Shown here: piece after piece, positions 1 to 64,000 of the stretch | Layout of the letters: each line of letters starts with the position of its first letter | Numbering within the stretch: position 1 is the first letter of the stretch | Assembly: GCA_031426355.1 (NCBI GenBank) | Contig: JANPLD010000118.1 | Location: forward strand, 3,477 to 67,476 | Direction of reading: 5' to 3' | Length of the DNA: 64,000 nucleotides | Source of the DNA: Alphaproteobacteria bacterium | GTDB taxonomy: Bacteria > Pseudomonadota > Alphaproteobacteria > Rickettsiales > UBA8987 | Notes under the pieces: model-generated | Told to the model about the DNA's origin: nothing | The model's input: the letters and a program-made list of their open reading frames with translations, nothing else | Databases searched by the model: none | Translations under genes and position numbers: made by a program

Positions 1-167
1 TGGAAATTTACCATCTAATAAGGTAACACTATATTATGTAAAAAACTTTTTCAAAAAAACTATTAGCACTACGAATAAAGGTTCCAACCAATTATAAATC
101 CCATCAGAAAAATATTTCAAAAAAGTTTTTCTAAACTATCCTGATATTTTATTTCTCAGGAAAACTT

Positions 168-2117
168 ATGACTAAGCAGAATATTTTTGATAACTCACCT
201 ACTTCGCGCGTTACTTCAGAACAATACGAAACCACTTATCAGGAATCAATTACCGAAAATGATAAATTCTGGGGCAAGGCAGCCAAACAATTCCTCACCT
301 TCGAAAAAAAATGGGATAAAATTTCTGACTGGTCTTTCAAAAAAGACGATGTTCACATTAAATGGTTTGAAGGCGCTAAGCTTAATGTCTGCAATAACTG
401 CGTAGACAGGCACTTACCAAAGCGCGCCAGCCAGATAGCCATAATATGGGAAGGCGATAATCCTGATCAAAGCAAAAAAATAACGTACTCCGAACTCCAT
501 AAGGAAGTCTGCAAATTCGCAAACATCCTGAAAAATATCGGCGTTAAAAAATCCGATGTCGTCACCATTTACATGCCCATGATACCGGAAGCCGCTTATG
601 CTATGCTAGGCTGCGCTCGCATCGGCGCCATACATTCGGTCGTATTCGGCGGCTTCTCCTCCGAAGCATTAAAAGGTCGCATCGAAGACGGCAAATCAAA
701 ATTCGTCATCACCACTGAATCTGGCAACCGCGGCGGTAAAAAAACTCCGCTACTTGAGAATGTAACTGAGGCAGTAAAAAGCTTAGAAGGAATAAAAATT
801 TTAGTTATAGAATCCAAGAATCCAAATACTCAAGAATCTAAGAATCAATATTTCAACTATTCCACTCTCCACCAAACCGCATCTGAAGAATGCGCTTATG
901 AAATTATGGATGCCGAAGACCCGCTCTTTATCCTCTACACTTCTGGCTCCACCGGAAAACCTAAAGGCTTGGTCCACACATCAGCCGGATATTTACTCTA
1001 CACCGCCATTACTCACAAATACACTTTCGATTATCAGGATGGTGACATTTACTGGTGCACCGCAGATGTCGGCTGGGTCACCGGCCACAGTTATATAATT
1101 TACGGCCCTCTTGCCAACGGCGCCACCACCTTAATGTTTGAAGGCATACCTACTTATCCGGACGCCTCCCGCTTCTGGCAGGTAATTGATAAACATAAAA
1201 TCACGCAGTTCTATACCGCACCCACCGCCATACGTTCACTGATGGGCGCTGGCGATAATTTCGTTGAAAAAACCTCGCGCAAATCACTCCGCATTCTGGG
1301 AACAGTCGGCGAACCAATCAACCCCGAAGCATGGCGCTGGTATCACAAGATCGTCGGGAGCAGCAATTGCCCAATAGTCGACACATGGTGGCAAACCGAA
1401 ACCGGTGGCTTCCTTATTACTCCCCTACCATATGCCATCCCACAAAAACCTGGCTCTGCAACAAAACCATTCTTTGGCATCAAGCCCGCAATCGTAGACG
1501 ATAAAAACAACATCCTAACTTCCAATCCCCAACTCCCAATTCCCACAGTAGAAGGCAGCCTCTGCATCCTAAACTCATGGCCGGGACAAGCCCGCACCAT
1601 CTGGGGAGACCACCAGAGATTTGTCGAAACCTATTTTACCACCTTCCCCGGGAAATATTTTTCCGGCGATGGTGCAAGGCAGGATGAAGACGGTTATTTC
1701 TGGATTACTGGTCGCGTAGATGATGTTATAAATGTATCCGGCCACCGCCTTGGCACCGCCGAGGTGGAATCCGCCCTCGTGCTCCACCATTCAATTGCCG
1801 AAGCCGCCGTTGTAGGTTACCCGCACGATATTAAAGGTCAGGGCATTTATGCTTACGTAACTTTAAAGCAGAATATTAACCCGAGTGATCAACTTAAAAA
1901 AGAACTGGTCGAATTGGTAAAAAAAGAGATTTCCGCAATTGCCAAACCGGATGTTATCCAGTTCACTCCCGCTCTTCCAAAAACCCGCTCAGGAAAAATC
2001 ATGAGACGCATCCTCCGCAAGATCGCCGAAAATGATTTCGGCAATCTCGGCGACACCAGAACACTCCTCAACCCTGAAGCAGTTGATGAATTAATTAAAA
2101 ACAGAATCAGTAAATAA
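168..2117 (+). CDS. acs: acetyl-CoA synthetase
   Basis: 649 aa; AMP-binding signature [20 protein letters not shown]-terminal [11 protein letters not shown]; full-length ACS architecture. Confidence 0.95.
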
Positions 2118-2119
2118 TA

Positions 2120-2578
2120 ATGAAAATCTTATTCGTATGCCTTGGTAACATCTGCCGCAGTCCCACCGCTCAAGGCGTGATGGAACATCTTGTAAAAAAA
2201 GAAAACCTTCATGATAAAATCTCGGTAGACTCCGCCGGAACCGCCGCATGGCATCATGGCAACCTTGCTGACCCTCGCTCAACAGAACACGCCGCTAAAA
2301 GAGGTTATGACCTAACCCCACAACGCTCCCGCCCGGTAGACCCTTCTGACTTCCACGAGTTTGATCTCATCTTCGCCATGGACAAAAATAACTACAATAA
2401 TTTGCTTGAACTTGCTCCCTCAGTGCATAAAAACAAAGTTAAACTATTCCTAAAAGAACATGGCAATTCCAAAACACATGAAGTGCCTGACCCATATTAT
2501 AAAGGCGAAGAAGGATTTGAAGAAGTGCTAGACCTGCTTGAAGTTGCCTGCGAAAACCTTTTGAATAAAATCAGATAA
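2120..2578 (+). CDS. low-molecular-weight protein-tyrosine phosphatase
   Basis: 152 aa; N-terminal CX5R P-loop (VCLGNICRSP) and DPYY motif; starts 3 nt after acs stop. Confidence 0.9.
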   Translation: MKILFVCLGNICRSPTAQGVMEHLVKKENLHDKISVDSAGTAAWHHGNLADPRSTEHAAKRGYDLTPQRSRPVDPSDFHEFDLIFAMDKNNYNNLLELAPSVHKNKVKLFLKEHGNSKTHEVPDPYYKGEEGFEEVLDLLEVACENLLNKIR

Positions 2579-2621
2579 CATTAAAAATCATTACAAATCA
2601 GAAGATTAGGCAAACAAACCA

Positions 2622-2653
2622 TTAACCTTTTTTTAACATTACTCTGCTATAAT
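2622..2653 (+). promoter_or_regulatory. CtrA-type box plus -10: TTAA-ccttttt-TTAAC-attactctgc-TATAAT
   Basis: Perfect TTAA-N7-TTAAC, N10, TATAAT; -10 ends 26 nt before ATG at 2680. Confidence 0.6.
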
Positions 2654-2878
2654 CTATTAGAACATAGAAACATAGCACAATGCCGGGGAAAATCACCATA
2701 ACCGAACAACAATATGATCTTATAATAAAAGATCTGGTGAAAGCTGCCTTGTAAATAATGCAAATTCAATATTTTCATTTGATGAAAACAGCAATTGGCA
2801 AAGAATAGAAAAGTTATCAGGAATTGCTTTTAATAAATCCCAAGCGAAACTCCAGGTTTTCCTACTGACTTCATATTT

Positions 2879-3673
2879 ATGACCTGCTATAATTCTTCCT
2901 TCGCAGATGCTTTTAACAACAAGGCAAAACCTGGATCAATTGCAGTATTCATGAATGATGGCGATGAGATATTTAATCCTATAAGGGCCTTCAATACGAG
3001 AAACGCCTTAAAAAAATACCTTAATTCCGAACTCCATTACGAAGCAGGATTTTCACCTTATGATTTTATGCTTGTATCACTGTTGGAAGGTGGTTTTTCT
3101 GACAGGATAATAAACCCTGAAGAAGATAGCAGTAAGATAATTGGCGTACCACAAATGGTCGTCGCAGGAAAAAACAAAGATGGCTCAGTTATAAACCCGC
3201 AATATCTGGCAAATATACGCCTGCATAATTTTAGATCCGGACAACCTCTATTCACCGAAGAAGAAATATTACGCTTAAAAACAAATCCGGTAATTCAATA
3301 TTTTAATAGCGATATTGAAACTGAAATAAAATTGGTCCAAAATACCCTTACGGCATATAATGACAATAACATCTCTGAGATTCTCCACGAAAAAACTACG
3401 CATTGGAGCCATATATCAAAATTCCTCGCCTTTTCAGTTGTAGCGCTTCCACCAGTTAACCTTAAGGAAAATACATTGGCCCTGAACATAAGGGCGGAAA
3501 TATTCTCTGACAAAAAAGTAACTCCTAAAGAAGATGCTATCCTTGAAAAAATTGATAACATGTATTTCTTCGACAGAAAAATAGATGATAAGGAAGCTGC
3601 TCAACTTCAAGAACTCAATAAAAGCCTGTTGACACCACAATTCAAGGCAACTGACAAAAACCGCGGGAAGTAA
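2879..3673 (+). CDS. hypothetical protein (orphan); possibly the 3' part of a disrupted gene starting at 2680
   Basis: 264-aa ORF, no recognisable motif, no obvious SD; upstream frames 2680-2878 look coding but hold one in-frame stop and one frame change. Confidence 0.45.
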   Translation: MTCYNSSFADAFNNKAKPGSIAVFMNDGDEIFNPIRAFNTRNALKKYLNSELHYEAGFSPYDFMLVSLLEGGFSDRIINPEEDSSKIIGVPQMVVAGKNKDGSVINPQYLANIRLHNFRSGQPLFTEEEILRLKTNPVIQYFNSDIETEIKLVQNTLTAYNDNNISEILHEKTTHWSHISKFLAFSVVALPPVNLKENTLALNIRAEIFSDKKVTPKEDAILEKIDNMYFFDRKIDDKEAAQLQELNKSLLTPQFKATDKNRGK

Positions 3674-3713
3674 CTACACAATAAAAGCAACTAATAATAA
3701 ATAGCTGGTTAAA

Positions 3714-4745
3714 CTAAGCCAATACATCCGTAAACAACTCATTAGCATCAGGTTCAGGGCTGGCTTTTGCAAACTCAACGGCCTCTTCAACTATCTGCTT
3801 AACTTTTTTATCGATCACGGAAAATTCTTCTTCACCTGCGATGTTATTTTCGAGGATGAATTTCTGTAAATTGACTATCGGGTCTTTATGCTCCCGGAAT
3901 TCCGCAACTTCTTCTTTCGTTCTATACTTCGCCGGGTCAGACATTGAGTGACCACGATAACGGTAAGTTTTCATTTCCAGGAGTAACGGCCCTTTCCCGC
4001 TTCTTACATATTCAACAGCTTCTTTACCTGCTTCAAAAACCTCCAACACATCCATTCCGTTAACTACTCTTCCCGGAATTCCAAAACCTTCACCACGTTT
4101 ATAATATTCAGCCATTGCAGTAGAACGCTTGGTTGAAGTTCCCATCGCATATTCATTATTCTCAATGATGAATATTGCAGGCAGTTTCCATAGCGCCGCC
4201 ATATTGAAAGTCTCATAAACCTGCCCTTGGTTAGCAGCGCCATCACCAAAATAAGTTACCGAAATATTATCATTCTCACGATATTTATTAGCAAATGCAA
4301 GTCCGGCCCCGAGAGGCACATTCGCGCCGACTATACCGTGTCCACCGTAAAAACCATTCTTAAGGTCAAACATATGCATCGAGCCACCTTTACCGCGTGA
4401 ACAGCCAGTTTCACGCCCCATCAATTCTGCAAATATAACTTTTGGATCAGTTCCCGCTGCAACCATATGTCCGTGGTCCCTGTATGTCGTAATGCTCTGG
4501 TCACCTTTCTTAAGGTTAGCTTGCATTCCCGTGATAACTGCTTCCTGCCCTATATATAAATGGCAGAAACCACCTATCAGCCCCATACCGTATAATGCAC
4601 CCGCGCGCTCTTCAAAACGCCTGATCTGAAGCATCGTATCATAAAACTTAAGTAACTGTTCTTTAGAGTATTTTTTCGGGTTTTTACCATCCCCTTTAAT
4701 AGATTTCACGTTAGAATCCTTTTGCATCACACCGCCTGATTTCAT
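3714..4745 (-). CDS. pdhA: pyruvate dehydrogenase E1 component, alpha subunit
   Basis: 343 aa; TPP-binding GDGAANQG...NN motif, YRYRGHSMSDP phospho-loop-type motif typical of heterotetrameric E1 alpha. Confidence 0.9.
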   Translation of the reverse strand: MKSGGVMQKDSNVKSIKGDGKNPKKYSKEQLLKFYDTMLQIRRFEERAGALYGMGLIGGFCHLYIGQEAVITGMQANLKKGDQSITTYRDHGHMVAAGTDPKVIFAELMGRETGCSRGKGGSMHMFDLKNGFYGGHGIVGANVPLGAGLAFANKYRENDNISVTYFGDGAANQGQVYETFNMAALWKLPAIFIIENNEYAMGTSTKRSTAMAEYYKRGEGFGIPGRVVNGMDVLEVFEAGKEAVEYVRSGKGPLLLEMKTYRYRGHSMSDPAKYRTKEEVAEFREHKDPIVNLQKFILENNIAGEEEFSVIDKKVKQIVEEAVEFAKASPEPDANELFTDVLA

Positions 4746-4874
4746 GAAAAAACCTTGTTCATTATAGCATAAATTCGAGGCGGAAAATAGTCTAATATTG
4801 ATGATGTTTCAAGTGGAAACCTTCATTGTTCAAATAGTATAAGAACACTATTTTTTTCCTATTATCAGCCCTTC

Positions 4875-4906
4875 TTAACAGTTGCTTAACCTTTCTATGT
4901 TAAAAT
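4875..4906 (+). promoter_or_regulatory. CtrA-type box plus -10: TTAA-cagttgc-TTAAC-ctttctatgt-TAAAAT
   Basis: Perfect TTAA-N7-TTAAC, N10, -10-like hexamer ending 21 nt before ATG 4928. Confidence 0.6.
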
Positions 4907-4927
4907 AGGAAAACCAAAAAGCTTAAA

Positions 4928-6244
4928 ATGGAAGAAGAAGTTAAGAAAAAATTAGAGGAAACCCTTCTTAAAAAACACGTCAATGATAGTGACATTAAGG
5001 CATGGAATGACTGGGTAAAAGAATTGCGTAAAACTAATCCTGGCATTAAAATTCCAGTTAATAATATTATTCTTGAAGATAAAGATTTTTTAGGAAAGAC
5101 CACTATAGATTTTTCAAATTGTACCTTTACCAAATGTATCTTTAAAAATGTAGTTTTCCCAAGCGGAACAGATTTTACAAATTCAGAATTTAAGGGAAGT
5201 AAAATGAGTTCCTGCTTTCTATCATGCAGTAATTTCACAGGATTTAAAGATGATGAAAAATCAAAAATAAGCCTTAACAAATATATAGATTGTATAATAA
5301 CACCCGAAAGCCTAATTAATGCACCACATCTTTCTGATGACCAAAAAAAATATCATGTTTTAAAAGGAGTTGATTGCGAAAACCTTGGAGATAATCTCCG
5401 GTATAAAAAGAAAGCATCGGAAATTAAATGGAATAACAAAGGTACTTTAGGCAAACTTGCTTTTAATTTTGTTGCCCCTTCAGATGGCATTGATGTAATA
5501 AATTTCGGTATAGGTTTTGGTAGCACTACTGTCTCTTTAAGCGAATCACATTACTGTGATAACATTATTCAGGGCATACTTCCCGGTATTATTGTACCCC
5601 CTTCATCAACCGGTCTCAAATGGCATAATTGCTTTTATGACATGAGCATGCAGACCAATTCTACCAACATGGCTAATATGCTAATGATAGGCCCCGGATT
5701 TATAACACCCGACAAGAACATTGGTATTAACCTGGGAATAGGTGGTTTGTTATATAGCATCAAGCAGGATTTTGTAGTTGCCGGTCATAATGAAAAAGTA
5801 ACAAGCGGCCTTAAATTCGTTGATCTTGGAGCGAGGTTTGGTGTTCAATGGAAAGTAAGTAAGGGTCTTGAACTGGAAGCTATTACCAGCACCTCGCTTA
5901 ATTTTGATGGTAGTACCTATCAGTATAATAAATTCTATGGCCCGACACCTCACACAGTCGAAACTTCTTCTCATTCACCTGTAGCACTTCAATTAAATGC
6001 TAAACTTAATATTCCCATTCAGAAACCTTCCAAAAAAGGAAAGGATGAATTCCTACCTGTTCAGATTGAGTTCAGTTACAATCATATGTTCAATGGCACG
6101 CTTGAATATAGCGACCCTTCCGTTAATTTTAAGGAAAAACGAACATTAGATGATGAAGGCTTCTGCGTTAGGGTAAATCTTGCTATCCCCTACAATTACG
6201 GCAAAAAGAACCAACGGATGTTTTTAGAAGGCATGAACCGCTAA
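4928..6244 (+). CDS. pentapeptide-repeat protein with C-terminal beta-barrel-like (autotransporter-like) domain
   Basis: N-terminal WNDWVKELRKTNP lead-in followed by pentapeptide-like repeats (NCTFTKCIFKNVVFPSGTDFTNSEFKGSKMSSCFLSCSNFTGF); C-terminal half has alternating beta-strand pattern and shares VNFKEK and a terminal VRV-type strand with ORF 28043-28843. Confidence 0.55.
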   Translation: MEEEVKKKLEETLLKKHVNDSDIKAWNDWVKELRKTNPGIKIPVNNIILEDKDFLGKTTIDFSNCTFTKCIFKNVVFPSGTDFTNSEFKGSKMSSCFLSCSNFTGFKDDEKSKISLNKYIDCIITPESLINAPHLSDDQKKYHVLKGVDCENLGDNLRYKKKASEIKWNNKGTLGKLAFNFVAPSDGIDVINFGIGFGSTTVSLSESHYCDNIIQGILPGIIVPPSSTGLKWHNCFYDMSMQTNSTNMANMLMIGPGFITPDKNIGINLGIGGLLYSIKQDFVVAGHNEKVTSGLKFVDLGARFGVQWKVSKGLELEAITSTSLNFDGSTYQYNKFYGPTPHTVETSSHSPVALQLNAKLNIPIQKPSKKGKDEFLPVQIEFSYNHMFNGTLEYSDPSVNFKEKRTLDDEGFCVRVNLAIPYNYGKKNQRMFLEGMNR

Positions 6245-7557
6245 TCAACATCACCTAGATTAAGGACAGTTTTCGTATCCTTTATCTTAAGGAATTTTAT
6301 TAGCACAAGCCCCGGAATTGCTATCACTGTACTTATAACAAAGAACCATTCCCAGCTAAGCCCAAGCCCATGTACCGGGTCAACCAAATAACCTGAAGGC
6401 GCGTTCGTTACCCACCGCCCTAGCGACATGAAAGATGTAAGCAGCGCATATTGAGTTGCGGTATACTTACGGTCACATAGTGAACTAAAATAAGCAACGA
6501 AGGCTGCCGTTCCCATTGCGGCCGTCATATTCTCAGCAATTATAACAACCGTTAAAACCGGCAAACTATGTCCAACCATCGCCAACCACGCATAAGTTAA
6601 ATTCGATAAAGTCTGCAAAATCCCAAACCACACCAGTGACTTCACTACACCTATTTTATATATAGCCCAGCCACCTATCATCCCGCCAACTATTGTCATC
6701 AGGAACCCAAAGAATTTTGTTATCTCCGCAACTTCCGTTTTAGAAAATCCCATCTGCTGATAAAAAGGATTCAACATTTTACTTAGCAGCGCATCTCCTA
6801 ATTTATAAAGAACCGCAAACAAAATTATTAACACCCAATTGTCATGCTTTTTAATGAACTGTGCAAATGGCTCAACCACATATTTCGCCAGCCATTTCAT
6901 CAATGATCTTTTATCAAGATTTATCTCCGGACGATGCGGCTCACTTGAAAGAAGCGTTGCAGCGATCGGCAATACAAATGTAAGCGCAACGGTTATAAAG
7001 GCAGTCTTCCACGAATACTGATCAGCAATTATAAGCGCCACACCAGTTGAAACCAACATCCCGATCCTATATCCAAGTATTGACATCCCCGCTCCCGGCC
7101 CTTGCTTATCCTCACTGAGTAATTCAACACGTATGGCGTCATAAGCAATATCATATGTTGCCGAAACGAAAGACATCGCGATCGCAATATAAACAACTCC
7201 CATGATATTCGCCTGCGGGTCAACAAATCCAAGCCTCGCGATCAGGCACGCAATAATCAACTGGCTCACCAGCAACCAGCTTCTTCTCTGCCCCAAGATA
7301 TTATGGAGGAATTTTATTTTCATACCATCAACCAATGGTGACCAGATAAACTTTATCGCAAACGGCAAACCCGCCAAACCGAACAAACCTATATCACGTA
7401 AATTCAAGCCCGATTCCGCAAGCTTAAAAGTATAAGTAATGAATACCAGTGAGAATGGCAGCCCGCTTCCATATCCAAGCGCTGCAATAACAAACATATT
7501 TTTGTTAAAATAGAGGTTATATAACTCCAGGACTGTTTTTTTTGCTTTATTTAACAC
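6241..7557 (-). CDS. ampG: AmpG-family muropeptide/MFS permease
   Basis: 438 aa, ~12 TM; N-terminal GYGSGLPFSL...PFAIKFIWSPLVD pattern typical of AmpG. Confidence 0.8.
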   Translation of the reverse strand: MLNKAKKTVLELYNLYFNKNMFVIAALGYGSGLPFSLVFITYTFKLAESGLNLRDIGLFGLAGLPFAIKFIWSPLVDGMKIKFLHNILGQRRSWLLVSQLIIACLIARLGFVDPQANIMGVVYIAIAMSFVSATYDIAYDAIRVELLSEDKQGPGAGMSILGYRIGMLVSTGVALIIADQYSWKTAFITVALTFVLPIAATLLSSEPHRPEINLDKRSLMKWLAKYVVEPFAQFIKKHDNWVLIILFAVLYKLGDALLSKMLNPFYQQMGFSKTEVAEITKFFGFLMTIVGGMIGGWAIYKIGVVKSLVWFGILQTLSNLTYAWLAMVGHSLPVLTVVIIAENMTAAMGTAAFVAYFSSLCDRKYTATQYALLTSFMSLGRWVTNAPSGYLVDPVHGLGLSWEWFFVISTVIAIPGLVLIKFLKIKDTKTVLNLGDVD

Positions 7558-7641
7558 TGTTTTACCTATAGTGAATTTTGTAATAACTTACGGTGAGAAC
7601 AACTATCATCGTATAATCATATCATCAAGGAGATAAAATTT

Positions 7642-8121
7642 ATGGCAGATAATAAAGAACAAAATAATCCAGTAGACGAACGCCAGGTTTCGGTGGTCGC
7701 GCAATACGTAAAAGATATTTCTTTTGAAAATCCAAATGCACCTGCAAGCCTTCAGGCGAATGCAGAACGTCCTAACATCAATGTCTCTGTTGATGTTGCT
7801 GCAAAAAAATTACCTGATAACGATCTTTACGAAGTTGATCTTAAAATCGGCGCTCAGGCAAAACGTAACGATGATGTTTTATTTATCACTGAAGTTACTT
7901 ATTCAGGAATATTCACCCTCAAAGCAATCCCTGAAAACGAATTGCAACCGGCACTACTTATATTCTGCCCTACAATGCTTTTCCCATACGCACGCAGAAT
8001 AGTTTCTGATCTTTCCCGTGATGGCGGCTTCCCTGCCCTCATGCTTGACCCTATTGATTTCGGCAGGCTCTACATCCAGCGTATCGAGCAGATGAACAAA
8101 GAAAATAGCAAAAATAGCTAA
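7642..8121 (+). CDS. secB: protein-export chaperone SecB
   Basis: 159 aa; QYVKDISFENPNAP and CPTMLFPYARRIVSDL...GGFPALMLDPIDF are SecB hallmarks. Confidence 0.9.
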   Translation: MADNKEQNNPVDERQVSVVAQYVKDISFENPNAPASLQANAERPNINVSVDVAAKKLPDNDLYEVDLKIGAQAKRNDDVLFITEVTYSGIFTLKAIPENELQPALLIFCPTMLFPYARRIVSDLSRDGGFPALMLDPIDFGRLYIQRIEQMNKENSKNS

Positions 8122-8155
8122 GTTACTTTCAACATTAGTTTAGAGATAGAAATTT

Positions 8156-8195
8156 CTGCTGCTTAAAATAAGTTAAAAAAATTTCTAAGCAGCAG
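8156..8195. terminator. bidirectional hairpin between convergent secB and PEBP-like gene
   Basis: Perfect 10-bp stem ctgctgctta / taagcagcag with 20-nt A-rich loop between two convergent stop codons. Confidence 0.6.
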
Positions 8196-8213
8196 CCTCT
8201 GGAATCTTAAGTA

Positions 8214-9002
8214 TTACTTATTTCTGGTATAAACACCAACAATCTCAGCCGCTTCAATGGCATTTTCCTTAATGGACTGATACGCTTCTTTAGCGCTGTA
8301 ATCTTCCTGAAGATCAAGCTTCTTAACTTTTAGCGCATATACTTTAAAATGGTAGTTATGCACTTTCTCATCATTCCAAGGTGGGCATGGGCCATCCCAG
8401 CCAACATGTTCAGGTTTGTTAGCATTCGGCATAAAATAAGCATAATCATTTATTCCTGCATTTCCGATACTTGGCTGCGTTTTATCAATACCTTTTCCCG
8501 CGCCTTCTTCAATCAGCTTAATATCAGTTGGGATATTGATAAGCGCAAAATGGATGAAATCTTGCCTCGGCTGGCTCGCCGGAATTATCTTTCCTTTCTT
8601 ATTCGCATCTACAAAATCCGTTGGTACATCTGTATCAACCACAATTACTGCGAAGGATTTTGTTCCATTTGGCATACCATTCCAGAATATCGCCGGGCGA
8701 AGATTCTCCCCAGTACCATCTTCCTTGCCAACACAATAAGCATATTTAGGATCAATTAATTTTCCATCCGCAAGCCCGTCAACTTTTACTGTCAGTATTT
8801 CACTTGGGTCTTTCTCTGCAATTTCCTGCTTCTCTTCTATATTACTTTCCTGAGGTTCTTCCTGCTCGCTGATCACCGGCGTAGATTCAGCCGGGCTTTC
8901 CTTAACACCCTCAACTACAGCTTCATCAACAGCTATATGCTTGCTTTTGAATATGATCGCCGCAACTATGATTATAGTCAAAAGAACAATGATTTTTTTC
9001 AT
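8214..9002 (-). CDS. YbhB/YbcL (PEBP/Raf-kinase-inhibitor-like) family protein with N-terminal membrane anchor
   Basis: 262 aa; N-terminal TM helix, E-rich linker, then FAVIVVDTDVP...FIHFALINIP...WDGPCPP...HNYHFKVYAL typical of bacterial PEBP. Confidence 0.8.
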   Translation of the reverse strand: MKKIIVLLTIIIVAAIIFKSKHIAVDEAVVEGVKESPAESTPVISEQEEPQESNIEEKQEIAEKDPSEILTVKVDGLADGKLIDPKYAYCVGKEDGTGENLRPAIFWNGMPNGTKSFAVIVVDTDVPTDFVDANKKGKIIPASQPRQDFIHFALINIPTDIKLIEEGAGKGIDKTQPSIGNAGINDYAYFMPNANKPEHVGWDGPCPPWNDEKVHNYHFKVYALKVKKLDLQEDYSAKEAYQSIKENAIEAAEIVGVYTRNK

Positions 9003-9061
9003 GTATACACCTGATTTGTTAGACGGATATTAATCTTATATGAAAAGCCTGCAAATCAAAT

Positions 9062-9319
9062 TTAATTAAAAAATATCCACACAACAAAAACCAAAGCTAT
9101 CACCACAAAAAATCCAAAATTGAATTTTCTCTTTTTGTAGGAAGTATATTCCGAATATCCAAGTCCGCTTCCAACCTTCCCTATCGAAGCCCGGATCCCT
9201 TTTGTACCAATATTAATTGCCGACCCTTTCTTCCCCAAACTTAAAGACAAACCTGACTTACTCATATTCAACTTCAAGCCTTTAGCTAAAGGTAATATTT
9301 TTCGGAACTTTAATGGCAT
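9062..9319 (-). CDS. small membrane-anchored protein, DUF4236-like
   Basis: 85 aa; N-terminal FRKILPLAKGLKLNMSKSGLSLSLGKKG...IGTKG repeat pattern resembling DUF4236; C-terminal TM helix. Confidence 0.5.
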   Translation of the reverse strand: MPLKFRKILPLAKGLKLNMSKSGLSLSLGKKGSAINIGTKGIRASIGKVGSGLGYSEYTSYKKRKFNFGFFVVIALVFVVWIFFN

Positions 9320-9368
9320 GACTTTTTATATAATTTATTTGAACCTTATATAGACTATATAACTTAAT

Positions 9369-10595
9369 TCAAAATGCTTTCGTGGGAACCTTTGTACCAG
9401 GAGACTTATTTTCCAGATTATAATTGTAATTTAAGTTACCAATTTGCCTGAGTGATAATGCTGTTTTTTGTATCTTGCTTATATCTTCGAGTGAAAGGTC
9501 TCCATCATTTCCAAATTGCTTCATTAAATTATCCATAACTTTCTGGATGGTTTTCTCTTCTTCCACATTTACGTTAGTGAAATCCTCATTATTAACTTGA
9601 TCGGCCCATCGCTTCCTTTGCAATTTCAGCAATTGCTCATTTGCATTGAAACAATTTTCAACTGGTGGCGCATCAAGTGTTTTAACACAGATCAGATCCT
9701 CAGGGCTAAATATCTCCGATACATCAAGTGAATAATTTTCAATAATAATTTTTGCCTCCTCTGGCGTGGTCTCCCCGGTAAAATCAGGCATAACCAGCTC
9801 ATCAAGTATAACACCATTCTTATTGGCAACAACCTGACGTATCTCTGGCAATTTATAGCCTATTGATATAGCCGATCTATAATTTTCAATATACCCGGTA
9901 TAAGTTACCGCGCTGAAAGGCTTCTCACCATACTGCATTGCTATATTTTCCAGATTGGCTTGCCCTCTATCATATCTAGCCTGACCGAAAATTCCCAAGC
10001 ATACCTCTGCAAACCCGTGAAGTTCACTCCTGATTTCCACAGGTATATTAGAATTTGTATAGATATTATATGCGCTGGTTCCTGAACCAAGGTCATATTC
10101 CGTTATTATATTTTCCTTAAGGTCCTGAAATTTATTATACCATTCTTTATGATAATATTGCCCGCCGTTTATAGTAACTGGTTGATTTGCCACCAGCAGG
10201 TAACTGATAAAATCTGCTGCATGTGCAACCTCATGGGCATTCAGGCCATTTTTTGTATATACCTGTATCTGGTTTTTTGAACTTATCCCATAATCCAGTG
10301 ATTCATTTTCTCTTAACTTTACAGAAAGAACAAACTCCGTACCGGGCGAAAACGTCTTACCACTCTCAGGCCCGGTATGAAGATTGATTTTCTTACGCAA
10401 TATAGGCTTTCCCGTATCCGCATCAATTATTACCCTAAACTTTGCAAGCTTTTCTATATGCAATTTATATTGCGGGATATTTTTCATATTCCACATCATT
10501 ACATCTTTATTATAAGCTCTTTCTGAAAGGTCTTCTATGTCTTCAAAATTGAAAACCGTTTTCAGCAATTCACTATCTGTTATCGGATCAGGCAT
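9369..10595 (-). CDS. hypothetical protein with HExxH motif (putative zinc metalloprotease, orphan)
   Basis: 408 aa; single HEVAH motif (NGLNAHEVAHAADF); no other family signature recognised. Confidence 0.45.
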   Translation of the reverse strand: MPDPITDSELLKTVFNFEDIEDLSERAYNKDVMMWNMKNIPQYKLHIEKLAKFRVIIDADTGKPILRKKINLHTGPESGKTFSPGTEFVLSVKLRENESLDYGISSKNQIQVYTKNGLNAHEVAHAADFISYLLVANQPVTINGGQYYHKEWYNKFQDLKENIITEYDLGSGTSAYNIYTNSNIPVEIRSELHGFAEVCLGIFGQARYDRGQANLENIAMQYGEKPFSAVTYTGYIENYRSAISIGYKLPEIRQVVANKNGVILDELVMPDFTGETTPEEAKIIIENYSLDVSEIFSPEDLICVKTLDAPPVENCFNANEQLLKLQRKRWADQVNNEDFTNVNVEEEKTIQKVMDNLMKQFGNDGDLSLEDISKIQKTALSLRQIGNLNYNYNLENKSPGTKVPTKAF

Positions 10596-10686
10596 ATGAA
10601 ACTCAAATGATACTCAGTATATCATAAATTACATTCATTTTCAAATGCTTACTACTAGAAATTAATCCAATCTACAGATAAAATCA

Positions 10687-12162
10687 TTAAAGGCTAAGCC
10701 CTTTAAAACCGCTACTCTGCTCAATAGCATAAGCCACATCAAAACATGTTTGCTCATCCCACGGCTTTGCAAGTATCTGCAAGCCAAGAGGCAAGCCATT
10801 ATGGTCAATACCAGCCGGAACTGCTATCCCCGGTATTCCGGCAAGTGATGCTGGAATTGTGAATACGTCATTTAAAAACATTTTAACCGGATCATCTTGG
10901 TTCTCACCAATTTCAAACGCAGAAGATGGAGCCGTTGGAGTTAACAACGCATCAACCTGCTTAAACGCATTCTCAAAATCACGAGCGATCAAAGTACGTA
11001 CCCTTTGCGCCTTGATATAATAAGCGTCATAATATCCCGCGGAAAGAACATAAGTCCCTATCATTATTCTGCGCTTCACCTCATCACCAAAAGCTTCCGC
11101 TCTAGTTTTTTCATACATCTCATCAAGAGTAGAGAATTTCTCAGAAGTTCTATGGCCATATCTTACGCCGTCATATCTCGCCAAATTCGAAGATGCCTCA
11201 GCTGGCGCAATAGTATAATAAACCGGCAACGCAAATTTAGTATGCGGCAATGATACTTCAATAATTTCCGCGCCGCGCGCCTTTAGCATTTCCGCACCTT
11301 TATTCCATATATCCTTAATCTCATCAGGCATACCATCAACATTATATTCTTTAGGAATTCCTATCTTTTTTCCTTTAAGATCAGCAGTAATATTTGAATA
11401 CCAGTCAGGCACTTTCATATCTACCGAAGTAGAATCATTCTCATCAAACCCCGCAATCGCCTGTTGAACAAGCGCCGTATCTTTAACGGTTTTACATATC
11501 GGCCCCGCCTGATCAAGTGAACTTGCGAATGCCACCACACCCCAGCGTGAACATCTGCCATATGTTGGCTTCATACCAACCAGCCCGCAAAATGCTGCCG
11601 GTTGACGAATTGAACCACCAGTGTCAGTACCAAGTGAAATAACCGAACTATCTTCCGCAACCGAAGCCGCAGAACCACCTGAAGAACCACCCGGCACAAG
11701 CTGCGCATCAGGTTTATTCTTATTTTTCCACGGATTGATCACATTACCAAAAGCACTAGTGATATTCGCAGAACCCATTGCGAACTGGTCAAGGTTGGTC
11801 TTACCGATCATCACCGCACCCTGCCCGAATAACCTCTGCGTAACTTTAGATTCATATTGCGGAATAAAATTTTCCAGCATTTTTGAAGCCGCCGTTGAAC
11901 GCACACCTTTAGTACAGAATAGATCTTTCACCGCCACTGGCACACCCTCAAGCAAGCGTAATTCTTCACCTTTCGCTATCCTCGCATCCACCGCCTTAGC
12001 CTGCTCAAGCGCCACTTCAGGCGTTAGAGTTATATATGAATTAGATTTCGGATTACTTGCCGCAGCAGCATCAATATAGCTTTTCGCCACTTCAACCGCG
12101 TTGAATTTCTTGGCTTTTAAGCCTTCTTTAACTTTTTCTGCTGTTAATTTGTTCAAACTCAT
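10687..12162 (-). CDS. gatA: Asp/Glu-tRNA amidotransferase subunit A
   Basis: 491 aa; amidase signature [24 protein letters not shown]. Confidence 0.95.
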
Positions 12163-12234
12163 GATTTTCCTATAATTTCAGAATGTTAACTCAATTAAGG
12201 CAAATTACAGAAACCTTCAAGTTTTTTGTTTCTG

Positions 12235-12266
12235 TTAAGGGTTTATTAAGGGTTATATGCTAGAAT
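12235..12266 (+). promoter_or_regulatory. CtrA-type box plus -10: TTAA-gggttta-TTAAG-ggttatatgc-TAGAAT
   Basis: 11-bp phased TTAAGG direct repeat, N10, -10-like hexamer ending 26 nt before GTG 12293. Confidence 0.5.
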
Positions 12267-12292
12267 TATTGTTATAATCAAAGACAACTTAA

Positions 12293-13327
12293 GTGACTAA
12301 TAAAACTGAACATTTGGATAATCTTGAAAAACTAAACACCATTTTCAATCGGGTATTTAGAACCCACGAAGACGAGAGCGGTCTATATTACGTTACAATG
12401 GCACGTTTTGTTGTGCCACAAGGATTATGGGCCATTGATGAAGCCAAAAACAAATTTACATCATTAAACCCACCAAGTGATTATGAGACGGCTGCAAATT
12501 ATGGATTTTTAATAAGATTAAATATTGATGAACAAAAAAACGGCCTATTGAAAACTATTTTCAATGATAACCAAGTAACAACCTATCCATTTGTCGACTG
12601 TGAAACATATCCAAACTGTTACAATGGCGGGATGGCTTTACCTGTTGAACTTATTAATAAAACCGGTTTAGAAACCGCTTATCAAAGAACGCTTTTAGAA
12701 AAACAGCAAAACACTTTTAAGCCAATAGAATGGCAATATAATATTGATAAGCAAGTTGATCCAAAAGAAATAGAAAAAATTCCTGAATATATAAAACAAT
12801 GGGAAACAAAAATTTATCAGTTTAGATCAAAAGCCATTACTGATGGGTTTTACACAATTGATCCAGATACTGGAAAGGGATATTTATCTGTTTCAAAAGA
12901 TAAAGCCAAACCGCAAGATGCTGTTAAGGATTTAATTTCTAAGTTTCTATCTGGCAACGAAGAAATTAAACAGGTTGAAATAAAAATTTCAGAGATGCTA
13001 GAGTACGGAAAAAATAAAATTGAAATGCATCAGGAATTTCCAAGGGAATTTATCAAATCCTTTACAAAAGATCGGCTTCAAAAAGTAACTGATAGCCTTA
13101 TAGAAGTTTACAAACTGGTCTCATCAAAAGAAAAACCAGAAGCTGCAACCTATCAGGAACAACTTAAGAAAGCAGTTAACGATTTCACTGGAACTGTTAA
13201 AGAAGCAGGTAAAATGGTTTTTAAATCAAATACTGTAAAACAGCTAGATACCTATGCAAAAGAAATCACTGAAGCTTTAAATATAAATTTAGGCCAAAAA
13301 GGAAACGATAGGGCTCTTTATAATTAG
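12293..13327 (+). CDS. hypothetical protein (orphan), inserted antisense between gatC and gatA
   Basis: 344-aa ORF (GTG start in track), K/E-rich C-terminal helical half, no motif recognised. Confidence 0.5.
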   Translation: MTNKTEHLDNLEKLNTIFNRVFRTHEDESGLYYVTMARFVVPQGLWAIDEAKNKFTSLNPPSDYETAANYGFLIRLNIDEQKNGLLKTIFNDNQVTTYPFVDCETYPNCYNGGMALPVELINKTGLETAYQRTLLEKQQNTFKPIEWQYNIDKQVDPKEIEKIPEYIKQWETKIYQFRSKAITDGFYTIDPDTGKGYLSVSKDKAKPQDAVKDLISKFLSGNEEIKQVEIKISEMLEYGKNKIEMHQEFPREFIKSFTKDRLQKVTDSLIEVYKLVSSKEKPEAATYQEQLKKAVNDFTGTVKEAGKMVFKSNTVKQLDTYAKEITEALNINLGQKGNDRALYN

Positions 13328-13336
13328 TTTTTTTCT

Positions 13337-13636
13337 TTATCCGTTATCTACCACTTTAGGCACCACAAAACAGCCAAATTGGGATTTAGGGGCATTTTTC
13401 AACACCTCATCACGCATGCTACCATCCTTAACCTCGTCCTTTTCCCTTGTGCGGAGCGTATAACCACCCACACCCGCCATTTCCGGCACGCCATCAGTGT
13501 TAACATTATTAAGGTCATCTATCATATGGAATATATTACCAAGATCCTTGGTAAATTTCTCAACCTCCCCTGCGCGAAGCTCAATACGAGCTAGTTTTGC
13601 CACTTTAACCACATCTTTTGCCGCTATGCTTGTCAT
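13337..13636 (-). CDS. gatC: Asp/Glu-tRNA amidotransferase subunit C
   Basis: 99 aa; VAKLARIEL...E...F..DL..I...IDDLN.V.TDGV pattern of GatC. Confidence 0.85.
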   Translation of the reverse strand: MTSIAAKDVVKVAKLARIELRAGEVEKFTKDLGNIFHMIDDLNNVNTDGVPEMAGVGGYTLRTREKDEVKDGSMRDEVLKNAPKSQFGCFVVPKVVDNG

Positions 13637-13771
13637 AATTATTTACTTCTAATTTTCTTATCTTTTTAACCCCTGCTAAAAAAAAATCAATTCTATGTTG
13701 CAGAAATGTCATTCTTGCTGTATGTTCCCAAAAAATGATTCATAGCTGAAACAGGCTTTAAGGGGGTTTTT

Positions 13772-14038
13772 ATGTATCCAAATATCATTCAGGATTTCAC
13801 CAATAACCATCCCGAATTTAAATTCAAGATACATTACCTAAAATATACTAACAAAGATATTTCTAAAATCTATTCCGAATCAAAACTTATTGAAAAGGAA
13901 ATAAACTACACTGAGAATTATATTGAAAATAGTAATTATGTTGAACGCCTCAAAGCAAGGCTAACTGAGCTAAGCGAAAACTTAAATACCTTAAGCATCA
14001 ATAAAACTTTACAAAAATCGCACGTAACATTACTATAA
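13772..14038 (+). CDS. hypothetical small protein
   Basis: 88-aa ORF with strong SD (aaggggg) 6 nt upstream and sigma70-like ttgcag-N17-tatgtt; no motif. Confidence 0.4.
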   Translation: MYPNIIQDFTNNHPEFKFKIHYLKYTNKDISKIYSESKLIEKEINYTENYIENSNYVERLKARLTELSENLNTLSINKTLQKSHVTLL

Positions 14039-14044
14039 TTGTTT

Positions 14045-14365
14045 CTAGAATTTATATCCAAGCCCGAGCAATACCGCTGGAGACATTCCATTCTTTGCTT
14101 CAGTACGTGTAGCTTCCACAGTATTTAATGAAGCCTTTTCAATTTGGTCATCATTACGTTTGAAGCCCATATCCATACCGATGGTCCAGCCATCATTGAT
14201 CACATATCCTAAATTAGCCCCCACTGCTTTAGAACCTGCGCCGGCTGTTAGATAAGCATTATCAATTAGCTCTTTACTGCTTAATAATTTAATATTTTCT
14301 GCAGAAGCGCCGGATACATTTATAAATGTCATCACAGCTGCCAAGATTAAAAAAGACTTTTTCAT
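14045..14365 (-). CDS. small secreted outer-membrane-like protein
   Basis: 106 aa; signal peptide MKKSFLILAAVMTFINVSGASA, C-terminal LGLGYKF aromatic terminus typical of OM beta-strand proteins. Confidence 0.5.
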   Translation of the reverse strand: MKKSFLILAAVMTFINVSGASAENIKLLSSKELIDNAYLTAGAGSKAVGANLGYVINDGWTIGMDMGFKRNDDQIEKASLNTVEATRTEAKNGMSPAVLLGLGYKF

Positions 14366-14550
14366 AATTCCCCCAAATTATCTAATAATACAGGTTTTAC
14401 CCTGTTCCCTGAAATATTATTACATGATGAGGCCTTTGGTTGCCAGAAAAATCAACCTAGTGTTGCACGATAACTATTCAGATTAAACCTGAATTATTTA
14501 AAATATTTATGAAAGTTTTAAGTGTAATTGCTGGAAACCCACCGCGGATA

Positions 14551-15159
14551 CTAGGCAATAGCGCGGTTTCCCTCGTCTGAGACCAGTTTTTTGATCTTAT
14601 CGGTTACCGCATCAATTGACTTGGTTCCGTCAATCTCAGCATGGAGGTTCTTCTTTTTATAGTATGGCAGAACAGGCGCCGTCTGCTCCCAGTACGTTTT
14701 CAAGCGCTTGGTAAACACTTCCGGGTTATCATCAGGACGCGGCTCCTCACCTTTGGCAAGCGCCTCATTTTTTCTCTGTTCGCTTCTGCTTTTCAGTGCT
14801 TCATCAGGAACTTTTATCTCAATGACTATATCAATTTTCTTATGCTGCTCAGAAAGCATTTTATCCAGAGCCTCTGCCTGCGCAACTGTACGCGGGAAAC
14901 CATCCAGCATGAAACCCTGCTTACAATCCGCATGCGATATCCTGTCAGCTATCATTCCAATGATTATATCATCAGAAACCAAACCACCTTCTTTCATTAT
15001 TACTTCTGCCTTTTGCCCAAGCTCAGTTTTTTCAGCCACTGCCGCGCGAAGCATGTCTCCCGTAGAAAGCTGTGGAATTCCCAATATTCCCTTCAGTATG
15101 TTTGCCTGCGTTCCCTTACCTGCTCCCGGTGGTCCAAATAAAATAATATTCTTTGTCAT
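14551..15159 (-). CDS. adk: adenylate kinase
   Basis: 202 aa; P-loop GPPGAGKGTQ, GFMLDGFPRT; downstream of secY as in alphaproteobacterial spc operons. Confidence 0.95.
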   Translation of the reverse strand: MTKNIILFGPPGAGKGTQANILKGILGIPQLSTGDMLRAAVAEKTELGQKAEVIMKEGGLVSDDIIIGMIADRISHADCKQGFMLDGFPRTVAQAEALDKMLSEQHKKIDIVIEIKVPDEALKSRSEQRKNEALAKGEEPRPDDNPEVFTKRLKTYWEQTAPVLPYYKKKNLHAEIDGTKSIDAVTDKIKKLVSDEGNRAIA

Positions 15160-15178
15160 TCGATAATAGTTAGTTAAA

Positions 15179-15237
15179 AGTTTGAGATCTGAAGCTGAAA
15201 GAAGTTATAATAATCTTCAAACTTCCAACTTCAAACT
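15179..15237. repeat. palindrome with heptad-array arms (TTGAAG/CTTCAAA family) in secY-adk spacer
   Basis: Left arm agtttgagatctgaagctgaaagaag, right arm cttcaaacttccaacttcaaact; right arm is the reverse complement of the array at 51744-51767. Confidence 0.6.
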
Positions 15238-15241
15238 AAAT

Positions 15242-16603
15242 CTACCTTTTTCTTCTTCCACCTTTCATACTGGTCTTCTTGAGAAGCCCTTCATACTGAT
15301 GCGCAATTAAATGGGAATGTATCTGCGCGATAGTATCCATAGTAACATTCACCACGATTAAAAGCGAAGTACCACCAAGATAGAACGGCACACTATATTT
15401 GGCAATAAGCAATTCCGGTATCACACATAGAATTGATAGATACGCCGCGCCCAGAACAGTTATACGGTTCATTATATAAGTGATATAATCCGCCGTATTT
15501 TTCCCCGGCCTGATCCCCGGTATAAACCCACCGTTCTTTTTCAGGTTCTCTGCAGTTTCGGTTGGGTTGAACACATTACTCATATAGAAGAAACAGAAGA
15601 ACGTTATCAGCACAACATACATAAATATATAAAGCGGCTTTCCATGCCCGAGATAAAGATTTATCGCCTGTAATATCTCATTCTCAGAACCACCCGTTCC
15701 CATTGAAAACCCCGATATCGTTGCAGGGAATAACAATAGTGAAGATGCGAATATCGGAGGTAACACACCAGCAGTATTTAATTTTAGTGGCAGATAAGTA
15801 TTCTCACCCTGGTATTGCTTATTACCAACTGTTCTTTTCGGATATTGCACTATCAGCCTGCGTTGCGCCCTTTCCATAAATACTATGAATGCTATCAGCG
15901 CCGCTATAAGCACAACTATCAGGATAATGAATGTAGTTGAGATAGCGCCCGTTCTGCCAAGCTCAAAAGTTTTTGAGATAGCAGAAGGTAAGTTCGCCAC
16001 GATACCTGCAAATATGATCAGTGATATCCCGTTGCCGATACCTCTGGAAGTTATCTGCTCACCGAGCCACATCAGGAACAATGTTCCGCCGATCAGGGAT
16101 ATAACTATCGTTACTGTAAATAATACTCCCGGATTTAACACCGCGGTCTGCCCGTCCAGATTAATGGATTGCAGATATGAAGCTATACCATAACCCTGAA
16201 TACCCGCCATAAACACCGTACCAACACGTGTATACTGCTGTATCTTCCTTCTACCTGCCTCACCGCCATCCTTACGTAACTGGCTAAGCGCCGGATACAT
16301 CACTGTTACCAGCTGCACTACAATTGATACCGTGATATAAGGCATAACGTTAAGTGCGAATATGGTCATACGGCTAAGCGCGCCGCCTGAGAACATATCA
16401 AATATACCAAGTATGCCCTGCGAATGCATTTCAAACATTCTGTTAAGCACCCTTGAATCAACACCCGGGAGAGGAATATAAGTTCCTAAACGATATACAA
16501 GTAAAGCCCCGAGAACGAACAGAAGCCTTTTTTTGAGTTCCTGAGCCTTACCAAACGCGGAAAGGTTTATATTGGAAGCCATTTTTTCAAAACTGGAAGC
16601 CAT
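15242..16603 (-). CDS. secY: preprotein translocase subunit SecY
   Basis: 453 aa, 10 TM pattern, GALSRMTIFALNVMPYIT, GIGNGISLIIFAGIV. Confidence 0.95.
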   Translation of the reverse strand: MASSFEKMASNINLSAFGKAQELKKRLLFVLGALLVYRLGTYIPLPGVDSRVLNRMFEMHSQGILGIFDMFSGGALSRMTIFALNVMPYITVSIVVQLVTVMYPALSQLRKDGGEAGRRKIQQYTRVGTVFMAGIQGYGIASYLQSINLDGQTAVLNPGVLFTVTIVISLIGGTLFLMWLGEQITSRGIGNGISLIIFAGIVANLPSAISKTFELGRTGAISTTFIILIVVLIAALIAFIVFMERAQRRLIVQYPKRTVGNKQYQGENTYLPLKLNTAGVLPPIFASSLLLFPATISGFSMGTGGSENEILQAINLYLGHGKPLYIFMYVVLITFFCFFYMSNVFNPTETAENLKKNGGFIPGIRPGKNTADYITYIMNRITVLGAAYLSILCVIPELLIAKYSVPFYLGGTSLLIVVNVTMDTIAQIHSHLIAHQYEGLLKKTSMKGGRRKR

Positions 16604-16716
16604 TTTATGGTATTTATTAGTGGTTATTACGGCTACATTGAATCCGCATATTTCGCTTGGGTTCTAAACGAAAAAAACATATGAATAAATAGAAATTTAC
16701 AAAATAAATACAAGCT

Positions 16717-16748
16717 TTAACGTTTTGTTAACCAAGATTATGTATATT
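16717..16748 (+). promoter_or_regulatory. CtrA-type box plus -10: TTAA-cgttttg-TTAAC-caagattatg-TATATT
   Basis: Perfect TTAA-N7-TTAAC, N10, -10-like hexamer ending 22 nt before ATG 16771 (SD aggaaa). Confidence 0.6.
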
Positions 16749-16770
16749 CTAATAAAATAGTCAGGAAATC

Positions 16771-17832
16771 ATGATACCTAAACAACCTACCGAACTAGAA
16801 AGTAATTTTCCAAAAGTTGCTAGCGCCTATAATAAGGTAAGAGAAGAACTTTATGACAGATTAAATAGCAATATGCTAAAACCTGCTGATTGGCAATTTC
16901 CCGAAATAAAAGTAGATTTAGATTTTAAATATGGCTCAACTTTTATCCCCTCAAAAAATCAAATTACTTTTTCTGGTCCAGCAGCACTTAACATGGATGA
17001 AAAAGCCATTTACGAATATATAAAAAATACAGCAATCTATTCACAAAAATTTCCTTCGGTATTTAAGGCTTATGAGAGAGCTATTAACTACACTTTAGAG
17101 AACTTACATAAAATCCCTAATAGAAGAAAGGATTGGGAGCCACCCAGATTAAATTTTACATATGAATATAATCCTGCTGGATATTCCCCGGGGGCAAACA
17201 TAATACACTTCTGCACACAAGATGCAGCAATAGGAGATAAAGATTCTACATATCACAAGTTTTGTCATGAAATTAGACATAGCCTTAATAAAATACCTTT
17301 TTTAGAAAAATTATTAGCTTCCAGAAAAACTGACACAGCTTTTAGAGCTACGGCAGTAGGATTATCACTAGCCGCAGGATTATATGCAAAAATGACTGGC
17401 CAAAATGTAGCTAGTTCATTTTCGCTAATGGCATTTTCAACTACCGCACTTTATAATTATTTTAATATTGCAAAATCACTAATGATACCTTCAGATTACA
17501 TAACAAAATCCAAAGGTAATAGAGTAGAAATTGAATGTGACACTTTTTCTGCAAATGATATATCAACTGCAAATGCCTTTATTCAACTACCACATTCCAA
17601 AGGTACCATAGGAGAAACAAAACCGATAATTGAAAATCTACCACAGGCTATAAAAATATGTTCCGAACTTTATTTACAGCCAGATTATTTAAAAAAACCA
17701 AGAAAACAAAATTTACTTCAAAATTTAGGGTTAGCGCCTTTTAAGCCAAAAAGTCATCCTTCCGAGGCAACTAGGTTTAGAAATATTATAGAAACTATAA
17801 CCTCTCAAGAAAACCCAAATATACAAAGATAA
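16771..17832 (+). CDS. M48-like zinc metallopeptidase (divergent), inserted antisense between rplO and secY
   Basis: 353 aa; HEIRH (HExxH), two hydrophobic segments, then NRVEIECDTFSA (compare M48 SRxxExxADxxA third-ligand motif) ~85 aa downstream and C-terminal SHPSEATRF (compare M48 sHPp...R); N-terminal internal duplication (ADWQFPEIK / KDWEPPRLN). Confidence 0.6.
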   Translation: MIPKQPTELESNFPKVASAYNKVREELYDRLNSNMLKPADWQFPEIKVDLDFKYGSTFIPSKNQITFSGPAALNMDEKAIYEYIKNTAIYSQKFPSVFKAYERAINYTLENLHKIPNRRKDWEPPRLNFTYEYNPAGYSPGANIIHFCTQDAAIGDKDSTYHKFCHEIRHSLNKIPFLEKLLASRKTDTAFRATAVGLSLAAGLYAKMTGQNVASSFSLMAFSTTALYNYFNIAKSLMIPSDYITKSKGNRVEIECDTFSANDISTANAFIQLPHSKGTIGETKPIIENLPQAIKICSELYLQPDYLKKPRKQNLLQNLGLAPFKPKSHPSEATRFRNIIETITSQENPNIQR

Positions 17833-17854
17833 TTACTAACAAATCTAAACAAAA

Positions 17855-17886
17855 ATCCCCGCCACATCATTAAAATGGGCGGGGAT
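17855..17886 (-). terminator. Rho-independent-type hairpin directly after rplO (and after the convergent M48-like gene)
   Basis: 9-bp GC-rich stem atccccgcc / ggcggggat, 14-nt loop; on the minus strand followed by tttttgttt. Confidence 0.65.
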
Positions 17887-17912
17887 TAAATTCTGTTCAA
17901 AAGAAAAACTAA

Positions 17913-18569
17913 CTATTTCTTCTCAGCTTTTGGCTTTATTGATTTAGCTTTTACAGGTCTTTTAGCTTTAGCAACCTTCGGGCCAGATTTAACACCTTCA
18001 GCTTTCGGTTCAGTCTTAGCTTTTACTGCTTTCACTTTAGGAGTTTTTCTTACTTCTTTCCTTTCAGCTTTTTTAGCTTCTTTTTCTTCTTTAGTATCGT
18101 AAACTTTGCCTGATGGCATCAATATCTTTCCACCTGCTTTCTCAACTGCTGCTTTAGCAGATTCAGATGCTTTACAAACTGATATTTCGATTTTAGATTT
18201 AAGTTCACCGCCGCCAAGAAGTTTAATTCCTGTAAGTCTGTTCTTAGTTAAACCTGCTGCTTTCAAAGTATCAGCATTTATTCCAGCTGCCTGAAGTTTA
18301 CCCGCATCAATTGCATTCTGTATGTCAGACAAGCTAACTACTTCAAATACTTTAGCAGAGAAATTATTAAAACCTCTTTTAGGAAGCCTTCTATGTATAG
18401 GCGTTTGACCACCTTCAAAACCTTTGATCGCAACACCTGAACGTGCAGTCTGGCCTTTACCGCCTCTGCCGCAAGTTTTACCTTTACCGGAACCTATTCC
18501 GCGGCCAACTCTCATCCTTCTGTGAGCCGAGCCCTGATTTCCAACTAATTTATTTAATGTAAATGTCAT
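17913..18569 (-). CDS. rplO: 50S ribosomal protein L15 with ~70-aa Lys/Ala-rich C-terminal extension
   Basis: 218 aa; N-terminal RVGRGIGSGKGKTCGRGGKGQ; tail EEKEAKKAERKEVRKTPKVKAVKAKTEPKAEGVKSGPKVAKAKRPVKAKSIKPKAEKK. Confidence 0.95.
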   Translation of the reverse strand: MTFTLNKLVGNQGSAHRRMRVGRGIGSGKGKTCGRGGKGQTARSGVAIKGFEGGQTPIHRRLPKRGFNNFSAKVFEVVSLSDIQNAIDAGKLQAAGINADTLKAAGLTKNRLTGIKLLGGGELKSKIEISVCKASESAKAAVEKAGGKILMPSGKVYDTKEEKEAKKAERKEVRKTPKVKAVKAKTEPKAEGVKSGPKVAKAKRPVKAKSIKPKAEKK

Positions 18570-18594
18570 AACACCTAAGTTTTAGTAATTTATT

Positions 18595-18789
18595 TTAACC
18601 TTCAACAACTTCTATAAGATGCTGAACTTTTTTTATCATGCCCCTTACTTCAGGAGTATCAATAAGAACTTTTTCCCTGCGGTTCTTGTTCAAGCCAAGG
18701 CCGATAAGGATCTGCTCTTGCTTATATATTCTGCCGATATGGCTTCCGATCTGCCTTACCGTGATTGTTTTTTTTGCATTTGTTGCCAT
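18595..18789 (-). CDS. rpmD: 50S ribosomal protein L30
   Basis: 64 aa; position between rpsE and rpl[10 protein letters not shown]-type motif. Confidence 0.9.
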
Positions 18790-18814
18790 AAAATCAGCTC
18801 TTATAATTCTGTTA

Positions 18815-19405
18815 TTATTCTTCAGTTGCGTTAGCTACATCTAAAGTAGTTTTTTTACCTTTAGCATCAACACCACCTACTTTACCTTCTCTCTGGATAA
18901 CAATCTCATTGATCTTTTTACCCCTTCTAGCAGCAGTAGATTTAGGAGACTGGAACATCTGTAACGCTTTGAACGTACTAGCTACCATGTTATATGGGTT
19001 AGTAGAACCTGTAGATTTAGCAACAACGTCTTTTATTCCGAGAACTTCGAATACAGCACGCATTGGGCCACCAGCTATGATTCCGGTTCCTGGAGGTGCA
19101 GTCCTGATAATAATATCACCTGCTCCCGCCCCTGCTCTGATATCATGGTGAACAGTTCTACCTTCACGCATTGGAACACGTATCATATTCTTTTTAGCAG
19201 CTTCGCTTGCTTTTCTTCTTGCATCGGCAACTTCTTTAGCCTTTCCTTTGCCAACTCCTACTTTACCTTTACCATCACCACAAACAACGAGTGCAGAAAA
19301 ACCAAAACGGCGTCCACCTTTCACAACTTTAGTAGTTCTGTTAATAGCAACCAACTTCTCTTGTAAGTCGCCTTCTTGTCTTTCTTTTTCAGGTGCTCTG
19401 CTCAT
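18815..19405 (-). CDS. rpsE: 30S ribosomal protein S5
   Basis: 196 aa; [27 protein letters not shown], operon position. Confidence 0.95.
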
Positions 19406-19438
19406 TTAAAAACCTATATAAATTTAGAATATTACTAA

Positions 19439-19786
19439 TTAAAATTTTAATCCCGCTTCCCTAGCTGCATCAGCTAAAGCTTTAATTCTGCCGTGATATA
19501 TGAAGCTTCCTCTATCAAAAACAACTTCATTCACTTTTTTCTCTTTAGCTCTTTTAGCTATAAGGCTACCGATAGCTTTTGCTGCTTCAATATTACAACC
19601 TTTACCTTTAAGGTCCTTTTCAACAGTTGATGCAGAAGCTAAAGTTACACCGTTAGTATCGTCAATAACCTGAACATGAATGTTCTTATTAGAACGGAAA
19701 ACAGAAAGCCTAGGTTTGCCGCCCGAAACTTGCCTGAGTTTATATCTTACTCTTCCGGCTCTTTTTTGATTTAAATTTTTAGTCAT
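19439..19786 (-). CDS. rplR: 50S ribosomal protein L18
   Basis: 115 aa; [45 protein letters not shown]. Confidence 0.95.
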
Positions 19787-19812
19787 ATAACTTAGTAGTT
19801 CTATTTTAATTA

Positions 19813-20358
19813 TTATTTCTTCTTGCCTTCTTTAGATCTCACATACTCACCAGAGAATCTTATACCTTTTCCTTTGTAAGGCTCAGGTTTCTTATAAGCT
19901 CTGATCTCAGCAGCAACTTGTCCAACCAGCCTTTTATCAATACCGGAGATAGTGATCTCAGTTGGCTTAGGAGTTTTAAGCTCAATACCTTCAGGTATCT
20001 TGTAATCTATATCGTGAGAGAAACCTAAATTGAGTTTTACGCTTTTGCCAGAAGCAGCAGCTTTAAAACCTACACCTTGTATCTCAAGAGTTTTAGTATA
20101 ACCTTTAGTTACACCTTCAACCATATTCCTAACTTGAGCGCGTGTCAGACCCCAGAAAGCTTTAACCCTCTTGTCATTCTTGCGTGATTCATTAGCAGGC
20201 TTGAAAGAAACATGTTCCTTATCAATAATAACTGCAATATCGTCAGAAACAACAAATGATAAAGTACCTTTTGGACCTTTCACGTTGATCTTTTTGCCGT
20301 CGAGTTTGATCTCAACGCCTTTTTCTATTGCTACCGGATTGTTACCTACTCTTGACAT
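19813..20358 (-). CDS. rplF: 50S ribosomal protein L6
   Basis: 181 aa; MSRVGNNPV start, EPYKGKGIR near C-terminus. Confidence 0.95.
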
Positions 20359-20399
20359 AAAATAAAATTATTGTGCTCTTATTAAATATTGTTCTCTTA

Positions 20400-20798
20400 T
20401 TAAAACACTTCACAGATAACTTCACCACCAACATTGAGCCTTCTAGCTTCAAAGTCAGGGAGAACACCTTTAGAGGTCGAAATTATCTTAACGCCAAGAC
20501 CGCTGAAAGACTTACCGAGATCTTTGATCTGCGAATAGTTCCTTAATCCTGGTTTAGAAGTTCTTTTGATCTGCTTTATAACCGGTTGACCTTGGTGGTA
20601 TTTCAAAGCAACGTTTAATCTTTTAATACCTTTGATCTCTTCAACTTCTTCAAAAGAGTTGATGAAACCTTCATTTTGCAGAACGTTAAGAACATTCTTG
20701 TTTAATCCGCTAGATACAACCGTAACAGCCGCGAGCTTAGCTCTCTGGCCATTGTTCAAAGTTGCGATCATATCAGATGTTGAATCATTAAATGACAT
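20400..20798 (-). CDS. rpsH: 30S ribosomal protein S8
   Basis: 132 aa; DMIATLNNGQRA, GGEVICEVF terminus. Confidence 0.95.
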   Translation of the reverse strand: MSFNDSTSDMIATLNNGQRAKLAAVTVVSSGLNKNVLNVLQNEGFINSFEEVEEIKGIKRLNVALKYHQGQPVIKQIKRTSKPGLRNYSQIKDLGKSFSGLGVKIISTSKGVLPDFEARRLNVGGEVICEVF

Positions 20799-20803
20799 AT
20801 TTA

Positions 20804-21109
20804 TTACCAGCTAGATTTAATAACACCAGGAACTTGCGCTATAGCGCTAAGATCCCTTAAAACGATACGGGAAACACCGAATTTCCTTAAATAACCTCTC
20901 GCACGGCCAGTAACCGCGCAACGGTTACGTATCCTCGCAGGAGCGCTGTTTTTAGGAAGTCTCGACATCTTAAGAACAGCAGTAAACCTATCTTCCTGAG
21001 AAGTCTCCTTGTTCATAACGATAGCTTTAAGTTTCGCTCTCCTCTTACCGAATTCCTTAGAGAGCCTCTTTCTCATTTCATTCTTTTCTATTGAGCTTTT
21101 CTTAGCCAT
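20804..21109 (-). CDS. rpsN: 30S ribosomal protein S14 (long form)
   Basis: 101 aa; [30 protein letters not shown] terminus. Confidence 0.95.
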
Positions 21110-21113
21110 AAAA

Positions 21114-21713
21114 TTAATTATTATTATTTTCAGTTGTTATAAATGGAATATTGAAACCTTGTAACAGCGCCTTGCCTTCTTCAGCATTTTTAGCAGTTGT
21201 AACTATAGTTATATCCATACCCCTTACAGCATCAACCTTATCAAAAGGGATCTCAGGGAATATTGTCTGCTCTTTCAAGCCAAAGCTGATATTACCCGCG
21301 CCGTCAAAACTTTTAGGATTTAAACCTTTAAAATCACGAAGCCTAGGAAGAACTATGTTCACAAGCCTGTCGAGGAATTCGTACATTTTCTTATTTCTGA
21401 GAGTAACCTTTGTACCGATAGGCTGACCTTCGCGGAGCCTCCAGGTAGCAATAGATTTTCTTGATTTTGTGATTATTGATTTCTGGCCTGTTATAGCTGT
21501 AAGTTCCGCAGCTGCGTTATCAACAGCTTTTGATTCACGGAGAACCTCACCAACACCCATATTAACTGATATTTTAACCAGTTTAGGAACTTGCATAGGA
21601 TTTTTATATCCGAACTGCTTTATGATCGCAGGAGATATATTATCTCTATATTCTTTTTGCAATCTCGCTTCTTCCTTAGAAACTGAAACCGCTTTTTTTT
21701 CTGTTTTGGCCAT
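21114..21713 (-). CDS. rplE: 50S ribosomal protein L5
   Basis: 199 aa; operon position; [23 protein letters not shown]. Confidence 0.95.
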
Positions 21714-21732
21714 ATAAATAATTTTAAACCTC

Positions 21733-22074
21733 TTATGCTAAGATCTCACCAGATTTCCTGGCAAATCTAACTTTTTTTCCGTCCTCAAGCTTCTTGTATC
21801 CCACTTTAGTAGCTGAACCTGACTTAGGATCAATAAGTGAAACATTAGAAACGTGAATTGATAATTCTTTATCGATTATTCCGCCAGTAGAAGCAGCGCT
21901 CGCTTTAGTATGTTTTTTGGCAATATTGATGCCTGAAACAAGAACCCTGTCTTTCTCCTTAAGAACCCTTAAAATTTCGCCTTCTTTACCTTTGTCTTTC
22001 CCAGCGAGGATCTTAACTTTATCGCCTTTTTTAACGCGAAATTTCTTTTCAAATTTTGTAAGTGCTTTAGCCAT
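21733..22074 (-). CDS. rplX: 50S ribosomal protein L24
   Basis: 113 aa; [26 protein letters not shown] motif. Confidence 0.95.
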
Positions 22075-22077
22075 ATA

Positions 22078-22449
22078 TTATAATACCTCTGGAGCTAATG
22101 AAATTATCTTTGCATATGCTTCTTTACCGCGAAGCTCCCTGGTTACCGGTCCGAATACGCGGGTTCCGATAAGGTCAAGTTTCTTGTCTACAAGAACAAC
22201 TGCATTTGTATCAAACCTGATAGCAGTACCATCAGATCTTTTTGTTTCTTTCCTGGTCCGGACCACAACCGCTCTGTGTACGCTACCTTTTTTTGCTTTA
22301 CCGCGTGGCGCAGCTTCCTGAACGGAAACTACTATAATGTCACCAACACCTGCATATCTTCTCTTGGAAGAACCCAGAACTTTGATGCATCTTACTGATT
22401 TAGCACCGCTATTATCAGCTACCAGTAATTTTGTTTCTTGTTGTATCAT
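22078..22449 (-). CDS. rplN: 50S ribosomal protein L14
   Basis: 123 aa; [17 protein letters not shown]. Confidence 0.97.
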
Positions 22450-22517
22450 AAATTTTACTCATTTTCCTAAAGAACACGAACGCGCTACATACCAAAAGCG
22501 CAACTCAAGTCAATTGT

Positions 22518-22832
22518 TTATTTCTTCTTAGGAGCCTTTTTTACAGAAGTAGTTGCCTTCTTCTGTTGGTTTCTTGCCGGCTCTTGCTTAGTTTCAGCAG
22601 TATCAGAGTATATTACGGTCCATTTTTTAGATTTAGAGATAGGAGCCGTTTCTACTATTGAAACCACATCACCTTCTTTGAAGTGGTTCTTCTCATCATG
22701 AGCGTGATACTTCTTAGATTTGGTAATGATCTTTTGGTAAATTGGGTGACGAACCCTTCTGTCTACTTTTACAGTAACAGTTTTTTCGTTCTTATCACTT
22801 ACAACAACACCTTTTAAAATTCTTTTTGGCAT
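22518..22832 (-). CDS. rpsQ: 30S ribosomal protein S17 with Lys-rich C-terminal extension
   Basis: 104 aa; [27 protein letters not shown], extra ~25-aa tail ending KKAPKKK. Confidence 0.93.
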
Positions 22833-22860
22833 AACCCTTATTTTTATTAAGCAATTTTTA

Positions 22861-23055
22861 TTAAGCAGCTTCTTCTAAAGTAGTCAGATAAGTCTGGATC
22901 CTTGCGATCTCTTTTCTAACTTGTGCGAATCTATGAGTTTTATCAAGCTCGCCCGTTGATTTACGGAAACGGAGATTGAAAACCTCTTTTTTACGCTCAG
23001 CAATAAGCTTAGTAAGCTCATCAACTGTTTTTCCTTTTAAATCCTGGTACTTCAT
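22861..23055 (-). CDS. rpmC: 50S ribosomal protein L29
   Basis: 64 aa; operon position, ELxxLxxELFNLRF pattern. Confidence 0.93.
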
Positions 23056-23060
23056 ATAAC

Positions 23061-23471
23061 TTATACGATTCTTTTAATAAATTTTGTTTTGATAGGTAAT
23101 TTAGCTGCAGCTTTGGTCATTGCTTCCCTAGCTGTTGCTTCATCAACCCCACCGAGTTCGAACATTATTGTTCCCGGTTTAACTCTTGCAGCCCAGAACT
23201 CAACTGGCCCTTTACCTTTACCTTGACGAACTTCCAAAGGTTTTTTAGTAACTGGAAGTGAAGGGAATATTCTTATCCACAATTTACCGGTACGTTTCAT
23301 TGAACGGGTAATAGTTCTACGTGCAGCTTCGATCTGGCGCGCAGTAATTCTTTCCGGCGCAAGTGCTTTCAGACCATAATCACCGAAATTAAGCTCATAA
23401 CCAGCTTTTGCATTCCCGTGAATACGACCTTTAAAAGCTTTCCTGAACTTCGTCTGTTTTGGCATCATCAT
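23061..23471 (-). CDS. rplP: 50S ribosomal protein L16
   Basis: 136 aa; [25 protein letters not shown]. Confidence 0.96.
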
Positions 23472-23500
23472 AAAAAAACTCCGTATCGTAATTACTTAAA

Positions 23501-24172
23501 TTATTTAACCCCTAATATTCTCTTCTCGTGAGCATATGGATCATGGGCAAGTATCTCACCTTTATATATCCATACTTTCACACCTAGAACGCCATAAGTT
23601 GTATGACCTTCTGAAGTTGAATAATCAACATCCGCACGAAGAGTGTGAAGAGGAACCCTACCTTCACGATACCATTCAGTACGAGCGATCTCACCACCGT
23701 TTAAACGGCCAGAGATCGTAACTTTTATACCTTGCGCGCCCATTCTCATTGCAGACTGCATAGAACGTTTCATCGCTTTCTTGTAAGACACACGACGCTC
23801 AAGCTGCTGCGCTATACCTTGCGCAACTATTGATGCATCAATTTCAGGCTTACGTATCTCAACTATATTTATGCTGGCTTCATCTTTAGTGAATCTGCCA
23901 ACTGATTTTTTGATATCTTCAATATCAGCACCTTTTTTACCGATGATTATACCAGGCTTAGAAGTATATATGGAAACCCTGATCTTATTAGCTGAACGCT
24001 CTATGATAATTCTGCTTACAGATGCTTCTTTCAGTTTTTTCTCAAGAAAAGCCTTGATCTTAACATCTTCGTGGAATTTTTTCGTATAGTCCTTCCTTCC
24101 CGCAAACCAACGAGAATCCCAGGTACGGTTCATACCTACTCTAAAAACAATCGGATTTACTTTTTGTCCCAT
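23501..24172 (-). CDS. rpsC: 30S ribosomal protein S3
   Basis: 223 aa; [15 protein letters not shown] domain [10 protein letters not shown]. Confidence 0.96.
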
Positions 24173-24188
24173 ATCTTACTTTTTTTGT

Positions 24189-24264
24189 TAGTACTTGGTA
24201 CTTAGTACCTGGTACTTGGTTAATTAATAAATCTAAGTACCGAGTACTAAGTACCCGGCACTAA
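24189..24264. repeat. 76-nt imperfect palindrome with GTAC-heptad arms inside the S10 operon (rplV-rpsC spacer)
   Basis: Left arm ttagtacttggtacttagtacctggtacttgg; reverse complement of right arm ttagtgccgggtacttagtactcggtacttag; 25/31 identical plus 3 G-U-compatible positions; 13-nt AT loop. Confidence 0.75.
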
Positions 24265-24270
24265 ATACTT

Positions 24271-24645
24271 TTATTGCGCCGCCTCTTCCAACAGTATGGT
24301 AACATTGCTGAAAGGTTTTTGTATCCTTGAAGAACGGCCTCTAGCGCGAGCCGCAAATCTTTTCATAACTATACCTTTACCAACATTAACTTCTTTAACA
24401 AAGAGCCTGTCGATATCAAGGTTGTGATTGTTCTCTGCGTTAGCGATAGCAGATTTTAGCAATTCTTTTACCGGAAGAGCCGCTGCTTTCTTAGAGAAAG
24501 TAAGCTGCTGGATAGCTGAGTAAGCATTATGCCCTCTTATCAATCCCGCGATAAGGCTAACTTTCCTCGGTGACATCCTGAGGGAACGCAAAGTTGCACC
24601 CGCCTGGTTTGCCTTAAATTTTCTTTCTGTTTTAGCTTTACTCAT
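24271..24645 (-). CDS. rplV: 50S ribosomal protein L22
   Basis: 124 aa; LRMSPRKVSLIAGLIRG, operon position. Confidence 0.95.
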   Translation of the reverse strand: MSKAKTERKFKANQAGATLRSLRMSPRKVSLIAGLIRGHNAYSAIQQLTFSKKAAALPVKELLKSAIANAENNHNLDIDRLFVKEVNVGKGIVMKRFAARARGRSSRIQKPFSNVTILLEEAAQ

Positions 24646-24671
24646 AACAACTACGTTGCTTAAATTTTAAA

Positions 24672-24947
24672 TTATTTAGATTCCGCTTTCTTATCAGAAC
24701 CACCATGGGCGATAAACGTTCTGGTTGGTGCAAACTCACCGAGTTTGTGTCCTACCATTTCTTCCTTGATATTAACAGGAATATGAGTTTTACCGTTATA
24801 AACACCGAATGTCAGGCCAACAAAATCAGGAATGATAGTTGATCTTCTAGACCATGTTTTGATAACTTTATGCGTACCTTGTGCAGCCACTGCTTTCTTA
24901 AGAAGAGCTTTATCAACAAAAGGACCTTTCCAAACCGAACGTGCCAT
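24672..24947 (-). CDS. rpsS: 30S ribosomal protein S19
   Basis: 91 aa; [25 protein letters not shown]. Confidence 0.96.
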
Positions 24948-24990
24948 ATATTTTAACTACTTATATTAAATTCTTAAAGTTATAGTTTAA

Positions 24991-25827
24991 TTATTTCCTT
25001 CTTTTCCTGCGAGACTCAACTATGAGCCTGTTAGAAGGTTTCTTCCTATTTCTAGTAATACCACCTTTCGCCGGTTTACCCCATGGAGACACAGGATGTC
25101 TACCACCAGAAGTTCTACCCTCACCACCACCAAGCGGGTGATCTACCGGATTCATTGAAACACCTCTGTTATGAGGTCTTTTACCTTTCCAACGATTTCT
25201 ACCTGCTTTACCTAAAACCTGGTTTTGGTGATCGGCATTTGAAACCGCACCAACAGTACCTATACATTCAGAAGGGATCTTCCTGATCTCGCCAGACTGA
25301 AGTTTAACAAGAGCGTAACCTGAATCCTTACCTGTAAGCTGTACATAAGTACCAGCCGATCTTGCTATCTGACCGCCCTTACCTGGCTTAAGCTCAACAT
25401 TATGAAGTATAGTTCCAACCGGAATATTTTTAAGAGGTATAGCATTACCTGGTTTAATATCAGCATTATCAGAAGATACAACCACATCACCAACCTGCAT
25501 CCTTTGCGGAGCAAGTATATAAGCTAATTTACCATCTTGATATTTAATTAAAGCGATATGAGAAGTCCTGTTAGGATCATACTCTAAACGCTCAACAGTA
25601 GCAGTAACATCTTTTCTGTCACGCTTGAAATCTATAGTCCTGTAGCTTTTTTTGTGCCCGCCACCTCTGAATCTAGACGTTGTGTGACCGAATGAATCGT
25701 GACCATCAGAAGCTTTACGGCCTTTAGTAAGCGTTTTCTCAGGCTTACCTTTATGAAGGTGTGACTTATCAACGAGAACCATTGCTCTCTGTGAAGGTGT
25801 CGAAGGTTTGAAAAATTTTAATGCCAT
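24991..25827 (-). CDS. rplB: 50S ribosomal protein L2
   Basis: 278 aa; [41 protein letters not shown]. Confidence 0.97.
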
Positions 25828-25831
25828 ATTA

Positions 25832-26131
25832 CTATTTAACCCCTGAAGTTATGTCTATCGTATTACCTTGTTCCAGAGTAACGATAGCTTTTTTGAAATC
25901 CTGCTTAGTACCAGCGCGACCTCTAAAAACCCTCTTTTTACCGATAGCGTTAATAGTATTGACCGCTTTGACCTTAACACCGAAAATATCTTCTATAGCC
26001 GCTTTGATCTCTGGCTTAGTAGCAGTTTTCGCAACAATAAAACCAACCTGGTTATTCTGAGAAAGGAAAGTAGTTTTCTCAGTGATAAGAGGCCTTTTTA
26101 TAATATCTAAATTTTTATAATTATTCACCAT
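25832..26131 (-). CDS. rplW: 50S ribosomal protein L23
   Basis: 99 aa; operon position, IKRPLITEK. Confidence 0.93.
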
Positions 26132-26135
26132 ACAA

Positions 26136-26759
26136 CTATGCCGTTAATCTTTTTTGTAAATCTTCCAGAGCATGCTTGGTAACGATAAGCTTCTCATGTC
26201 TCAGGATATCATAAACGTTCAGGCCGAATTGAGGAATAACATCCACACCGTGTATTGCCTGAATTGATTTATAGAAATTGTCTTTATCATTACCGCCGCG
26301 CACTATAAGAGCGTTAGTCGCTTCAAATGCCTTGAGCTTTGCAGTAATATCTTTAGTTTTGTGAGAGTCAACAGTAACCGTATCAACGATCCTGAGGTTG
26401 CCTTCAGAGAATTTGAGAGAAAGAGCAGTTTTAAGAGCCCTTATAACGAACTTTTTGTTCATTTTATACTCATAAGAACGTGGTTTTGGAGCGTGAGCTA
26501 CACCACCGTGTCTTTGGTGAGGACCTTTAAGTGAACCTTGACGCGCATGACCAGTACCCTTTTGTTTAAAAGGTTTCTTGGTAGTACCGTGAACCTCAGT
26601 CCTCGTTAAAGTACTCTGAGTTCCAGCTCTTCTTTTTGCGAGCTGCCAGTTAACGATCGCATGGAGGATATCATTACGAAGATCTTGCTTAAAGATATCT
26701 TCGCTCAGCTCCACTTGGCCAACCGACTTATTCTCAAAATTTAATATATCAACTTTCAT
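26136..26759 (-). CDS. rplD: 50S ribosomal protein L4
   Basis: 207 aa; KKPFKQKGTGHARQGS. Confidence 0.95.
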   Translation of the reverse strand: MKVDILNFENKSVGQVELSEDIFKQDLRNDILHAIVNWQLAKRRAGTQSTLTRTEVHGTTKKPFKQKGTGHARQGSLKGPHQRHGGVAHAPKPRSYEYKMNKKFVIRALKTALSLKFSEGNLRIVDTVTVDSHKTKDITAKLKAFEATNALIVRGGNDKDNFYKSIQAIHGVDVIPQFGLNVYDILRHEKLIVTKHALEDLQKRLTA

Positions 26760-26779
26760 AAGCTCTTTTACTTAAATAT

Positions 26780-27541
26780 TTATCCTTGTTGTTCAGTCGA
26801 TGACTGTTCAGTAGCTGGCTGCTCAGCTTGAGCCGCCGGTTGAGCTTGCGCTTTACCCATCTTTAAACCTGCCGGCATCGGAACTTCTTTAGGAAGAACC
26901 TTTTTAACAGAATCCATAATTTCAACTATTGATCCGTCAAAACCTGGAACCGAACCTTTAACAGCGATCAAACCTTTAGCTTCATCAATAAGCACAACCT
27001 TAAGGTTCTGCTGAGTAGCGCGAACCGCTCCCATATGACCCGCCATTTTCTTATTCTTGAATACGCGACCCGGATCCTGCCTTTGACCAGTAGAACCAGC
27101 CGAACGGTGAGATATCGATACACCGTGGGAAGCTTCTAATCCACCGAAATTGTGGCGCTTCATAACACCTTGAAAGCCTTTACCAACTGTAATTCCAGCG
27201 ATATCAACCTTTTGGCCGATAATGAAATGGTTAGCAGAAAGCTCATCACCTATATTAAGTAATCCGCTAGCTGGCACCCTGAATTCTTTCAAATGGTGTT
27301 TCGCCGCTACTTTCTTTTTTGCAAATTCTTCTCTTTGTGGCTTTGCTATGTTCTTAGCTTTCCTTTCACCAAAACCAACCTGAACAGCCGTATAGCCGTT
27401 TTTATCAGCAGTTTTGATATCAGTAACTAAATTACCTTCAACTCTAAAGAGAGTTGCCGGGATATGAGAACCATCTTCAGAGAAGATGCGTGTCATTCCG
27501 AGTTTCTCAGCAAGCAAACCTGTACGTGCACGTTGAGTCAT
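26780..27541 (-). CDS. rplC: 50S ribosomal protein L3 (Q/A-rich C-terminal tail)
   Basis: 253 aa; [25 protein letters not shown]. Confidence 0.95.
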
Positions 27542-27542
27542 A

Positions 27543-27866
27543 TTACGCTGCCTCCTGCATCACTTCTACATACACTTCAACACCTGCAGGCAGATCAAGT
27601 TTGCCGAGCGCGTCTAATGTCTGTGGGTTAGTATCTATAATGTCTATTAGTCTTGAATGAGTTCTGATCTCTAACTGCTCGCGTGAGATCTTATCAATAT
27701 GCGGGCTTCTGTTAATTGTAAATGTTTCCCTGGTACGCGGAAGAGGTATTGGCCCCCTCGATACTGAACCAGTTCTTCTTACCGTATCAACAATTGAACG
27801 CGCAGATTGGTCTATCAACCTGTGGTCAAATGCCTTGAGTTTAATTCTTATTTTCTGTCCAAGCAT
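27543..27866 (-). CDS. rpsJ: 30S ribosomal protein S10
   Basis: 107 aa; [18 protein letters not shown]. Confidence 0.96.
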
Positions 27867-27911
27867 AATTTCAACTTTGTTAAAAAGCTATTCCGATTAA
27901 TTTTAGCATTT

Positions 27912-27960
27912 CGGAACTTCAGAACCTCAGAATTTCTTTATTTCTGAGCTTCTGGAATCC
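27912..27960. repeat. heptad-array hairpin in the rpsJ (S10 operon) leader
   Basis: ggaacttcagaacctcagaat ... tttctgagcttctggaatcc; arms built of (C/A)(T/C)TCAGA heptads, related to the CTTCAAA family; 46-94 nt upstream of rpsJ ATG. Confidence 0.55.
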
Positions 27961-28042
27961 TAAATTCCCTCTTTCGAGGTTGCGCCTTCTAACCGAAATA
28001 TTATGGCATGTCAAACAAGAAAGTGAAAATAAATAAAGAATA

Positions 28043-28843
28043 TTAGAACTTTACCCTCACACCCGCATCAAGTGCAAGCGGAACAGGAGATAATTTTGTT
28101 ATCCTTTCATCAGCATTTGAGCCATTCTGCGCATAATATTCGGCTCCAAAACCAGCCATTGCGGAGATTGCGCCGGATAACGCAATATTATCGGTCACAT
28201 CAAATTGCACACCTAATTTTTCTTTGAAATTCACCGGACTCATCTTGAATTGATGTGATTTATCTGCACCAATTTCAGACCTTTCATTATTAAATATATA
28301 AGCAAAATTAGATTCAGTATATATGCTAAACCGCTCCGAAATATCCTTTTCAAGCCTGATATCAAGCAGCATCGTCGGCATAACGAATTTTTCTAACTTA
28401 TCATTTAAAAAATCAGTATTATTTTTCATTATGGTCACTCCACCCGATATAGAACCGGAAATAGCTATATCTGACCTATCGTTTTGAGACCTTATCCCGC
28501 CGCCAACCGCCATAACCATCATTTGCTCCGGCCTGCCGGTATTTTCTACATTAGAGCTTGAATTTACAAAAAACCCATCATTTACGCCTCTTACATGAAC
28601 TTCGAACAACCCTTGAACAAAGAAAATATTATCACTACGGCTACTAAAATTATATTTAAGGCTTAAATTACTTATTGGCGTCTGCCCGCCCGCCCTGAAG
28701 TTTTCCTCCCTGATAGGAACTAATCCGCCTGAATCCAGCGAATAACCATATACACGCTGCGTAATATCAAATGGTTTCCCAAGAAAGAAACTATTATAGT
28801 TTGAAAGTTCAAAACCAGCGCCTTTATTATGTTTATCCGGCAT
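28043..28843 (-). CDS. outer-membrane beta-barrel-like protein without recognisable signal peptide (autotransporter-beta-like paralogue of 4928-6244 C-terminus)
   Basis: 266 aa; alternating-strand pattern, C-terminal ALDAGVRVKF; shares SPVNFKEK and terminal-strand motifs with ORF 4928-6244; N-terminus MPDKHNKGAGFEL is not a signal peptide. Confidence 0.5.
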   Translation of the reverse strand: MPDKHNKGAGFELSNYNSFFLGKPFDITQRVYGYSLDSGGLVPIREENFRAGGQTPISNLSLKYNFSSRSDNIFFVQGLFEVHVRGVNDGFFVNSSSNVENTGRPEQMMVMAVGGGIRSQNDRSDIAISGSISGGVTIMKNNTDFLNDKLEKFVMPTMLLDIRLEKDISERFSIYTESNFAYIFNNERSEIGADKSHQFKMSPVNFKEKLGVQFDVTDNIALSGAISAMAGFGAEYYAQNGSNADERITKLSPVPLALDAGVRVKF

Positions 28844-28887
28844 AAGATCAAATATGGTTCAAGATGAAACCATACCAACTCTACATA

Positions 28888-30084
28888 TCAAAGCAATTCA
28901 ATTTCTTTGCTAACCCCTAACACTTCCGCCATTGCCGAGGCTTTTATCATAGTTTCCTGCCATTCAGATTCAGGGCTGCTGTCATATACTATCCCCCCGC
29001 CAACCTGAAATTCAAATTTATTCCCTTGGATTATAATAGTTCTTATCACTACAGAAAACTGACAGATATCTTCATTTATCAACCCCAATATACCGCTATA
29101 TATTCCTCTTTTTATACCCTCCAACTCAGAGCATAATTTCATCGCCTGTATCTTTGGCGCTCCTGTCATGGAACCGGGTGGAAAAATAGCCTTTATCAGG
29201 TCAAAACTGGTATTGCCCTCCTTCAACTTTCCAACAATAGTTGAATGCATATGGGAAATATTCTTGAATGAGGAAGTTTCAAAAAGCCCCCTTACCTTAA
29301 CACTTCCAGCCTCGCAGGCACGCGCAAGATCATTACGCATCAAATCAGTTATCATCAGATTCTCTGACTGGTCCTTACCGCTGACTGAAAGCTCACCCTG
29401 CGCCCCTGCCCTTGCAGAGCCTTTTATAGGGCATGTTACCGCATTACCTTCACCATCAACCTTTAAAAACAATTCCGGGCTTGATGAAATTATATAAGTC
29501 TCGCCAACTTTATAAAACACACTATACGGCGCTGGGCTAAGAACAGATAACTTTGCAAATAATGCAAATGCATTAACATCACCTTCAAACTCTCCATAAA
29601 ATTTCCGCGTAAGGTTCGCCTGATAAACATCACCACGCTCAATTCTCCCTCTTATAGTTTTAATTTTATCAAGATACTCCGCCTTACTCATATCAGAGCG
29701 CACATATTTCACTTCCGGCTTTTTATAATTCCCAGCAGAATATTCAGATAATATTTTCTGTAATTCTCCCGGCTCATAATTTTCTTTTTGAGAAAACTCG
29801 GAAAAATTTACATCATCATTTTTTATAAAAAAATCTTTATCCTCGGGAAGTTTTTCCAGTTTATTTTTAAGCCCATAACCAAGCCACCCAAAAAGATATT
29901 TACCTCTGCTATTTTTTATTTTCTTTTCTAGAACATCAAGATCACTACCGCGAACTAAATCATTTTCATCACTTAACAGAAATGAATTCTTATCACTATA
30001 AGGCACGAACTTACCCGTATGCAGCAACGCAAAATTTTTATCTGATGATATTAAATTTTTTATATTTCTCATTTTTCCGGTCAC
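28888..30084 (-). CDS. pabB: aminodeoxychorismate/anthranilate synthase component I family (short PabB-like)
   Basis: 398 aa; chorismate-binding domain motifs SSPELFLKV, CPIKGSA, PPGSMTGAPK, GIYSGILG, VGGGIVYDSSPESEWQET; start codon uncertain. Confidence 0.75.
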   Translation of the reverse strand: MTGKMRNIKNLISSDKNFALLHTGKFVPYSDKNSFLLSDENDLVRGSDLDVLEKKIKNSRGKYLFGWLGYGLKNKLEKLPEDKDFFIKNDDVNFSEFSQKENYEPGELQKILSEYSAGNYKKPEVKYVRSDMSKAEYLDKIKTIRGRIERGDVYQANLTRKFYGEFEGDVNAFALFAKLSVLSPAPYSVFYKVGETYIISSSPELFLKVDGEGNAVTCPIKGSARAGAQGELSVSGKDQSENLMITDLMRNDLARACEAGSVKVRGLFETSSFKNISHMHSTIVGKLKEGNTSFDLIKAIFPPGSMTGAPKIQAMKLCSELEGIKRGIYSGILGLINEDICQFSVVIRTIIIQGNKFEFQVGGGIVYDSSPESEWQETMIKASAMAEVLGVSKEIELL

Positions 30085-30161
30085 TATTGACGAAACCTAT
30101 ATAACGACTATTACTACCCACAGCAACTGAACTCTGAATTCGAAACCCAATTATTAAAACC

Positions 30162-31088
30162 ATGTTCAATCCTGACCTCATAATTGAAAGAAGCAAACTC
30201 AAAAAACAGATATCATCATGGAGGTTACTTGCTTTCCTCGCGCTGATACTCCTGATATTCGCGGCTTTCAGCGACACCGCAAACTTTGGCAGCGTTAATC
30301 CGATGAGCAGCGGTTACATCGCCCGCATCAAGATCGAAGGCATTATATATGAGAACAGAACCCGCGATGAGATAATTAAAGAGATAGCAGAAGATAATAA
30401 CATCAAAGCCGTGATTCTGGATGTTAACAGCCCGGGCGGCAGTGCAGTCGGTGGCGAAACACTTTACAAAGCAATTAAAGACCTCAACGCTAAAAAACCT
30501 GTCGTCACCACAATGAATAGTTTAGCGGCTTCCGCAGGCTATTTAATTACACTAGGTTCTGAAAGGATCTTCGCACATAACGGAACCATCACTGGCTCCA
30601 TCGGTGTGATAATGGAAATACCAAATGTCAAAGCGCTTGCAGATAAGATTGGCGTTCGTTTTGATTACGTAAGAACTTCCCCTATCAAAGGTTCCCCTAC
30701 CCTTTTTGAAGAAAAGAACGAAGCCGCATTAAAAGTTCTCAATGACATGATGCAGGATTTCTTCGTTTATTTTAAATCCATAGTTGCTGAAGAACGCAAC
30801 CTTGACAAAGCAACCGTTGATAAACTTGCAGATGGCAGAATATTCTCTGGCGCGGCCGCAAAAAGAAGCGGCCTTATAGATGAGATCGGCGGCGAAGATG
30901 AAGCAGTAAAATGGCTAAAAAAAGTTAAGAAGATCGATAAAGATCTTGAGGTAAGGGAAGTAAAACTTTCCCGCACCGAAGACAGGCTTGAGGAATTTTT
31001 CGGCGGAGCATCTGAAAGCCTCTCCCTCCCAAGTCAGTTTGAAGCCATATATAACAAATTCCTTAACGGCCTTGGTTTAATGTTGTAA
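30162..31088 (+). CDS. sppA: signal peptide peptidase SppA (36K type)
   Basis: 308 aa; N-terminal TM, NSPGGSAVGGE, SLAASAGYLI serine motif. Confidence 0.85.
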   Translation: MFNPDLIIERSKLKKQISSWRLLAFLALILLIFAAFSDTANFGSVNPMSSGYIARIKIEGIIYENRTRDEIIKEIAEDNNIKAVILDVNSPGGSAVGGETLYKAIKDLNAKKPVVTTMNSLAASAGYLITLGSERIFAHNGTITGSIGVIMEIPNVKALADKIGVRFDYVRTSPIKGSPTLFEEKNEAALKVLNDMMQDFFVYFKSIVAEERNLDKATVDKLADGRIFSGAAAKRSGLIDEIGGEDEAVKWLKKVKKIDKDLEVREVKLSRTEDRLEEFFGGASESLSLPSQFEAIYNKFLNGLGLML

Positions 31089-31178
31089 TTTAATGGTTTA
31101 AAGGTAATAATCATTTGATTTAGCTGAAAAATTAGATAAGACTAATTTTAGAACCCAACCCCTAATTGCTGATTAAAC

Positions 31179-31463
31179 ATGACAAAATCAGAACTTGTAA
31201 AGATACTGAATGAGAAACACCCTCAATTACAACTGAAAGATGCCGCAGGCATCGTTGATCTCTTTTTTGACATGCTTACAGATTCACTCAAAGGTGATGG
31301 CAGGATAGAACTCCGCGGGTTTGGAACATTCACTATCCGCAAACGTGCAGCCCGTCAGGCGCGCAACCCTAGAACAGGTGATAAGGTAACGGTCGGTGAA
31401 CGCAAAGTGGTCTACTTCCGCGCCGGTAAAGGCCTTAAAGACAAGATTAATAAAGTTGTATAG
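31179..31463 (+). CDS. ihfB: integration host factor beta subunit (HU/IHF family)
   Basis: 94 aa; RIELRGFGTFTIRKRAARQARNPRTGDKV, YFRAGKGLKD. Confidence 0.85.
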   Translation: MTKSELVKILNEKHPQLQLKDAAGIVDLFFDMLTDSLKGDGRIELRGFGTFTIRKRAARQARNPRTGDKVTVGERKVVYFRAGKGLKDKINKVV

Positions 31464-31506
31464 TCATATACAACGACTAAATCCTAAATACTAACAACTA
31501 GCATAT

Positions 31507-32112
31507 ATGCAGCCATTCACAAAATTAACAGGCAGGTGTGCCCCTCTTCCGTTATCTAACATTGATACGGATATGATAATCCCGAAACAATTCCTGAAGA
31601 CCATCAAACGTACCGGCCTTGGCAAAAACTTATTTGATGAGATGCGCTTTACTAATGATGGCATAGAGATACCTTCATTCATTTTAAACCAGCCTGCCTA
31701 TCGCAATGCATCAATATTGATCGCCGGGCAGAATTTCGGCTGCGGCTCCTCTCGCGAGCATGCTCCATGGGCAATACTTGATTTCGGCATACGCTGCGTA
31801 ATAGCACCAAGCTACGCCGATATATTCTACAATAACTGCTTCAAGAATGGCATACTACCTTTAGTTCTATCTCAGGAACAGGTAGATGAAATAACCAAAT
31901 ATGCTGAGAATGAAAATAATTCCGTTGAAATAAACCTCGAAACTCAAACCGTTTCTGCAAACGGCAAAGCCTATAAATTCGAGATAGACTCCTTTCGCAA
32001 ATATTGCCTGATAAACGGCTTAGATGATATTGGCCTAACTCTAGAAAAAGAGAAAAATATCATATCCTACGAAGACAAGATGAAATCCCAAACCCCTTGG
32101 CTTTGGAATTAA
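31507..32112 (+). CDS. leuD: 3-isopropylmalate dehydratase small subunit (aconitase swivel-domain protein)
   Basis: 201 aa; [43 protein letters not shown]; no leuC adjacent. Confidence 0.85.
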
Positions 32113-32334
32113 ACCAATTATTGTCATCGCCCGAGCTTTCGTAGAAAACTATAAGGTGATCCAAGACTGCAAGATTAATAATATTGCAGGATATGAAAAT
32201 ACCAAAATCCAGAAAACCTAAAGAAGATTTATTCCTATCTAAAATTTCTAACAAAAGGATAAGGAAAAACAAAATTTGGAAAGAATTTAATACCTAAAAA
32301 CAATAAACATCATAAGCAATGTTACAAAAATAAC

Positions 32335-32365
32335 CCTGGATTCCAACCGTTGGCTAAAATCCAGG
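32335..32365 (-). terminator. hairpin terminator after Cys-repeat protein gene
   Basis: 8-bp stem cctggatt / aatccagg; on minus strand followed by ttattttt. Confidence 0.55.
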
Positions 32366-32386
32366 AAGTAAAAGTAAATTATTAAT

Positions 32387-32851
32387 CTAACAACCTGCTA
32401 AACAAACATTTTTTTGATTCTTAGCAGCTTCTAACCTATCATCTGCTACAGTTTTACAAATGGTTCTTTGCTCTAAAGTTTGCGCATTGTTCAAACAATT
32501 TTTCTTTTCATCATTAATAGTCTTTTTTTGAACTTCGAAAGCAGCATTACATGCTGAGGTACAAGCTTTAAATGCGACTACACAATTTTTCTTACATTGC
32601 TTCGCTTCATCTTCCGCACTTTTAATGGCTATTTTTGCTACAGCTTTACACGCGCTTTTCTGCTCTGGAGTAGTTGCTGACTGAAGACATGCATCTCTTT
32701 GAACTTTTGCCGCATTTTTTTTAGCATCCAAGGCCATATTACAGTTTAATTTACAGGCTTCGCTGTTTGAACCACCGCCATTCTGCGCAAGTGCAATACC
32801 TGAATATGACATAGCAATAGTAAAGCTTATTAGTGTGATTAATTTTTTCAT
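32387..32851 (-). CDS. secreted Cys-patterned tandem-repeat protein
   Basis: 154 aa; signal peptide MKKLITLISFTIAMSYSGIALA; two copies of CX3C-x17-CX12C-x17-CX3C. Confidence 0.55.
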   Translation of the reverse strand: MKKLITLISFTIAMSYSGIALAQNGGGSNSEACKLNCNMALDAKKNAAKVQRDACLQSATTPEQKSACKAVAKIAIKSAEDEAKQCKKNCVVAFKACTSACNAAFEVQKKTINDEKKNCLNNAQTLEQRTICKTVADDRLEAAKNQKNVCLAGC

Positions 32852-32891
32852 AGGATCCTCTTTTTGATAAAGACCAAAATTGGTCTAATAC

Positions 32892-32923
32892 ACTATATAT
32901 AAAATTTGTTACGAGATTGTTAC
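32892..32923 (-). promoter_or_regulatory. variant box plus -10: GTAA-caatctc-GTAAC-aaattttata-TATAGT
   Basis: Same 32-nt geometry as the TTAA-N7-TTAAC boxes but both half-sites start with G; -10 ends 40 nt before ATG 32851. Confidence 0.4.
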
Positions 32924-32983
32924 GAAATTAATCTTTTTTTAACTTATTTTATAACCATTTGATCTTTATAGATAATTAACTAC

Positions 32984-33613
32984 TTATTTCTTCTCTTTTA
33001 ATTCCCTCAGCTTTTTAGCCCTGTAATGCCTGAACATATAAACTGATATCAGCAACGCAGCGAAAGTAACAAGACCAACTTTCACATAAAACAGATACGG
33101 CTTAATAAGGTGGCTATGCTCACCTATCATATAACCAAGTGTCAGCAATATACCCATCCATAATATTCCGCTGAGCAAACAATAGAACAGATATTTACTT
33201 ACCTTCATATTCGCCAGCCCCGCCGGGAAACCTATATAATGTTTTACCGCCGGCAATAACCTGCCTGTAAAAACAGATATACCGCCATGGTCTTTAAAAT
33301 ACTCTTCAACCTTGGCAAATTTCTCATTGGACATCATGAATATTTTCGGATGCTTGAGCAAAAGGCTTTTACCGTAATGAACTGCAATCCAGTAATTGAT
33401 ATATCCGCCCGCAACAGACCCGGAAACACTCGCAATAAGAACTAATGTAAAATCAAGATGCCCCTCATGAACAAGGTAACCCGCCGGTATCATTGTTAGC
33501 TCAGCAGGTATTGGGATAAACGTGCTTTCTATAAGTGTCATGAAAAAAATGCCGAAATATCCAAGCCTTTCAACAAAACTCACTAAAAATTCGGTCGCCT
33601 GATCAAAATCCAT
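32984..33613 (-). CDS. DedA-family membrane protein
   Basis: 209 aa; ESTFIPIPAE, GYLV..G, RLLPAVKHYIGFPAG pattern typical of DedA/SNARE-associated family. Confidence 0.85.
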   Translation of the reverse strand: MDFDQATEFLVSFVERLGYFGIFFMTLIESTFIPIPAELTMIPAGYLVHEGHLDFTLVLIASVSGSVAGGYINYWIAVHYGKSLLLKHPKIFMMSNEKFAKVEEYFKDHGGISVFTGRLLPAVKHYIGFPAGLANMKVSKYLFYCLLSGILWMGILLTLGYMIGEHSHLIKPYLFYVKVGLVTFAALLISVYMFRHYRAKKLRELKEKK

Positions 33614-33812
33614 TCAATATCCCGTATTAAAAATTTTTTCCGATATACAACAGATAATAGTTTTTTAAAATGTAAAAATGCCTCATTGAATAAATTTATT
33701 TATTCTAATTACGGATTAAAAAATAAATCTCTTTTTGAAATTTTTTATAAGGAAAGTTTCATATATTTTGTTATACTGCATAAGTTAGCAATAAAAAAAT
33801 AGCAGTCTTTTT

Positions 33813-34439
33813 ATGGCTTATTCCTCCAATCGGGCCTCGCAGTTTTTTTCGGGGCCCGATAAGAACATAAACATCGTTCTCGCCGCCAGCGCAGTTAATG
33901 CGCTGATCATTTTTGGCATTTTATATGCCCTTGAATATGAACATAACCTGCTTGAATTTTTCATTACATTCCGCACATTAGGTTTGGCATTACTCGCCTA
34001 TAAATTCCGCTCCGGCCTGAAAAGGGATTTCGGCAAATTCCTTTGTGGCATCAATATATTCCTCGCCATAATCGCCAATTACTTTGTCTATAACGGCGAT
34101 ATAAATGACAGCGGCTGGGAAATGATGGACACAATAATCATAGAAAAAGCCTCAGAAAAAATGAATGATGCCAGTGATAACGCCAGCACCACTTTTGATG
34201 AAGCAACCGCGCAGGCACAAAAACAGGTGAATAAAGTAGCCGCTCAGGTTCCCGTTCCAGCCCCGGTATCAACCGCGCCATTTGAAATAAAACCACTTAA
34301 GATTAATCTGCCCAACCTTCCACCTATTAACCAGCAGATACAACAACCCACAATTCAGCAACAGCAACCACAAGCAACCCAGCCTACAAGGCAACAACCC
34401 TCTGACCCACTCAGGCAAGGCTATTCCATCGGTAACTAA
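33813..34439 (+). CDS. hypothetical membrane protein with Q/P-rich C-terminal tail
   Basis: 208 aa; 3-4 hydrophobic helices then QQIQQPTIQQQQPQATQPTRQQP. Confidence 0.45.
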   Translation: MAYSSNRASQFFSGPDKNINIVLAASAVNALIIFGILYALEYEHNLLEFFITFRTLGLALLAYKFRSGLKRDFGKFLCGINIFLAIIANYFVYNGDINDSGWEMMDTIIIEKASEKMNDASDNASTTFDEATAQAQKQVNKVAAQVPVPAPVSTAPFEIKPLKINLPNLPPINQQIQQPTIQQQQPQATQPTRQQPSDPLRQGYSIGN

Positions 34440-34537
34440 CCTTTAGATATTACATCTTTCAAAAAGCAAAATGGCCAATAATATTTCTATTATCAGCCAT
34501 ATAAAATTAATTTAACTCAGATATTTGAGCTAAATAT

Positions 34538-36694
34538 CTAATCTTTATCTTTAACTTTATCCTTGTCTTTTGCAGGGATCTTTCTTCCGCCGCCAACCCT
34601 TTCAACTACCGGGCCGGAATTCATACTGGTAAAGAACTCATCATTGGTTTTTGTCTCACGTATCTTCTCCATCAGGAACTCCATTGCGTCCATAGAACCC
34701 ATTGGGGAAATGATTTTACGTAATATCCAAACTTTCTGCATCTCACCTTCATCATAAAGAAGTTCTTCATGACGCGTGCCTGAACGAAGTATATCAATAG
34801 CCGGGAATATTCTTTTATCAGCAAGCTTACGATCAAGCACAACTTCCGAGTTACCTGTACCTTTGAATTCCTCGAATATCACCTCATCCATTCTTGAACC
34901 AGTCTCAATAAGAGCTGTCGCAATGATCGTCAGTGAACCGCCATTCTCAGTATTCCTTGCTGCACCGAAGAATCTTTTCGGCCTTTGAAGCGCATTCGCA
35001 TCCACACCACCTGTAAGTACTTTACCAGAGGATGGCACAACGGTATTATAAGCACGCGCCAGCCTTGTGATCGAATCAAGGAGGATAACAACATCCCTAC
35101 CATGCTCTACAAGCCTGCGGGCCTTCTCAATAATAAGTTCTGCTAACTGTACGTGGCGTGTTGCCGGCTCATCAAATGTCGAGCTTACAACTTCACCTTT
35201 TACCGTACGCGTCATATCCGTAACCTCTTCCGGGCGCTCATCTATCAGAAGAACAATAAGGTCAACTTCCGGATGGTTAGTTTCAATTGATTTCGCGATC
35301 GTTTGCAGAAGTACCGTTTTACCTGAACGAGGAGGCGCCACAATCAAAGCCCTTTGCCCTTTTCCAAGCGGAGAAACAAGGTCAATAACGCGCGCTGCAT
35401 TATTATTCTTATCAGTGCTAGGCAATTCCATCTTGAGTTTTTTATCAGGATAAAGCGGCGTCAGATTGTCGAAATTCGTCTTTTTGCCAAGCCTTCCATG
35501 AAGGTCAATACCATTAACACTTTTAATCCTTGTTAATGCGAAATACCTCTCACGCAATTTTGGCGCACGCACCTCACCTTCAACCGTGTCACCAGTCCTA
35601 AGCGAAAATCTTTTCACCTGATTTGGCGATACATAAACGTCATCAGGACCAGCACGGTAATTATATTCTCTCGAACGGAGGAACCCGAAACCATCAGGCA
35701 TTATCTCTAAAACACCTTCAAATATAACAATACCTTCCTGCTGCTCCATCATCACGCGGAGTATGTGGAAGATAATTTCCTGCTTAAGCATGAAGTTTGA
35801 ACCTTCAATACCAGCTTCACGGGCTAATTCTATCAGCTCTTCCGCAGGTTTTGATTTAAGGTCTTTCACGAATAATGTCGGAACATCCTTCGCTTGTGTA
35901 AATCCGCCTTCAGCATCTTCACCATTATCATCTTGTGGTGGTACGAAATCAGGCGCCTTACCCGCTACAGAATTAGAGATGTAATCATACTCATTATTCA
36001 TTGGCGGAACCGCGCTACCTGATACTATTGCCGGGTTCACATTTGGATCCATCGCCTCAGGATTCTGGTTTGCATCAACCCTTACTGGCTGTGGCTGCCT
36101 TTCAAAACCGCCATCATTACCATTTTTCTCAGGCCTGTTATTGTCATATCTATCGTTATTACGATCATTATTGCGGTTATCATATCTACCGCCGCCTCTA
36201 TTATTATCATATCTGTCGTTACTATTACGGTTGTCATATCTTCCGCCACCGCCGCTATTATTCCTGTCGTTACGGTCATTTCTTCCCCTGCCACCGTTAC
36301 GGTCATTCCTGTCATTATTATTGCGATCGTTACGGAAATTATTCCTGCGAGGTGCGCCGTTATTATGCCCGCCAGAACCGCCGCCATTCCCTCTGTTGTC
36401 ATCACGGTTACCCCTTTCATAGCCACCGCCTTCACCTCTATCGCCCCTTACATCGCCTCGACCCTCAGCCCTCGTCCCGCCTTGGTTAGGTGCATTATCA
36501 CCATTACTTTCATTTGTAACTACCGGAGCCGCTTGAGCTACCGGAGCTGAAACTGCCGCCGATTGTACTGGAGCCGCCGCTGGAGCTTCTGGAGTTTGTA
36601 CCGAAACTGGTGCTGAAGCATCTGAGCTTCCTTGATCTTTACTTTCTTTCGCTGGAGTTTTACGCGCGGAAAGACCGAGTTTTTCTTCTGTCAT
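34538..36694 (-). CDS. rho: transcription termination factor Rho with ~270-aa low-complexity N-terminal extension
   Basis: 718 aa; canonical Rho from about aa 272 ([22 protein letters not shown]...PDGFGFLRS, Walker [10 protein letters not shown] loops); aa 1-270 Ala/Pro-rich then R/G/N/D-rich repeats. Confidence 0.95.
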
Positions 36695-36777
36695 ATATAT
36701 TGTTTGTTAGTTTAAGTTTTAGATTAGATTGTTTGGATAATATTTTGGAATAATTGGATATTATTGATTTTGATGAG
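36695..36777 (-). promoter_or_regulatory. G-free, C-containing 5' leader directly upstream of rho start (rut-like)
   Basis: Plus strand has no C for 83 nt (36695-36777), so the minus-strand RNA has no G but about 20 percent C; 10-11-nt phased TTGGATAAT-like units. Confidence 0.5.
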
Positions 36778-36973
36778 CTAAAAATTGCTTATAAGTACAA
36801 ATGTTATCTGATCTTATAAAACGGAATCTAGCGGAGGTAATCTAAAGACGAGTAGGCATTGCACCCAGCTCTTTAATTAGAACTCACATTATGCCTTGAA
36901 GCACCAGAGTTGCCCTCATTCTATACAGATAAAAACACCTGTCAAAGGGTATTTTTTAATTATAATCATTTAT

Positions 36974-38491
36974 TTAAGTAAGCTCCATACCCTTCTTCAA
37001 GGCTTTTTGCATATTCACTTCTCCATTAGATTTTTCCGAATTGATGGCTTTTATCGTATTTGAAAACTCACTTGCCAACCTGTTAAGCTCCTCTAACTGT
37101 TCCGGTGCCATTACACCCTCAAACATCTTTGGATGATCTTTTAAAAACTTCTCAATTTCCTCAATTTTATAAATGCATGGGCAATAACTTCTCATCTCTT
37201 CACCATTCCGCAGATCATAAGATTCAGGTAATTGCTGCTCAAATATATGCTGGAATTTAACTTTTCTTTTTTCTCCACCGCCATCAATATCAATTCCTTC
37301 CTCTTTCACTTTGTATAAAATAGCTTGAAAAAGCTTCTGAAATTCACGCCTGAACTCCTCATAGTTATGAATATCAGGCTTTATACTTTCCAAATATTCA
37401 TAACCTTTTATATAAAGCTCCTGGGACTTCTTATTTAATTTATCAAAATTATCATTGAATTCCTTACTATCACCACCAGGTTTAATCTTATCAAAAATTG
37501 TTTGAATATCATGTATGCCATCACCATCTTTTTCAGGGATGGACTTCACAACTTTATTGATAGTTTTATCTAATTTATACATGAACTCCAAAAGCTCATG
37601 CGGGTAAAAATAACTTCTTTTTTTAAAATTTTCCTGATCATTAATTTTACTAGGTTCAAAATCTTTAAATACTTTTTTAAAGTTTTCCTCCCATATTTTT
37701 TCAGGATTATTTATTAAATCATGAACGGCAATTTCTTTTAATTCTATCTTGCCATCAATTTCTTTATGATGTTTTTTGTAATATTTATTTATATCTTTAA
37801 GTGCTTCTTTTGAATTTTCCTCAAAGCCTTTCCCTAACTGCCTCACTTTATCAAATCGTTCCTGGAAATTTTCAGGAAAATAAAATCTGGTTGCTTCGTT
37901 TTCATGGGCCTTATCTATGACAGACACCATATTTATATAGCCATCATCAATTACTATATAGCGGTCTGCAAATTTATATAATTGGTTTTCAGCACCTATG
38001 CTTCTATTAGGATCAACGAAGGAATATCTTATAGGTACATCCCACCTTTCAGATTTATAAGGACGATTATTATTTATATGATCAGTAATCTGCTGGGATA
38101 GATTAGATTTTAATCCGGATATTTCCTCCGAAAGTTTATTGGCAGAGCTTAATAAAGATTCCTCTGACATTATCTTCATAACATCTCCCGCAGGCATAGA
38201 TATTAATGTTTCAAAAAATTGTTTTTGATCTTTATCCATCCATGAATTGATATTCCCTGAAGAATACTTAGCTAAAAGCACATCTCTTTCATCAGGCGTC
38301 ATTTCATTCTTAAAAACGGCATCATATGTATGATATTGCTCAAAAAAAGTGTCATAAGTATAGGGGTTTGTGATTACTTCCTTAATATATTTCTGCGGAT
38401 CAGTTTTCCAGAGTCCGTTAGGTTCATGCTCTTTATCATATTGCAGCCTTTGAGCTGCGGCTTTAATTATATCTAATGGCGTAACAGGCAT
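36974..38491 (-). CDS. hypothetical protein (orphan, 505 aa, K/E-rich helical)
   Basis: Long ORF with SD (aagggg) and own box promoter; no motif recognised. Confidence 0.55.
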   Translation of the reverse strand: MPVTPLDIIKAAAQRLQYDKEHEPNGLWKTDPQKYIKEVITNPYTYDTFFEQYHTYDAVFKNEMTPDERDVLLAKYSSGNINSWMDKDQKQFFETLISMPAGDVMKIMSEESLLSSANKLSEEISGLKSNLSQQITDHINNNRPYKSERWDVPIRYSFVDPNRSIGAENQLYKFADRYIVIDDGYINMVSVIDKAHENEATRFYFPENFQERFDKVRQLGKGFEENSKEALKDINKYYKKHHKEIDGKIELKEIAVHDLINNPEKIWEENFKKVFKDFEPSKINDQENFKKRSYFYPHELLEFMYKLDKTINKVVKSIPEKDGDGIHDIQTIFDKIKPGGDSKEFNDNFDKLNKKSQELYIKGYEYLESIKPDIHNYEEFRREFQKLFQAILYKVKEEGIDIDGGGEKRKVKFQHIFEQQLPESYDLRNGEEMRSYCPCIYKIEEIEKFLKDHPKMFEGVMAPEQLEELNRLASEFSNTIKAINSEKSNGEVNMQKALKKGMELT

Positions 38492-38521
38492 TATATCCCC
38501 TTTATAATAATGAATTTTTTT

Positions 38522-38553
38522 ATATTACCTTAAAAAGGTTAATTTTTCATTAA
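38522..38553 (-). promoter_or_regulatory. CtrA-type box plus -10: TTAA-tgaaaaa-TTAAC-ctttttaagg-TAATAT
   Basis: Perfect TTAA-N7-TTAAC, N10, -10-like hexamer ending 30 nt before ATG 38491. Confidence 0.6.
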
Positions 38554-38595
38554 TATTACAAAAGTCACCTTATTACAAATCAATACGTTAGACAA

Positions 38596-40023
38596 TTAAT
38601 GTCCACCATCACTTAATTTTAATCCGTAAACAGACAATATTCCATTTATCTTATCCTTAAGAGCATCAAGCTCAGCCTCTGAATTACCTTCCGCGCGGAT
38701 ACTGATAGCACTTTGCGTGTTAGAAGAACGCACCATCCACCACCCGCCTTTTTCCATTACCCTTATCCCGTCGATCTCGCTTACTTCCGCAGGAGATTCT
38801 TTTATTTTTGCTCGTATTTCTTCCACTATCCTGAGTTTATCAGCTTCAGGAACCATTATACGGTATTCAGGCGATGCATAAGATTTCGGCAATTTTGAAA
38901 CTGCGTCACTTGGCTTAAGTTTTCTTTTTACAAAATAATTTATCAGGCGAACTGCCGCATAGACCGCATCATCATATCCATAATTCTTATCATTAAAGAA
39001 AATATGCCCGCTCATTTCCCCTGCTAACGGTGCGCCGGTTTCCATAAGCTTCTGCTTGATGAATGAATGCCCGGTTTTCCATATTATAGCCTCACCGCCA
39101 AACTCCTTAACCTTATCAAAGAATGCCTGACTGGCTTTCACATCCGCGATTATCTTTGCACCTTTAATATCCGCCAGAACATCATCGGCAAAAAATATCA
39201 TCATCTGATCACCCCAGATTATCCGCCCTTCTCCATCCACAGCACCGATCCTGTCACCATCACCATCAAATGCCAATCCAATGTCGCATTTCTCTTTTTT
39301 TACCAGATCAATTAGCTGTTGTAAATTCTCCGCAACTGTCGGGTCTGGATGATGCGCCGGAAAATTCCCGTCGATCTTTTCATTTATCAGGAAATGTTTT
39401 GCCGGAATTCTTTTTACCAGCTCCCCAACTATCTCACCCGCAGAACCATTCCCCGGATCCCACGCTATTTTAAGGTCTTTTAGGAATTCATTTGAACCTT
39501 CTAGCGCTCCCGCAAGGTTGTTCAAATATTCTTCTTTCACAGGAAAATTATGAACCACTCCTTTGCCTTCTGCAAAATCCCCAGCCTCACACATGCGGCC
39601 TATTTCTTTTATTTCTTCACCAAACAGCGGCGCCTTATTATACATCATCTTAAAACCATTATCCTGCTTCGGGTTATGCGATGCAGTAATAACCATCCCA
39701 CCATCCATATTTTTAGAGCGCACAGTAAAATACACCATCGGGCTTGGTCCAACGCCTATGTCAAACACTTCAGCTCCGGCATCCACCAAACCTTTTATAA
39801 CTTCCGCTTTTAATGACGGCGTTGATATCCTACCATCATAACCAAGCACGAGCTTTGGGTTTTTATTATTTGTTTTTCTGATTATCTTGGTCGCAAATGC
39901 GCGCGCTATATAATAAGCATCTTCCGTAAATATCTGTTTCCCCACTTCCCCGCGTATATCATACGCCCGCAGCGCCGTTGAATTTAAAACTTTAGAGGGG
40001 GTAAGGGAAAAGGGGTAAGGCAT
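38596..40023 (-). CDS. phosphomannomutase/phosphoglucomutase (alpha-D-phosphohexomutase)
   Basis: 475 aa; active-site TASHNP, metal loop DGDGDR, GEMSGH; first 9 codons lie inside a heptad repeat array so the start is uncertain. Confidence 0.9.
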   Translation of the reverse strand: MPYPFSLTPSKVLNSTALRAYDIRGEVGKQIFTEDAYYIARAFATKIIRKTNNKNPKLVLGYDGRISTPSLKAEVIKGLVDAGAEVFDIGVGPSPMVYFTVRSKNMDGGMVITASHNPKQDNGFKMMYNKAPLFGEEIKEIGRMCEAGDFAEGKGVVHNFPVKEEYLNNLAGALEGSNEFLKDLKIAWDPGNGSAGEIVGELVKRIPAKHFLINEKIDGNFPAHHPDPTVAENLQQLIDLVKKEKCDIGLAFDGDGDRIGAVDGEGRIIWGDQMMIFFADDVLADIKGAKIIADVKASQAFFDKVKEFGGEAIIWKTGHSFIKQKLMETGAPLAGEMSGHIFFNDKNYGYDDAVYAAVRLINYFVKRKLKPSDAVSKLPKSYASPEYRIMVPEADKLRIVEEIRAKIKESPAEVSEIDGIRVMEKGGWWMVRSSNTQSAISIRAEGNSEAELDALKDKINGILSVYGLKLSDGGH

Positions 40024-40032
40024 AAGGGATAT
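39998..40032. repeat. array of five GGNNTAA heptads (left arm flanking the four-helix-bundle gene)
   Basis: ggggtaa gggaaaa ggggtaa ggcataa gggatat; reverse complement reads CCTTNNN heptads like the right arm. Confidence 0.75.
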
Positions 40033-40033
40033 A

Positions 40034-40405
40034 TTATATTTTTGTTTTTAGAACTTTTCGTAATGTATTAAGCATTTTTTCTATCTCTCTTATATTTAAA
40101 AATATCTCTTTTAAATCTTCTTTTTTACAAAGCTCAATATCAAAACAAATTATTAATTGCGTTTCAACTTCTGCAAGGGATCCAAGTGCTATGGATAAAA
40201 AATTGATAAAATCTTTTGTACTTCTCCTCGTATGACCTTCAGCAATATTGGAAGGTACAGAAACTGCCGATTTCCTAACTTGAGAAGTAATCCCATATAA
40301 TTCCTCTTTTGGAAACTTCCTTGATAAAAAATATACGTCTTTTGCTAAAATCCTCGCCTTTTTCCAAACCTCTAAATCCCTAAAACTTTTTATCTCTTTT
40401 GTCAT
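40034..40405 (-). CDS. four-helix-bundle protein (23S rRNA intervening-sequence protein / Avd-like family)
   Basis: 123 aa; FRDLEVWKKA...FPKEELYGITSQVRKSAVSVPSNIAEG...FLSIALGSLAEVETQL is the family signature. Confidence 0.9.
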   Translation of the reverse strand: MTKEIKSFRDLEVWKKARILAKDVYFLSRKFPKEELYGITSQVRKSAVSVPSNIAEGHTRRSTKDFINFLSIALGSLAEVETQLIICFDIELCKKEDLKEIFLNIREIEKMLNTLRKVLKTKI

Positions 40406-40410
40406 AAGTT

Positions 40411-40445
40411 CCTTATCCCTTCCCCCTTAAGCCTTATCCCTATTG
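40411..40445. repeat. array of five CCTTNNN heptads (right arm flanking the four-helix-bundle gene)
   Basis: ccttatc ccttccc ccttaag ccttatc cctattg; inverted with respect to 39998-40032; a related array lies at 41962-41994. Confidence 0.75.
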
Positions 40446-40802
40446 TTACTTCACCTTCTCACATTTATTGTGGTTACATTCCAGTTTAATATTTTCCTTC
40501 TCACATTTTACCGCGCAGACATTATTACAAATACCTTTAAAACTTGCTTTTCTTTTCTCCACTATGGTCTGGAATATTTTATGAACATAGAATTTACACC
40601 CGAGCGGGCACATACCTTCCATCACAACGCAGTCTTTATCTGCCTGGCAATGCCTTGCTTCCCTTAAAAATTTCTTAAAATCCGCAACAGCCTGCCCGCA
40701 TTCTGAAAGCTGCATAGCCTTAAGCCCCCTCATCTGCTCACCGTCAGAAGCAAGTGGAAAACAAATCAAAATCAGGAACCCAAAAAATATGATCTTTTTC
40801 AT
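40446..40802 (-). CDS. small secreted Cys-rich protein, translationally coupled to ispB
   Basis: 118 aa; signal peptide MKKIIFFGFLILICFPLA, 12-13 Cys; ATG overlaps ispB stop (TAATG). Confidence 0.5.
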   Translation of the reverse strand: MKKIIFFGFLILICFPLASDGEQMRGLKAMQLSECGQAVADFKKFLREARHCQADKDCVVMEGMCPLGCKFYVHKIFQTIVEKRKASFKGICNNVCAVKCEKENIKLECNHNKCEKVK

Positions 40803-41791
40803 TAACCTTCTCTTTCAATGGAGAACTTTAAAATATCTTCTAACGCCTTACTATATTCATTTTCAGGCAGGTTAGAAAGGTTCTTTTTACCTGCATCACA
40901 ATATTCTATTGCTGTTTTCCGGCAGAATTCCTGTGAATTACTCTCTATCATCAGAGATCTTAACTTCCTGAATTCCTCTTCATTCCTCAGCTCTTCATTA
41001 CCTGAAAATAATTTTTCCATCTCAGCAACTGCTGACTTCTGGCTGCTGATCACCTTATACAAATGAATTACCGGCAGTGTTGCTTTTCCCTCACGAAAAT
41101 CATCACCAAGTTTCTTCCCCCATGAATTCTCATCGGCAAAATAATCAAGCTCATCATCACTTATCTGGAATGATATCCCAAGGTTCCTGCCAAATTTTCC
41201 TGCATTGGTTTTCTGCTCCTCATCTGCATCTGCAATTATGGCTCCAACCCTACCACAGGCTGCGAACAGTTCAGCAGTTTTAGCCGTAATGATATCAATA
41301 TAATCTTCAATGGAAGTTTTAATATCCGCCTTATGCATCAGCTGCTTTATCTCGCCTTCCGTAAGTATTGATGAAGTATGCGAAAGAACTTTTATTATTT
41401 CGAGGCTGCCGGAATCACTCATCATTCCAAATGCCTGCGCCAGTAAAAAATCACCCACCAGAACGCTTGCCGGGTTACCCCATAATTCATTGGCAGTTTT
41501 CCTGCCACGTCGCATCTTGCTGCCATCAACTACATCATCATGGAAGAGCGTCGCCGTATGCAGTAATTCAACACATGCCGCCATTTCTGATATTAGCTTG
41601 CTTTTGCCACCCAGCATCTTGGCACATAATATCAATATTATCGGCCTCAGCCTTTTTCCACCAGCCGTCACTATATGGCTAAGCAAAGATTTTATAAGAT
41701 CAGGCCTCCCCTCCCCAAGCGCAATTATCCTCGCATCAACCGCTTTCAGCTCCTCTTCGTACAAAGGCTTATATTTATGTAATGGACTCAT
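40802..41791 (-). CDS. ispB: polyprenyl (octaprenyl)-diphosphate synthase
   Basis: 329 aa; first DDxxD LFHDDVVDGSKMRRG, second FQISDDELDY. Confidence 0.85.
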   Translation of the reverse strand: MSPLHKYKPLYEEELKAVDARIIALGEGRPDLIKSLLSHIVTAGGKRLRPIILILCAKMLGGKSKLISEMAACVELLHTATLFHDDVVDGSKMRRGRKTANELWGNPASVLVGDFLLAQAFGMMSDSGSLEIIKVLSHTSSILTEGEIKQLMHKADIKTSIEDYIDIITAKTAELFAACGRVGAIIADADEEQKTNAGKFGRNLGISFQISDDELDYFADENSWGKKLGDDFREGKATLPVIHLYKVISSQKSAVAEMEKLFSGNEELRNEEEFRKLRSLMIESNSQEFCRKTAIEYCDAGKKNLSNLPENEYSKALEDILKFSIEREG

Positions 41792-41827
41792 AATTTATCT
41801 AAAATATAAAAATTAATCCCTCTCCTT

Positions 41828-41960
41828 CTTACGGGAGAGGGTTGCGAAGTCTTGCTTTCACAAGAAAGCTAGACGAAGCTGGGTGAGGGTTCATAGTTAA
41901 TAATAACACCACCCCTCACCCTAACCCTCTCCCACAAGGGAAGAGGGAAATAGATTTCTA
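41828..41960. repeat. REP-like cluster of GC-rich hairpins (GGGAGAGGG / GGGTGAGGG motifs)
   Basis: ccctctcc-ttcttac-gggagaggg; gctttc-acaa-gaaagc; gggtgaggg...ccctcaccc; ccctctccc-acaa-gggaagaggg; GC-rich island in AT-rich spacer. Confidence 0.75.
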
Positions 41961-41961
41961 A

Positions 41962-41994
41962 CCCAACTCCTAACTCCCAACGCCTTATTCCCAA
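41962..41994. repeat. heptad array (CCNAANN / CCTTATT type) abutting the squalene-synthase stop codon
   Basis: ctaaccc aactcct aactccc aacgcct tattccc aatcacg; end resembles 40430-40445 (gccttatccctattg vs gccttattcccaatc). Confidence 0.55.
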
Positions 41995-43692
41995 TCACGC
42001 CCCATTGAAAAATATCTGGAATTTCTCATAAGTCGTAAGCGTAATATCATTTCTTTCAAATTCAAAATCTGCGCTTTTCATCTTCTGTAGATATTTCGCA
42101 TAAACCTTCGCCATAAGCATGGCAGGTTTCATATTCTGCTTTTCTTCTTCAGGCAAAAGGTTTAACGCCGAATATAATGACTTTTCTGCTTCAGCCGCCA
42201 TTTCCGCAAAAACCCCCTTCAAGCGCGGCAGGTAAGATTTATAATCCAGCGAAAGCTCAAATGGCTTCAGAACAAGGAAATTATATTTCACTGCTAGTTC
42301 TTTCGGTACATATATGCGGCCCATCCTCGCATCCTCTTCCACATCGCGCAGGATATTTATCAGCTGCAAACCACGTCCAAGTTTTATCGCAAAATCAAAA
42401 ATAACCTGTGAATTCTTTTCATTATAACCAAATATCCTTGTCGATGCCACACCCACACACCCTGCCACATTGAAGCAGTATTTATCCAGCACCCCCCATT
42501 CCGGGAAGAACATTTTCCCGCTAATGTCCATTATCTGCCCGTTTATAACATGCAGCAGGTAATTTTTATGTATGTCATATTTTTTACATATCAGGTTCAC
42601 TTCCCTGATCAGCGGATGCCTAGGATAAGTATCATAATCCAGACTATCGATATTATTGGTCTGCGCAAAAAACTCCCTCAGTGTTTCAGTAGGGTTATGG
42701 CTGGATTCCTTATCGGCAAAATCATCAACTCTTTTACAGTACGCGTAGAATGAAAGCACATCATGCAGCCTTTCACCTTTCATGGTCTTGAGTGGTTTTA
42801 TGAAGGAACTACCAGCCGTTTCCGCCAGAACCCTTGCCATTTTAAGCGGCGCTGTTTTTATGATTGCAAAATATAAACCTTTCGCCAAACAGAATAATTT
42901 TTCAAACTTATTAAGCTCAACCCTTTTCTTCAGAACATCATTCTTACGCAGCTTCCATATAAGCAACTTACATATCTCAACTATAGTAAATAATTCCGCA
43001 CGCACCCTGAAAGATAATATCTTCTCCGGAAAATTCTTAGCCCTATCAAGCATTTCTTGAATTCTATCCAGAACTTTTCCTTTACCTTCCTTTACCTCAT
43101 AACACTCTTTATCCTGCAAAAATTTCTCACGGTTCGGAAAAAACGACCTATCAAAATAAACCCTTTTCAGATTTATATAATCACTTTTTAGATCCTGCAA
43201 ATGATTAAGTAATTGCAGCGTCATACATATCTTATCAGCCTTCTCTATATCGCAGTCAAATTCATGCGTTGCCTCTAAAAACAATTTGCCGATACTTGCC
43301 GCTGAACGATCACAATATTTAAGTGTATCTTCCCATGAATTATATTCCCTGAAGATATTACAATCTTCAATAAAAGCTTCAAGCAGGCCTACACCGCTCC
43401 TTACATCGAACACACCTTTGTTACACAACCTTGAAAATTCTATGGCAAAGTCAGGCAGCTCTGCTTCATTTTTATTTTTTAATGACTCAAGTAATTTTAC
43501 CAGTATCGCCTGGCTATGTATCCTAAAACCATTAGGGTTATCCGCTATCTCATCTGCGCTTCTTGCAAAATTATATAAAGCGCGGATCGGTTTCCTGCTG
43601 CGCTTCGGCACGAGTAAACTCGCCACCGGAAAATTTTCTGACTTCCTGAATATATTCAGTTTTTTGATATCTTTGATATCACTTAATTTCAC
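41995..43692 (-). CDS. fused double squalene/phytoene-synthase-fold protein (HpnC-like N-domain + HpnD-like C-domain)
   Basis: 565 aa; N-half ENFPVAS...YNFARSADEIAD...LQDLKSD; C-half SSFIKPL...YCKRVDDFADK...LRDVEEDARMGRIYVP; both Asp-rich motif pairs present. Confidence 0.75.
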   Translation of the reverse strand: MKLSDIKDIKKLNIFRKSENFPVASLLVPKRSRKPIRALYNFARSADEIADNPNGFRIHSQAILVKLLESLKNKNEAELPDFAIEFSRLCNKGVFDVRSGVGLLEAFIEDCNIFREYNSWEDTLKYCDRSAASIGKLFLEATHEFDCDIEKADKICMTLQLLNHLQDLKSDYINLKRVYFDRSFFPNREKFLQDKECYEVKEGKGKVLDRIQEMLDRAKNFPEKILSFRVRAELFTIVEICKLLIWKLRKNDVLKKRVELNKFEKLFCLAKGLYFAIIKTAPLKMARVLAETAGSSFIKPLKTMKGERLHDVLSFYAYCKRVDDFADKESSHNPTETLREFFAQTNNIDSLDYDTYPRHPLIREVNLICKKYDIHKNYLLHVINGQIMDISGKMFFPEWGVLDKYCFNVAGCVGVASTRIFGYNEKNSQVIFDFAIKLGRGLQLINILRDVEEDARMGRIYVPKELAVKYNFLVLKPFELSLDYKSYLPRLKGVFAEMAAEAEKSLYSALNLLPEEEKQNMKPAMLMAKVYAKYLQKMKSADFEFERNDITLTTYEKFQIFFNGA

Positions 43693-43693
43693 A

Positions 43694-44329
43694 CTAACTC
43701 ACAATATCTTTTACAAATGGAATAGTTATATTCCTTTTTTTCTCAAGGGATTGTTTGGAAATCACTGCTATCGACTCAATTATTTTTCTGTAATCGCGCT
43801 CCATTCTTTTTGAAAGGAACTCCACCACATCAATTGAAACCGTCATCTGCCTGTCAGAAAACAGCTTTATTATCAGCGCCTTTATAACCTCATCATCAGG
43901 CTTTTCTATTATGATATTATAAGCACTTGAGATGCGCGATTTCAGATCATCAGAAAAAGCTTCGCCTTTCGCCTCTTTTATTTCCGCAGCCGTTTTAGTT
44001 GAGGTCAGCAGTAACTTCCCCCCCTCATTATTAATTTTATTTATCAAATGAAATAACTCTTCCCCACCAGCCTTATCTAACTTCTCTATATCTTCAACTA
44101 ACTTCAAACTTCCATCTTCAAACCTCAAACTATTCTTACTGACCCATATATTCGCCAGATGCGTTTTCCCGCTCCCTTCAACTCCGCTAATTAGCGCAAT
44201 ATTCCCCACCCATTCCTCCAGCGGCGACATAACAAAATCAAATGCAGCCTTATTACTCGTTCCAACAATAAAATCGCTTTTTAAATAGCTTTCAAGATCA
44301 CTAAATTCTAATAAAAACTGTTTTGCCAC
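43694..44329 (-). CDS. hda: DnaA regulatory inactivator Hda/HdaA
   Basis: 211 aa; N-terminal QFLLEF clamp-binding-like motif, FIVGTSNKAAF, Walker A GVEGSGKTHL. Confidence 0.75.
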   Translation of the reverse strand: MAKQFLLEFSDLESYLKSDFIVGTSNKAAFDFVMSPLEEWVGNIALISGVEGSGKTHLANIWVSKNSLRFEDGSLKLVEDIEKLDKAGGEELFHLINKINNEGGKLLLTSTKTAAEIKEAKGEAFSDDLKSRISSAYNIIIEKPDDEVIKALIIKLFSDRQMTVSIDVVEFLSKRMERDYRKIIESIAVISKQSLEKKRNITIPFVKDIVS

Positions 44330-44397
44330 ACTTTTATCTTTTTAAATTAATCTTATAATACAAACAATTATACTAAATGCCTAAATTAACCCCTTGG

Positions 44398-44429
44398 TTA
44401 ATTATTTATTAACCTTTGTATATTATACT
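44398..44429 (+). promoter_or_regulatory. CtrA-type box plus -10: TTAA-ttattta-TTAAC-ctttgtatat-TATACT
   Basis: Perfect TTAA-N7-TTAAC, N10, -10-like hexamer 37 nt before ATG 44467; an extra TTAACC half-site at 44386 forms the palindrome TTAACCccttGGTTAA. Confidence 0.6.
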
Positions 44430-44466
44430 ATCAAAATTACTATCATAAAACAAAAAGGGATACACA

Positions 44467-45246
44467 ATGTTAAATGAATTTTTACCAGCTATTGGCACTC
44501 AGCAACAAATGCAAGGCTTAGAAGAGAGAGTACCAAAAGAAATAAAAGGAAAAATATTGCAAGATATTATGAATTCTTCACCCGAAGAATTGCAATCTCT
44601 AAAAACTGCATCAGAAAAACTTTACAATCAGCTTTTACAAATATTAGTAGATGGTACTGACCCAAATGAAGGACCTAACGCATATCGCACACCAGGAACT
44701 GATGGATATTGGCCACCTGATCTTAGAAAATATTTAAATAGTTATACTGAAAGGCATCCCGAAGCAGATGACTGGTTAAAAAATTTAGCTTTATCATCAA
44801 TAAAAGACTATTTTGATCCTTATGAAAAATTAAAAAATAAAGCTTGGGAACTTGAATATACATTAAACTATATAAAAGCAGAAAGTATCATAAGGCACGA
44901 AAACTTTCAGGTTTATAGTGAAATTGAATTTGCTAAACCAGAAATGAGAGAAGAACTGGAGAATTTATTAGAAAACATTTCTATTGAGGGTAAAAATAAG
45001 CCTATTCCTTATGAGAAACTGGAATCTTACGCACATACTACATTATTACAAAAAACAGTTGATAAAGAAACACCTTATATAATCACAAATGAAGAGTTTG
45101 AAAGCGCACAATCAGAACTAAAACAATTTGGTCTAACTTTAGAAAAATATATAGTTGATCCCTCTAAAAACGAAGGATCAATCACCGTATTCAGAGGCGG
45201 TATACCTATAGATGAGAGAAAAGATGTGGCATTTAGCAAGCAATAA
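44467..45246 (+). CDS. hypothetical protein (orphan)
   Basis: 259-aa ORF with SD (aaggga); no motif recognised. Confidence 0.5.
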   Translation: MLNEFLPAIGTQQQMQGLEERVPKEIKGKILQDIMNSSPEELQSLKTASEKLYNQLLQILVDGTDPNEGPNAYRTPGTDGYWPPDLRKYLNSYTERHPEADDWLKNLALSSIKDYFDPYEKLKNKAWELEYTLNYIKAESIIRHENFQVYSEIEFAKPEMREELENLLENISIEGKNKPIPYEKLESYAHTTLLQKTVDKETPYIITNEEFESAQSELKQFGLTLEKYIVDPSKNEGSITVFRGGIPIDERKDVAFSKQ

Positions 45247-45252
45247 TAGACC

Positions 45253-46500
45253 CTAATCTACTTTTTTAGGTGGCCTACCCCTTTTCCTTGGGGAATTATT
45301 ATGTGAGTTCTCAAACCCAAAAACATCAGCATTCTTAGGTGCTTCAGGGTGAACCTTCTGCTTTTCAGCAGCGCGGTTCTGGCTTTCAGTTTCTTCCCTT
45401 CTCACATGGTGCCTATTGTGGTTAGGGCTTTCCAGCGCCATTATCGGATAACCAAGATACAGAGTACTGTTCTTATACCTTGTAAGAGCTGAACGCACCA
45501 GAACCCCAACAATCGCCGTTAGCGGAATAGCTATCATAATACCCGTCAGCCCCATTAATGAACCACCTGCCAATAACCCGAAAATTATCCACACCGGGTG
45601 CAAATTCACTTTATCACCAACTAATTTCGGCGTAATAAAATTACCCTCAATCAAATTTCCAAGGCCAAAAATGAACAGCACGAACAATATCCCGTCCATA
45701 CTGGTGAATTGCAGTAGCGCAATAAGCAGCGCCAGTATCAGGCTCACCGCCATCCCGATATACGGTATGAATGTTAATACCCCCGCCATAATCCCGATCG
45801 CAACCGCATACTCAAGCTTTATAAAGCTTAAATTCACCGCATAAAAAATACCCATTATAATACACACTGTCACCTGCCCACGAATATAAGCCGATACAGT
45901 ACCATCAATCTTCGAAAATTCATTCCTGATAACAAGTAATTTATTCCTAGGTAAAAGATCATCTATCTTCTTAACCATCAGATCCCAGTCACGCAGTAAA
46001 TAGAATGCCACCACCGGGCTTATTATAATGAGCGACAAAAAGTTAAATATAGCCGCACCTGACGTAACTAGATTCTGCAACGATATCGCAATGAACTGCA
46101 CTATCTGAACCGAAAATTTATACGAAAAATCCTGCACCTTCTGTTCAAAACCCGGCGCATATTTTGAGACCAAAGTGCTTATTTTTGTCCCCTGTTTGAA
46201 CTCAAACTCATTGAATATCTGCGGTATCTTTGCCGCAAGATTCTTGAACTGCTCCACAAAAATAGGCCCGAGGAAGAATGCCGTCAACCCGAATATCACC
46301 CCGAAACTGCCTATCACTATCAATGTTGAATTATTCCTTGAAACCCCCGCTTCCTCTATCTTATCAGTTATAGGATCCAAGAAATAAGCCACCACCGCCG
46401 CAAACACGAACGGAAATAACACATTAGATACCAGATATATGAAAACCCCTAAAACGATAAATATTATCGACCAACTAACTACAGACTGTTTTATTTGCAT
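45253..46500 (-). CDS. AI-2E (PerM/YhhT) family transporter with basic C-terminal tail ending in an AT-hook-like motif
   Basis: 415 aa; multi-TM core with AI-2E-type layout; tail ...SPRKRGRPPKKVD. Confidence 0.8.
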   Translation of the reverse strand: MQIKQSVVSWSIIFIVLGVFIYLVSNVLFPFVFAAVVAYFLDPITDKIEEAGVSRNNSTLIVIGSFGVIFGLTAFFLGPIFVEQFKNLAAKIPQIFNEFEFKQGTKISTLVSKYAPGFEQKVQDFSYKFSVQIVQFIAISLQNLVTSGAAIFNFLSLIIISPVVAFYLLRDWDLMVKKIDDLLPRNKLLVIRNEFSKIDGTVSAYIRGQVTVCIIMGIFYAVNLSFIKLEYAVAIGIMAGVLTFIPYIGMAVSLILALLIALLQFTSMDGILFVLFIFGLGNLIEGNFITPKLVGDKVNLHPVWIIFGLLAGGSLMGLTGIMIAIPLTAIVGVLVRSALTRYKNSTLYLGYPIMALESPNHNRHHVRREETESQNRAAEKQKVHPEAPKNADVFGFENSHNNSPRKRGRPPKKVD

Positions 46501-46525
46501 ACGAATTTATGATTACTCTATAAAG

Positions 46526-46640
46526 CAGATAATACGATAATACGTTTTCTTGGCAATAGGCAAAAACCGGGGAAGATAAAAAAGCCGGGAAAACATTTTG
46601 CGTATTTACGCATAATCGTCTAATCGTCTCATACATATAA
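46526..46640. repeat. inverted arrays of CG-phased octamers in the perM/purM divergent spacer
   Basis: Left ataatacg ataatacg (perfect tandem); right cgtattta cgcataat cgtctaat cgtctcat ... ccgtctaa, including perfect tandem taatcgtc taatcgtc; internal direct repeat aaaaaccgggga / aaaaagccggga. Confidence 0.6.
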
Positions 46641-46657
46641 CCGTCTAAATTTATATT

Positions 46658-47704
46658 ATGAAATACAAAGAAGCAGGTGTTGATATTGATGCCGGTAATG
46701 AACTGGTAAAACGCATTACCCCTTTTGCAAAAGCTACCACACGCATCGGCGCAGATTGCGACCTCGGCGGCTTCGGCGCGCTATTTGACCTTAAAAAACT
46801 TGCTTATAAAGATCCTATTCTAGTTTCATCAACTGATGGCGTTGGCACTAAACTTAAAATAGCTAAAGAAGTTAGCAAACATGATACTATAGGCATTGAC
46901 CTTGTCGCCATGTGCGTTAATGATCTGGTGGTACAAGGCGCTGAGCCATTATTCTTCCTCGATTATTTCGCCTGCGGCAAACTTGAAGTTGGCATCGCCA
47001 CTGACGTTATCAAAGGCATAGCTGAAGGCTGCAAACAGGCAGGATGCGCCCTTATAGGTGGTGAAACCGCTGAAATGCCTGGCATGTACAAAGTTGGCGA
47101 TTATGACCTTGCCGGTTTTACGGTCGGCGCGGTTGAGCGTGAAAATATACTCCCTCTCAAAGAACTTAAAAATGGTGACGCAGTGATCGCAATTGCCTCA
47201 AGCGGCGTCCATTCAAACGGCTACTCCCTCGTTCGCAAGATACTCACTGATAATGATATAAGATTCTCTGACCTCGTAAAAGGTTATGATTTTACCAAAA
47301 CTATTGGTGAAGAACTCTTAACCCCTACCAAAATATACGTTAAACAGTTGCTCGGCATCTTCTCAAACAGCCCGACCCTTGCATCATCAAAACATCCTAT
47401 AAAAGCGGTTGCCCACATTACCGGAGGCGGCATTACAGAAAACCTCCCGCGCGTTCTACCAAAAGGTAAAACCGCGCAGATAAACCTGAATTCATGGCAG
47501 TTCCCGCCGCTCTTTAAATTCCTTCAGGATAAAGGCAAGGTCTCAACTGATGAAATGCTCCGCACCTTTAACTGCGGCTGCGGTATGATCCTAGTTGTTG
47601 AACGTGAACCTGCCAACGCCCTTATCTCAACCCTTCAGAAATTAGGTGAGCAAGCCTTCATGATCGGTGAAATAATTGATGGCACCGAGATAAAATATAT
47701 TTAG
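46658..47704 (+). CDS. purM: phosphoribosylformylglycinamidine cyclo-ligase (AIR synthetase)
   Basis: 348 aa; [33 protein letters not shown]. Confidence 0.95.
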
Positions 47705-47758
47705 TTCTGTAATTAAAATAAATTATTAGCTATAATTATCTGAAACAAATAGATTTTT

Positions 47759-48148
47759 ATGGCTAGAAAGAACATTCCTGAAATTATTACTAGATTCAAT
47801 TTTGGTGAAAACAATCCTGCATTGGTAAAATTTGTTGAGGATCACGCGACCAGATGCTCCTTTGAAAATGGCACCTATAAAATTGCGTTGGAATTTGAAA
47901 GGGTTAAAGAATGTTTACCTCAGGAATTAAGGTTAAATAAAATAAGAAATGAGAGGATAAAAAATTCCGGAATAGATAAAGCTGAACTTTCCGGTGATAT
48001 TGTTATTGCCCTCATGCATACAGGATTAGATTTTGAAGCATTGCGCCTCAAAAAAACACCTCACTCAGAGTTGGATCATATTGATACTATCCGTACAGGC
48101 AGACAATATGAATCGGGCCGTAAACCTCATCAATCACCAAGTTTTTAA
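47759..48148 (+). CDS. hypothetical protein (orphan) between purM and purN
   Basis: 129-aa ORF, no motif, no box promoter. Confidence 0.4.
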   Translation: MARKNIPEIITRFNFGENNPALVKFVEDHATRCSFENGTYKIALEFERVKECLPQELRLNKIRNERIKNSGIDKAELSGDIVIALMHTGLDFEALRLKKTPHSELDHIDTIRTGRQYESGRKPHQSPSF

Positions 48149-48239
48149 TATGCCAGCAAATATATAAAGGTTGCCCCTGTTGAAAAAATTACTAATCTCG
48201 GTTACAGGAATATCTCATGCAAAAAGGTAAATATATATA

Positions 48240-48827
48240 ATGAAACTAAAGACAGCAGTACTTATTTCAGGCAACGGAGGTAACCTTCAGGCTCTCATTA
48301 ATGCCGCAAATGCAGATAATAATTACCCTGCCGAGATTTCCCTCGTTATATCAAATAAACTTGATGCCTACGGCCTTGTCCGCGCCGAAAAAAGCAACAT
48401 CAGAACTTCCATAATAGATCACAAAAGGTTCAAAACCCGTGATGGTTTTGACCATGAGATTCACAGCCAGCTTATCCAGAATAAGATAGATGTAGTTTGT
48501 TTAGCAGGCTTCATGCGCATCCTGACCCCTGATTTTGTAATCAAGTGGCACGGCAGAATGATCAACATCCACCCTTCCCTACTGCCATCATTCCGCGGCG
48601 GCAACGCAGTCCGTGATGCCCTTGATTATGGCGTAAAAATAACTGGTTGCACCGTCCATCAGGTCATCCCGGAAGTCGACAGCGGCAAAATATTAGTTCA
48701 ACGCTCCGTAGAGATCTCAGAAAATGACACGGTAGATTCAGTCGCCGATAAAATTCACATTCAGGAACATATCGCCTACCCTGAAGCCTTAAAAAAACTC
48801 TGCTCTCATATTTTAGCTAATCGCTAA
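48240..48827 (+). CDS. purN: phosphoribosylglycinamide formyltransferase
   Basis: 195 aa; VLISGNGGNLQALI, NIHPSLLPSFRG, GCTVH.V....D.G.I. Confidence 0.9.
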   Translation: MKLKTAVLISGNGGNLQALINAANADNNYPAEISLVISNKLDAYGLVRAEKSNIRTSIIDHKRFKTRDGFDHEIHSQLIQNKIDVVCLAGFMRILTPDFVIKWHGRMINIHPSLLPSFRGGNAVRDALDYGVKITGCTVHQVIPEVDSGKILVQRSVEISENDTVDSVADKIHIQEHIAYPEALKKLCSHILANR

Positions 48828-48912
48828 TCCTACCAACTTAGATTTTCCTCATCACTTCCGCACATTATTTTTCATACATATAATTGAACTCAGTCACTAA
48901 TGAGTAAAATTT

Positions 48913-49335
48913 ATGAATAAAGAAAGATATATCCAGCTTATTGATAAGCACCGCGTTATCCTTGAGAAATCACGCAATCTGATCGAAAATATTTTTGATA
49001 GGATACAGGAAGACATTGAAAAAATACCTTCTGAAGCACCCGTAAAAAATATCGAATATTACGAAGATGCAGCAACCATTGTCAATAAACTCTCATCCAT
49101 TTTACTTAAAATAATCAAGCAGGAGCAGGAAATTGCACTTATCGACATTGAAAAATTAAACGAGGCCAATCTTTCGAAAACCGATTTGAACGCACCTATT
49201 ACAAAGGAAGATATCGAAATGATGGAACAATATCTTGAAATATATCGCGAACAACAATCAAATTCTCCTTCTCCCCTATATCGCGCCGAAGCTCAAGCTA
49301 AGGCGGATGCGGGAGAGGGCTGGGGTGAGGGGTAA
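48913..49335 (+). CDS. hypothetical coiled-coil protein upstream of terminase (possible small-terminase-like); C-terminus encoded by a REP-like element
   Basis: 140 aa helical; last ~24 codons (SPSPLYRAEAQAKADAGEGWGEG) coincide with the GGGAGAGGG/GGGTGAGGG repeat at 49262-49335. Confidence 0.4.
   Translation: MNKERYIQLIDKHRVILEKSRNLIENIFDRIQEDIEKIPSEAPVKNIEYYEDAATIVNKLSSILLKIIKQEQEIALIDIEKLNEANLSKTDLNAPITKEDIEMMEQYLEIYREQQSNSPSPLYRAEAQAKADAGEGWGEG
49262..49335. repeat. REP-like element (second copy of the GGGAGAGGG / GGGTGAGGG family)
   Basis: ctccttctcccc...cgccgaagc...gggagagggctggggtgagggg; shares cgaagc, gggagaggg and tgggtgaggg blocks with 41828-41960. Confidence 0.65.
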
Positions 49336-49345
49336 CTTGATAATC

Positions 49346-50698
49346 ATGAACAATTTAATAAACTTGAACAGCAAAATAATCAGGAATAATTTCATATTAT
49401 TTTTGCAGAAATGTTTTGTGACTGTAAATCCGGGCACAAAATATTTATATAACTGGCACATTAAACGCATTGCGGAATACTTACACTCCTGCGAAAATTC
49501 TGAGATAAACCGCCTGATAATAAATATTCCTCCTCGCTACTTAAAATCATTTATTGTCAATGTCGCATGGCCCGCATGGCTTCTCGGGCAAGACCCAACC
49601 CGCCGTATAATTTCCGCCAGCTATTCCAACGGCCTTTCCATTAAGCACTCGCTTGATTGCCGCGCTATTATCGAATCGGAATGGTATCAGGAACTTTTCC
49701 CCGAAACCAGGTTAACTTCTGACCAGAACGAGAAAAATAAATTCATGACAACCATGCGCGGTTTCCGTCTGGCAACTTCCACAGGCGGCACTTTAACAGG
49801 CGAAGGCGGCAATTTCCTTATCCTTGACGACCCGAACAACCCCTCTCATATTATGAGTAAATCTATCCGCGATGAAGTTCTTCGCTGGTATGAACAGGTT
49901 TTTTCAACCCGCCTTGATGACAGAAACAAAGGTGTAATAGTCCTCATAATGCAGCGCCTCCATCAGGAAGACCTGACCGGACATCTTCTTGAAAAGAAAG
50001 ATGTCTGGAACTTATTAAAACTCCCGGCAATAGATAGAGACAATATCCTTCAAGCAGAACGCCAATCACTTAAAGAACTAGAACGCACCAAAGCCGAAAT
50101 GGGCTCTTTCGCATTCTCCGCCCAATATCTGCAAAACCCCTTAGCCGTTGAAAGCGGAATGGTAAAACCGGACTGGATGCGATATTATTCTGAAGCACCT
50201 ATCCAGCTTAAAACTATCACCCAAAGCTGGGATACCGCTATAAAAACCGGAAAAGATAATGACTACAGCGTTTGCACTACTTGGGGTGAATCTCATAACG
50301 CTTACTATCTGCTTGATATGGTACGCCTCAAAGCAGAATACCCGCAACTTAAAAGAACCATAATCTTCCCCTATGAAAAATGGAAGCCAGAACGCATCCT
50401 GATGGAAGATAAAGCCAGCGGCCAGAGCCTTATTCAGGAACTCCGCGCCGAAAGTAAACTCCCCGTGATCGCGGTGAAAGTTAATCAGGATAAAGTTTCA
50501 AGGTTCGCCTCGGTCACCCCGCTTTTTGAAGCCGGAAAAATATTCTTCCCAACTAAATGCAGTTTTCTTGCTGATCTTGAAGTAGAAATATTCTCCTTCC
50601 CCGAATCCCCTCATGATGACCAGATAGATTCCATCTCCCAATATTTAAACTGGGTACGCAACGAAAAACTCTTCCAGCCAAATATCAGGAGGTTTTGA
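49346..50698 (+). CDS. phage/GTA-type terminase large subunit (isolated)
   Basis: 451 aa from ATG 49346 (11 nt after upstream stop); ATPase IINIPPRYLKS and GNFLILDDPNNP (Walker B), RNaseH-like nuclease Asp motifs SWDTA, MEDKASG, PHDDQIDS. Confidence 0.8.
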   Translation: MNNLINLNSKIIRNNFILFLQKCFVTVNPGTKYLYNWHIKRIAEYLHSCENSEINRLIINIPPRYLKSFIVNVAWPAWLLGQDPTRRIISASYSNGLSIKHSLDCRAIIESEWYQELFPETRLTSDQNEKNKFMTTMRGFRLATSTGGTLTGEGGNFLILDDPNNPSHIMSKSIRDEVLRWYEQVFSTRLDDRNKGVIVLIMQRLHQEDLTGHLLEKKDVWNLLKLPAIDRDNILQAERQSLKELERTKAEMGSFAFSAQYLQNPLAVESGMVKPDWMRYYSEAPIQLKTITQSWDTAIKTGKDNDYSVCTTWGESHNAYYLLDMVRLKAEYPQLKRTIIFPYEKWKPERILMEDKASGQSLIQELRAESKLPVIAVKVNQDKVSRFASVTPLFEAGKIFFPTKCSFLADLEVEIFSFPESPHDDQIDSISQYLNWVRNEKLFQPNIRRF

Positions 50699-50703
50699 TG
50701 ATA

Positions 50704-51099
50704 TTACTTTTTCAGCAGGTCACGAATTTCCCTAAGAAGTATAACCTCTTCAGCAATAGGCGCTGCCTCTTTTGCTTCATGTGCTCTTTTAAGTTTGTTC
50801 ATGCCTTTTATCGCTATAAATATCGCGAACGCTATTATGATAAAATCAAAAATGGTCTGGAGAAAATTTCCATAATTTATTGTAACAGGCGCAATCCCAT
50901 TGGTGAATTCACCAAGGTTCAATTTAAGCTCGGTAAATTTTACACCACCAACCAGAAACCCGATTATTGGCGTTATGATATCCGCCACAAGCGAGGAAAC
51001 TATTTTACCAAACGCCGCCCCGATAACCACACCCACCGCCAAGTCCATCACATTACCTTTCATCGCGAATGATTTGAACTCATGTACAAAATTTTTCAT
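50704..51099 (-). CDS. mscL: large-conductance mechanosensitive channel
   Basis: [34 protein letters not shown] aligns with canonical MscL N-terminus; track ORF extends 11 codons upstream to 51132. Confidence 0.9.
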
Positions 51100-51138
51100 G
51101 GCACTTCCCTTTAGTTTTTTGTGTAGATACAATAAGTA

Positions 51139-51729
51139 TTATCCTTTGAACTTCAAATTATAAACTGATTTATATGTGGATTTATCTTTTTTATATTCTT
51201 CAATTTGCAATAAGGTTTCCTTATCCATATAATCAAGAAGCGGCTGTTTCACTGAAAACAACTTCTCCATGGCCGGCTTAATTTTTTCGTCCCATTCAGG
51301 ATAAAAATTATCAAAATCTGTTTTTCGTAAATATCTGCGGCACTTATCACCGCCGCAGCCATAAAGCTTCATTTCCGTTTCCCAGTTGAATATTCCGTAT
51401 TCATCAGTAACTTCTTCACCCGCCTGAATATCACGTATTGCTATCTCAAACCCATAACCGGTAGATATAGAATTCGGGTCACACGAATGGTTAACATATT
51501 TCGCGATATCCCAGCTTATCATACGAATTCCGAACTGGTCTATGGTGCTATATTTTTCAACTATCTCCCTGAACTTCGGGGAGAGTTTATTATAGGCCGC
51601 CTCATCAAAAAAATTCTCCAGTTCATCAATCACATATGTGATTGTGCCAGCGGGAATGAACTTCCGCGCGAATATTCCCGAGCCAATCTGCTCATTTATA
51701 AATCTTATCTCAGTATCAGGATGCATCAT
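51139..51729 (-). CDS. SET-domain protein (putative protein lysine methyltransferase)
   Basis: 196 aa; GIFARKFIPAGT, YVNHSCDPNS, GEEVTDEYG, Cys cluster CGGDKCRRY. Confidence 0.8.
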   Translation of the reverse strand: MMHPDTEIRFINEQIGSGIFARKFIPAGTITYVIDELENFFDEAAYNKLSPKFREIVEKYSTIDQFGIRMISWDIAKYVNHSCDPNSISTGYGFEIAIRDIQAGEEVTDEYGIFNWETEMKLYGCGGDKCRRYLRKTDFDNFYPEWDEKIKPAMEKLFSVKQPLLDYMDKETLLQIEEYKKDKSTYKSVYNLKFKG

Positions 51730-51734
51730 ATCAC

Positions 51735-52655
51735 TTAGTTTTTAGTTTGAAGATTGAAGTTGGAAGCGCTACTATTTCTTCTAAAAGCTTCCAGCGTATT
51801 TTTAAGCAAACAGGCTATAGTCATAGGCCCAACACCGCCGGGAACTGGAGTTACTGCAGAAGCAACTGAGGACACATCTGTAAAATCAACATCACCCACC
51901 AGTTTTGAATCAACACGGTTAATTCCTACATCAATAACAACTGCGCCTTCCTTCACCCAGTTGCGCTTTACAAGTAATGGCTTGCCTACTGCTACAACTA
52001 GTATATCCGCGCCTTTGCATACATCTTCAATATTCTTAGTTCTGGAATGGCAGATGGTTACCGTACAACCTTCATTAAGTAGAAGCTGGGACATCGGCTT
52101 GCCGACTATATTACTACGACCCACAACAACGGCATTCTTGCCGGAAATATTATCACCAAGAACATCTTTTACAAGAAGCAGGCAGCCTAGCGGAGTACAC
52201 GGCACCAGCGCATCTTTACTGCCCGTTACGAGCAGGCCGCGGTTCACAACGTGGAAACCATCAACATCTTTTGCGGGGGAAATCGTTTCAATTACCTTGT
52301 CTTCAGATATATTCTTCGGAAGCGGTAACTGAACAAGTATCCCATGTACTTCAGGATTATTATTCAACTCTTCTATCTTTGATATCAGCTCATTTTCAGA
52401 TATGCCGGAAGGGTATTTATATTCAAAATTCTGCATCCCGACTTCAACGGTCTGCTTTGACTTATTACGTACATAAACTTCAGATGCTGGGTCTTCTCCA
52501 ACAAGTATCACAGCCAGACCCGGCTGCTTACCGGTTTTAGCTTTAAGTTCGGCAACTTCATCTTTTATTCTAGCACGAAGCGTTTCTGCGAATTTTTTAC
52601 CATCTATTATTCTCGTCATTTTCATCTGGCTTGGTTTGACTGGTTGATAGGGCAT
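51735..52655 (-). CDS. folD: bifunctional methylenetetrahydrofolate dehydrogenase/cyclohydrolase
   Basis: 306 aa; [44 protein letters not shown]; last ~10 codons lie in a heptad repeat array. Confidence 0.95.
51744..51767. repeat. TTGAAG heptad array inside the folD 3' end
   Basis: ag tttgaag attgaag ttggaag c; near-identical to the reverse complement of 15215-15237. Confidence 0.6.
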
Positions 52656-52678
52656 TTTTCATAAGATTTCAAGGCCAA

Positions 52679-53002
52679 CTACCTTATGAGTGAGCCGTCA
52701 CTGTCAAACATATCGAGCTGAGAGAATAATTTATCGGTAAGATCCATAAATTTAGAGTTTTGTAAGGCTATAACCTGCTTCAGGTAATTCTCATCCCAGT
52801 ATCGCATTACTTTATCGCGCTCCATAGCATTCTCATGCTTTGAATGCATCTCATAATATAAAAGCTTGGAAAGTTTCTTTTCTTTTTTGGAATCGTTATT
52901 CTCACGTTTATGCTCGATCACTTTACGGGCAAGGTTGCGGCAGACATTTATAGCCATCACGCTGTTGTTATCATCGGTCATTATATAAACGTAGTAAGGC
53001 AT
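52679..53002 (-). CDS. GIY-YIG nuclease-superfamily small protein (degenerate second motif)
   Basis: 107 aa; YYVYIMT start, NLARKVIEHKRE, LLYYEMH....A..RDKVMRYW pattern of the small GIY-YIG (YhbQ-like) family. Confidence 0.6.
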   Translation of the reverse strand: MPYYVYIMTDDNNSVMAINVCRNLARKVIEHKRENNDSKKEKKLSKLLYYEMHSKHENAMERDKVMRYWDENYLKQVIALQNSKFMDLTDKLFSQLDMFDSDGSLIR

Positions 53003-53129
53003 TCGTTGATTCGTTGATTCGTTGTTTCGAATATAACAAAATAAAACAAACCAACAAAATCAAATATTACTTTAAAGAGTATTTGATTCCAAAAAACAAA
53101 TCAACGAATCAACAAAACAACGAATCAAC
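53002..53129. repeat. palindrome with TTCGTTGA octamer-array arms filling the whole fpr / GIY-YIG spacer
   Basis: Left ttcgttga ttcgttga ttcgttgt ttcg; right tcaacgaa tcaacaaa acaacgaa tcaac (inverse units); inner hairpin caaatattac...agtatttg. Confidence 0.75.
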
Positions 53130-54133
53130 TATTTTGGAACACCTTTTGAAGTTGAATATTCAAAGTGAAGTGGTTTACCAAAAACTTTTTCGTATGCTGT
53201 ATGGCAGGCCATCGCCACTTCCGCGAATCCACATGAGATCAGCTTTAATTTACCTTTATAATTACAGATATCACCAACGGCATATATGCCTTCAATATTA
53301 GTTTGCATATTATGCGCTTCAACAGAGATATGATTATGATTAAGGTTCAAACCCCAATCTGCAATTGGCCCCAGTTCCATAGCCAGACCAAAGAAACATA
53401 GAAGGTTATCAGCTTCAAGCGCGCGTTTGTTTTTATCAAGATCCTCAACAATAACATTTTTAAGAATGCCACCCTGCCCTTCTAAACCAGAAAGCTGGAA
53501 TGGAATAACAAACTCAAGCTTGCCTTTTTTCTCCCACTCCTTCATCTGCGAAACTGATTCAGGAGCAGCGCGGAATTTATCGCGCCTGTGGATAACGTAA
53601 ACTTTCTCCGCAACTGACGCGAGAATATTTGCCCAGTCTACCGCAGAATCACCACCGCCAGCTATCACAACTTTTTTACCGGCATAATCATTCTTAGTGC
53701 GAACCATGTAAGCAACACCGCCTGTTACTTCATACTCACTAAGCCCGTCAATTGGTGGCTTATTAGGCCCGAAAGCTCCACATCCAGCAGCTATGATTAT
53801 AGCTTTTGCCTGAATGGTAGTATTTTTTGAAGTAGTTATTGTGAATTCAGAATCAGCCTTCTCAACTTTAACTACCTGCTGCCCTAAATGATAGACAGGA
53901 GAAAATGGTGATGCCTGTTTTTCAAGATTCTTAATTAAATCTTCCGCGACTATCTCAGGAAATGCCGGGATATCGTAAATAGGTTTCTCAGGATAAAGCG
54001 CGTTACACTGCCCGCCAACAAAATCAAGCGCATCAACCATATGGCATTTCATGCCGAGCATCCCCGCCTGAAACACAGTGAATAAACCCGCCGGGCCAGC
54101 GCCTATTATGCAAATATCTGTACGATTAATCAT
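53129..54133 (-). CDS. thioredoxin-reductase-like ferredoxin-NADP(+) reductase
   Basis: 334 aa; IIGAGPAGL, VGGQCNALYPEKPIYDIPAFP, GGGDSAVDWA, AVGDI pattern of YumC-type FNR. Confidence 0.8.
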   Translation of the reverse strand: MINRTDICIIGAGPAGLFTVFQAGMLGMKCHMVDALDFVGGQCNALYPEKPIYDIPAFPEIVAEDLIKNLEKQASPFSPVYHLGQQVVKVEKADSEFTITTSKNTTIQAKAIIIAAGCGAFGPNKPPIDGLSEYEVTGGVAYMVRTKNDYAGKKVVIAGGGDSAVDWANILASVAEKVYVIHRRDKFRAAPESVSQMKEWEKKGKLEFVIPFQLSGLEGQGGILKNVIVEDLDKNKRALEADNLLCFFGLAMELGPIADWGLNLNHNHISVEAHNMQTNIEGIYAVGDICNYKGKLKLISCGFAEVAMACHTAYEKVFGKPLHFEYSTSKGVPK

Positions 54134-54157
54134 TCCTTAACTATTCAAATGTATAAT
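54126..54157 (+). promoter_or_regulatory. CtrA-type box plus -10: TTAA-tcattcc-TTAAC-tattcaaatg-TATAAT
   Basis: Perfect TTAA-N7-TTAAC, N10, TATAAT ending 26 nt before ATG 54184; spacer overlaps the fpr start codon on the other strand. Confidence 0.6.
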
Positions 54158-54183
54158 GAAGTTTTAACCAAAATATTTAATAT

Positions 54184-54690
54184 ATGAAAGAAATTTTGCA
54201 ATTATTAGAAAATTATTATGATGGGCTAATTGATTATGTAAATACCAAAGAGAATTATACTCCTAAAGCATATATGCAATTTGAAATTGATTCCGCCAAT
54301 AAACTTGTTGAAGACCTTGGAAAACTAGATAAAAATAATTCTGTAGATCAAAAATATCTTTGCAAGATCATAAATTATTACAATCAGGTTATAATTCCAT
54401 CAAAACAAGATAATCTTGATAATTTTGACTTTTTCGTAAAGCCGGGAAACCCCCATAAGAAACGAGTTGAAACTGAATTTGAGAAACAACCCTTATTGCA
54501 AATAATAGAATCTTTTAAAAATAAAATGACAGATGAAGAGATACTAAAAGATTCCATAGATTCTACAAACACACGTTTAGATAATAACTTGGAAAAAAAC
54601 TGCCCGGAAGAGAAATTAAAAACAACTTTGAGTTACCCGGTTTATAATCCCGATATTTTGAAAAATAAAAAATCTTTTGAGATATGCTAA
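54184..54690 (+). CDS. hypothetical protein (orphan)
   Basis: 168-aa ORF behind a perfect box promoter; no motif. Confidence 0.45.
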   Translation: MKEILQLLENYYDGLIDYVNTKENYTPKAYMQFEIDSANKLVEDLGKLDKNNSVDQKYLCKIINYYNQVIIPSKQDNLDNFDFFVKPGNPHKKRVETEFEKQPLLQIIESFKNKMTDEEILKDSIDSTNTRLDNNLEKNCPEEKLKTTLSYPVYNPDILKNKKSFEIC

Positions 54691-54738
54691 TATAAGTAAC
54701 TTTCAGTAGTTAAAATTTTTCTTTAAATTTAGCGATTA

Positions 54739-54770
54739 TTAACCATTTATTAAACTTTACTTGCTATAAT
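54739..54770 (+). promoter_or_regulatory. CtrA-type box plus -10: TTAA-ccattta-TTAAA-ctttacttgc-TATAAT
   Basis: Distal half-site TTAACCAT, proximal TTAAA, N10, TATAAT 36 nt before ATG 54807 (SD gaggt). Confidence 0.55.
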
Positions 54771-54806
54771 TGCCTCATAACAAAACATAAATTAATTGAG
54801 GTTAAG

Positions 54807-55475
54807 ATGTTTATAGAGCAAGGGTTACAAAGGCAGATGCAGCAAGCTCCGGTTCCAGAACTTCATGAATTACAAAAGATAATAAATAACTTTTCAGATG
54901 ATTTATTAAATCTAAAGAAAAATTCTGAACAACAGAATTATGACCTTAACTTTTATTATGAAGAATTAACCAGATCTTATGAAAACTTTCAGCGCAATAT
55001 TGGAAATTACCAAGTTAAGCCAGGCGATTTAAAAGGAGAATACCTTAAAGAAATATCTAAAAATAGAATTTCTGATTTTAATTCCATTAAAGAAAATTTC
55101 TGGCGTCAATTTAATCCTAATGATCCAGCTAATATACCAAGTGAAGAACAAAAACAGGATTTTAGAAATTTTCCTACAGATTACAATCATCTTCGTCGTG
55201 ATTTAAAAAACAGCTTAATAAATGAACATTCTTTAGAAAGATTAAGAGAATTGAGCAAAGAGTTTGAAGGTCTATTTCCCGCAGGACAACAATCAGAATT
55301 AAAAAATTCTAAAGAAACATCAAAAGATCATGAACAGTGCTTACCTCAAAATAACAGCATAACTTTAATTGAAAGTGAGGGAGAAGTAATGAAATCATTG
55401 GGTATAGAATTAGGAAATCTTGATCTTCCTAAAAATAATGTTCAAAGAAATCTTGTTGAAAGACAAATGAGTTAG
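54807..55475 (+). CDS. hypothetical protein (orphan)
   Basis: 222-aa ORF; N-terminus GLQRQMQQAPVPE weakly resembles GTQQQMQGLEERVPKE of ORF 44467. Confidence 0.5.
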   Translation: MFIEQGLQRQMQQAPVPELHELQKIINNFSDDLLNLKKNSEQQNYDLNFYYEELTRSYENFQRNIGNYQVKPGDLKGEYLKEISKNRISDFNSIKENFWRQFNPNDPANIPSEEQKQDFRNFPTDYNHLRRDLKNSLINEHSLERLRELSKEFEGLFPAGQQSELKNSKETSKDHEQCLPQNNSITLIESEGEVMKSLGIELGNLDLPKNNVQRNLVERQMS

Positions 55476-55486
55476 TAACTAATTTC

Positions 55487-64000: not shown

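What the first reader, a model, noticed from the sequence alone, without database searches (positions are those of the whole stretch)
15179..53129. Palindromes whose arms are arrays of 7-8-nt tandem units: a structural class filling intergenic gaps
At least six spacers contain inverted repeats in which each arm is itself a short tandem array. (a) 15179-15237 in the secY-adk spacer, with CTGAAG/CTTCAAA heptads. (b) 24189-24264 in the rplV-rpsC spacer, with GGTACTT/AGTACCT heptads. (c) 27912-27960 in the rpsJ leader, with CTTCAGA heptads. (d) 39998-40032 and 40411-40445, with CCTTATC-type heptads bracketing a gene. (e) 46526-46640, with CGTATTAT-type octamers. (f) 53002-53129, with TTCGTTGA octamers. 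Some unit types recur at other loci. The TTGAAG array at 51744-51767 inside the folD 3' end is nearly the reverse complement of 15215-15237. The CCTTATT array at 41962-41994 resembles 40430-40445. So at least two sequence families are dispersed, while the architecture (phased arm arrays, AT-rich loop, exact fit between flanking genes) is shared by all. I do not recognise this as a described REP, RPE or MITE family.
Basis: seen in the sequence. Interest (0 to 1): 0.6.

Follow-up and report, generated by a model that had tools for sequence, protein, structure and literature searches.

The report
Heptamer-armed hairpin cassettes between genes
Several gaps between genes of this uncultured Rickettsiales-like bacterium hold hairpins whose arms are runs of a 7- or 8-base word and its complement, one still enclosing a small 'rRNA intervening-sequence protein' gene; they are real and differ between related species, but they belong to a little-studied repeat type already seen in Xanthomonas, cyanobacteria and Coxiella.

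Summary
The four strongest short-loop inverted repeats in the 64-kb window are (f), (b), (a) and (c), and all four have arms with 7- or 8-nt periodicity. Dinucleotide shuffles give none. (d) is a fifth pair; it brackets a PF05635/TIGR02436 four-helix-bundle gene. (e) is weak.

(a) and (b) are insertions: the orthologous spacers in relatives are 4-38 nt. Relatives carry the same architecture in other spacers, built from other words.

Polarity is constant relative to transcription. The G-rich array follows the upstream stop codon and the C/A-rich array precedes the next start codon.

The CTTCAAA/GTTTGAA word of (a) occurs in 56 metagenome contigs with GC from 24 to 70%. It is often paired, and in three contigs arrays of this word family flank a PF05635 gene. 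Every other PF05635 gene fetched was bracketed in the same way, each at a non-homologous site.

Published parallels are the inverted GGGAATC heptamer arrays of Xanthomonas, the TAACTGA arrays of Beggiatoaceae, and the Coxiella 23S rRNA intervening sequence.

My reading is that these are gene-bearing and gene-less forms of one cassette type, whose arms pair in the operon RNA into a substrate for RNase III. The cleavage step is inferred, not shown. This is a new variant of a known kind.

The parts
15179..15237 (-). (a) Gene-less hairpin in the secY-adk spacer. On the sense strand the 5' arm is 15215-15237 (GTTTGAA/GTTGGAA heptads). The 3' arm, 15179-15205, is irregular.
   Evidence: RNA fold -18.1 kcal/mol on the sense strand against -12.9 on the antisense. 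In L089 secY and adk are 4 nt apart, and in L084 and L087 the calls overlap.
24188..24264 (-). (b) Gene-less hairpin in the rplV-rpsC spacer. The arms are GGTACTT/AGTACTC heptads (14-nt super-unit) and the loop is AT-rich.
   Evidence: Fold -37.4 kcal/mol. The spacer is 98 nt here against 38, 26, 4 and 10 nt in L082, L083, L084 and L087. The sequence is identical in an independent Logan contig of the same sample.
27908..27965 (-). (c) Octamer-armed hairpin (TTCTGARG / CTCAGAAN) in the rpsJ leader.
   Evidence: The ends of the leader are conserved with L082, but the central part that holds the hairpin is not.
40411..40445 (-). (d) 5' arm. G-rich heptads on the sense strand (GGGATAA GGCTTAA GGGGGAA GGGATAA GGAA), running from the stop codon of the 118-aa gene to 5 nt before the cargo start codon.
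   Evidence: Duplex with the 3' arm -38 kcal/mol against -19.7 +/- 3.5 for shuffled arms.
40034..40405 (-). (d) cargo: a 123-aa four-helix-bundle protein of the 23S rRNA intervening-sequence protein family (S23p, Avd-like).
   Evidence: TIGR02436 E = 1e-38. PF05635 E = 4.5e-41. PDB 2GSC, Xanthomonas XCC0516, E = 1.3e-22.
39998..40031 (-). (d) 3' arm. C-rich heptads on the sense strand (CCCTTAT GCCTTAC CCCTTTT CCCTTAC CCC). It contains the pgm start codon at 40023 and the first 8 pgm codons.
   Evidence: L146 (pgm 81% identical) has a CCTTA-type array at the same ATG but no cargo gene.
53002..53129 (-). (f) Octamer-armed hairpin. On the sense strand the 5' arm is 53095-53128 (TTGATTCG units, starting at the TAG stop of the thioredoxin-reductase-like gene). 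The 3' arm is 53003-53029 (CGAATCAA units, ending at the ATG of a small GIY-YIG-like gene). The 53-70-nt loop contains its own small hairpin.
   Evidence: Fold -39.1 kcal/mol on the sense strand against -30.1 on the antisense.
46526..46648 (.). (e) Two related octamer arrays in inverted orientation (46528-46544 GATAATAC; 46597-46648 CGTNTAAT) around a 50-nt core, between divergent genes. Pairing is weak.
41962..41994 (-). Solo array, G-rich on the sense strand (TTGGGAA TAAGGCG TTGGGAG TTAGGAG TTGGGTT), directly after the stop codon of the squalene/phytoene-synthase gene.
51735..51766 (-). Solo array of the CTTCAAA family. It encodes the last ~10 residues and the stop codon of FolD, and lies 5 nt upstream of the next gene.
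44100..44130 (-). GTTTGAA-family array lying in frame inside the hda (DnaA-related) gene.
31477..31503 (+). Solo C/A-rich heptad array (CGACTAA ATCCTAA ATACTAA CAACTAG) ending 3 nt before a start codon. It is conserved in L082 with substitutions only.

Best explanation
The palindromes are the gene-bearing form (d) and gene-less forms (a, b, c, f) of one cassette type.

Anatomy: a G-rich tandem array of 7- or 8-nt units starts at or just after the stop codon of the upstream gene. A short AT-rich loop, or a PF05635 (S23p, Avd-like) gene, follows. The reverse-complement C/A-rich array then ends at or inside the start codon of the downstream gene. The orientation relative to transcription is always the same.

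Affinities: they belong to the heptanucleotide repeat arrays known from Xanthomonas, cyanobacteria and Beggiatoaceae. They are built like the S23p-bearing intervening sequences of 23S rRNA, but they sit in mRNA spacers.

How it most likely works:
- The element is co-transcribed with the operon.
- The two arms pair into a 17-31-bp RNA duplex.
- That duplex is cut by RNase III, as shown for the Coxiella intervening sequence. The cut splits the polycistronic RNA at that spacer, or releases the cargo mRNA.
- Arrays gain and lose units by replication slippage.
- Cassettes reach new spacers by an unknown copying step.

Shown here: anatomy, polarity, insertion polymorphism, dispersal, and linkage to PF05635 genes.
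Inferred: co-transcription, RNase III cleavage (about 35-40% likely), slippage, and mobility of the cassette (about 50% likely).
For: - Periodic arms are specific to the strongest inverted repeats and are absent from shuffles.
- Spacers (a) and (b) are 82 and 98 nt here but 4-38 nt in relatives. Relatives have the same architecture in other spacers with other words: L083 1889-1974, six spacers of L087, and L082 2130-2275.
- Within L087, two word families recur 2 and 4 times, all on the sense strand.
- The 5' arm is G-rich and the 3' arm C-rich in 14 of 14 informative elements, cargo-bearing or not.
- Sense-strand RNA folds better than antisense by at least 3 kcal/mol in 9 of the 13 elements with a defined sense strand.
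- The 22-mer of (a) occurs in 56 metagenome contigs with GC 24-70%. Of 52 distinct loci, 12 have a G-rich partner within 150 nt upstream. In L090, L109 and L129, arrays of the same GTTTGAA/GTTGGAA word family flank a PF05635 gene; in L129 the matched 22-mer itself lies 1.4 kb from the gene.
- All further PF05635 genes fetched (L150, L152, L154, two in L155) are bracketed by G-rich heptads upstream and C-rich heptads downstream. They lie between unrelated housekeeping genes (rsmB|rpe, serS|surE, HAD|6PGD).
- Published support:
  - The Coxiella intervening sequence has a 28-bp terminal-repeat stem cut by RNase III. It also has GACAGAT heptamers, variable in number between strains, upstream of S23p (PMC4990558).
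  - Xanthomonas GGGAATC arrays show the same polarity, and 70-75 of them are inverted pairs (PMC4692102).
  - That paper's supplement places one array over the start codon of XCC0516, the best PDB match of the window's cargo protein.
Against: - No RNA data exist for this organism, so transcription through the elements and cleavage of them are untested.
- The sense/antisense folding asymmetry could come from strand-biased C-to-T mutation rather than from selection on RNA. One element, L082 2130-2275, folds far better on the antisense strand.
- No remnant of a PF05635 gene is detectable in any hairpin loop.
- No target-site duplication or conserved terminal sequence is visible, and no transposase is present in the window.
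- Some arrays are stable across about 15% DNA divergence (31477-31503 against L082 1815-1850), which suits slow local evolution as well as mobility.
- (e) lies in a divergent promoter region and pairs poorly.
- Only 64 kb of this genome could be examined.
Confidence: 0.55

Rival explanations
1. The arrays are purely local products. Heptamer simple-sequence repeats arise in situ by polymerase slippage. The second arm is created or corrected by intrastrand template switching at quasi-palindromes. The structures are neutral and non-mobile, and their link to PF05635 genes is incidental.
For: - Each locus tends to have its own word.
- Orthologous arrays in the window and L082 differ by substitutions and unit content at a fixed site.
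- There are no target-site duplications and no transposase.
- Heptamers are the commonest long simple-sequence repeats in bacteria, and slippage has been proposed for them (cited in PMC4679880 and PMC4692102).
Against: - Near-identical 26-nt arms occur in two different spacers of L087. A 20-mer occurs there four times (twice exactly, once with 1 and once with 2 mismatches), all in one orientation.
- The same 22-mer occurs in 56 contigs spanning GC 24-70%.
- All 9 PF05635 genes examined are flanked by arrays, with a constant polarity where both flanks could be read, and at non-homologous sites.
- Slippage alone does not predict a fixed orientation relative to transcription.
Confidence: 0.25
2. 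The elements are translational control devices. The C/A-rich array is an unstructured, Shine-Dalgarno-independent landing site for ribosomes (S1, CsrA or Csp type binding). Its pairing with the G-rich arm couples translation of the downstream gene to termination on the upstream gene.
For: - In (f) and (d) the arms abut or overlap the stop and start codons.
- 19 of 52 metagenome arrays are followed at once by an ORF start.
- Solo C/A-rich arrays end 0-5 nt before start codons at 31477-31503 and 51735-51766.
- The same proposal has been made for TAACTGA arrays (PMC4679880).
Against: - The elements are absent from the same spacers in close relatives, so they are not a conserved part of the regulation of these essential operons.
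- There is no general lag-7 signal upstream of the window's genes.
- (b) and (a) leave 15-19 nt between the arm and the start codon.
Confidence: 0.15
3. The elements are REP/REPIN-like or MITE-like, or Rickettsia palindromic elements, mobilised in trans by a RAYT (Y1) transposase or another transposase.
For: They are extragenic palindromes, dispersed and insertion-polymorphic. One PF05635 locus (L155) has a PF01797 Y1 transposase gene 2.3 kb away.
Against: - No shared palindrome sequence exists among the window's elements.
- There are no terminal inverted repeats distinct from the arrays, and no target-site duplication.
- tblastn with the L155 Y1 transposase finds nothing in the window or the relatives' loci, and that gene is not flanked by arrays.
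- Tandem-heptad arms are not, to my knowledge, a described feature of REP elements or of Rickettsia palindromic elements.
Confidence: 0.05
4. The elements are ordinary intrinsic terminators or attenuators.
For: They are stem-loops between genes. One sub-hairpin inside the 5' arm of (b) matches the terminator pattern.
Against: - Terminator-like matches occur at chance level: 9 against 8.9 expected, and 13 against 10.5.
- No whole element is followed by a T-run on the sense strand.
- They sit inside the S10 and spc ribosomal-protein operons.
- They are not conserved in relatives.
Confidence: 0.02

Closest known systems
S23p-bearing intervening sequences of 23S rRNA (Coxiella burnetii, Leptospira; PMC4990558)
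   Same: Both have a PF05635/S23p ORF enclosed by terminal inverted repeats that form a duplex of 28 bp or more, with tandem heptamers directly upstream of the ORF whose copy number varies. In Coxiella the stem is cut by RNase III. Item (d) has every one of these sequence features.
   Different: The window's elements lie between protein-coding genes of mRNA operons, not in helix 25 or 45 of 23S rRNA. Most have no ORF. Both arms are arrays, and the words differ from locus to locus.
GGGAATC / GGGGA(C/T)T heptamer repeats of Xanthomonas and Nostoc, including inverted pairs (PMC4692102)
   Same: Both are intergenic tandem heptamers. [quoted passage not shown] They are commonest between co-oriented genes. 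Xanthomonas has 70-75 convergent pairs able to form stem-loops, and length varies between species. One array overlaps the start of XCC0516, an S23p-family gene.
   Different: Xanthomonas has one dominant G3-tract word per genome, which was interpreted as a G-quadruplex former. Here there are many words, mostly without G-tracts, and also octamers. The link to PF05635 genes was not drawn in that paper.
TAACTGA heptamer arrays of Beggiatoaceae, cyanobacteria and Bacteroidetes; cyanobacterial STRR heptamers (PMC4679880)
   Same: Both are heptamer arrays a few nucleotides upstream of start codons, including internal spacers of ribosomal-protein operons. Both show a patchy cross-phylum distribution of the same word.
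   Different: The TAACTGA arrays are almost all direct arrays (169 direct sets against one inverted set), not hairpins.
REP/BIME/REPIN elements and Rickettsia palindromic elements
   Same: All are short extragenic palindromes that fill spacers and vary between strains. Rickettsia palindromic elements can also be read through in frame, as arrays are here in hda, folD and pgm.
   Different: Those families are defined by conserved sequences, and REPs also by an associated RAYT transposase. To my knowledge their arms are not tandem arrays.

Membership tests
Heptanucleotide long simple-sequence repeat / STRR-type arrays (Mrazek 2007 as cited in PMC4679880; PMC4692102) | Tandem units of 7 nt (5-11 nt), three or more copies, more frequent than chance | tested here: met
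   Lag 7 gives 6 segments and lag 8 gives 5, against 0-2 at other lags. TRF rows.
Heptanucleotide long simple-sequence repeat / STRR-type arrays | Bias towards non-coding DNA, close to gene ends | tested here: met
   7 of 11 segments lie in the 8.5% of the window that is non-coding.
Heptanucleotide long simple-sequence repeat / STRR-type arrays | [quoted passage not shown] | tested here: met
   14 of 14 informative elements.
Heptanucleotide long simple-sequence repeat / STRR-type arrays | One dominant word per genome (GGGAATC, TAACTGA, STRR1-3) | tested here: not met
   At least six different words in 64 kb.
S23p-bearing 23S rRNA intervening sequence | ORF of the PF05635 / TIGR02436 family | tested here: met
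   Item (d) only.
S23p-bearing 23S rRNA intervening sequence | Terminal inverted repeats forming a long stem around the ORF | tested here: met
   Arm duplex -38 kcal/mol, about 5 SD below shuffled arms.
S23p-bearing 23S rRNA intervening sequence | Located in helix 25 or 45 of 23S rRNA | tested here: not met
   It lies between a 118-aa ORF and pgm. There is no rRNA in the window (no Rfam match).
S23p-bearing 23S rRNA intervening sequence | Excision by RNase III | not testable with these tools
   No RNA data. The only run holding this organism is a DNA metagenome.
REP / REPIN | Conserved 20-40-nt imperfect palindrome shared by the copies | tested here: not met
   The arms of a, b, c, d and f share no sequence.
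REP / REPIN | Cognate RAYT (Y1 transposase) gene in the genome | tested here: inconclusive
   None in the 64-kb window by tblastn.
MITE | Terminal inverted repeats plus target-site duplication | tested here: not met
   No direct repeats flank (a) or (b) when compared with the empty sites of relatives.
Rickettsia palindromic elements | Membership of one of the conserved RPE sequence families | not tested
   No RPE reference sequences were available. The architecture (tandem-heptad arms) differs from RPEs as I know them.
Intrinsic terminator | GC-rich stem followed by a U-run on the transcribed strand | tested here: not met

The most novel reading that the evidence does not exclude
Gene-less heptamer-armed hairpins are the non-autonomous derivatives of a pan-bacterial mobile cassette. 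The cargo of that cassette, the pentameric Avd-like PF05635 protein, recognises arms built from its own heptamer and takes part in copying or maintaining the cassette. One element type would then explain three old puzzles: cyanobacterial STRR heptamers, the excess of heptamer repeats in bacteria, and the origin of 23S rRNA intervening sequences.
Probability: 0.25. Interest if true: 0.85.

Novelty: new variant of a known kind. Interest (0 to 1): 0.55.

Why it matters
Heptamer arrays have been catalogued for decades as STRR repeats, long simple-sequence repeats, G-quadruplex repeats and TAACTGA repeats, with no agreed origin or function. The S23p-bearing intervening sequences of rRNA likewise have no known source.

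This window and the loci fetched from it show the same arm-cargo-arm layout in ordinary operon spacers of an uncultured alphaproteobacterium, and in contigs with GC from 24 to 70%. The layout has a fixed polarity and a physical link to PF05635 genes.

That link gives concrete experiments in culturable carriers such as Xanthomonas campestris, around XCC0516. There one could test RNase III processing of operon mRNAs, binding of the four-helix-bundle pentamer to heptamer arms, and gain or loss of cassettes.

For annotation, the arrays supply start codons, N-terminal residues and C-terminal tails of neighbouring proteins (pgm, FolD, Hda here). They also break assemblies and gene calls.

Tried and rejected
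I used these loci as negative controls.
- Rfam at gathering thresholds: no match in the window.
- TRF counts per period discriminated poorly at low score. I replaced them with a lag-identity scan.
- Idea that the arms of (b) grew around an ancestral spacer core. The loop ATTAATTAA aligns with the L082 spacer, but two almost pure A/T strings share a 9-mer by chance about 30% of the time, so no inference was drawn.
- Remnants of a PF05635 gene in hairpin loops: only noise, with E above 1.
- Y1/RAYT transposase: none in the window or the relatives' loci.
- A general 7-nt periodicity upstream of all genes: not present, 0.323 against a baseline of about 0.305.
- Empty site for (d): the closest pgm homologue (81%, L146) has a different upstream neighbour, and more distant relatives are not syntenic. 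Exact insertion boundaries could therefore not be defined.
- Laying the Logan contigs of the source run on 15000-28100 gave fragmented contigs at about 7x depth and no information on polymorphism.
- The GIY-YIG-like gene next to (f) as cargo: it lies outside the hairpin and has no array after its stop codon.

Full report
**Source and context**

The window is a MAG contig from a freshwater-sediment metagenome. It has 39% GC. It carries the S10, spc and secY-adk ribosomal-protein cluster on the minus strand.

Its RpsC is 95% identical to one Logan contig (L082). It is 80-82% identical to MAGs labelled Rickettsiales or Alphaproteobacteria (L083, L084, L087), and 58-67% identical to named alphaproteobacteria. 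In shared genes, L082 is about 85% identical to the window at the DNA level.

Everything about this genome therefore rests on 64 kb.

**Checking the observation**

All six cited places were read.

- (b), (f) and (d) are clear inverted repeats whose arms are tandem 7- or 8-nt arrays.
- (c) is built of octamers, with about 2.5 units per arm.
- (a) has one regular heptad arm and one irregular arm.
- (e) has related octamer arrays in inverted orientation, but they pair poorly. It lies between divergent genes.

An ungapped Watson-Crick detector finds 13 short-loop stems. The four with at least 18 matched bases are f, b, a and c, and each has the same 7- or 8-nt lag in both arms. Twenty dinucleotide shuffles give a mean of 0.85 such stems and no periodic one. 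In 1.23 Mb of other alphaproteobacterial loci there are two comparable elements, both in one MAG, L015.

Lag-identity segments are enriched only at lags 7 and 8 (6 and 5, against 0-2 at other lags). Seven of those 11 fall in the 8.5% of the window that is non-coding.

The arms of (d) form a duplex of -38 kcal/mol, against -19.7 +/- 3.5 for shuffled arms.

The claimed recurrences hold for the CTTCAAA word: 15215, 44102 with one mismatch, and 51735-51766 in reverse complement. The resemblance between 41962-41994 and 40431-40440 is weak.

**Not terminators, not a known RNA family**

- Rfam gives no match.
- Terminator-like sites occur at chance level, and no whole element is called as one.
- The elements sit inside essential operons.

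**Comparison with relatives**

- The rplV-rpsC spacer is 98 nt here. It is 38, 26, 4 and 10 nt in L082, L083, L084 and L087.
- The secY-adk spacer is 82 nt here. It is 4 nt, or an overlap, in L089, L084 and L087.
- The rpsJ leader keeps its ends in L082 but not the part that holds (c).
- The relatives have the same architecture elsewhere: the rpsC-rplP spacer of L083, six spacers of the L087 operon, and L082 2130-2275. Each uses its own words.
- In L087 the arms recur between spacers. GTCAGAGATCAGGTTT occurs twice. ACTGATACTAATTACTGATA occurs four times with at most two mismatches. All copies are on the sense strand.
- Some solo arrays are conserved between the window and L082, differing only by substitutions (31477-31503 against L082 1815-1850).

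**Polarity**

On the transcribed strand the 5' arm is G-rich and the 3' arm is C-rich in 14 of 14 informative elements. This covers the window, L083, L087 and the PF05635 cassettes.

Sense RNA folds better than antisense by at least 3 kcal/mol in 9 of the 13 elements with a defined sense strand. Three are roughly equal and one is strongly reversed. This asymmetry could be mutational rather than selected, so I do not lean on it.

**The cargo gene**

The gene bracketed by (d) is a 123-aa four-helix-bundle protein:

- TIGR02436, E = 1e-38.
- PF05635 '23S rRNA intervening sequence protein', E = 4.5e-41.
- Best solved relative: Xanthomonas XCC0516, PDB 2GSC.

The G-rich arm ends 5 nt before its ATG. 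The C-rich arm contains the ATG and the first eight codons of pgm.

I fetched four homologues at 54-59% identity. In every case G-rich heptads lie directly upstream. C-rich heptads lie directly downstream wherever the sequence extends that far. The genes are wedged between unrelated housekeeping genes: rsmB|rpe, serS|surE, after a PAPS-reductase (PF01507) gene, and twice around a HAD gene before 6PGD. Closer proteins have closer arm words: GGGATTA/GGCATTA against GGGATAA/GGCTTAA in the window.

**The word of (a) elsewhere**

An exact scan of metagenome contigs with CTTCAAACTTCCAWCTTCAAAC gave 56 contigs, 52 of them distinct, with GC from 24 to 70%.

- 12 have a G-rich partner within 150 nt upstream.
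- 4 have a partner downstream.
- 5 have a partner at 150-800 nt.
- 19 are followed at once by an ORF start.

In L090 and L109 the long 'loop' is a PF05635 gene. L129 has a PF05635 gene flanked by related arrays, 1.4 kb from the matched 22-mer. No PF05635 gene occurs in the 1.23 Mb of controls.

**Literature**

- PMC4692102 (Rehm et al. 2015) describes GGGAATC heptamers in Xanthomonas.
  - They show the same gene-relative polarity.
  - 70-75 of them are convergent pairs able to form stem-loops.
  - Array length varies between species, and the arrays are transcribed.
  - The paper's supplementary table places one array 6 nt from XCC0517 and over the start codon of XCC0516.
  - I found no remark on that link in the passages I read.
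- PMC4679880 (MacGregor 2015) describes TAACTGA arrays a few nucleotides upstream of start codons, including inside ribosomal-protein operons. It also summarises the observation that heptamers are the commonest long repeats in bacteria.
- PMC4990558 (Warrier et al. 2016) characterises the Coxiella intervening sequence.
  - It has a 28-bp terminal-repeat stem that is cut by RNase III.
  - It carries GACAGAT heptamers, variable in number between strains, upstream of the S23p ORF.
- Full-text searches for PF05635, TIGR02436 and S23p found almost nothing else.

**Earlier notes of this scan**

One search returned notes reporting the same architecture, and the same link to PF05635, in Acidobacteria, Akkermansia relatives, Clostridia and others. 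I treat those notes as leads. The link was seen independently here before that call and was tested further afterwards.

**Interpretation**

The simplest account covering all of this is one cassette type: G-rich array, then cargo or a short loop, then C-rich array. It is inserted in one orientation between a stop codon and the next start codon.

The stems are 17-31 bp long, which is long enough for RNase III. The one experimentally studied relative, the Coxiella intervening sequence, is cut there. I therefore favour RNase III processing of the operon RNA as the molecular consequence. This step is inferred.

Unit-number change by slippage and spread of cassettes to new spacers are also inferred. 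No transposase, target-site duplication or cargo remnant was found.

The main rival is purely local slippage plus template switching. That rival does not explain the near-identical arms at different loci, the same 22-mer across very different genomes, the fixed polarity, or the consistent flanking of PF05635 genes.

**Verdict**

Mechanism and mobility remain open.

Noticed in passing
window 39998-40031; 51735-51766; 44100-44130: Arrays contribute coding sequence to neighbouring genes. The pgm start codon and its first 8 codons (MPYPFSLT) lie in the C-rich arm of (d). The last ~10 residues of FolD (SNFNLQTKN) and its stop codon are a CTTCAAA array. A GTTTGAA array lies in frame in hda, between the Walker A and Walker B motifs.
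   Followed up: partly
window 16771-17832 (+), 17833-17912: A 353-aa ORF with no Pfam or NCBIfam match lies on the opposite strand between secY and rplO. It is followed by a GC-rich terminator-like hairpin (CCCCGCC...GGCGGGG). In L084 and L087, rplO and secY are 25-90 nt apart, so the spc operon is interrupted here.
   Followed up: partly
window 41792-41961: The 203-nt spacer after the solo array at 41962-41994 is packed with small GC-rich hairpins (CCCTCTCC...GGAGAGGG, GGGTGAGGG...CCCTCACCC). A similar CCCTCTCCC...GGGAGAAGGG hairpin occurs in L083 7280-7620.
   Followed up: no
L092, L101, L111, L138 (metagenome contigs): Several G-rich/C-rich hairpin units of the GTTGGAA/CTTCAAA family lie inside one long open frame, read as ...NGASRKLEVGS...TSNFKL... 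This recalls the in-frame insertions of Rickettsia palindromic elements. The ORF has no Pfam match.
   Followed up: partly
L015 9891-9988 and 14143-14257: A distant alphaproteobacterial MAG among the controls has two hairpins with heptad arms (CAGAAAT/CGGAAGT against TTTCCGG/TTTCAGG).
   Followed up: no
PMC4692102 supplementary file 2, repeat #15 (Xanthomonas campestris 622956-622983): A GGGAATC array lies 6 nt from XCC0517 (bccP) and overlaps the start codon of XCC0516. XCC0516 is the S23p-family protein of PDB 2GSC and the best structural match of the window's cargo protein.
   Followed up: partly
L083 7280-7620 and 9327-9534: A 28-nt palindromic repeat (TGTCACCYCGCATTTATTGCGGGGTTAA) occurs at least three times in two spacers. 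It is a separate repeat family, without heptad arms.
   Followed up: no
L082 505-1205; L087 18506-19379; window 52679-53002: Small GIY-YIG-like genes (96-111 aa) recur in these genomes. In L082 and L087 they are surrounded by GC-rich repeats of the type CGTCATTGCGAG...GGATTGCTTCG. In the window, one starts exactly at the end of hairpin (f).
   Followed up: partly
window 24236-24262 (-) and 15182-15211 (+): The 5' arm of (b) is self-complementary, because GTAC is a palindrome, and it matches the terminator pattern on its own. Inside (a), the antisense strand has an 11/12 match to the sigma-70 promoter consensus. Both are pattern matches only.
   Followed up: no

Follow-up and report, generated by a model that had tools for sequence, protein, structure and literature searches.

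A lineage-restricted gene for a putative M48/M56-like metallopeptidase separates rplO from secY

Why do rplO and secY lie apart in this genome, and what is the gene that separates them? In the canonical spc operon rplO is followed directly by secY, on the same strand, and neither a gene nor a terminator intervenes. The arrangement differs in the window analysed here, a 64-kb (64,000 nucleotide) stretch of DNA. The gap measures 1309 bp and contains a hairpin and a plus-strand open reading frame of 353 codons, antisense to both neighbours in the ORF list (ORF353; Table 1). The original prediction, made from the letters of the window, was of two genes pulled about 1.3 kb apart by a 353-aa ORF at a junction conserved elsewhere. 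Both parts of this description hold. In 78 of 78 other alphaproteobacterial loci rplO and secY are −15 to 315 bp apart, and in all five closer relatives the distance is only 25–30 bp. SecY of the window is 84–86% identical to SecY of its nearest relatives, and the Pfam domain Ribosomal_L27A is recorded for rplO on an identical Logan contig.

Table 1. Positions in the window of the genes, protein motifs and nucleic acid elements at the interrupted junction.
Feature	Position	Strand	Remark
secY-adk	14551..16603	-	detached from rplO
secY	15242..16603	-	ORF call
secY 5' spacer, new	16604..16715	-	homologous to L091; 25-30 bp in canonical relatives
Conserved element CTTTAACGTTTTGTTAACCA with palindrome TTAAC-N5-GTTAA	16716..16735	+	travels with ORF353
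ORF353	16771..17832	+	putative gluzincin (M48/M56-like) metallopeptidase, lineage-restricted
Module 1, residues 13-85	16807..17025	+	degenerate zincin N-subdomain copy; YEYIK where module 2 has HEIRH
Module 2, residues 94-176	17050..17298	+	zincin N-subdomain (backing helix, three strands, active-site helix) by AF2 and M48 alignments
HEIRH, residues 166-170	17266..17280	+	putative zinc-binding/catalytic; aligns to HtpX H139EISH143
Two amphipathic helices, residues 185-237	17323..17481	+	putative re-entrant membrane-associating hairpin; AF2 helices 185-209 and 214-237
EIECD, residues 253-257	17527..17541	+	putative third zinc ligand Glu, plus Asp; aligns to HtpX E222FHAD and BlaR1 E242VEAD
HPSEATR, residues 329-335	17755..17775	+	M48-type C-terminal HPxxxxR; H329, P330 and R335 invariant
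Intrinsic-terminator-like hairpin	17854..17887	-	between convergent rplO and ORF353; U-tract on rplO side
rplO (L15)	17913..18569	-	ORF call; the truncated spc operon now ends with it

The synteny is also broken outside the window. The closest metagenome-assembled genome (MAG) has an amine-oxidase gene in front of secY-adk, which is not next to rplO there. Hence, the break characterises the clade. The nearest relative, L091, has before secY 94 bp that are homologous to the secY spacer of the window; the match spans the whole length of that contig. These observations bear on whether the arrangement could be an assembly artefact, created by a chimeric join inside the 16604–16770 spacer. Two independent short Logan contigs end at 16708 and 16715, flanking the same 7 bp, so the 79-kb source contig alone shows the join between secY and ORF353. 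Contig breaks are, however, common in AT-rich spacers, and an independent assembly contains the ORF353-rplO-rpmD side in identical form. On the secY side, L091 also has a long spacer and not rplO, and the closest MAG likewise has secY elsewhere. We consider a chimera extremely unlikely.

ORF353 is a genuine gene that is very rare and confined to one small uncultured Rickettsiales-like clade. Among 1.84 billion representative proteins the sole true matches were P0122 (42% identity) and the pair P0125 and P0123 (41%). With the window's own copy, the family is known from three genomes. The existence of homologues in two other genomes, and 84 invariant columns across the three genes, bear out the ORF as real; the family alignment comprises three sequences only. 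The ATG is preceded by AGGA, a good Shine-Dalgarno sequence, and the frame of 353 codons is intact in DNA of 32% GC. ORF353 has a GC content of 0.324, and its GC3 of 0.19 is the lowest in the window. It is also the most diverged member: its identity to the other two is 41–42%, against 52% between those two; constraint may therefore be relaxed. The homologue in GCA_964445765.1 is frameshifted in a (TA)n run and split in two.

Further searches added no members. A word-indexed homology search returned the ORF353 query alone, a scan of JGI metagenomes with the family alignment found no relatives and the PADLOC defence models gave no match. One phmmer match, P0124 (2380 aa, E 2e-14), was discounted: its score is an artefact of summing 15 near-identical repeats, each worth 2–9 bits. 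Elsewhere in the 64-kb window no ORF353 paralogue was found. The neighbouring orphan ORF at 12293..13327 is not a paralogue.

What might this gene encode? In our assessment ORF353 is most likely a highly diverged zinc metallopeptidase with an M48/M56-type core, and a functional, fast-evolving, clade-restricted and relocated gene, although this assignment is some way from secure. Three pieces of the M48 signature had been claimed, in order. All three were located, each is conserved in 3/3 members and the set is collinear with M48. In the first motif H166, E167, R169 and H170 are invariant. The second motif region, NRVEIECDTFSA, covers residues 250–261, and all three proteins keep E253, E255, C256, D257 and F259. 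The third, SHPSEATRF, occupies residues 328–336. The family consensus motifs are HE[IL]RH, E[IL]ECD.F and HP....R. Judged from the sequence, the product would be catalytic, and these motifs would hold the metal ligands. The glutamate helix containing EIECD would give the third zinc ligand. For this ligand an E-x-x-[AC]-D motif is expected 60–90 residues downstream of HExxH; E253-I-E-C-D257 aligns to the HtpX motif, in a region of predicted structure with pLDDT <50. HExxH, E-x-x-[AC]-D and HPxxxxR[IVF] follow one another as in M48 proteins (HtpX, Ste24/ZMPSTE24, BepA, LoiP, YcaL) and at roughly the spacing seen there; a β-strand and helper helix before HExxH are shared as well. Unlike the M48 ExxAD motif, that of ORF353 has Cys in place of Ala. 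Among M56 proteins, MecR1 has Cys at this position (E245KVCD; PMC6925264), and EIECDxF also resembles E242VEADRF of BlaR1. A single-sequence hhalign comparison with BlaR1 recovered the 15-residue Glu motif alone, and not above the null; we set it aside.

The family keeps the M48/M56 catalytic signature yet is invisible to Pfam and NCBIfam. Peptidase_M48 (PF01435) gave no match at E ≤10 for ORF353, P0122, P0123 or P0125, and ORF353 has no match to any Pfam domain. The NCBIfam models and the PDB sequence searches gave nothing even at E ≤10, and the PDB profile search was empty too. Against Peptidase_M56 (PF05569), P0123 scored 18.6 bits (E 0.0012), which is the best Pfam match of the family but comes from one member only and lies below the cutoff of 31. 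The HMM searches that had been suggested for M48 and M56 therefore did not yield a significant match, which is the outcome that had been named beforehand as counting against the prediction. Conversely, profile comparison aligned the family with M48. Using hhalign against an E. coli M48 profile, the score was 31.2 (E 0.0017, probability 15%), with HExxH and ExxAD in register. None of 400 column-shuffled controls reached 31.2; the shuffle maximum was 23.9. The HP motif was set on HtpX THPPLDKRI only in a low-confidence extended alignment. When E. coli proteins were compared singly, 4/4 M48 proteins were in register at HExxH and SprT, RseP and FtsH were not.

The M48-like identity thus stands in part: the motifs are invariant and the profile-profile and fold searches point only to zincins, but neither curated models nor folds gave a significant match. 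We weighed whether ORF353 could be a zincin outside M48/M56, of a minimal SprT/WLM-, IrrE/ImmA- or M91-like effector type, its ExxCD and HPxxxxR likeness being convergent or coincidental. P0123 has sub-threshold Pfam matches to SprT-like (0.021), PhageMetallopep, DUF6782 and Peptidase_M91. Moreover, in structure searches IrrE/PprI, SPRTN and MATCAP from the PDB, and many SprT- and IrrE-like proteins from BFVD, appear at E-values similar to those of M48/M56. The N-subdomain alone is modelled confidently, and it is common to all zincins. Conversely, SprT/WLM proteins (HExxHxxxxxH) need a His six residues after HExxH, and in ORF353 H170 is followed by SLNKIPFLEK, with no His at +6. The alignment to HtpX, which covers HExxH together with the Glu motif and beats 400 shuffles, favours M48/M56, as does the failure of SprT, RseP and FtsH to align where all four M48 proteins did. 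The helical hairpin between these two motifs is itself an M48/M56 feature. Another kind of zincin is a realistic alternative that we nonetheless think unlikely.

The predicted fold was considered next to these motifs. A single-sequence AF2 model was unusable (pLDDT 35) and an alignment-based model was used instead. In this model HEIRH sits in a helix (157–172), preceded by strands 126–130, 137–139 and 144–148 (pLDDT ~76–81). This is the M48 arrangement of an active-site helix preceded by a β-sheet subdomain. The zincin core, for which an AlphaFold check had been suggested, is therefore modelled for the N-subdomain with its HEIRH helix; the C-terminal half is of low confidence, with pLDDT <50 over the region with the Glu and HP motifs. 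The top Foldseek matches, all with E-values of at least 0.04, were all zincins: selecase, jannalysin and abylysin (probability up to 0.97). Further matches were, from the PDB, the IrrE/PprI, SPRTN and MATCAP structures already named, the M48 protein 3c37 (E 3.6) and BlaR1 8exr, and, from BFVD, an M48 protein (E 0.19) beside the SprT-like and IrrE-like proteins. The minigluzincins (selecase, projannalysin, proabylysin) are thus the closest in structure, at a TM-score of 0.45–0.52 when normalised to target length and Foldseek E-values of 0.1–0.8. They resemble ORF353 as small, soluble zincin scaffolds. Unlike ORF353, they have ~110 residues and no inserted hairpin. They use a third His, instead of Glu, as ligand (PMC6925264).

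A duplicated module had been noticed at the N-terminus from two 9-mers (ADWQFPEIK and KDWEPPRLN). The duplication is real and far longer than these. Comparison of residues 13–85 with 94–165 using hhalign gave a score of 44.9 (probability 95%, E 3e-8), and shuffled controls scored 18.8 at most. The two modules show a repeating pattern of AF2 secondary structure (pLDDT 76–92), and cross-matches between them also appear. Since module 1 has no HExxH, ORF353 is a tandem of pseudo-protease and protease. M48 proteins, in contrast, do not have this extra dead copy of the N-subdomain. The core proposed for the enzyme, with a layout like the gluzincin core of HtpX, Ste24 and BlaR1/MecR1, would consist of the N-subdomain with the HEIRH helix, an amphipathic hairpin probably dipping into the membrane, the EIECD glutamate helix and the HPxxxxR motif, and would be preceded by the duplicated N-subdomain without HExxH.

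Two hydrophobic segments had been described between the first two motifs. They are present, but they are weak and amphipathic, and a transmembrane reading finds no support. Their 19-residue Kyte-Doolittle maxima are 1.01 and 0.88, compared with 1.75–2.66 for the TM helices of HtpX; segments of the homologues reach 1.55. In hhalign the position of the hairpin matches HtpX TM3/4, and M48 proteins share a helical hairpin at this place. In MecR1 the stretch from HELSH to EKVCD contains an amphipathic re-entrant helix (PMC6925264), which makes a likeness to M56. Unlike M48 proteins, ORF353 has no signal peptide, lipobox or true TM helix, and its N-terminus is not hydrophobic. Unlike the M56 proteins BlaR1 and MecR1, it has neither a bundle of three N-terminal TM helices nor a C-terminal, penicillin-binding sensor domain, and no repressor partner gene lies nearby. 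These features suggest a cytoplasmic or monotopic inner-membrane enzyme. A soluble or monotopic family could offer a minimal and tractable model of the membrane-embedded gluzincin core.

The dead module also raises the possibility that the ORF353 product is an enzyme no longer: a pseudo-protease in decay or put to another use, or a gene heading for loss after relocation. The dead copy of a protease subdomain already accounts for half of the N-terminus, one homologue is split by its (TA)n frameshift, and ORF353 combines the greatest divergence with the lowest GC3. Conversely, the intact frame in AT-rich DNA and the good Shine-Dalgarno sequence argue for a gene in use. The candidate ligand and catalytic residues H166, E167, H170, E253, D257 and H329 are invariant despite ~40–50% identity. 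Loss of enzyme function appears improbable to us, and we retain a functional metallopeptidase as the preferred reading.

How might the two halves of the interrupted operon be transcribed? A GC-rich hairpin with a minus-strand T-tract had been claimed after rplO, and it is there. Its stem is a perfect 10 bp, of which 7 are GC pairs, and its 14-nt loop exceeds the limit of a standard terminator scan. The minus-strand fold has a free energy of −29.6 kcal/mol (z = −6.4) and is followed by UUUUUGUUU on the rplO strand. No other GC-rich perfect hairpin in the 64-kb window is as strong. A GC-rich stem-loop with a U-tract at the 3' end of a gene is the sequence hallmark of an intrinsic terminator, and transcription would probably end here. 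The tail on the plus strand is weaker than the minus-strand U-tract. The hairpin would end the rplO transcript, and that of ORF353 less efficiently. Scans of the window with Rfam and for tRNAs gave nothing.

A perfect box promoter had been claimed for ORF353, but this claim fails: a σ70 scan of 16604–16770 found no plus-strand site with at least 9/12 matches. The best plus-strand reading by eye was TTGTTA-17-TCTAAT, and the sole minus-strand match was CTGACT-16-CATAAT (16764–16737). The scan identified no promoter for ORF353 or secY. The promoter of secY would have to lie within or just upstream of 16604..16715, on the minus strand. It is reasonable to suppose that secY-adk forms a separate transcription unit, whose new promoter would lie in or near 16604–16770. 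In each of the three genomes the CTTTAACGTTTTGTTAACCA element precedes the ATG by ~36–43 nt, although the neighbouring genes differ.

Where did ORF353 come from? Synteny in the relatives, recommended as a check, gave the same order in both: thiolase, ORF353 homologue, mutS. Hence, the location of ORF353 between rplO and secY is derived. Neither a thiolase nor a mutS gene was found in the 64-kb window. The ancestor of ORF353 would have lain between the thiolase gene and mutS, and would have moved antisense into the spacer between rplO and secY, taking along ~55 bp of its upstream control region. Around ORF353, a search for flanking direct or inverted repeats of a mobile element found only short AT-rich chance repeats. 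The history fits the insert-then-disconnect pattern described by Brandis (2021) for sites between operons in Gammaproteobacteria and Bacilli, a study in which secY was outside spc in one species only (PMC8046335). As in those cases, a small insert interrupts genes that otherwise stay adjacent, and a sister lineage has the two flanks wholly apart. In contrast to those cases, the break falls inside the spc operon, at rplO/secY, and the insert is a single antisense gene with a terminator. The model would thus extend to a site inside an operon and to an alphaproteobacterial clade. The locus offers a snapshot of a highly conserved bacterial adjacency in the course of breaking, with two lineages at two stages: an antisense gene and terminator inserted in one, and secY-adk fully out of the operon in its sister. 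Neither the operon break nor the protease family alters current understanding.

Work by Sakoh and colleagues in 2005 reportedly had HtpX and FtsH policing SecY and membrane proteins in E. coli. A more speculative reading, to which we give very little weight, builds on such a link. ORF353 would found a new zincin family, defined by its tandem of dead and live subdomains, have the Sec translocon or its clients as target and be co-regulated with secY. The head-to-head placement with secY would then be no accident, and co-regulation would come from the shared 167-bp divergent control region, which contains TTAAC-N5-GTTAA. HtpX and FtsH overlap, and FtsH removes uncomplexed SecY (PMC8767453).

The S10-spc ribosomal-protein cluster in the window is long, occupies the minus strand and runs from rpsJ to rplO. 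The original prediction, which is largely right, placed a 353-codon plus-strand ORF (ORF353) antisense between rplO and secY. We find this ORF, with a Shine-Dalgarno sequence (AGGA) 6-10 nt upstream of its ATG, in a gap of 1309 bp. The locus appears to be a variant of two known things: a divergent gluzincin that carries a putative pseudo-protease duplicate, and the interruption of an operon by an inserted gene.

Features of the rplO-secY region and of other parts of the window
Feature	Position	Strand	Remark
adk	14551..15159	-	after secY, same strand
secY	15242..16603	-	after rplO, same strand
Upstream element	16716-16735		contains TTAAC-N5-GTTAA
ORF353	16771..17832	+	inside the rplO-secY gap
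rplO hairpin	17854-17887		
rplO	17913..18569	-	
rpsJ	27543..27866	-	
Pfam-less 266-aa ORF	28043..28843	-	upstream of rpsJ
Chorismate-binding enzyme	28888..30084	-	upstream of rpsJ
rho	34538-36694	-	718 aa
Second hairpin	41818-41841		
SQS_PSY ORF	41995-43692	-	565 aa
Pfam-less ORF	2879-3673		
Pfam-less ORF	9369-10595		
Pfam-less ORF	12293-13327		344 aa
Pfam-less ORF	13772-14365		
Pfam-less ORF	32387-32851		
Pfam-less ORF	36974-38491		
Pfam-less ORF	44467-45246		

The separation of rplO from secY is exceptional, as a synteny comparison confirmed. Across 78 alphaproteobacterial genome loci retrieved by means of SecY, the end of the rplO match was always -15 to 315 bp from secY, and no locus encodes an ORF353 relative. 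In five closer relatives, with SecY at 72-75% identity, 25-30 bp separate rplO from the secY that comes after it. The break is limited to the window's own small clade. In GCA_033762595.1, the closest genome with a name ("Rickettsiales bacterium"; SecY 84%), secY-adk does not adjoin rplO but comes after an amine-oxidase gene, close to bolA-gatC. The nearest relative by SecY (86%) is a 1544-bp Logan contig, L091. There the sequence ahead of secY, 94 bp as far as the contig end, is homologous to the new spacer of the window and does not code for the 3' end of rplO. A secY gene outside spc was seen by Brandis in a single species (PMC8046335). The insertion described here, with the fully detached secY-adk of the sister MAG, matches the two-step pattern of Brandis for this operon cluster (PMC8046335).

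Several other observations concern these genes. L081, a Logan contig identical to the window, begins at 16715, and L091, an unrelated short contig, stops at the equivalent of 16708. The two ends, 7 bp apart, lie where the secY-side spacer meets the element upstream of ORF353; this could reflect a structural polymorphism or the branching of the assembly graph in AT-rich sequence. The secY start region (16573-16606) encodes MASSFEK-MASNIN through two copies, 21 nt apart, of the 13-nt direct repeat TGGAAGCCATTTT. The doubling is old, since the closest MAG shares it (MASSFEKMASNIN) and L091, as far as read, likewise opens MASSF; translation may really begin at the second ATG (16582). RplO is 218 aa, versus 186-202 aa in the products of four closer relatives, and has a Lys/Ala-rich C-terminal tail of ~60 residues (17913-18100, minus strand) encoded by short AGCTTTT-type repeats. 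The closest MAG has a HepT/MNT toxin-antitoxin pair between gatA and gatC (contig L082, 1212-1837); the same gap in the window holds the 344-aa Pfam-less ORF, on the opposite strand. No tuf precedes the S10 operon (27543-30084). Because a Pfam-less ORF and a chorismate-binding enzyme stand there instead, the str/tuf-S10 link, too, seems to have been broken here.

ORF353 is a genuine gene of a very small family. Among 5.8 billion proteins, a word-indexed search returned only the query. Exhaustive phmmer against 1.84 billion representatives yielded P0122 (362 aa, 42%), P0123 (264 aa, 41%) and P0125 (100 aa, 47%). A further match, P0124, was rejected as an artefact of 15 near-identical repeats, each worth 2-9 bits. 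P0125 and P0123 are two parts of a single gene, separated by a frameshift within a (TA)n run, so the family has three members in three MAGs; neither a profile search nor a JGI metagenome scan extended it. The members share 84 invariant columns, including H166, E167, R169, H170, E253, E255, C256, D257, F259, H329, P330 and R335. ORF353 is the most diverged, at 41-42% identity to the other two, versus 52% between those. The split gene, from GCA_964445765.1, is seen in three contigs (L087 ~7985-8010, L088 and L089), and its (TA)n run encodes IYIYIYI; a pseudogene, an assembly error or slipped-strand phase variation could each explain the split.

We next consider the protein class. All three of the M48 motif pieces originally quoted are present: HEIRH (residues 166-170), NRVEIECDTFSA (250-261) and SHPSEATRF (328-336). 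ORF353 matched nothing in Pfam, NCBIfam or PDB sequences even at E<=10, and a family profile against PDB sequences was also empty. Among the homologs, P0123 alone gave Pfam matches. All were sub-threshold and all were to metallopeptidases of the zincin class: Peptidase_M56 (E 0.0012; 18.6 bits, where the cutoff is 31), SprT-like, PhageMetallopep, DUF6782 and M91. We then aligned the family, using hhalign, with a profile made from E. coli HtpX, BepA, LoiP and YcaL. The score was 31.2 (E 0.0017, probability 15%, 109 columns), a value reached by 0 of 400 column-shuffled controls (mean 13-14, maximum 23.9). The alignment pairs HEIRH with HEISH and EIECD with EFHAD; permissive extension pairs SHPSEATRF with THPPLDKRI. 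All four single M48 proteins were in register at HExxH; SprT/YggI, RseP (M50) and FtsH (M41) were not. BlaR1 gave only a short match, EIECDxF on E242VEADRF, not above its null. MecR1 has putative ligands H204, H208, E245 and D249 and an amphipathic re-entrant helix between HE205LSH and E245KVCD (PMC6925264), the same layout as in ORF353. M48/M56 affiliation is plausible from motifs, collinearity and the sub-threshold profile match, but family membership was not obtained by any curated test. The two hydrophobic segments (185-237) are real helices but only amphipathic (Kyte-Doolittle maxima 1.01 and 0.88, compared with 1.75-2.66 for HtpX and 2-3.5 for SecY); a transmembrane reading was overstated.

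AlphaFold2, run on a four-row alignment, was confident for residues 7-175 (pLDDT 76-92) but not for the C-terminal half (<50). Foldseek found nothing in the PDB at E<=0.001, but its top ten were nearly all minigluzincins (selecase, jannalysin, abylysin; probability up to 0.97) plus IrrE. Lower matches were LTA4H, SPRTN, the M48 protein 3c37 and BlaR1 8exr, and BFVD gave SprT-like, IrrE-like and M48 proteins. Taken together, the profile and model matches indicate a zincin fold class well.

The predicted N-terminal duplication proved larger than its visible tip, two 9-mers. Residues 13-85 align with 94-165, spanning ~72 residues (hhalign probability 95%, E 3e-8, score 44.9; shuffle maximum 18.8), and cross-matches between copies also occur between homologs. 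In the AlphaFold2 model both copies share the order helix, three strands, short helix, long helix. The HEIRH helix closes the second copy; at this place the first has YEYIK, and relatives have YIYLS or YIYIY. The putative protease is therefore a dead-plus-live tandem of the zincin N-subdomain.

In both relatives, the ORF353 homolog lies between a divergently oriented thiolase gene (its 5' end recognised at the edge of contig L086) and a co-directional mutS. Neither gene is present in the window. Hence, the position of ORF353 here is derived. In all three genomes an 18-20-nt element precedes the ATG by 36-43 nt, and is kept although the neighbouring genes differ. This sharing suggests that the gene moved together with its control region. 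No mobile-element-type repeats flank ORF353.

A GC-rich hairpin with a minus-strand T-tract was expected after rplO and was found. Its 10-bp stem is perfect, with 7 GC pairs; the loop is 14 nt, and on the rplO strand the tail UUUUUGUUU follows. The RNA of that strand has a folding energy of -29.6 kcal/mol (z = -6.4; none of 200 shuffles was as stable); the plus-strand version is weaker (-22 kcal/mol, poor tail). It is the strongest perfect GC-rich hairpin across the 64-kb window, overlooked by a standard terminator scan because of loop length alone. Conversely, the "perfect box promoter" of ORF353 is absent: in 16604-16770 the plus strand has no sigma-70-like site that matches at 9 or more of 12 positions. 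We propose that rplO transcription would stop at the hairpin. Read-through would be untranslated, and antisense for 1 kb against the convergent gene; a rho gene is located within the window. secY-adk would then need, and be transcribed from, its own promoter inside the new spacer, which is conserved in L091. The sole scan match for such a promoter is CTGACT-16-CATAAT (16764-16737).

Rho itself has an N-terminal extension of ~277 residues with no Pfam match, since Rho_N begins only at residue 278. Besides the rplO hairpin, the window has just one perfect GC-rich hairpin between genes (8-bp stem, minus-side T-rich tail), a probable terminator that sits downstream of SQS_PSY. Two stretches of the SQS_PSY ORF match SQS_PSY, which suggests an HpnC/HpnD-like squalene/phytoene synthase that is fused or duplicated. 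ORF353 is AT-richer than core genes (GC 0.32, GC3 0.19) and resembles the other Pfam-less ORFs of the window. Among 30 longer ORFs scanned, 11 are Pfam-less and 10 of these are AT-richer than core genes (GC 0.28-0.39 versus 0.38-0.46), which suggests that the window holds a large lineage-specific gene set.

Follow-up and report, generated by a model that had tools for sequence, protein, structure and literature searches.

A Type 2a Rho factor with a long N-terminal arm, predicted to be disordered, in an uncultured Rickettsiales-like alphaproteobacterium

The question raised by this locus is whether the long low-complexity reading frame that precedes the canonical domains of a Rho factor is a true part of the protein and, if so, whether it makes a new kind of Rho and what it may do.

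The rho gene and the composition of its N-terminal arm

The ORF list places a rho frame of 718 codons plus stop at 34538-36694, on the minus strand, of the window (the whole stretch of 64,000 nucleotides that was analysed). By whole-protein score, the product lies above the equivalog cut-off with both TIGR00767 (the rho equivalog, residues 276-692 aligned, 670.4 bits against 509.45) and NF006886 (662.8 bits against 315). E. coli Rho chains (1pv4, residues 4-417) corresponded to residues 277-692 of the 718-aa Rho in the comparison with the PDB. Pfam recovered the three canonical domains in the order typical of Rho:

35735..35863, minus strand, Rho_N helix bundle, residues 278-320 (PF07498, E 2e-10; AF2 pLDDT >90)
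35504..35719, minus strand, Rho RNA-binding (OB/CSD-like) domain, residues 326-397 (PF07497, E 1e-31)
34781..35392, minus strand, RecA-type ATPase domain, residues 435-638 (PF00006, E 2e-29)

Three stretches do not vary across 63 aligned Rho sequences, namely DGFGFLR of the RNA-binding domain (334-340), the Walker A GKT (458-460) and DERPEEV (485-491), and AF2 gives a confident fold of the 718-aa Rho from residue 273 onward. TIGR00767 and the Pfam domains thus bear out the initial annotation of the protein as Rho. To all appearance the locus is a functional rho gene, and its source an uncultured, Rickettsiales-like alphaproteobacterium of freshwater sediment. In its product the full set of canonical Rho domains (helix bundle, OB-type RNA-binding domain, ATPase) follows a 275-residue initial region predicted to be disordered. 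The GC content of the window is 39%, which points to an AT-rich host genome.

The first residue aligned by any Rho model or PDB Rho chain lies between 270 and 277. The initial annotation had put the extension at 35885-36694 (residues 1-270) and had divided it into three compositional segments (1-70, about 72-187 and 190-270); its extent was essentially right and the residue counts confirm the segments, A/S/P/V-rich (1-70), R/G/N/D (72-187) and P/N/D-rich (191-275):

35870..36694, minus strand, N-terminal extension, residues 1-275 (the "initial region" sensu Moreira et al. 2024), to which no Rho model or PDB Rho chain aligned
36485..36694, minus strand, Ala/Ser/Pro/Val-rich segment, residues 1-70 (A 21, S 13, P 11, V 10%; no aromatics)
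36125..36484, minus strand, R/G/N/D(/Y) polyampholyte block, residues 71-190 (N 24, G 22, R 22, D 13%; RGG/GGR elements and NDR micro-repeats)
35870..36124, minus strand, Pro/Asn/Asp-rich, net acidic linker to the helix bundle, residues 191-275 (P 13, N 12, D 11%; charges +4/-14)

The first segment is comparable to the published "APA" motif type. In residues 72-187, R, G, N and D make up 84% of the sequence (89% with Y), and the best 40-aa stretch of the arm reaches 92.5% R/G/N/D, against a maximum of 50% in the other ORFs of at least 100 aa in the window; this bias is far beyond chance. Residues 71-190 carry charges of +27/-20, with a fraction of charged residues of 0.39, and the charges are well mixed (SCD 0.70).

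In the AF2 model, residues 1-268 are devoid of secondary structure and their pLDDT stays below 50 (34-46 for 1-260), the value of 50 being reached in the arm only at residues 4, 100 and 249-251; no docking of the arm on the folded domains was predicted. The arm is therefore predicted to be intrinsically disordered, as was initially proposed. A PDB search with the arm alone returned xylanase matches only, none of them significant (E 0.06 or worse).

Asparagine accounts for 16% of the whole arm and 24% of its centre, and glutamine is scarce. Clostridium botulinum Rho carries an Asn-rich, disordered, prion-like domain that reportedly switches Rho off, and the Asn-rich arm of the window Rho could in the same style be a self-templating aggregation domain acting as an off switch. 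Prion-like domains, however, are typically low in charge, and here the Asn-rich part is highly charged, with an Arg or Asp every few residues. The C. botulinum domain is moreover an insertion, whereas the arm described here is N-terminal. Although 16.7% of the sequence windows in published "initial regions" are predicted to be prion-like (PMC11347177), we consider a prion-like switch very unlikely, the scarcity of Gln being a further point against it.

Within the R/G/N/D block, the initial annotation had described a near-perfect tandem repeat. The repeat is present, but it is not near-perfect, and consists of two imperfect adjacent copies set in a looser NDR micro-periodicity:

36197..36250, minus strand, peptide repeat copy 1, residues 149-166, 18 aa (from the alignment of the two copies)
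36134..36196, minus strand, peptide repeat copy 2, residues 167-187, 21 aa (46 of 54 aligned nt identical to copy 1)

The copies differ by a 9-nt indel and by 8 mismatches, 7 of which are synonymous. Around them, 8 NDR occur, DR is found 9 times against 3.4 expected, and an Arg stands every 3-5 residues. A repeat search recovered only 2-4 loose copies, with identities of 67-85%. A long tandem array was considered and dropped, since Tandem Repeats Finder called no array in the block and gave only a weak 9-nt match in the Ala/Pro part.

Start codon and selection on the arm

The nearest relative, L081, which is 87% identical and comes from another sample, served as the reference for dN/dS. The extensions of the two proteins are separated by 87 synonymous and 48 non-synonymous differences (dS 0.93, dN/dS 0.095). 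By segment, dN/dS is 0.039 in the R/G/N/D block (71-190) and 0.123 in the acidic linker (191-275); in the Rho core it is 0.028. All gaps in the protein alignment of the extension are whole-codon, and neither sequence interrupts the ORF. The low dN/dS of the extension together with the open frame argues that the arm is translated and constrained, and its translation is further supported by the mainly synonymous differences between the two repeat copies. The MTEEK N-terminus and the motif that follows it are conserved among relatives even though the flanking sequence has wholly diverged.

The region directly upstream of the ATG exhibits a distinctive composition:

36695..36777, minus strand, G-free, C-containing 5' leader of 83 nt, directly upstream of the ATG (A 42, T 24, C 17, G 0)

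A G-free run also precedes rho in L081 (82 nt) and in L001 (49 nt), and the conservation in L081 of a leader abutting the ATG supports the upstream start.

The extension might nevertheless be an artefact, the real start lying near residue 274-276 and the upstream frame being an untranslated leader, open by chance through its low complexity. Residue 276, the very point at which canonical Rho begins, is encoded by GTG, the ATG at 36694 has no evident Shine-Dalgarno sequence ahead of it, and other frames of the low-complexity DNA are open as well, for example 36082-36435 (minus strand) and 36001-36489 (plus strand). However, this GTG at V276 is the only start-type codon near residue 270 and it is not conserved, being GTT in L081 and GTA in L001; the AGGA that precedes it is 16 nt away, too great a distance; and the only in-frame Met codons are 215, 232 and those from 302 onward, the last of these lying within Rho_N. 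The internal start near residue 270 that the initial annotation had named as a point against its own reading was thus not found. Furthermore, a dN/dS of 0.095 at a dS of 0.93 is incompatible with non-coding sequence, an open extension is kept by 39 of 39 clade members, and the same architecture is found on independent contigs, one of them of 687 kb. The artefact is already close to refuted, and we give it almost no credence. A short isoform starting from the GTG at V276 was rejected in view of the GTT and GTA codons of the relatives and of the lack of a well-spaced Shine-Dalgarno sequence. Because selection acts in the Rho frame, the alternative ORFs at 36001-36489 (plus strand), 36141-36422 (plus strand) and 36082-36435 (minus strand) were set aside as by-products of low complexity.

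The comparison with the relatives therefore indicates that the extension is translated from the ATG at 36694 and kept under purifying selection in the Rho frame; in practice, annotators should retain the upstream ATG for rho here. A separate assembly (Logan) of the source run spanned nt 35700-36900 with 0 differences, a weak check as it uses the same reads. The search for RNA runs with the locus gave none, the only data set in which it occurs being a freshwater sediment metagenome.

Placement among known Rho types

"Initial regions" of up to 352 aa have been reported in 18.7% of Rho sequences (Moreira, Chyou, Wade & Brown 2024, NAR, PMC11347177) and define Type 2a, for which R/N/D/G bias, predicted disorder and droplet formation are already described (PMC11347177; PMC10284900). 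The type is delimited by more than 25 aa before the detectable Rho_N and by a Rho_N that no insertion longer than 25 aa separates from the RNA-binding domain (PMC11347177). In the window Rho, 275-277 residues precede Rho_N, and Rho_N ends at 320 with Rho_RNA_bind starting at 326; the disorder of the arm was read from AF2 pLDDT, a different predictor from the flDPnn used for the published class. The window Rho is, then, a new example of the published Type 2a and not a new kind. With only 5 residues between Rho_N and Rho_RNA_bind, it does not belong to the insertion types (NID, Types 2b and 2c), and the initial statement that the extension precedes the helix bundle rather than interrupting the N-terminal domain is correct; being a true N-terminal extension does not make the protein distinctive, as this is what the Type 2a class comprises. 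At the other end, 26 residues (693-718) lie past the end of TIGR00767; Type 3 is defined by more than 25 residues after the ATPase, a count which depends on the boundary of the authors' ATPase model.

Type 2a is found in a minority of Pseudomonadota, and the 275 aa of the window arm fall within the published lengths (PMC11347177). The Rho of Xanthomonas oryzae (Type 2a, +214 aa; PMC11347177) likewise has more than 25 aa before Rho_N and no insertion between Rho_N and the OB domain, and shares with the window Rho the predicted disorder and an Ala/Pro-rich start followed by N-rich and Arg-rich stretches. The two arms are without sequence homology; the window lineage is Rickettsiales-like and not Xanthomonadales, the centre of its arm is R/G/N/D/Y-rich instead of built from repeated APA and QN motifs, and clade-specific short motifs and a C-terminal tail are added. 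With this locus the catalogue of Type 2a, in which proteobacterial examples are a minority, gains an uncultured clade of Rickettsiales-like bacteria; by itself the locus raises no new question. A literature search on disordered Rho in Rickettsiales found nothing.

The disordered regions of other Rho factors offer further comparisons. The Arg-rich NID of Micrococcus luteus and Mycobacterium tuberculosis Rho (Type 2b/2c; PMC13650167) is likewise disordered, R/G/D/N-rich and adjoining the primary RNA-binding site, and by analogy a role in RNA affinity or avidity is likely to be common to it and to the window arm; it lies between helix bundle and OB domain, whereas the window arm stands before the helix bundle, and the window host is AT-rich, not GC-rich. 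The IDR of Bacteroides thetaiotaomicron Rho (Krypotou et al. 2023, 2026; PMC13269538) is similarly multi-part and variable, with few short conserved charged motifs. Such motifs within a variable IDR are also found in the window clade, where they are analogous and not homologous, and K/E-rich arms resembling the B. thetaiotaomicron region are present in some relatives of the clade. The latter region is, however, an insertion with KE-rich and Q/N prion-like subdomains instead of APA, RGND and NPD parts, and its condensation and ppGpp dependence have been shown (PMC13269538). The Rho IDRs of Lachnospiraceae, with the repeats YQSRGD and RNYQD (Schumbera et al. 2023; PMC10284900), resemble the RYDNRN and NDR units of the window in being short R/N/Y/D repeats, which looks like convergent composition; they comprise 5-14 units, against two long copies plus micro-repeats here, and occupy another position in the protein, in another phylum.

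Inheritance, short motifs and possible roles of the arm

A tree of Rho built on the core domains only places the window Rho in a 39-member clade (support 97), every member of which has an extension of at least 59 aa, and within it in a 4-member group (support 99) with extensions of 202-275 aa. Residues 1-70 account for most of the length difference from P0002, as in-frame indels of 4 and 11 aa. The arm is thus inherited within the clade and has been lengthened in the window sub-lineage by in-frame indels and short duplications. Its composition varies across the clade, with R/D/N-rich and K/E-rich members, and this turnover of sequence and composition is compatible with a weak constraint at the level of composition only. 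To the published class these sequences add short conserved motifs specific to the clade, located at either end of the arm, together with a tail at the C-terminus:

36659..36682, minus strand, tip motif KLGLSARK, residues 5-12 (pattern x-L-x-[LIV]-x(0-3)-[KR])
35978..35992, minus strand, EYDYI motif, residues 235-239, common only to the 5 nearest relatives
35927..35950, minus strand, DFVPPQDD, residues 249-256, a hydrophobic-Pro-acidic motif about 20 residues before Rho_N (from a right-anchored comparison)
34541..34618, minus strand, C-terminal disordered tail, residues 693-718, beyond the end of TIGR00767 and of low pLDDT

Of 38 clade members, 27 carry the tip motif, whereas 1000 shuffles gave 1.1 on average and 6 at most; none of 21 extended Rho from outside the clade has it. 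Thirteen of the 38 members show the strict hydrophobic-Pro-acidic pattern, for which shuffles gave 0.3; DFVPPQDDN of the window, with only two consecutive acidic residues, fails this strict pattern and was assigned to the motif by eye. As the patterns were defined post hoc and the sequences are related, the shuffle control overstates the significance of these counts. The tail motif "(V)VVER.GG" is present in most of the P0001-P0012 subgroup (not in P0009 and P0010) and absent from canonical Rho.

These motifs invite a reading in which the arm mainly tethers protein partners instead of binding RNA, the low-complexity middle being an entropic spacer. The working parts would be the K-L-x-[LIV]-x-x-[KR] tip, DFVPPQDD and perhaps the C-terminal VVER.GG, docking to RNA polymerase, NusG/NusA, the ribosome or the degradosome, or forming an autoinhibitory latch on the Rho domains. 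The conservation of the motifs while length, sequence and composition diverge between them is in its favour, as are the restriction of the tip motif to the clade and the regulatory short conserved motifs documented in the B. thetaiotaomicron Rho IDR (PMC13269538). On the other hand, the candidate partner is only hypothetical, AF2 gave no confident contact, the overstated significance of the motif counts weighs here as well, and the R/G/N/D block is strongly constrained among close relatives (dN/dS 0.039), which would be superfluous in a pure spacer. We regard the tether as unlikely. In the same low range we place a clade-specific regulatory device, where the tip and DFVPPQDD, possibly with the VVER.GG tail, would form a latch or a partner docking site; it could gate access to the primary RNA-binding site of Rho across the whole Rickettsiales-like lineage and, if true, would represent a novel way of controlling Rho in small-genome bacteria with few other regulators.

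The best explanation as a whole, which we hold to be probable, is a Type 2a Rho with a translated, constrained and inherited arm, predicted to be disordered, that may serve RNA capture or condensation. The disordered NID of M. tuberculosis is needed for >97% of Rut substrates and a "high-avidity corona" model has been proposed for it (PMC13650167), while short charged motifs control the RNA-dependent condensation of B. thetaiotaomicron Rho (PMC13269538). By analogy, we infer that the window arm may be RNA-capturing or condensate-tuning. Six disordered arms would ring the primary RNA-binding face of the Rho hexamer, and the R/G/N/D/Y polyampholyte, with its RGG/GGR elements, an Arg every 3-5 residues and Tyr stickers, could make weak multivalent contacts with RNA, leading to a higher avidity for transcripts and a broader choice of rut sites. 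At high concentrations of RNA or protein, the arm could favour RNA-dependent condensation, and the basic-hydrophobic tip and the acidic hydrophobic-Pro-acidic motifs might tune these activities through contacts within the arm or with partners.

Several observations stand against RNA capture, the turnover of sequence and composition across the clade among them. The Arg-rich or condensing regions studied experimentally are insertions between helix bundle and OB domain, not N-terminal arms; the AF2 model is without docking of the arm on the folded domains; and the central block is near-neutral and well mixed in charge, a pattern which favours expanded, weakly self-associating chains, so that RNA affinity and condensation could be modest. 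The subject matters because Rho shapes the whole transcriptome, and disordered add-ons alter the set of terminated RNAs (M. tuberculosis) or switch activity by condensation (B. thetaiotaomicron).

For the study of selection in such arms the clade is a natural series, with lengths of 59-275 aa, R/D/N-rich and K/E-rich members alternating, and motifs fixed. Among GTDB species representatives, most alphaproteobacterial matches are canonical Rho of 417 aa, and L001 is the single close relative whose arm is long.

Domain layout, composition and predicted structure of Rho

The NCBIfam rho equivalog TIGR00767 covers residues 276-692 of the window Rho, with 670 bits against a cut-off of 509, and the alignment to the E. 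coli Rho chains of the solved structure begins at residue 277. The protein is laid out as follows.

34538-36694, minus strand: rho ORF, 718 aa (ORF list)
35870-36694, minus strand: N-terminal arm, residues 1-275, outside all Rho models and solved chains
Residues 278-320, minus strand: Rho_N (Pfam)
Residues 326-397, minus strand: Rho_RNA_bind (Pfam)
Residues 435-638, minus strand: ATPase domain (Pfam)
34541-34618, minus strand: disordered C-terminal tail, 26 residues (693-718), of low pLDDT

As the Rho model, the Pfam domains and the E. coli chains all start at about residues 276-278, residues 1-275 are extra and stand before the helix bundle. Rho_N and the OB domain lie only 5 residues apart (Pfam boundaries), and there is therefore no insertion at that place, in agreement with the initial annotation, which had placed the extension ahead of the bundle and not inside the N-terminal domain.

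The arm comprises an Ala/Ser/Pro/Val-rich segment (residues 1-70; 21, 13, 11 and 10%), an Asn/Gly/Arg/Asp-rich segment (71-190; 24, 22, 22 and 13%, these four residues making up 84% of residues 72-187) and an acidic segment rich in Pro, Asn and Asp (191-275; 13, 12 and 11%); the composition first given for these segments was correct on recount. This R/G/N/D bias is extreme for the genome, the top 40-aa stretch reaching 92.5% compared with at most 50% in any other window ORF of at least 100 aa. Pairwise comparison delimits two adjoining peptide repeat copies.

Residues 149-166, minus strand: copy 1, 18 aa
Residues 167-187, minus strand: copy 2, 21 aa

The copies share 46 of 54 aligned nucleotides, with one 9-nt indel and 7 of the 8 mismatches synonymous. 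The near-perfect tandem repeat proposed earlier thus stands as two adjacent but imperfect copies; Tandem Repeats Finder reported no array for this region, and a repeat search on the arm gave loose families only. An NDR micro-periodicity surrounds the copies, with Arg at every 3-5 residues, and the DR dipeptide occurs 9 times (3.4 expected). Three ORFs of 93-162 aa overlie this low-complexity part in other frames or on the opposite strand, at 36001-36489 (plus strand), 36141-36422 (plus) and 36082-36435 (minus); they seem to arise from the biased codon repeats, and we rejected them as genes.

AlphaFold2, run with a 63-sequence alignment, gave confident Rho domains, with the predicted fold beginning at residue 273. 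Residues 1-260 have block-mean pLDDT values of 34-46 and no predicted secondary structure, which supports the disorder originally proposed; the only arm residues at which pLDDT rises to 50 are 4, 100 and 249-251. The final 26 residues are likewise of low confidence, and no docking of the arm on the folded domains was predicted.

Translation and constraint of the arm

The nearest relative, P0002, on the separate Logan contig L081, is 87% identical and shares the architecture, its arm being 251 aa long. At codon level the two arms differ by 87 synonymous and 48 non-synonymous changes (dS 0.93, dN/dS 0.095); dN/dS is 0.20, 0.04 and 0.12 for the successive segments from the N-terminus, and 0.028 for the Rho core. 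Every length difference is of whole codons, and the frame stays open. An internal start near residue 270 would have removed the arm from the protein. The sole start-type codon there is the GTG of V276, with the closest AGGA 16 nt upstream; L081 has GTT at this codon, and L001, a second relative's contig, has GTA. In-frame Met codons occur at 215 and 232, and otherwise inside Rho_N only. The N-terminus MTEEK is common to several orthologues, and the rho ATG is directly adjoined by a leader that contains no G.

36695-36777, minus strand: G-free leader, 83 nt (42 A, 24 T, 17 C)

From the dN/dS values, the whole-codon gaps, the lack of a kept internal start, the shared MTEEK and the abutting leader, we conclude by sequence comparison that the arm belongs to the Rho protein. 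In-frame selection, whole-codon indels and the unkept start codon essentially exclude an artefact or an untranslated stretch. The Logan assembly of the source run is identical to the window over nt 35700-36900, which is weak support because it was built from the same reads. The long, biased N-terminal extension of Rho that was first observed is confirmed, and the reading first given to it is supported.

The G-free run is 82 nt in L081 and 49 nt in L001, and the stretch ahead of the ATG at 36694 shows no Shine-Dalgarno sequence. The excess of C over G makes the leader rut-like and would fit Rho autoregulation by attenuation. The gene upstream (36974-38491, minus strand) encodes a 505-aa K/E/D-rich protein with no obvious tie to rho.

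Inheritance of the arm and its short motifs

The window DNA comes from a freshwater sediment metagenome, and the best named relatives of its Rho belong to Rickettsiales MAGs and an amoeba endosymbiont. Of the best 120 database matches, 49 carry 50 aa or more ahead of Rho_N, and in 57 the extension does not exceed 10 aa. In a tree computed from the 418-aa core only, arms left out, the window Rho falls in a 39-member clade (support 97), and no arm in this clade is shorter than 59 aa. Nested inside it, and also including the window Rho, are a 19-member subclade (support 100) and a group of 4 (support 99); arm lengths in the group of 4 run from 202 to 275 aa. Labelling each Rho as long or short requires only 5 changes on this tree, against 38 in shuffles. 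These clade-wide arms and few changes argue that the arm is inherited within the clade and has grown longer in the sub-lineage of the window. Among GTDB species representatives, L001 alone shares the long arm. Arm composition varies within the clade, from R/D/N(/G)-rich to K/E(/S)-rich members.

In these sequences three short motifs persist despite the turnover of the arm. A tip motif near the N-terminus, x-L-x-[LIV]-x(0-3)-[KR] (K5-K12 in the window), occurs in 27 of 38 clade members, against a mean of 1.1 and at most 6 when shuffled 1000 times, and none of the 21 extended Rho from other parts of the tree has it; as L-x-[LIV]-x-x-[KR] it is retained across both arm compositions. About 21-27 residues upstream of Rho_N there is a hydrophobic-Pro-acidic motif, whose strict pattern is found in 13 of 38 members (0.3 in shuffles); the window copy, DFVPPQDD (249-256), misses this pattern, having two consecutive acidic residues only, and was assigned by eye. 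The tail motif (V)VVER.GG is common to most of the nearest subgroup and absent from canonical Rho. Since the patterns were defined after inspection and the sequences are related, these statistics show the existence of the islands and do not measure the strength of selection on them.

The tip motif is doubled in some members, e.g. P0028 (KKTLTVKKKTLTV) and P0025. It also resembles (residues 5-12; T/K-L-x-[LIV]-K/R) the short T-L-[YF]-V-K strand that this clade has directly before Rho_N helix 1 (residues 271-276), where AlphaFold2 places a strand at 273-275; this likeness may be fortuitous, stem from an ancient duplication or mark a strand that competes.

Relation to known Rho classes and possible role

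Moreira et al. 2024 (PMC11347177) sorted the additional regions of Rho by position; those ahead of the N-terminal domain (initial region, Type 2a) are present in 18.7% of Rho sequences, with up to 352 aa, and only a minority of Pseudomonadota have them. They carry APA, QN and RxR motifs, disorder and droplet formation are predicted for them, and a Xanthomonas Type 2a Rho is reported to terminate transcription (PMC11347177). The window Rho agrees with Type 2a in every criterion tested and lacks the region between helix bundle and OB domain that defines the insertion types, which makes it a further example of a published class, with little new in kind. By the published criterion for an extension region (Type 3), its 26-residue tail is a borderline case. 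Disordered regions of Rho have been described with a bias towards R/N/D/G and with convergent short repeats of the R-N-Y-D type (Schumbera et al. 2023, PMC10284900).

In M. tuberculosis, more than 97% of the Rut substrates depend on the disordered Arg-rich NID of Rho, and a model of a high-avidity corona has been proposed (PMC13650167); in B. thetaiotaomicron Rho, short charged motifs of the disordered region control RNA-dependent condensation (PMC13269538). By inference, six flexible arms would surround the primary RNA-binding face of the hexamer, where their RGG/GGR elements, evenly spaced Arg and Tyr could make weak multivalent RNA contacts, giving higher avidity, a wider rut choice and possibly RNA-dependent condensation. 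The central R/G/N/D block is almost neutral with well-mixed charges (SCD 0.70, no different from shuffles); because of this, and as no docking was predicted, we count a strong effect of the arm as less likely. The abundance of Asn could suggest a prion-like switch, which the charge density of the arm speaks against and which we regard as unlikely. The conserved short motifs may modulate the arm-RNA contacts or dock a partner, and these islands are a modest lead, worth experimental work.

What the first reader, a model, noticed from the sequence alone, without database searches (positions are those of the whole stretch)
39998..40445. Avd-like / 23S-IVS-type four-helix-bundle gene exactly bracketed by inverted five-heptad arrays: a cassette-like insertion
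The 123-aa four-helix-bundle gene (40034-40405) belongs to the family first found inside 23S rRNA intervening sequences, which also includes DGR accessory protein Avd. It is flanked by five GGNNTAA heptads on one side (39998-40032) and five CCTTNNN heptads on the other (40411-40445). These are inverse complements of each other, about 75 percent matching unit by unit. The arms abut the stop codon of the upstream Cys-rich gene (40446) and cover the first 9 codons of the PMM/PGM gene (MPYPFSLTP is encoded by the repeat). In rRNA IVSs the ORF sits in the loop of a long stem removed by RNase III, and this locus has the same topology outside rRNA. It links the heptad-array palindromes to a protein-coding cargo. 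The empty palindromes elsewhere could be cargo-less derivatives, though I have no direct evidence for this.
Basis: partly seen in the sequence, partly recalled or inferred. Interest (0 to 1): 0.6.

Follow-up and report, generated by a model that had tools for sequence, protein, structure and literature searches.

The report
Heptad-armed four-helix-bundle gene cassette

Summary
A 123-aa PF05635/TIGR02436 gene (40034-40405, minus strand) lies between five heptads at 39998-40032 and five complementary heptads at 40411-40445. The arms are 37 nt long and 76% complementary. Their duplex energy is -38 kcal/mol against -20 ± 4 for shuffles. The only possible PMM start codon lies inside one arm.

It is an insertion. 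The one syntenic relative (L002) has a 21-nt spacer at this site, with no gene and no repeats. The gene has 29% GC against 39-43% for its neighbours. Its closest homologues sit at unrelated loci but carry the same repeat "dialect".

In my own samples, 48-53 of 74 metagenomic family members and 33 of 44 on viral contigs are bracketed this way. Only 3 of 131 neighbouring genes are, and two of those proved to be family members. For a phage-borne relative, lake metagenomes hold both filled and empty sites, and the difference is exactly gene plus both arms.

This is an intervening-sequence-like cassette outside rRNA. Cutting of the stem by RNase III is inferred, not shown. I found no wobble-pair strand bias and no preference for five units.

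The parts
40411..40445 (-). 5' arm of the cassette. It is G-rich on the transcribed minus strand (ATAGGGA TAAGGCT TAAGGGG GAAGGGA TAAGGAA). It lies directly beside the Cys-rich gene's stop codon (40446-40448), and its inner end lies 5 nt before the FHB ATG. The innermost unit contains an AAGGA Shine-Dalgarno-like motif.
40034..40405 (-). Four-helix-bundle (FHB) gene, 123 aa. Full-length member of PF05635 / TIGR02436 / NF008911. The best PDB relative is 2GSC (X. campestris XCC0516, five chains in the entry). GC is 29% and GC3 is 21%.
39998..40032 (-). 3' arm of the cassette, C-rich on the minus strand (TATATCCC TTATGCC TTACCCC TTTTCCC TTACCCC). It starts right after the FHB stop codon and contains the PMM start codon.
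38596..40023 (-). PMM/PGM gene. Its ATG (40021-40023) and first 9 codons are written by the 3' arm. The ATG lies 10 nt after the FHB stop and has no Shine-Dalgarno sequence, so translational coupling is inferred.
40446..40802 (-). Upstream neighbour: lineage-specific secreted Cys-rich protein. Its own stop codon is retained. In L002 it is separated from PMM by only 21 nt.
41962..41994 (-). ORF-less G-type array of the same dialect (TTGGGAA TAAGGCG TTGGGAG TTAGGAG TTGGGTT). It begins a 203-nt structured SQS-ispB spacer that L002 lacks.
1514..1546 (-). Array of the same dialect inside an acetyl-CoA-synthetase-like coding region (C-type in the sense of the gene).

Best explanation
The stretch 39998-40445 is a self-contained cassette of about 450 bp. 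It consists of a four-helix-bundle (PF05635) gene plus two arms that came with it. The arms are mutually complementary arrays of 7-nt units, and the G-rich array is 5' on either strand. The cassette was inserted into the very short spacer between the Cys-rich gene and PMM in the ispB operon.

Shown:
- The block is absent from the syntenic relative.
- The arms are homologous to those of related cassettes at unrelated loci.
- The layout is the rule for this gene family and is specific to it.
- In a relative, the whole block (gene plus both arms) is present or absent between closely related genomes.

Inferred:
- The cassette is transcribed with the host operon.
- The arms pair into a stem of about 30 bp that encloses the ORF, as in ORF-bearing 23S rRNA intervening sequences.
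- That stem is a substrate for RNase III, so the insert is cut out of, or insulated within, the host transcript whichever way it is oriented. This would make insertion between genes tolerable.
- Flanking genes stay expressed because the arms supply signals. Here the 3' arm supplies the PMM start codon 10 nt after the FHB stop, probably by termination-reinitiation. In L171 the cassette end supplies a Shine-Dalgarno sequence.

How the cassette moves and what the protein does remain unknown. The protein is intact and keeps all family-invariant residues, so it is under selection.
For: Insertion:
- L002 keeps SQS-ispB-CysRich-PMM, but the Cys-PMM spacer is 21 nt with no gene and no heptads.
- The PMM N-terminus before (S/T)ALRAYDIRG is not conserved.
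- FHB GC is 29% (GC3 21%) against 39-43% in the neighbours.

Arms belong to the gene:
- The closest homologues (55-61% identity) lie between serS and surE, between rsmB and rpe, and after a PAPS-reductase gene. All carry TTAGGGA/TTAGGCA arms, against TAAGGGR/TAAGGCT here.
- Repeat dialects cluster on the protein tree: 8 changes against 14.7 ± 1.5 in shuffles. Six clade members have unrelated flanks.
- Two FHB genes on one contig have different units.

Family rule:
- 48 of 74 loci are armed within 90 nt and 53 of 74 within 250 nt. Of 131 neighbouring genes, 3 are, and two of those are divergent FHB genes. Mann-Whitney p = 4e-16.
- Identity at lag 7 is 0.47 against a background of 0.28.
- 33 of 44 family members on viral contigs are armed.

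Block gain or loss: for L171, the cassette lies between the lambda-like D and E head genes. Contigs in four lake metagenomes skip 1453/5 to 1882/5 (426-430 nt) with 3-9 other letters between, alongside the filled form.

Literature:
- The Coxiella IVS has a 28-bp stem, is cut by RNase III, and has GACAGAT heptamers before the S23p ORF (PMC4990558).
- The crystallised relative XCC0516 has a GGGAATC x4 array over its start (PMC4692102 supplement).
Against: - No RNA data exist for this organism or for any cassette I could query, so processing is not shown.
- Arm mismatches show no sense-strand wobble excess. Counts are 39 G:U against 43 A:C. Sense against antisense duplex energy splits 22:26, p = 0.92. 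In this locus the antisense stem is the more stable one. The complementarity could therefore be maintained at DNA level.
- The cassette is not always co-oriented with its neighbours (about 80%; antisense in L171), so co-transcription in the sense direction is not a requirement.
- Only one syntenic relative exists for the window's own locus, and it is distant (PMM 61% identical).
- About a quarter of family members lack detectable arms.
Confidence: 0.7

Rival explanations
1. The four-helix-bundle protein is a sequence-specific reader of its own heptad arrays. The arms would be its binding sites, used for autoregulation, protection or mobility, and would not be primarily an RNase III stem. This is compatible with the cassette reading but changes the mechanism.
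For: - Unit dialects are conserved between proteins only 55-60% identical, where neutral DNA should be randomised.
- The arms are strongly skewed and repetitive rather than merely complementary.
- Relatives form pentamers (2GSC holds five chains; PMC4990558 cites the toroidal homopentamer).
- The protein is strongly conserved, with 15 invariant positions in 35 sequences.
Against: - Unit number per arm has a median of 3.4, is broad, shows no peak at five, and is uncorrelated between the two arms.
- Dialect conservation is equally explained by common descent plus concerted evolution.
- There is no binding data.
Confidence: 0.25
2. This is a DNA-level element. The arms would be terminal inverted repeats or hairpin-forming ends used by a recombination or replication-slippage mechanism acting in trans. 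The RNA stem would be incidental.
For: - Complementarity is strand-neutral.
- Whole-block presence or absence occurs at sites only 2-21 nt wide.
- ORF-less copies of the same dialect exist, as with MITEs.
- The cassette occurs in either orientation relative to the host genes.
Against: - No transposase or recombinase is associated with the cassette.
- No target-site duplication is visible at the L171 junctions.
- Arm sequences differ widely between cassettes, which a single trans-acting enzyme would not tolerate.
Confidence: 0.2
3. The heptad arrays are a generic filler of this genome's spacers. The gene would have landed in the loop of a pre-existing hairpin, or lie next to such arrays by chance.
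For: - The window holds several ORF-less heptad or octad hairpins: 15179-15237, 24189-24264, 27912-27960 and 53001-53129.
- Same-dialect arrays occur at 41962 and 1514.
Against: - Empty sites in L002 and in the L171 relatives carry no hairpin at all.
- Related genes in other genomes and at other loci carry the same dialect.
- 65-75% of family members are armed, against about 1% of control genes.
Confidence: 0.07

Closest known systems
ORF-bearing intervening sequences (IVS) of 23S rRNA (Coxiella burnetii helix 45, Leptospira, others; PMC4990558)
   Same: Both have the same protein family in the loop of a long stem made by terminal inverted repeats. Both have tandem heptamers next to the ORF (GACAGAT in Coxiella). 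Both are regarded as selfish and horizontally moved.
   Different: This cassette is not in an rRNA gene; it lies between protein-coding genes of an operon. RNase III excision is shown for the IVS and untested here. Here the arm also encodes the start of a host protein.
Heptameric tandem repeats of bacteria: Xanthomonas GGGAATC arrays, with 70-75 convergent inverted pairs, and cyanobacterial STRR/GGGGAYT repeats (PMC4692102)
   Same: Both involve 7-nt units, intergenic location, pairs in convergent (G-strand inward) orientation, and length variation between strains. One Xanthomonas array sits on the start of XCC0516, a member of this protein family.
   Different: Those papers treat the repeats as quadruplex-forming or unexplained and make no link to four-helix-bundle genes. 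Most arms here and in my sample lack G-tracts.
Avd, accessory protein of diversity-generating retroelements
   Same: Same fold superfamily. There is a weak hit to bAvd/Avd models (NF033474 23 bits; phrog_3206 E 1.6e-5).
   Different: The score is below the equivalog cut-off of 80 bits. There is no reverse transcriptase and no template/variable repeat pair beside it.
MITEs, REP elements and Rickettsia palindromic elements
   Same: All are small palindromic elements that spread in intergenic DNA. Like Rickettsia palindromic elements, this one can contribute codons to host genes.
   Different: Here the element carries a conserved protein gene in its loop. Its arms are tandem heptad arrays that differ in sequence from cassette to cassette. 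No transposase and no target duplication were seen.
Integron gene cassettes (ORF plus attC)
   Same: Both are promoterless single-gene units bounded by imperfect inverted repeats and packed tightly between co-oriented genes.
   Different: An attC site is a single hairpin on one side of the ORF and is served by an IntI integrase. Here the two arms flank the ORF and no integrase is nearby.

Membership tests
PF05635 / TIGR02436 four-helix-bundle protein (23S rRNA IVS protein) | Full-length match above the curated score | tested here: met
   PF05635 scores 139.8 bits (cut-off 33.8), covering profile positions 1-105 of 106. TIGR02436 scores 131.8 bits (cut-off 24). NF008911 scores 145.6 bits (cut-off 137)..
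PF05635 / TIGR02436 four-helix-bundle protein (23S rRNA IVS protein) | Four-helix bundle assembling into a homopentamer | not tested
   Only sequence similarity to 2GSC (E 1.3e-22, entry with five chains) and to 2RLD. No structure was predicted here.
23S rRNA intervening sequence (IVS) | Located inside a 23S rRNA gene | tested here: not met
   Rfam finds no rRNA anywhere in the window. The flanking genes are protein-coding.
23S rRNA intervening sequence (IVS) | ORF enclosed by a long stem formed by terminal inverted repeats | tested here: met
23S rRNA intervening sequence (IVS) | Excision from the precursor RNA by RNase III | not testable with these tools
   No RNA run holds this or related loci.
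DGR accessory protein Avd | Equivalog-level match, plus an adjacent reverse transcriptase and template/variable repeats | tested here: not met
   NF033474 scores 23.2 bits against a cut-off of 80. The neighbours are ispB, the Cys-rich gene, PMM, squalene/phytoene synthase and an orphan.
Transposon-type element (IS/MITE) | Terminal inverted repeats plus a target-site duplication and a cognate transposase | tested here: inconclusive
   Inverted arms are present. No duplication is visible at the L171 filled/empty junctions, and there is no transposase in the cassette. The window's own junctions cannot be defined to the base.
Known anti-phage defence proteins (PADLOC) | Match to a defence-system model | tested here: not met
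   No hit at E <= 0.01.

The most novel reading that the evidence does not exclude
Four-helix-bundle IVS proteins and tandem heptamer arrays form one widespread autonomous/non-autonomous element system. The pentameric protein would recognise its own 7-nt dialect on the arms. ORF-less heptad hairpins and solo arrays would then be cargo-less derivatives that the protein still services. Such arrays include those filling spacers in this genome and the unexplained heptamer repeats of Xanthomonas, cyanobacteria and many other bacteria. This would give a function to a family of more than 20,000 sequence clusters and an origin to the most over-represented repeat period in bacterial intergenic DNA.
Probability: 0.2. 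Interest if true: 0.9.

Novelty: new variant of a known kind. Interest (0 to 1): 0.7.

Why it matters
PF05635 is a very large family. It has 23,496 representatives at 50% identity with E <= 1e-3. A 2024 paper still calls it functionally uncharacterised (10.1101/2024.02.27.582315).

Heptamer repeats are reported as over-represented in bacteria, with "no detailed literature" on them (PMC4692102). The origin of rRNA intervening sequences is also unexplained (PMC4990558).

This locus, with the samples analysed here, ties the three together. The gene travels with its own inverted heptad arrays, inside and outside rRNA, in chromosomes, plasmids and phage genomes. It is gained or lost as one block.

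The question is now directly testable in cultivable carriers:
- Nostoc punctiforme plasmids;
- Xanthomonas campestris XCC0516;
- Picosynechococcus PCC 7003, where a cassette splits cmr2 from cmr3.

It also shows that a repeat element can rewrite the start of an essential-type enzyme gene. I found no paper that describes the association, in six full-text searches.

Tried and rejected
I could therefore not census other FHB genes, check the 23S rRNA of this genome, or check rnc.
This ruled out Nostoc punctiforme RNA-seq.

Searches that found nothing useful:
- RNA evidence: the window occurs only in one DNA sediment metagenome. No RNA run holds L124 or L190.
- Closer relatives through the Cys-rich protein: one 565-nt contig, uninformative.
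- No alternative (empty) form of the window's own locus in its sample.
- Rfam on the window and on 20 loci found no rRNA context, only two tRNAs around L147.

Ideas tested:
- 'Five heptads equals one per pentamer subunit': rejected as a rule. The median is 3.4 units with no peak.
- Sense-strand RNA selection seen through G:U wobble: not seen.
- 'Arms as all-frame stop insulators': only weak support. Stops number 110 against 82 ± 6 in shuffles, and all three frames are covered in 11 of 48. But TAA is rarer than TTA, and only 26 of 48 consensus units contain a stop.
- Operon co-orientation is only mildly above what is usual for neighbouring genes.
- G-quadruplex reading: most dialects lack G-tracts.
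- The '48 of 48 G-rich arm upstream' result is strand-symmetric, so it says nothing about gene orientation. I considered it as such evidence and withdrew it.
Full report
OBSERVATION

On the + strand, 39998-40032 reads GGGGTAA GGGAAAA GGGGTAA GGCATAA GGGATAT, and 40411-40445 reads CCTTATC CCTTCCC CCTTAAG CCTTATC CCTATTG. The repeat finder reports inverted arms of 37 nt, 76% complementary, 369 nt apart. TRF reports the left array with period 7.

Between the arms lies a 123-aa ORF on the minus strand (40034-40405). It is a full-length member of PF05635 (139.8 bits), TIGR02436 and NF008911. Its best solved relative is 2GSC, X. campestris XCC0516 (E 1.3e-22).

All four genes (ispB, a secreted Cys-rich orphan, the four-helix-bundle gene and PMM) are on the minus strand. 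The arms pair with -38.0 kcal/mol on the sense strand and -44.1 on the antisense strand. Shuffles give -20.4 ± 3.7. The long-range stem appears in both the MFE and the centroid fold of the whole cassette RNA.

PMM has no start codon other than the ATG at 40021-40023, which lies inside the arm.

IS IT AN INSERTION?

Of 68 PMM loci fetched from species genomes, only L002 keeps the synteny squalene/phytoene synthase - ispB - Cys-rich - PMM. L002 is a Pseudomonadota MAG whose PMM is 61% identical.

In L002 the Cys-rich stop and the PMM ATG are 21 nt apart, with no gene and no heptads. The PMM N-termini (MPYPFSLTPSKVLNSTALRAYDIRG here, MTKNARKINPSALRAYDIRG in L002) agree only from about residue 10. 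The arm therefore replaced the original first codons.

The four-helix-bundle gene has 29% GC (GC3 21%), against 39-43% in its neighbours.

DO THE ARMS BELONG TO THE GENE OR TO THE SITE?

The closest homologues (55-61% identity) lie at unrelated loci. L069 is between serS and surE, L071 is between rsmB and rpe, and L073 follows a PAPS-reductase gene. All carry arms of the same dialect: TTAGGGA TTAGGCA TTGGGCA upstream and TGCCTAA TGCCCAA TCCCTAA downstream. These arms also share the 14-nt super-unit seen here.

I then took 80 family members from metagenome contigs. I scored the complementarity between the 90 nt before the start codon and the 90 nt after the stop codon.
- 48 of 74 usable loci reach a score of 12 or more. 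With 250-nt flanks the number is 53 of 74.
- Of 131 other genes on the same contigs, 3 reach that score (Mann-Whitney p = 4e-16).
- Two of those three 'controls' turned out to be divergent members of the same family, each with its own, different heptad unit.

Identity at lag 7 is 0.47 against a background of 0.28. The best period is 7 in 69 arms and 8 in 22 arms out of 96.

A second sample, from viral contigs, gives 33 armed genes out of 44.

Dialect classes cluster on the protein tree: 8 changes against 14.7 ± 1.5 for shuffled labels. One well-supported clade of six has related arms but unrelated flanking genes.

Cultured organisms show the same layout on plasmids: Nostoc punctiforme, Anabaena variabilis and Picosynechococcus PCC 7003. 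In the last, the cassette lies between cas10/cmr2 and cmr3.

DIRECT EVIDENCE THAT THE BLOCK COMES AND GOES

L171 is a viral contig. Its cassette sits antisense between the lambda-type head decoration gene D and the major capsid gene E.

Assembled contigs of four lake metagenomes contain the filled form. Beside it they contain forms that skip positions 1453-1455 to 1882-1885, which is 426-430 nt, with only 3-9 other letters between. The skipped part is exactly both arms plus the gene.

The empty forms have a D stop codon followed after 2-3 nt by the E start codon, and no trace of a hairpin. They come from lineages about 9-12% diverged in the capsid gene. This is therefore gain or loss between close relatives, not necessarily ongoing excision.

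HOW IT MAY WORK

The layout is that of ORF-bearing 23S rRNA intervening sequences. In Coxiella these have a 28-bp terminal stem that RNase III cuts. Tandem GACAGAT heptamers lie just before the S23p ORF, and their number varies between strains (PMC4990558).

I therefore take as most likely that the arms pair in the host transcript and that RNase III cuts the stem. The insert would then be tolerated wherever it lands. This step is inferred; I could find no RNA data.

Three results bear on it.

1. Strand bias. There is no strand bias in wobble pairs (39 G:U against 43 A:C) or in duplex energy (22 loci against 26). The pairing is therefore kept equally on both strands. That fits an element that must fold whichever way it is transcribed (L171 is antisense to its neighbours). 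It fits maintenance at DNA level equally well.

2. Arm composition. In all 48 armed loci the arm that is 5' is G-rich (G 36%, C 8%) and the 3' arm is C-rich. This property holds on both strands at once. It matches the 'convergent' orientation reported for Xanthomonas repeat pairs (PMC4692102). Arms that lack C, or lack G, cannot fold on themselves. Having the G-rich arm transcribed first would avoid exposing a C-rich, Rho-loading stretch. Both points are my inference.

3. Expression signals. The arms supply them. Here the PMM ATG lies 10 nt after the FHB stop and has no Shine-Dalgarno sequence, so reinitiation after FHB translation is likely. In L071 the stop and the next start overlap (TAATG). 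In L171 the cassette end brings an AAGGA motif before the capsid ATG.

IDEAS NOT SUPPORTED

- The number of units per arm has a median of 3.4 and shows no peak at five. 'One heptad per subunit of the pentamer' is therefore not a rule.
- Stop codons are somewhat enriched in the 5' arms, but not consistently.
- The protein is not an Avd equivalog and is not in PADLOC.

EMPTY HAIRPINS

The other heptad or octad hairpins of the window use other units. ORF-less arrays of the cassette's own dialect do occur in three places.
- At 41962-41994, at the head of a strongly structured 203-nt SQS-ispB spacer (z = -5.8). L002 lacks this spacer.
- At 1514-1546, inside a coding region.
- On a second contig of the same sample, at similar depth. 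It holds a 30/31 copy of the left arm, followed after 8 nt by complementary-type heptads.

This is compatible with cargo-less derivatives but does not prove them.

COMPARISON WITH WHAT IS KNOWN

- The protein family is known but uncharacterised.
- rRNA intervening sequences with this ORF are known.
- Heptamer repeats and their inverted pairs are known.
- The published Xanthomonas repeat table places a GGGAATC array on the start of XCC0516, the crystallised family member, without comment.
- In six full-text searches I found no paper that links the gene family outside rRNA to inverted heptad arms.
- Earlier notes of this scan report the same pattern in many genomes. I treated them as leads and re-derived the pattern on my own samples.

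LIMITS

Only one distant syntenic relative exists for this locus. The mechanism of movement and the function of the protein remain unknown.

Noticed in passing
window 1514-1546: A heptad array of the cassette's dialect (CCAATCC CCAACTC CCAATTC on the + strand) lies inside an acetyl-CoA-synthetase-like coding region. It seems to add about 7 codons (SNPQLPI) compared with the E. coli Acs sequence as I recall it. Three heptads make 21 nt, which keeps the reading frame.
   Followed up: partly
window 41792-41994: The SQS-ispB spacer is 203 nt. It starts with a G-type array of the same dialect and folds strongly (-85 kcal/mol, z -5.8), with a terminator-like hairpin at 41841-41818. In L002 the two genes overlap by 23 nt, so this spacer is a second insertion in the same operon.
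   Followed up: partly
run X1, contigs laid on window 40001-40031 and 40236-40271: A 4113-nt contig (depth 8.0, against 6.9 for the window's contig) carries a 30/31 copy of the left arm. After 8 nt it continues with CTTCCCC TTAACTC TTTTCTC, a likely ORF-less hairpin of the same dialect. An 8738-nt contig (depth 7.9) matches the conserved core of the FHB gene at 31/36, a likely second family member in the same sample.
   Followed up: partly
L171 1455-1883: The cassette sits antisense between the lambda-type head genes D (PF02924) and E (PF03864). Filled and empty forms coexist in several lake metagenomes. The cassette end supplies an AAGGA motif for the capsid gene.
   Followed up: yes
L169 1192-1548 (Picosynechococcus sp. 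PCC 7003 plasmid): An armed four-helix-bundle gene is wedged between cas10/cmr2 and cmr3 of a type III-B CRISPR operon.
   Followed up: partly
L147 1231-1850: A family member lies between two tRNA genes, that is, in a stable-RNA operon other than rRNA. Its sister L127 has the same arms in a different context.
   Followed up: no
L118, L119, L097, L104, L135: A recurrent variant layout: G-type array, then a C-type array directly before the gene, then the gene, then a second C-type array. The single G-arm could pair with either C-arm, giving alternative stems that include or exclude the gene.
   Followed up: partly
L081 3522-4745: A 408-aa FtsX-like permease gene is flanked by complementary AATTACA heptad arrays (score 18.5). 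It is the only non-family gene among 131 controls with such flanks.
   Followed up: no
window 15179-15237, 44100-44130, 51735-51766: A second dialect (CTTCAAA / TTTGAAG) recurs at three or more places in the window: once as a hairpin and twice as solo arrays. No four-helix-bundle gene of that dialect is in the window.
   Followed up: no
L164, L165 (Nostoc sp. PCC 7120 plasmids alpha and gamma): Identical four-helix-bundle genes keep the 3' CCTTCTGCC array, but the upstream side is occupied by transposase genes. IS insertions can therefore strip an arm.
   Followed up: no
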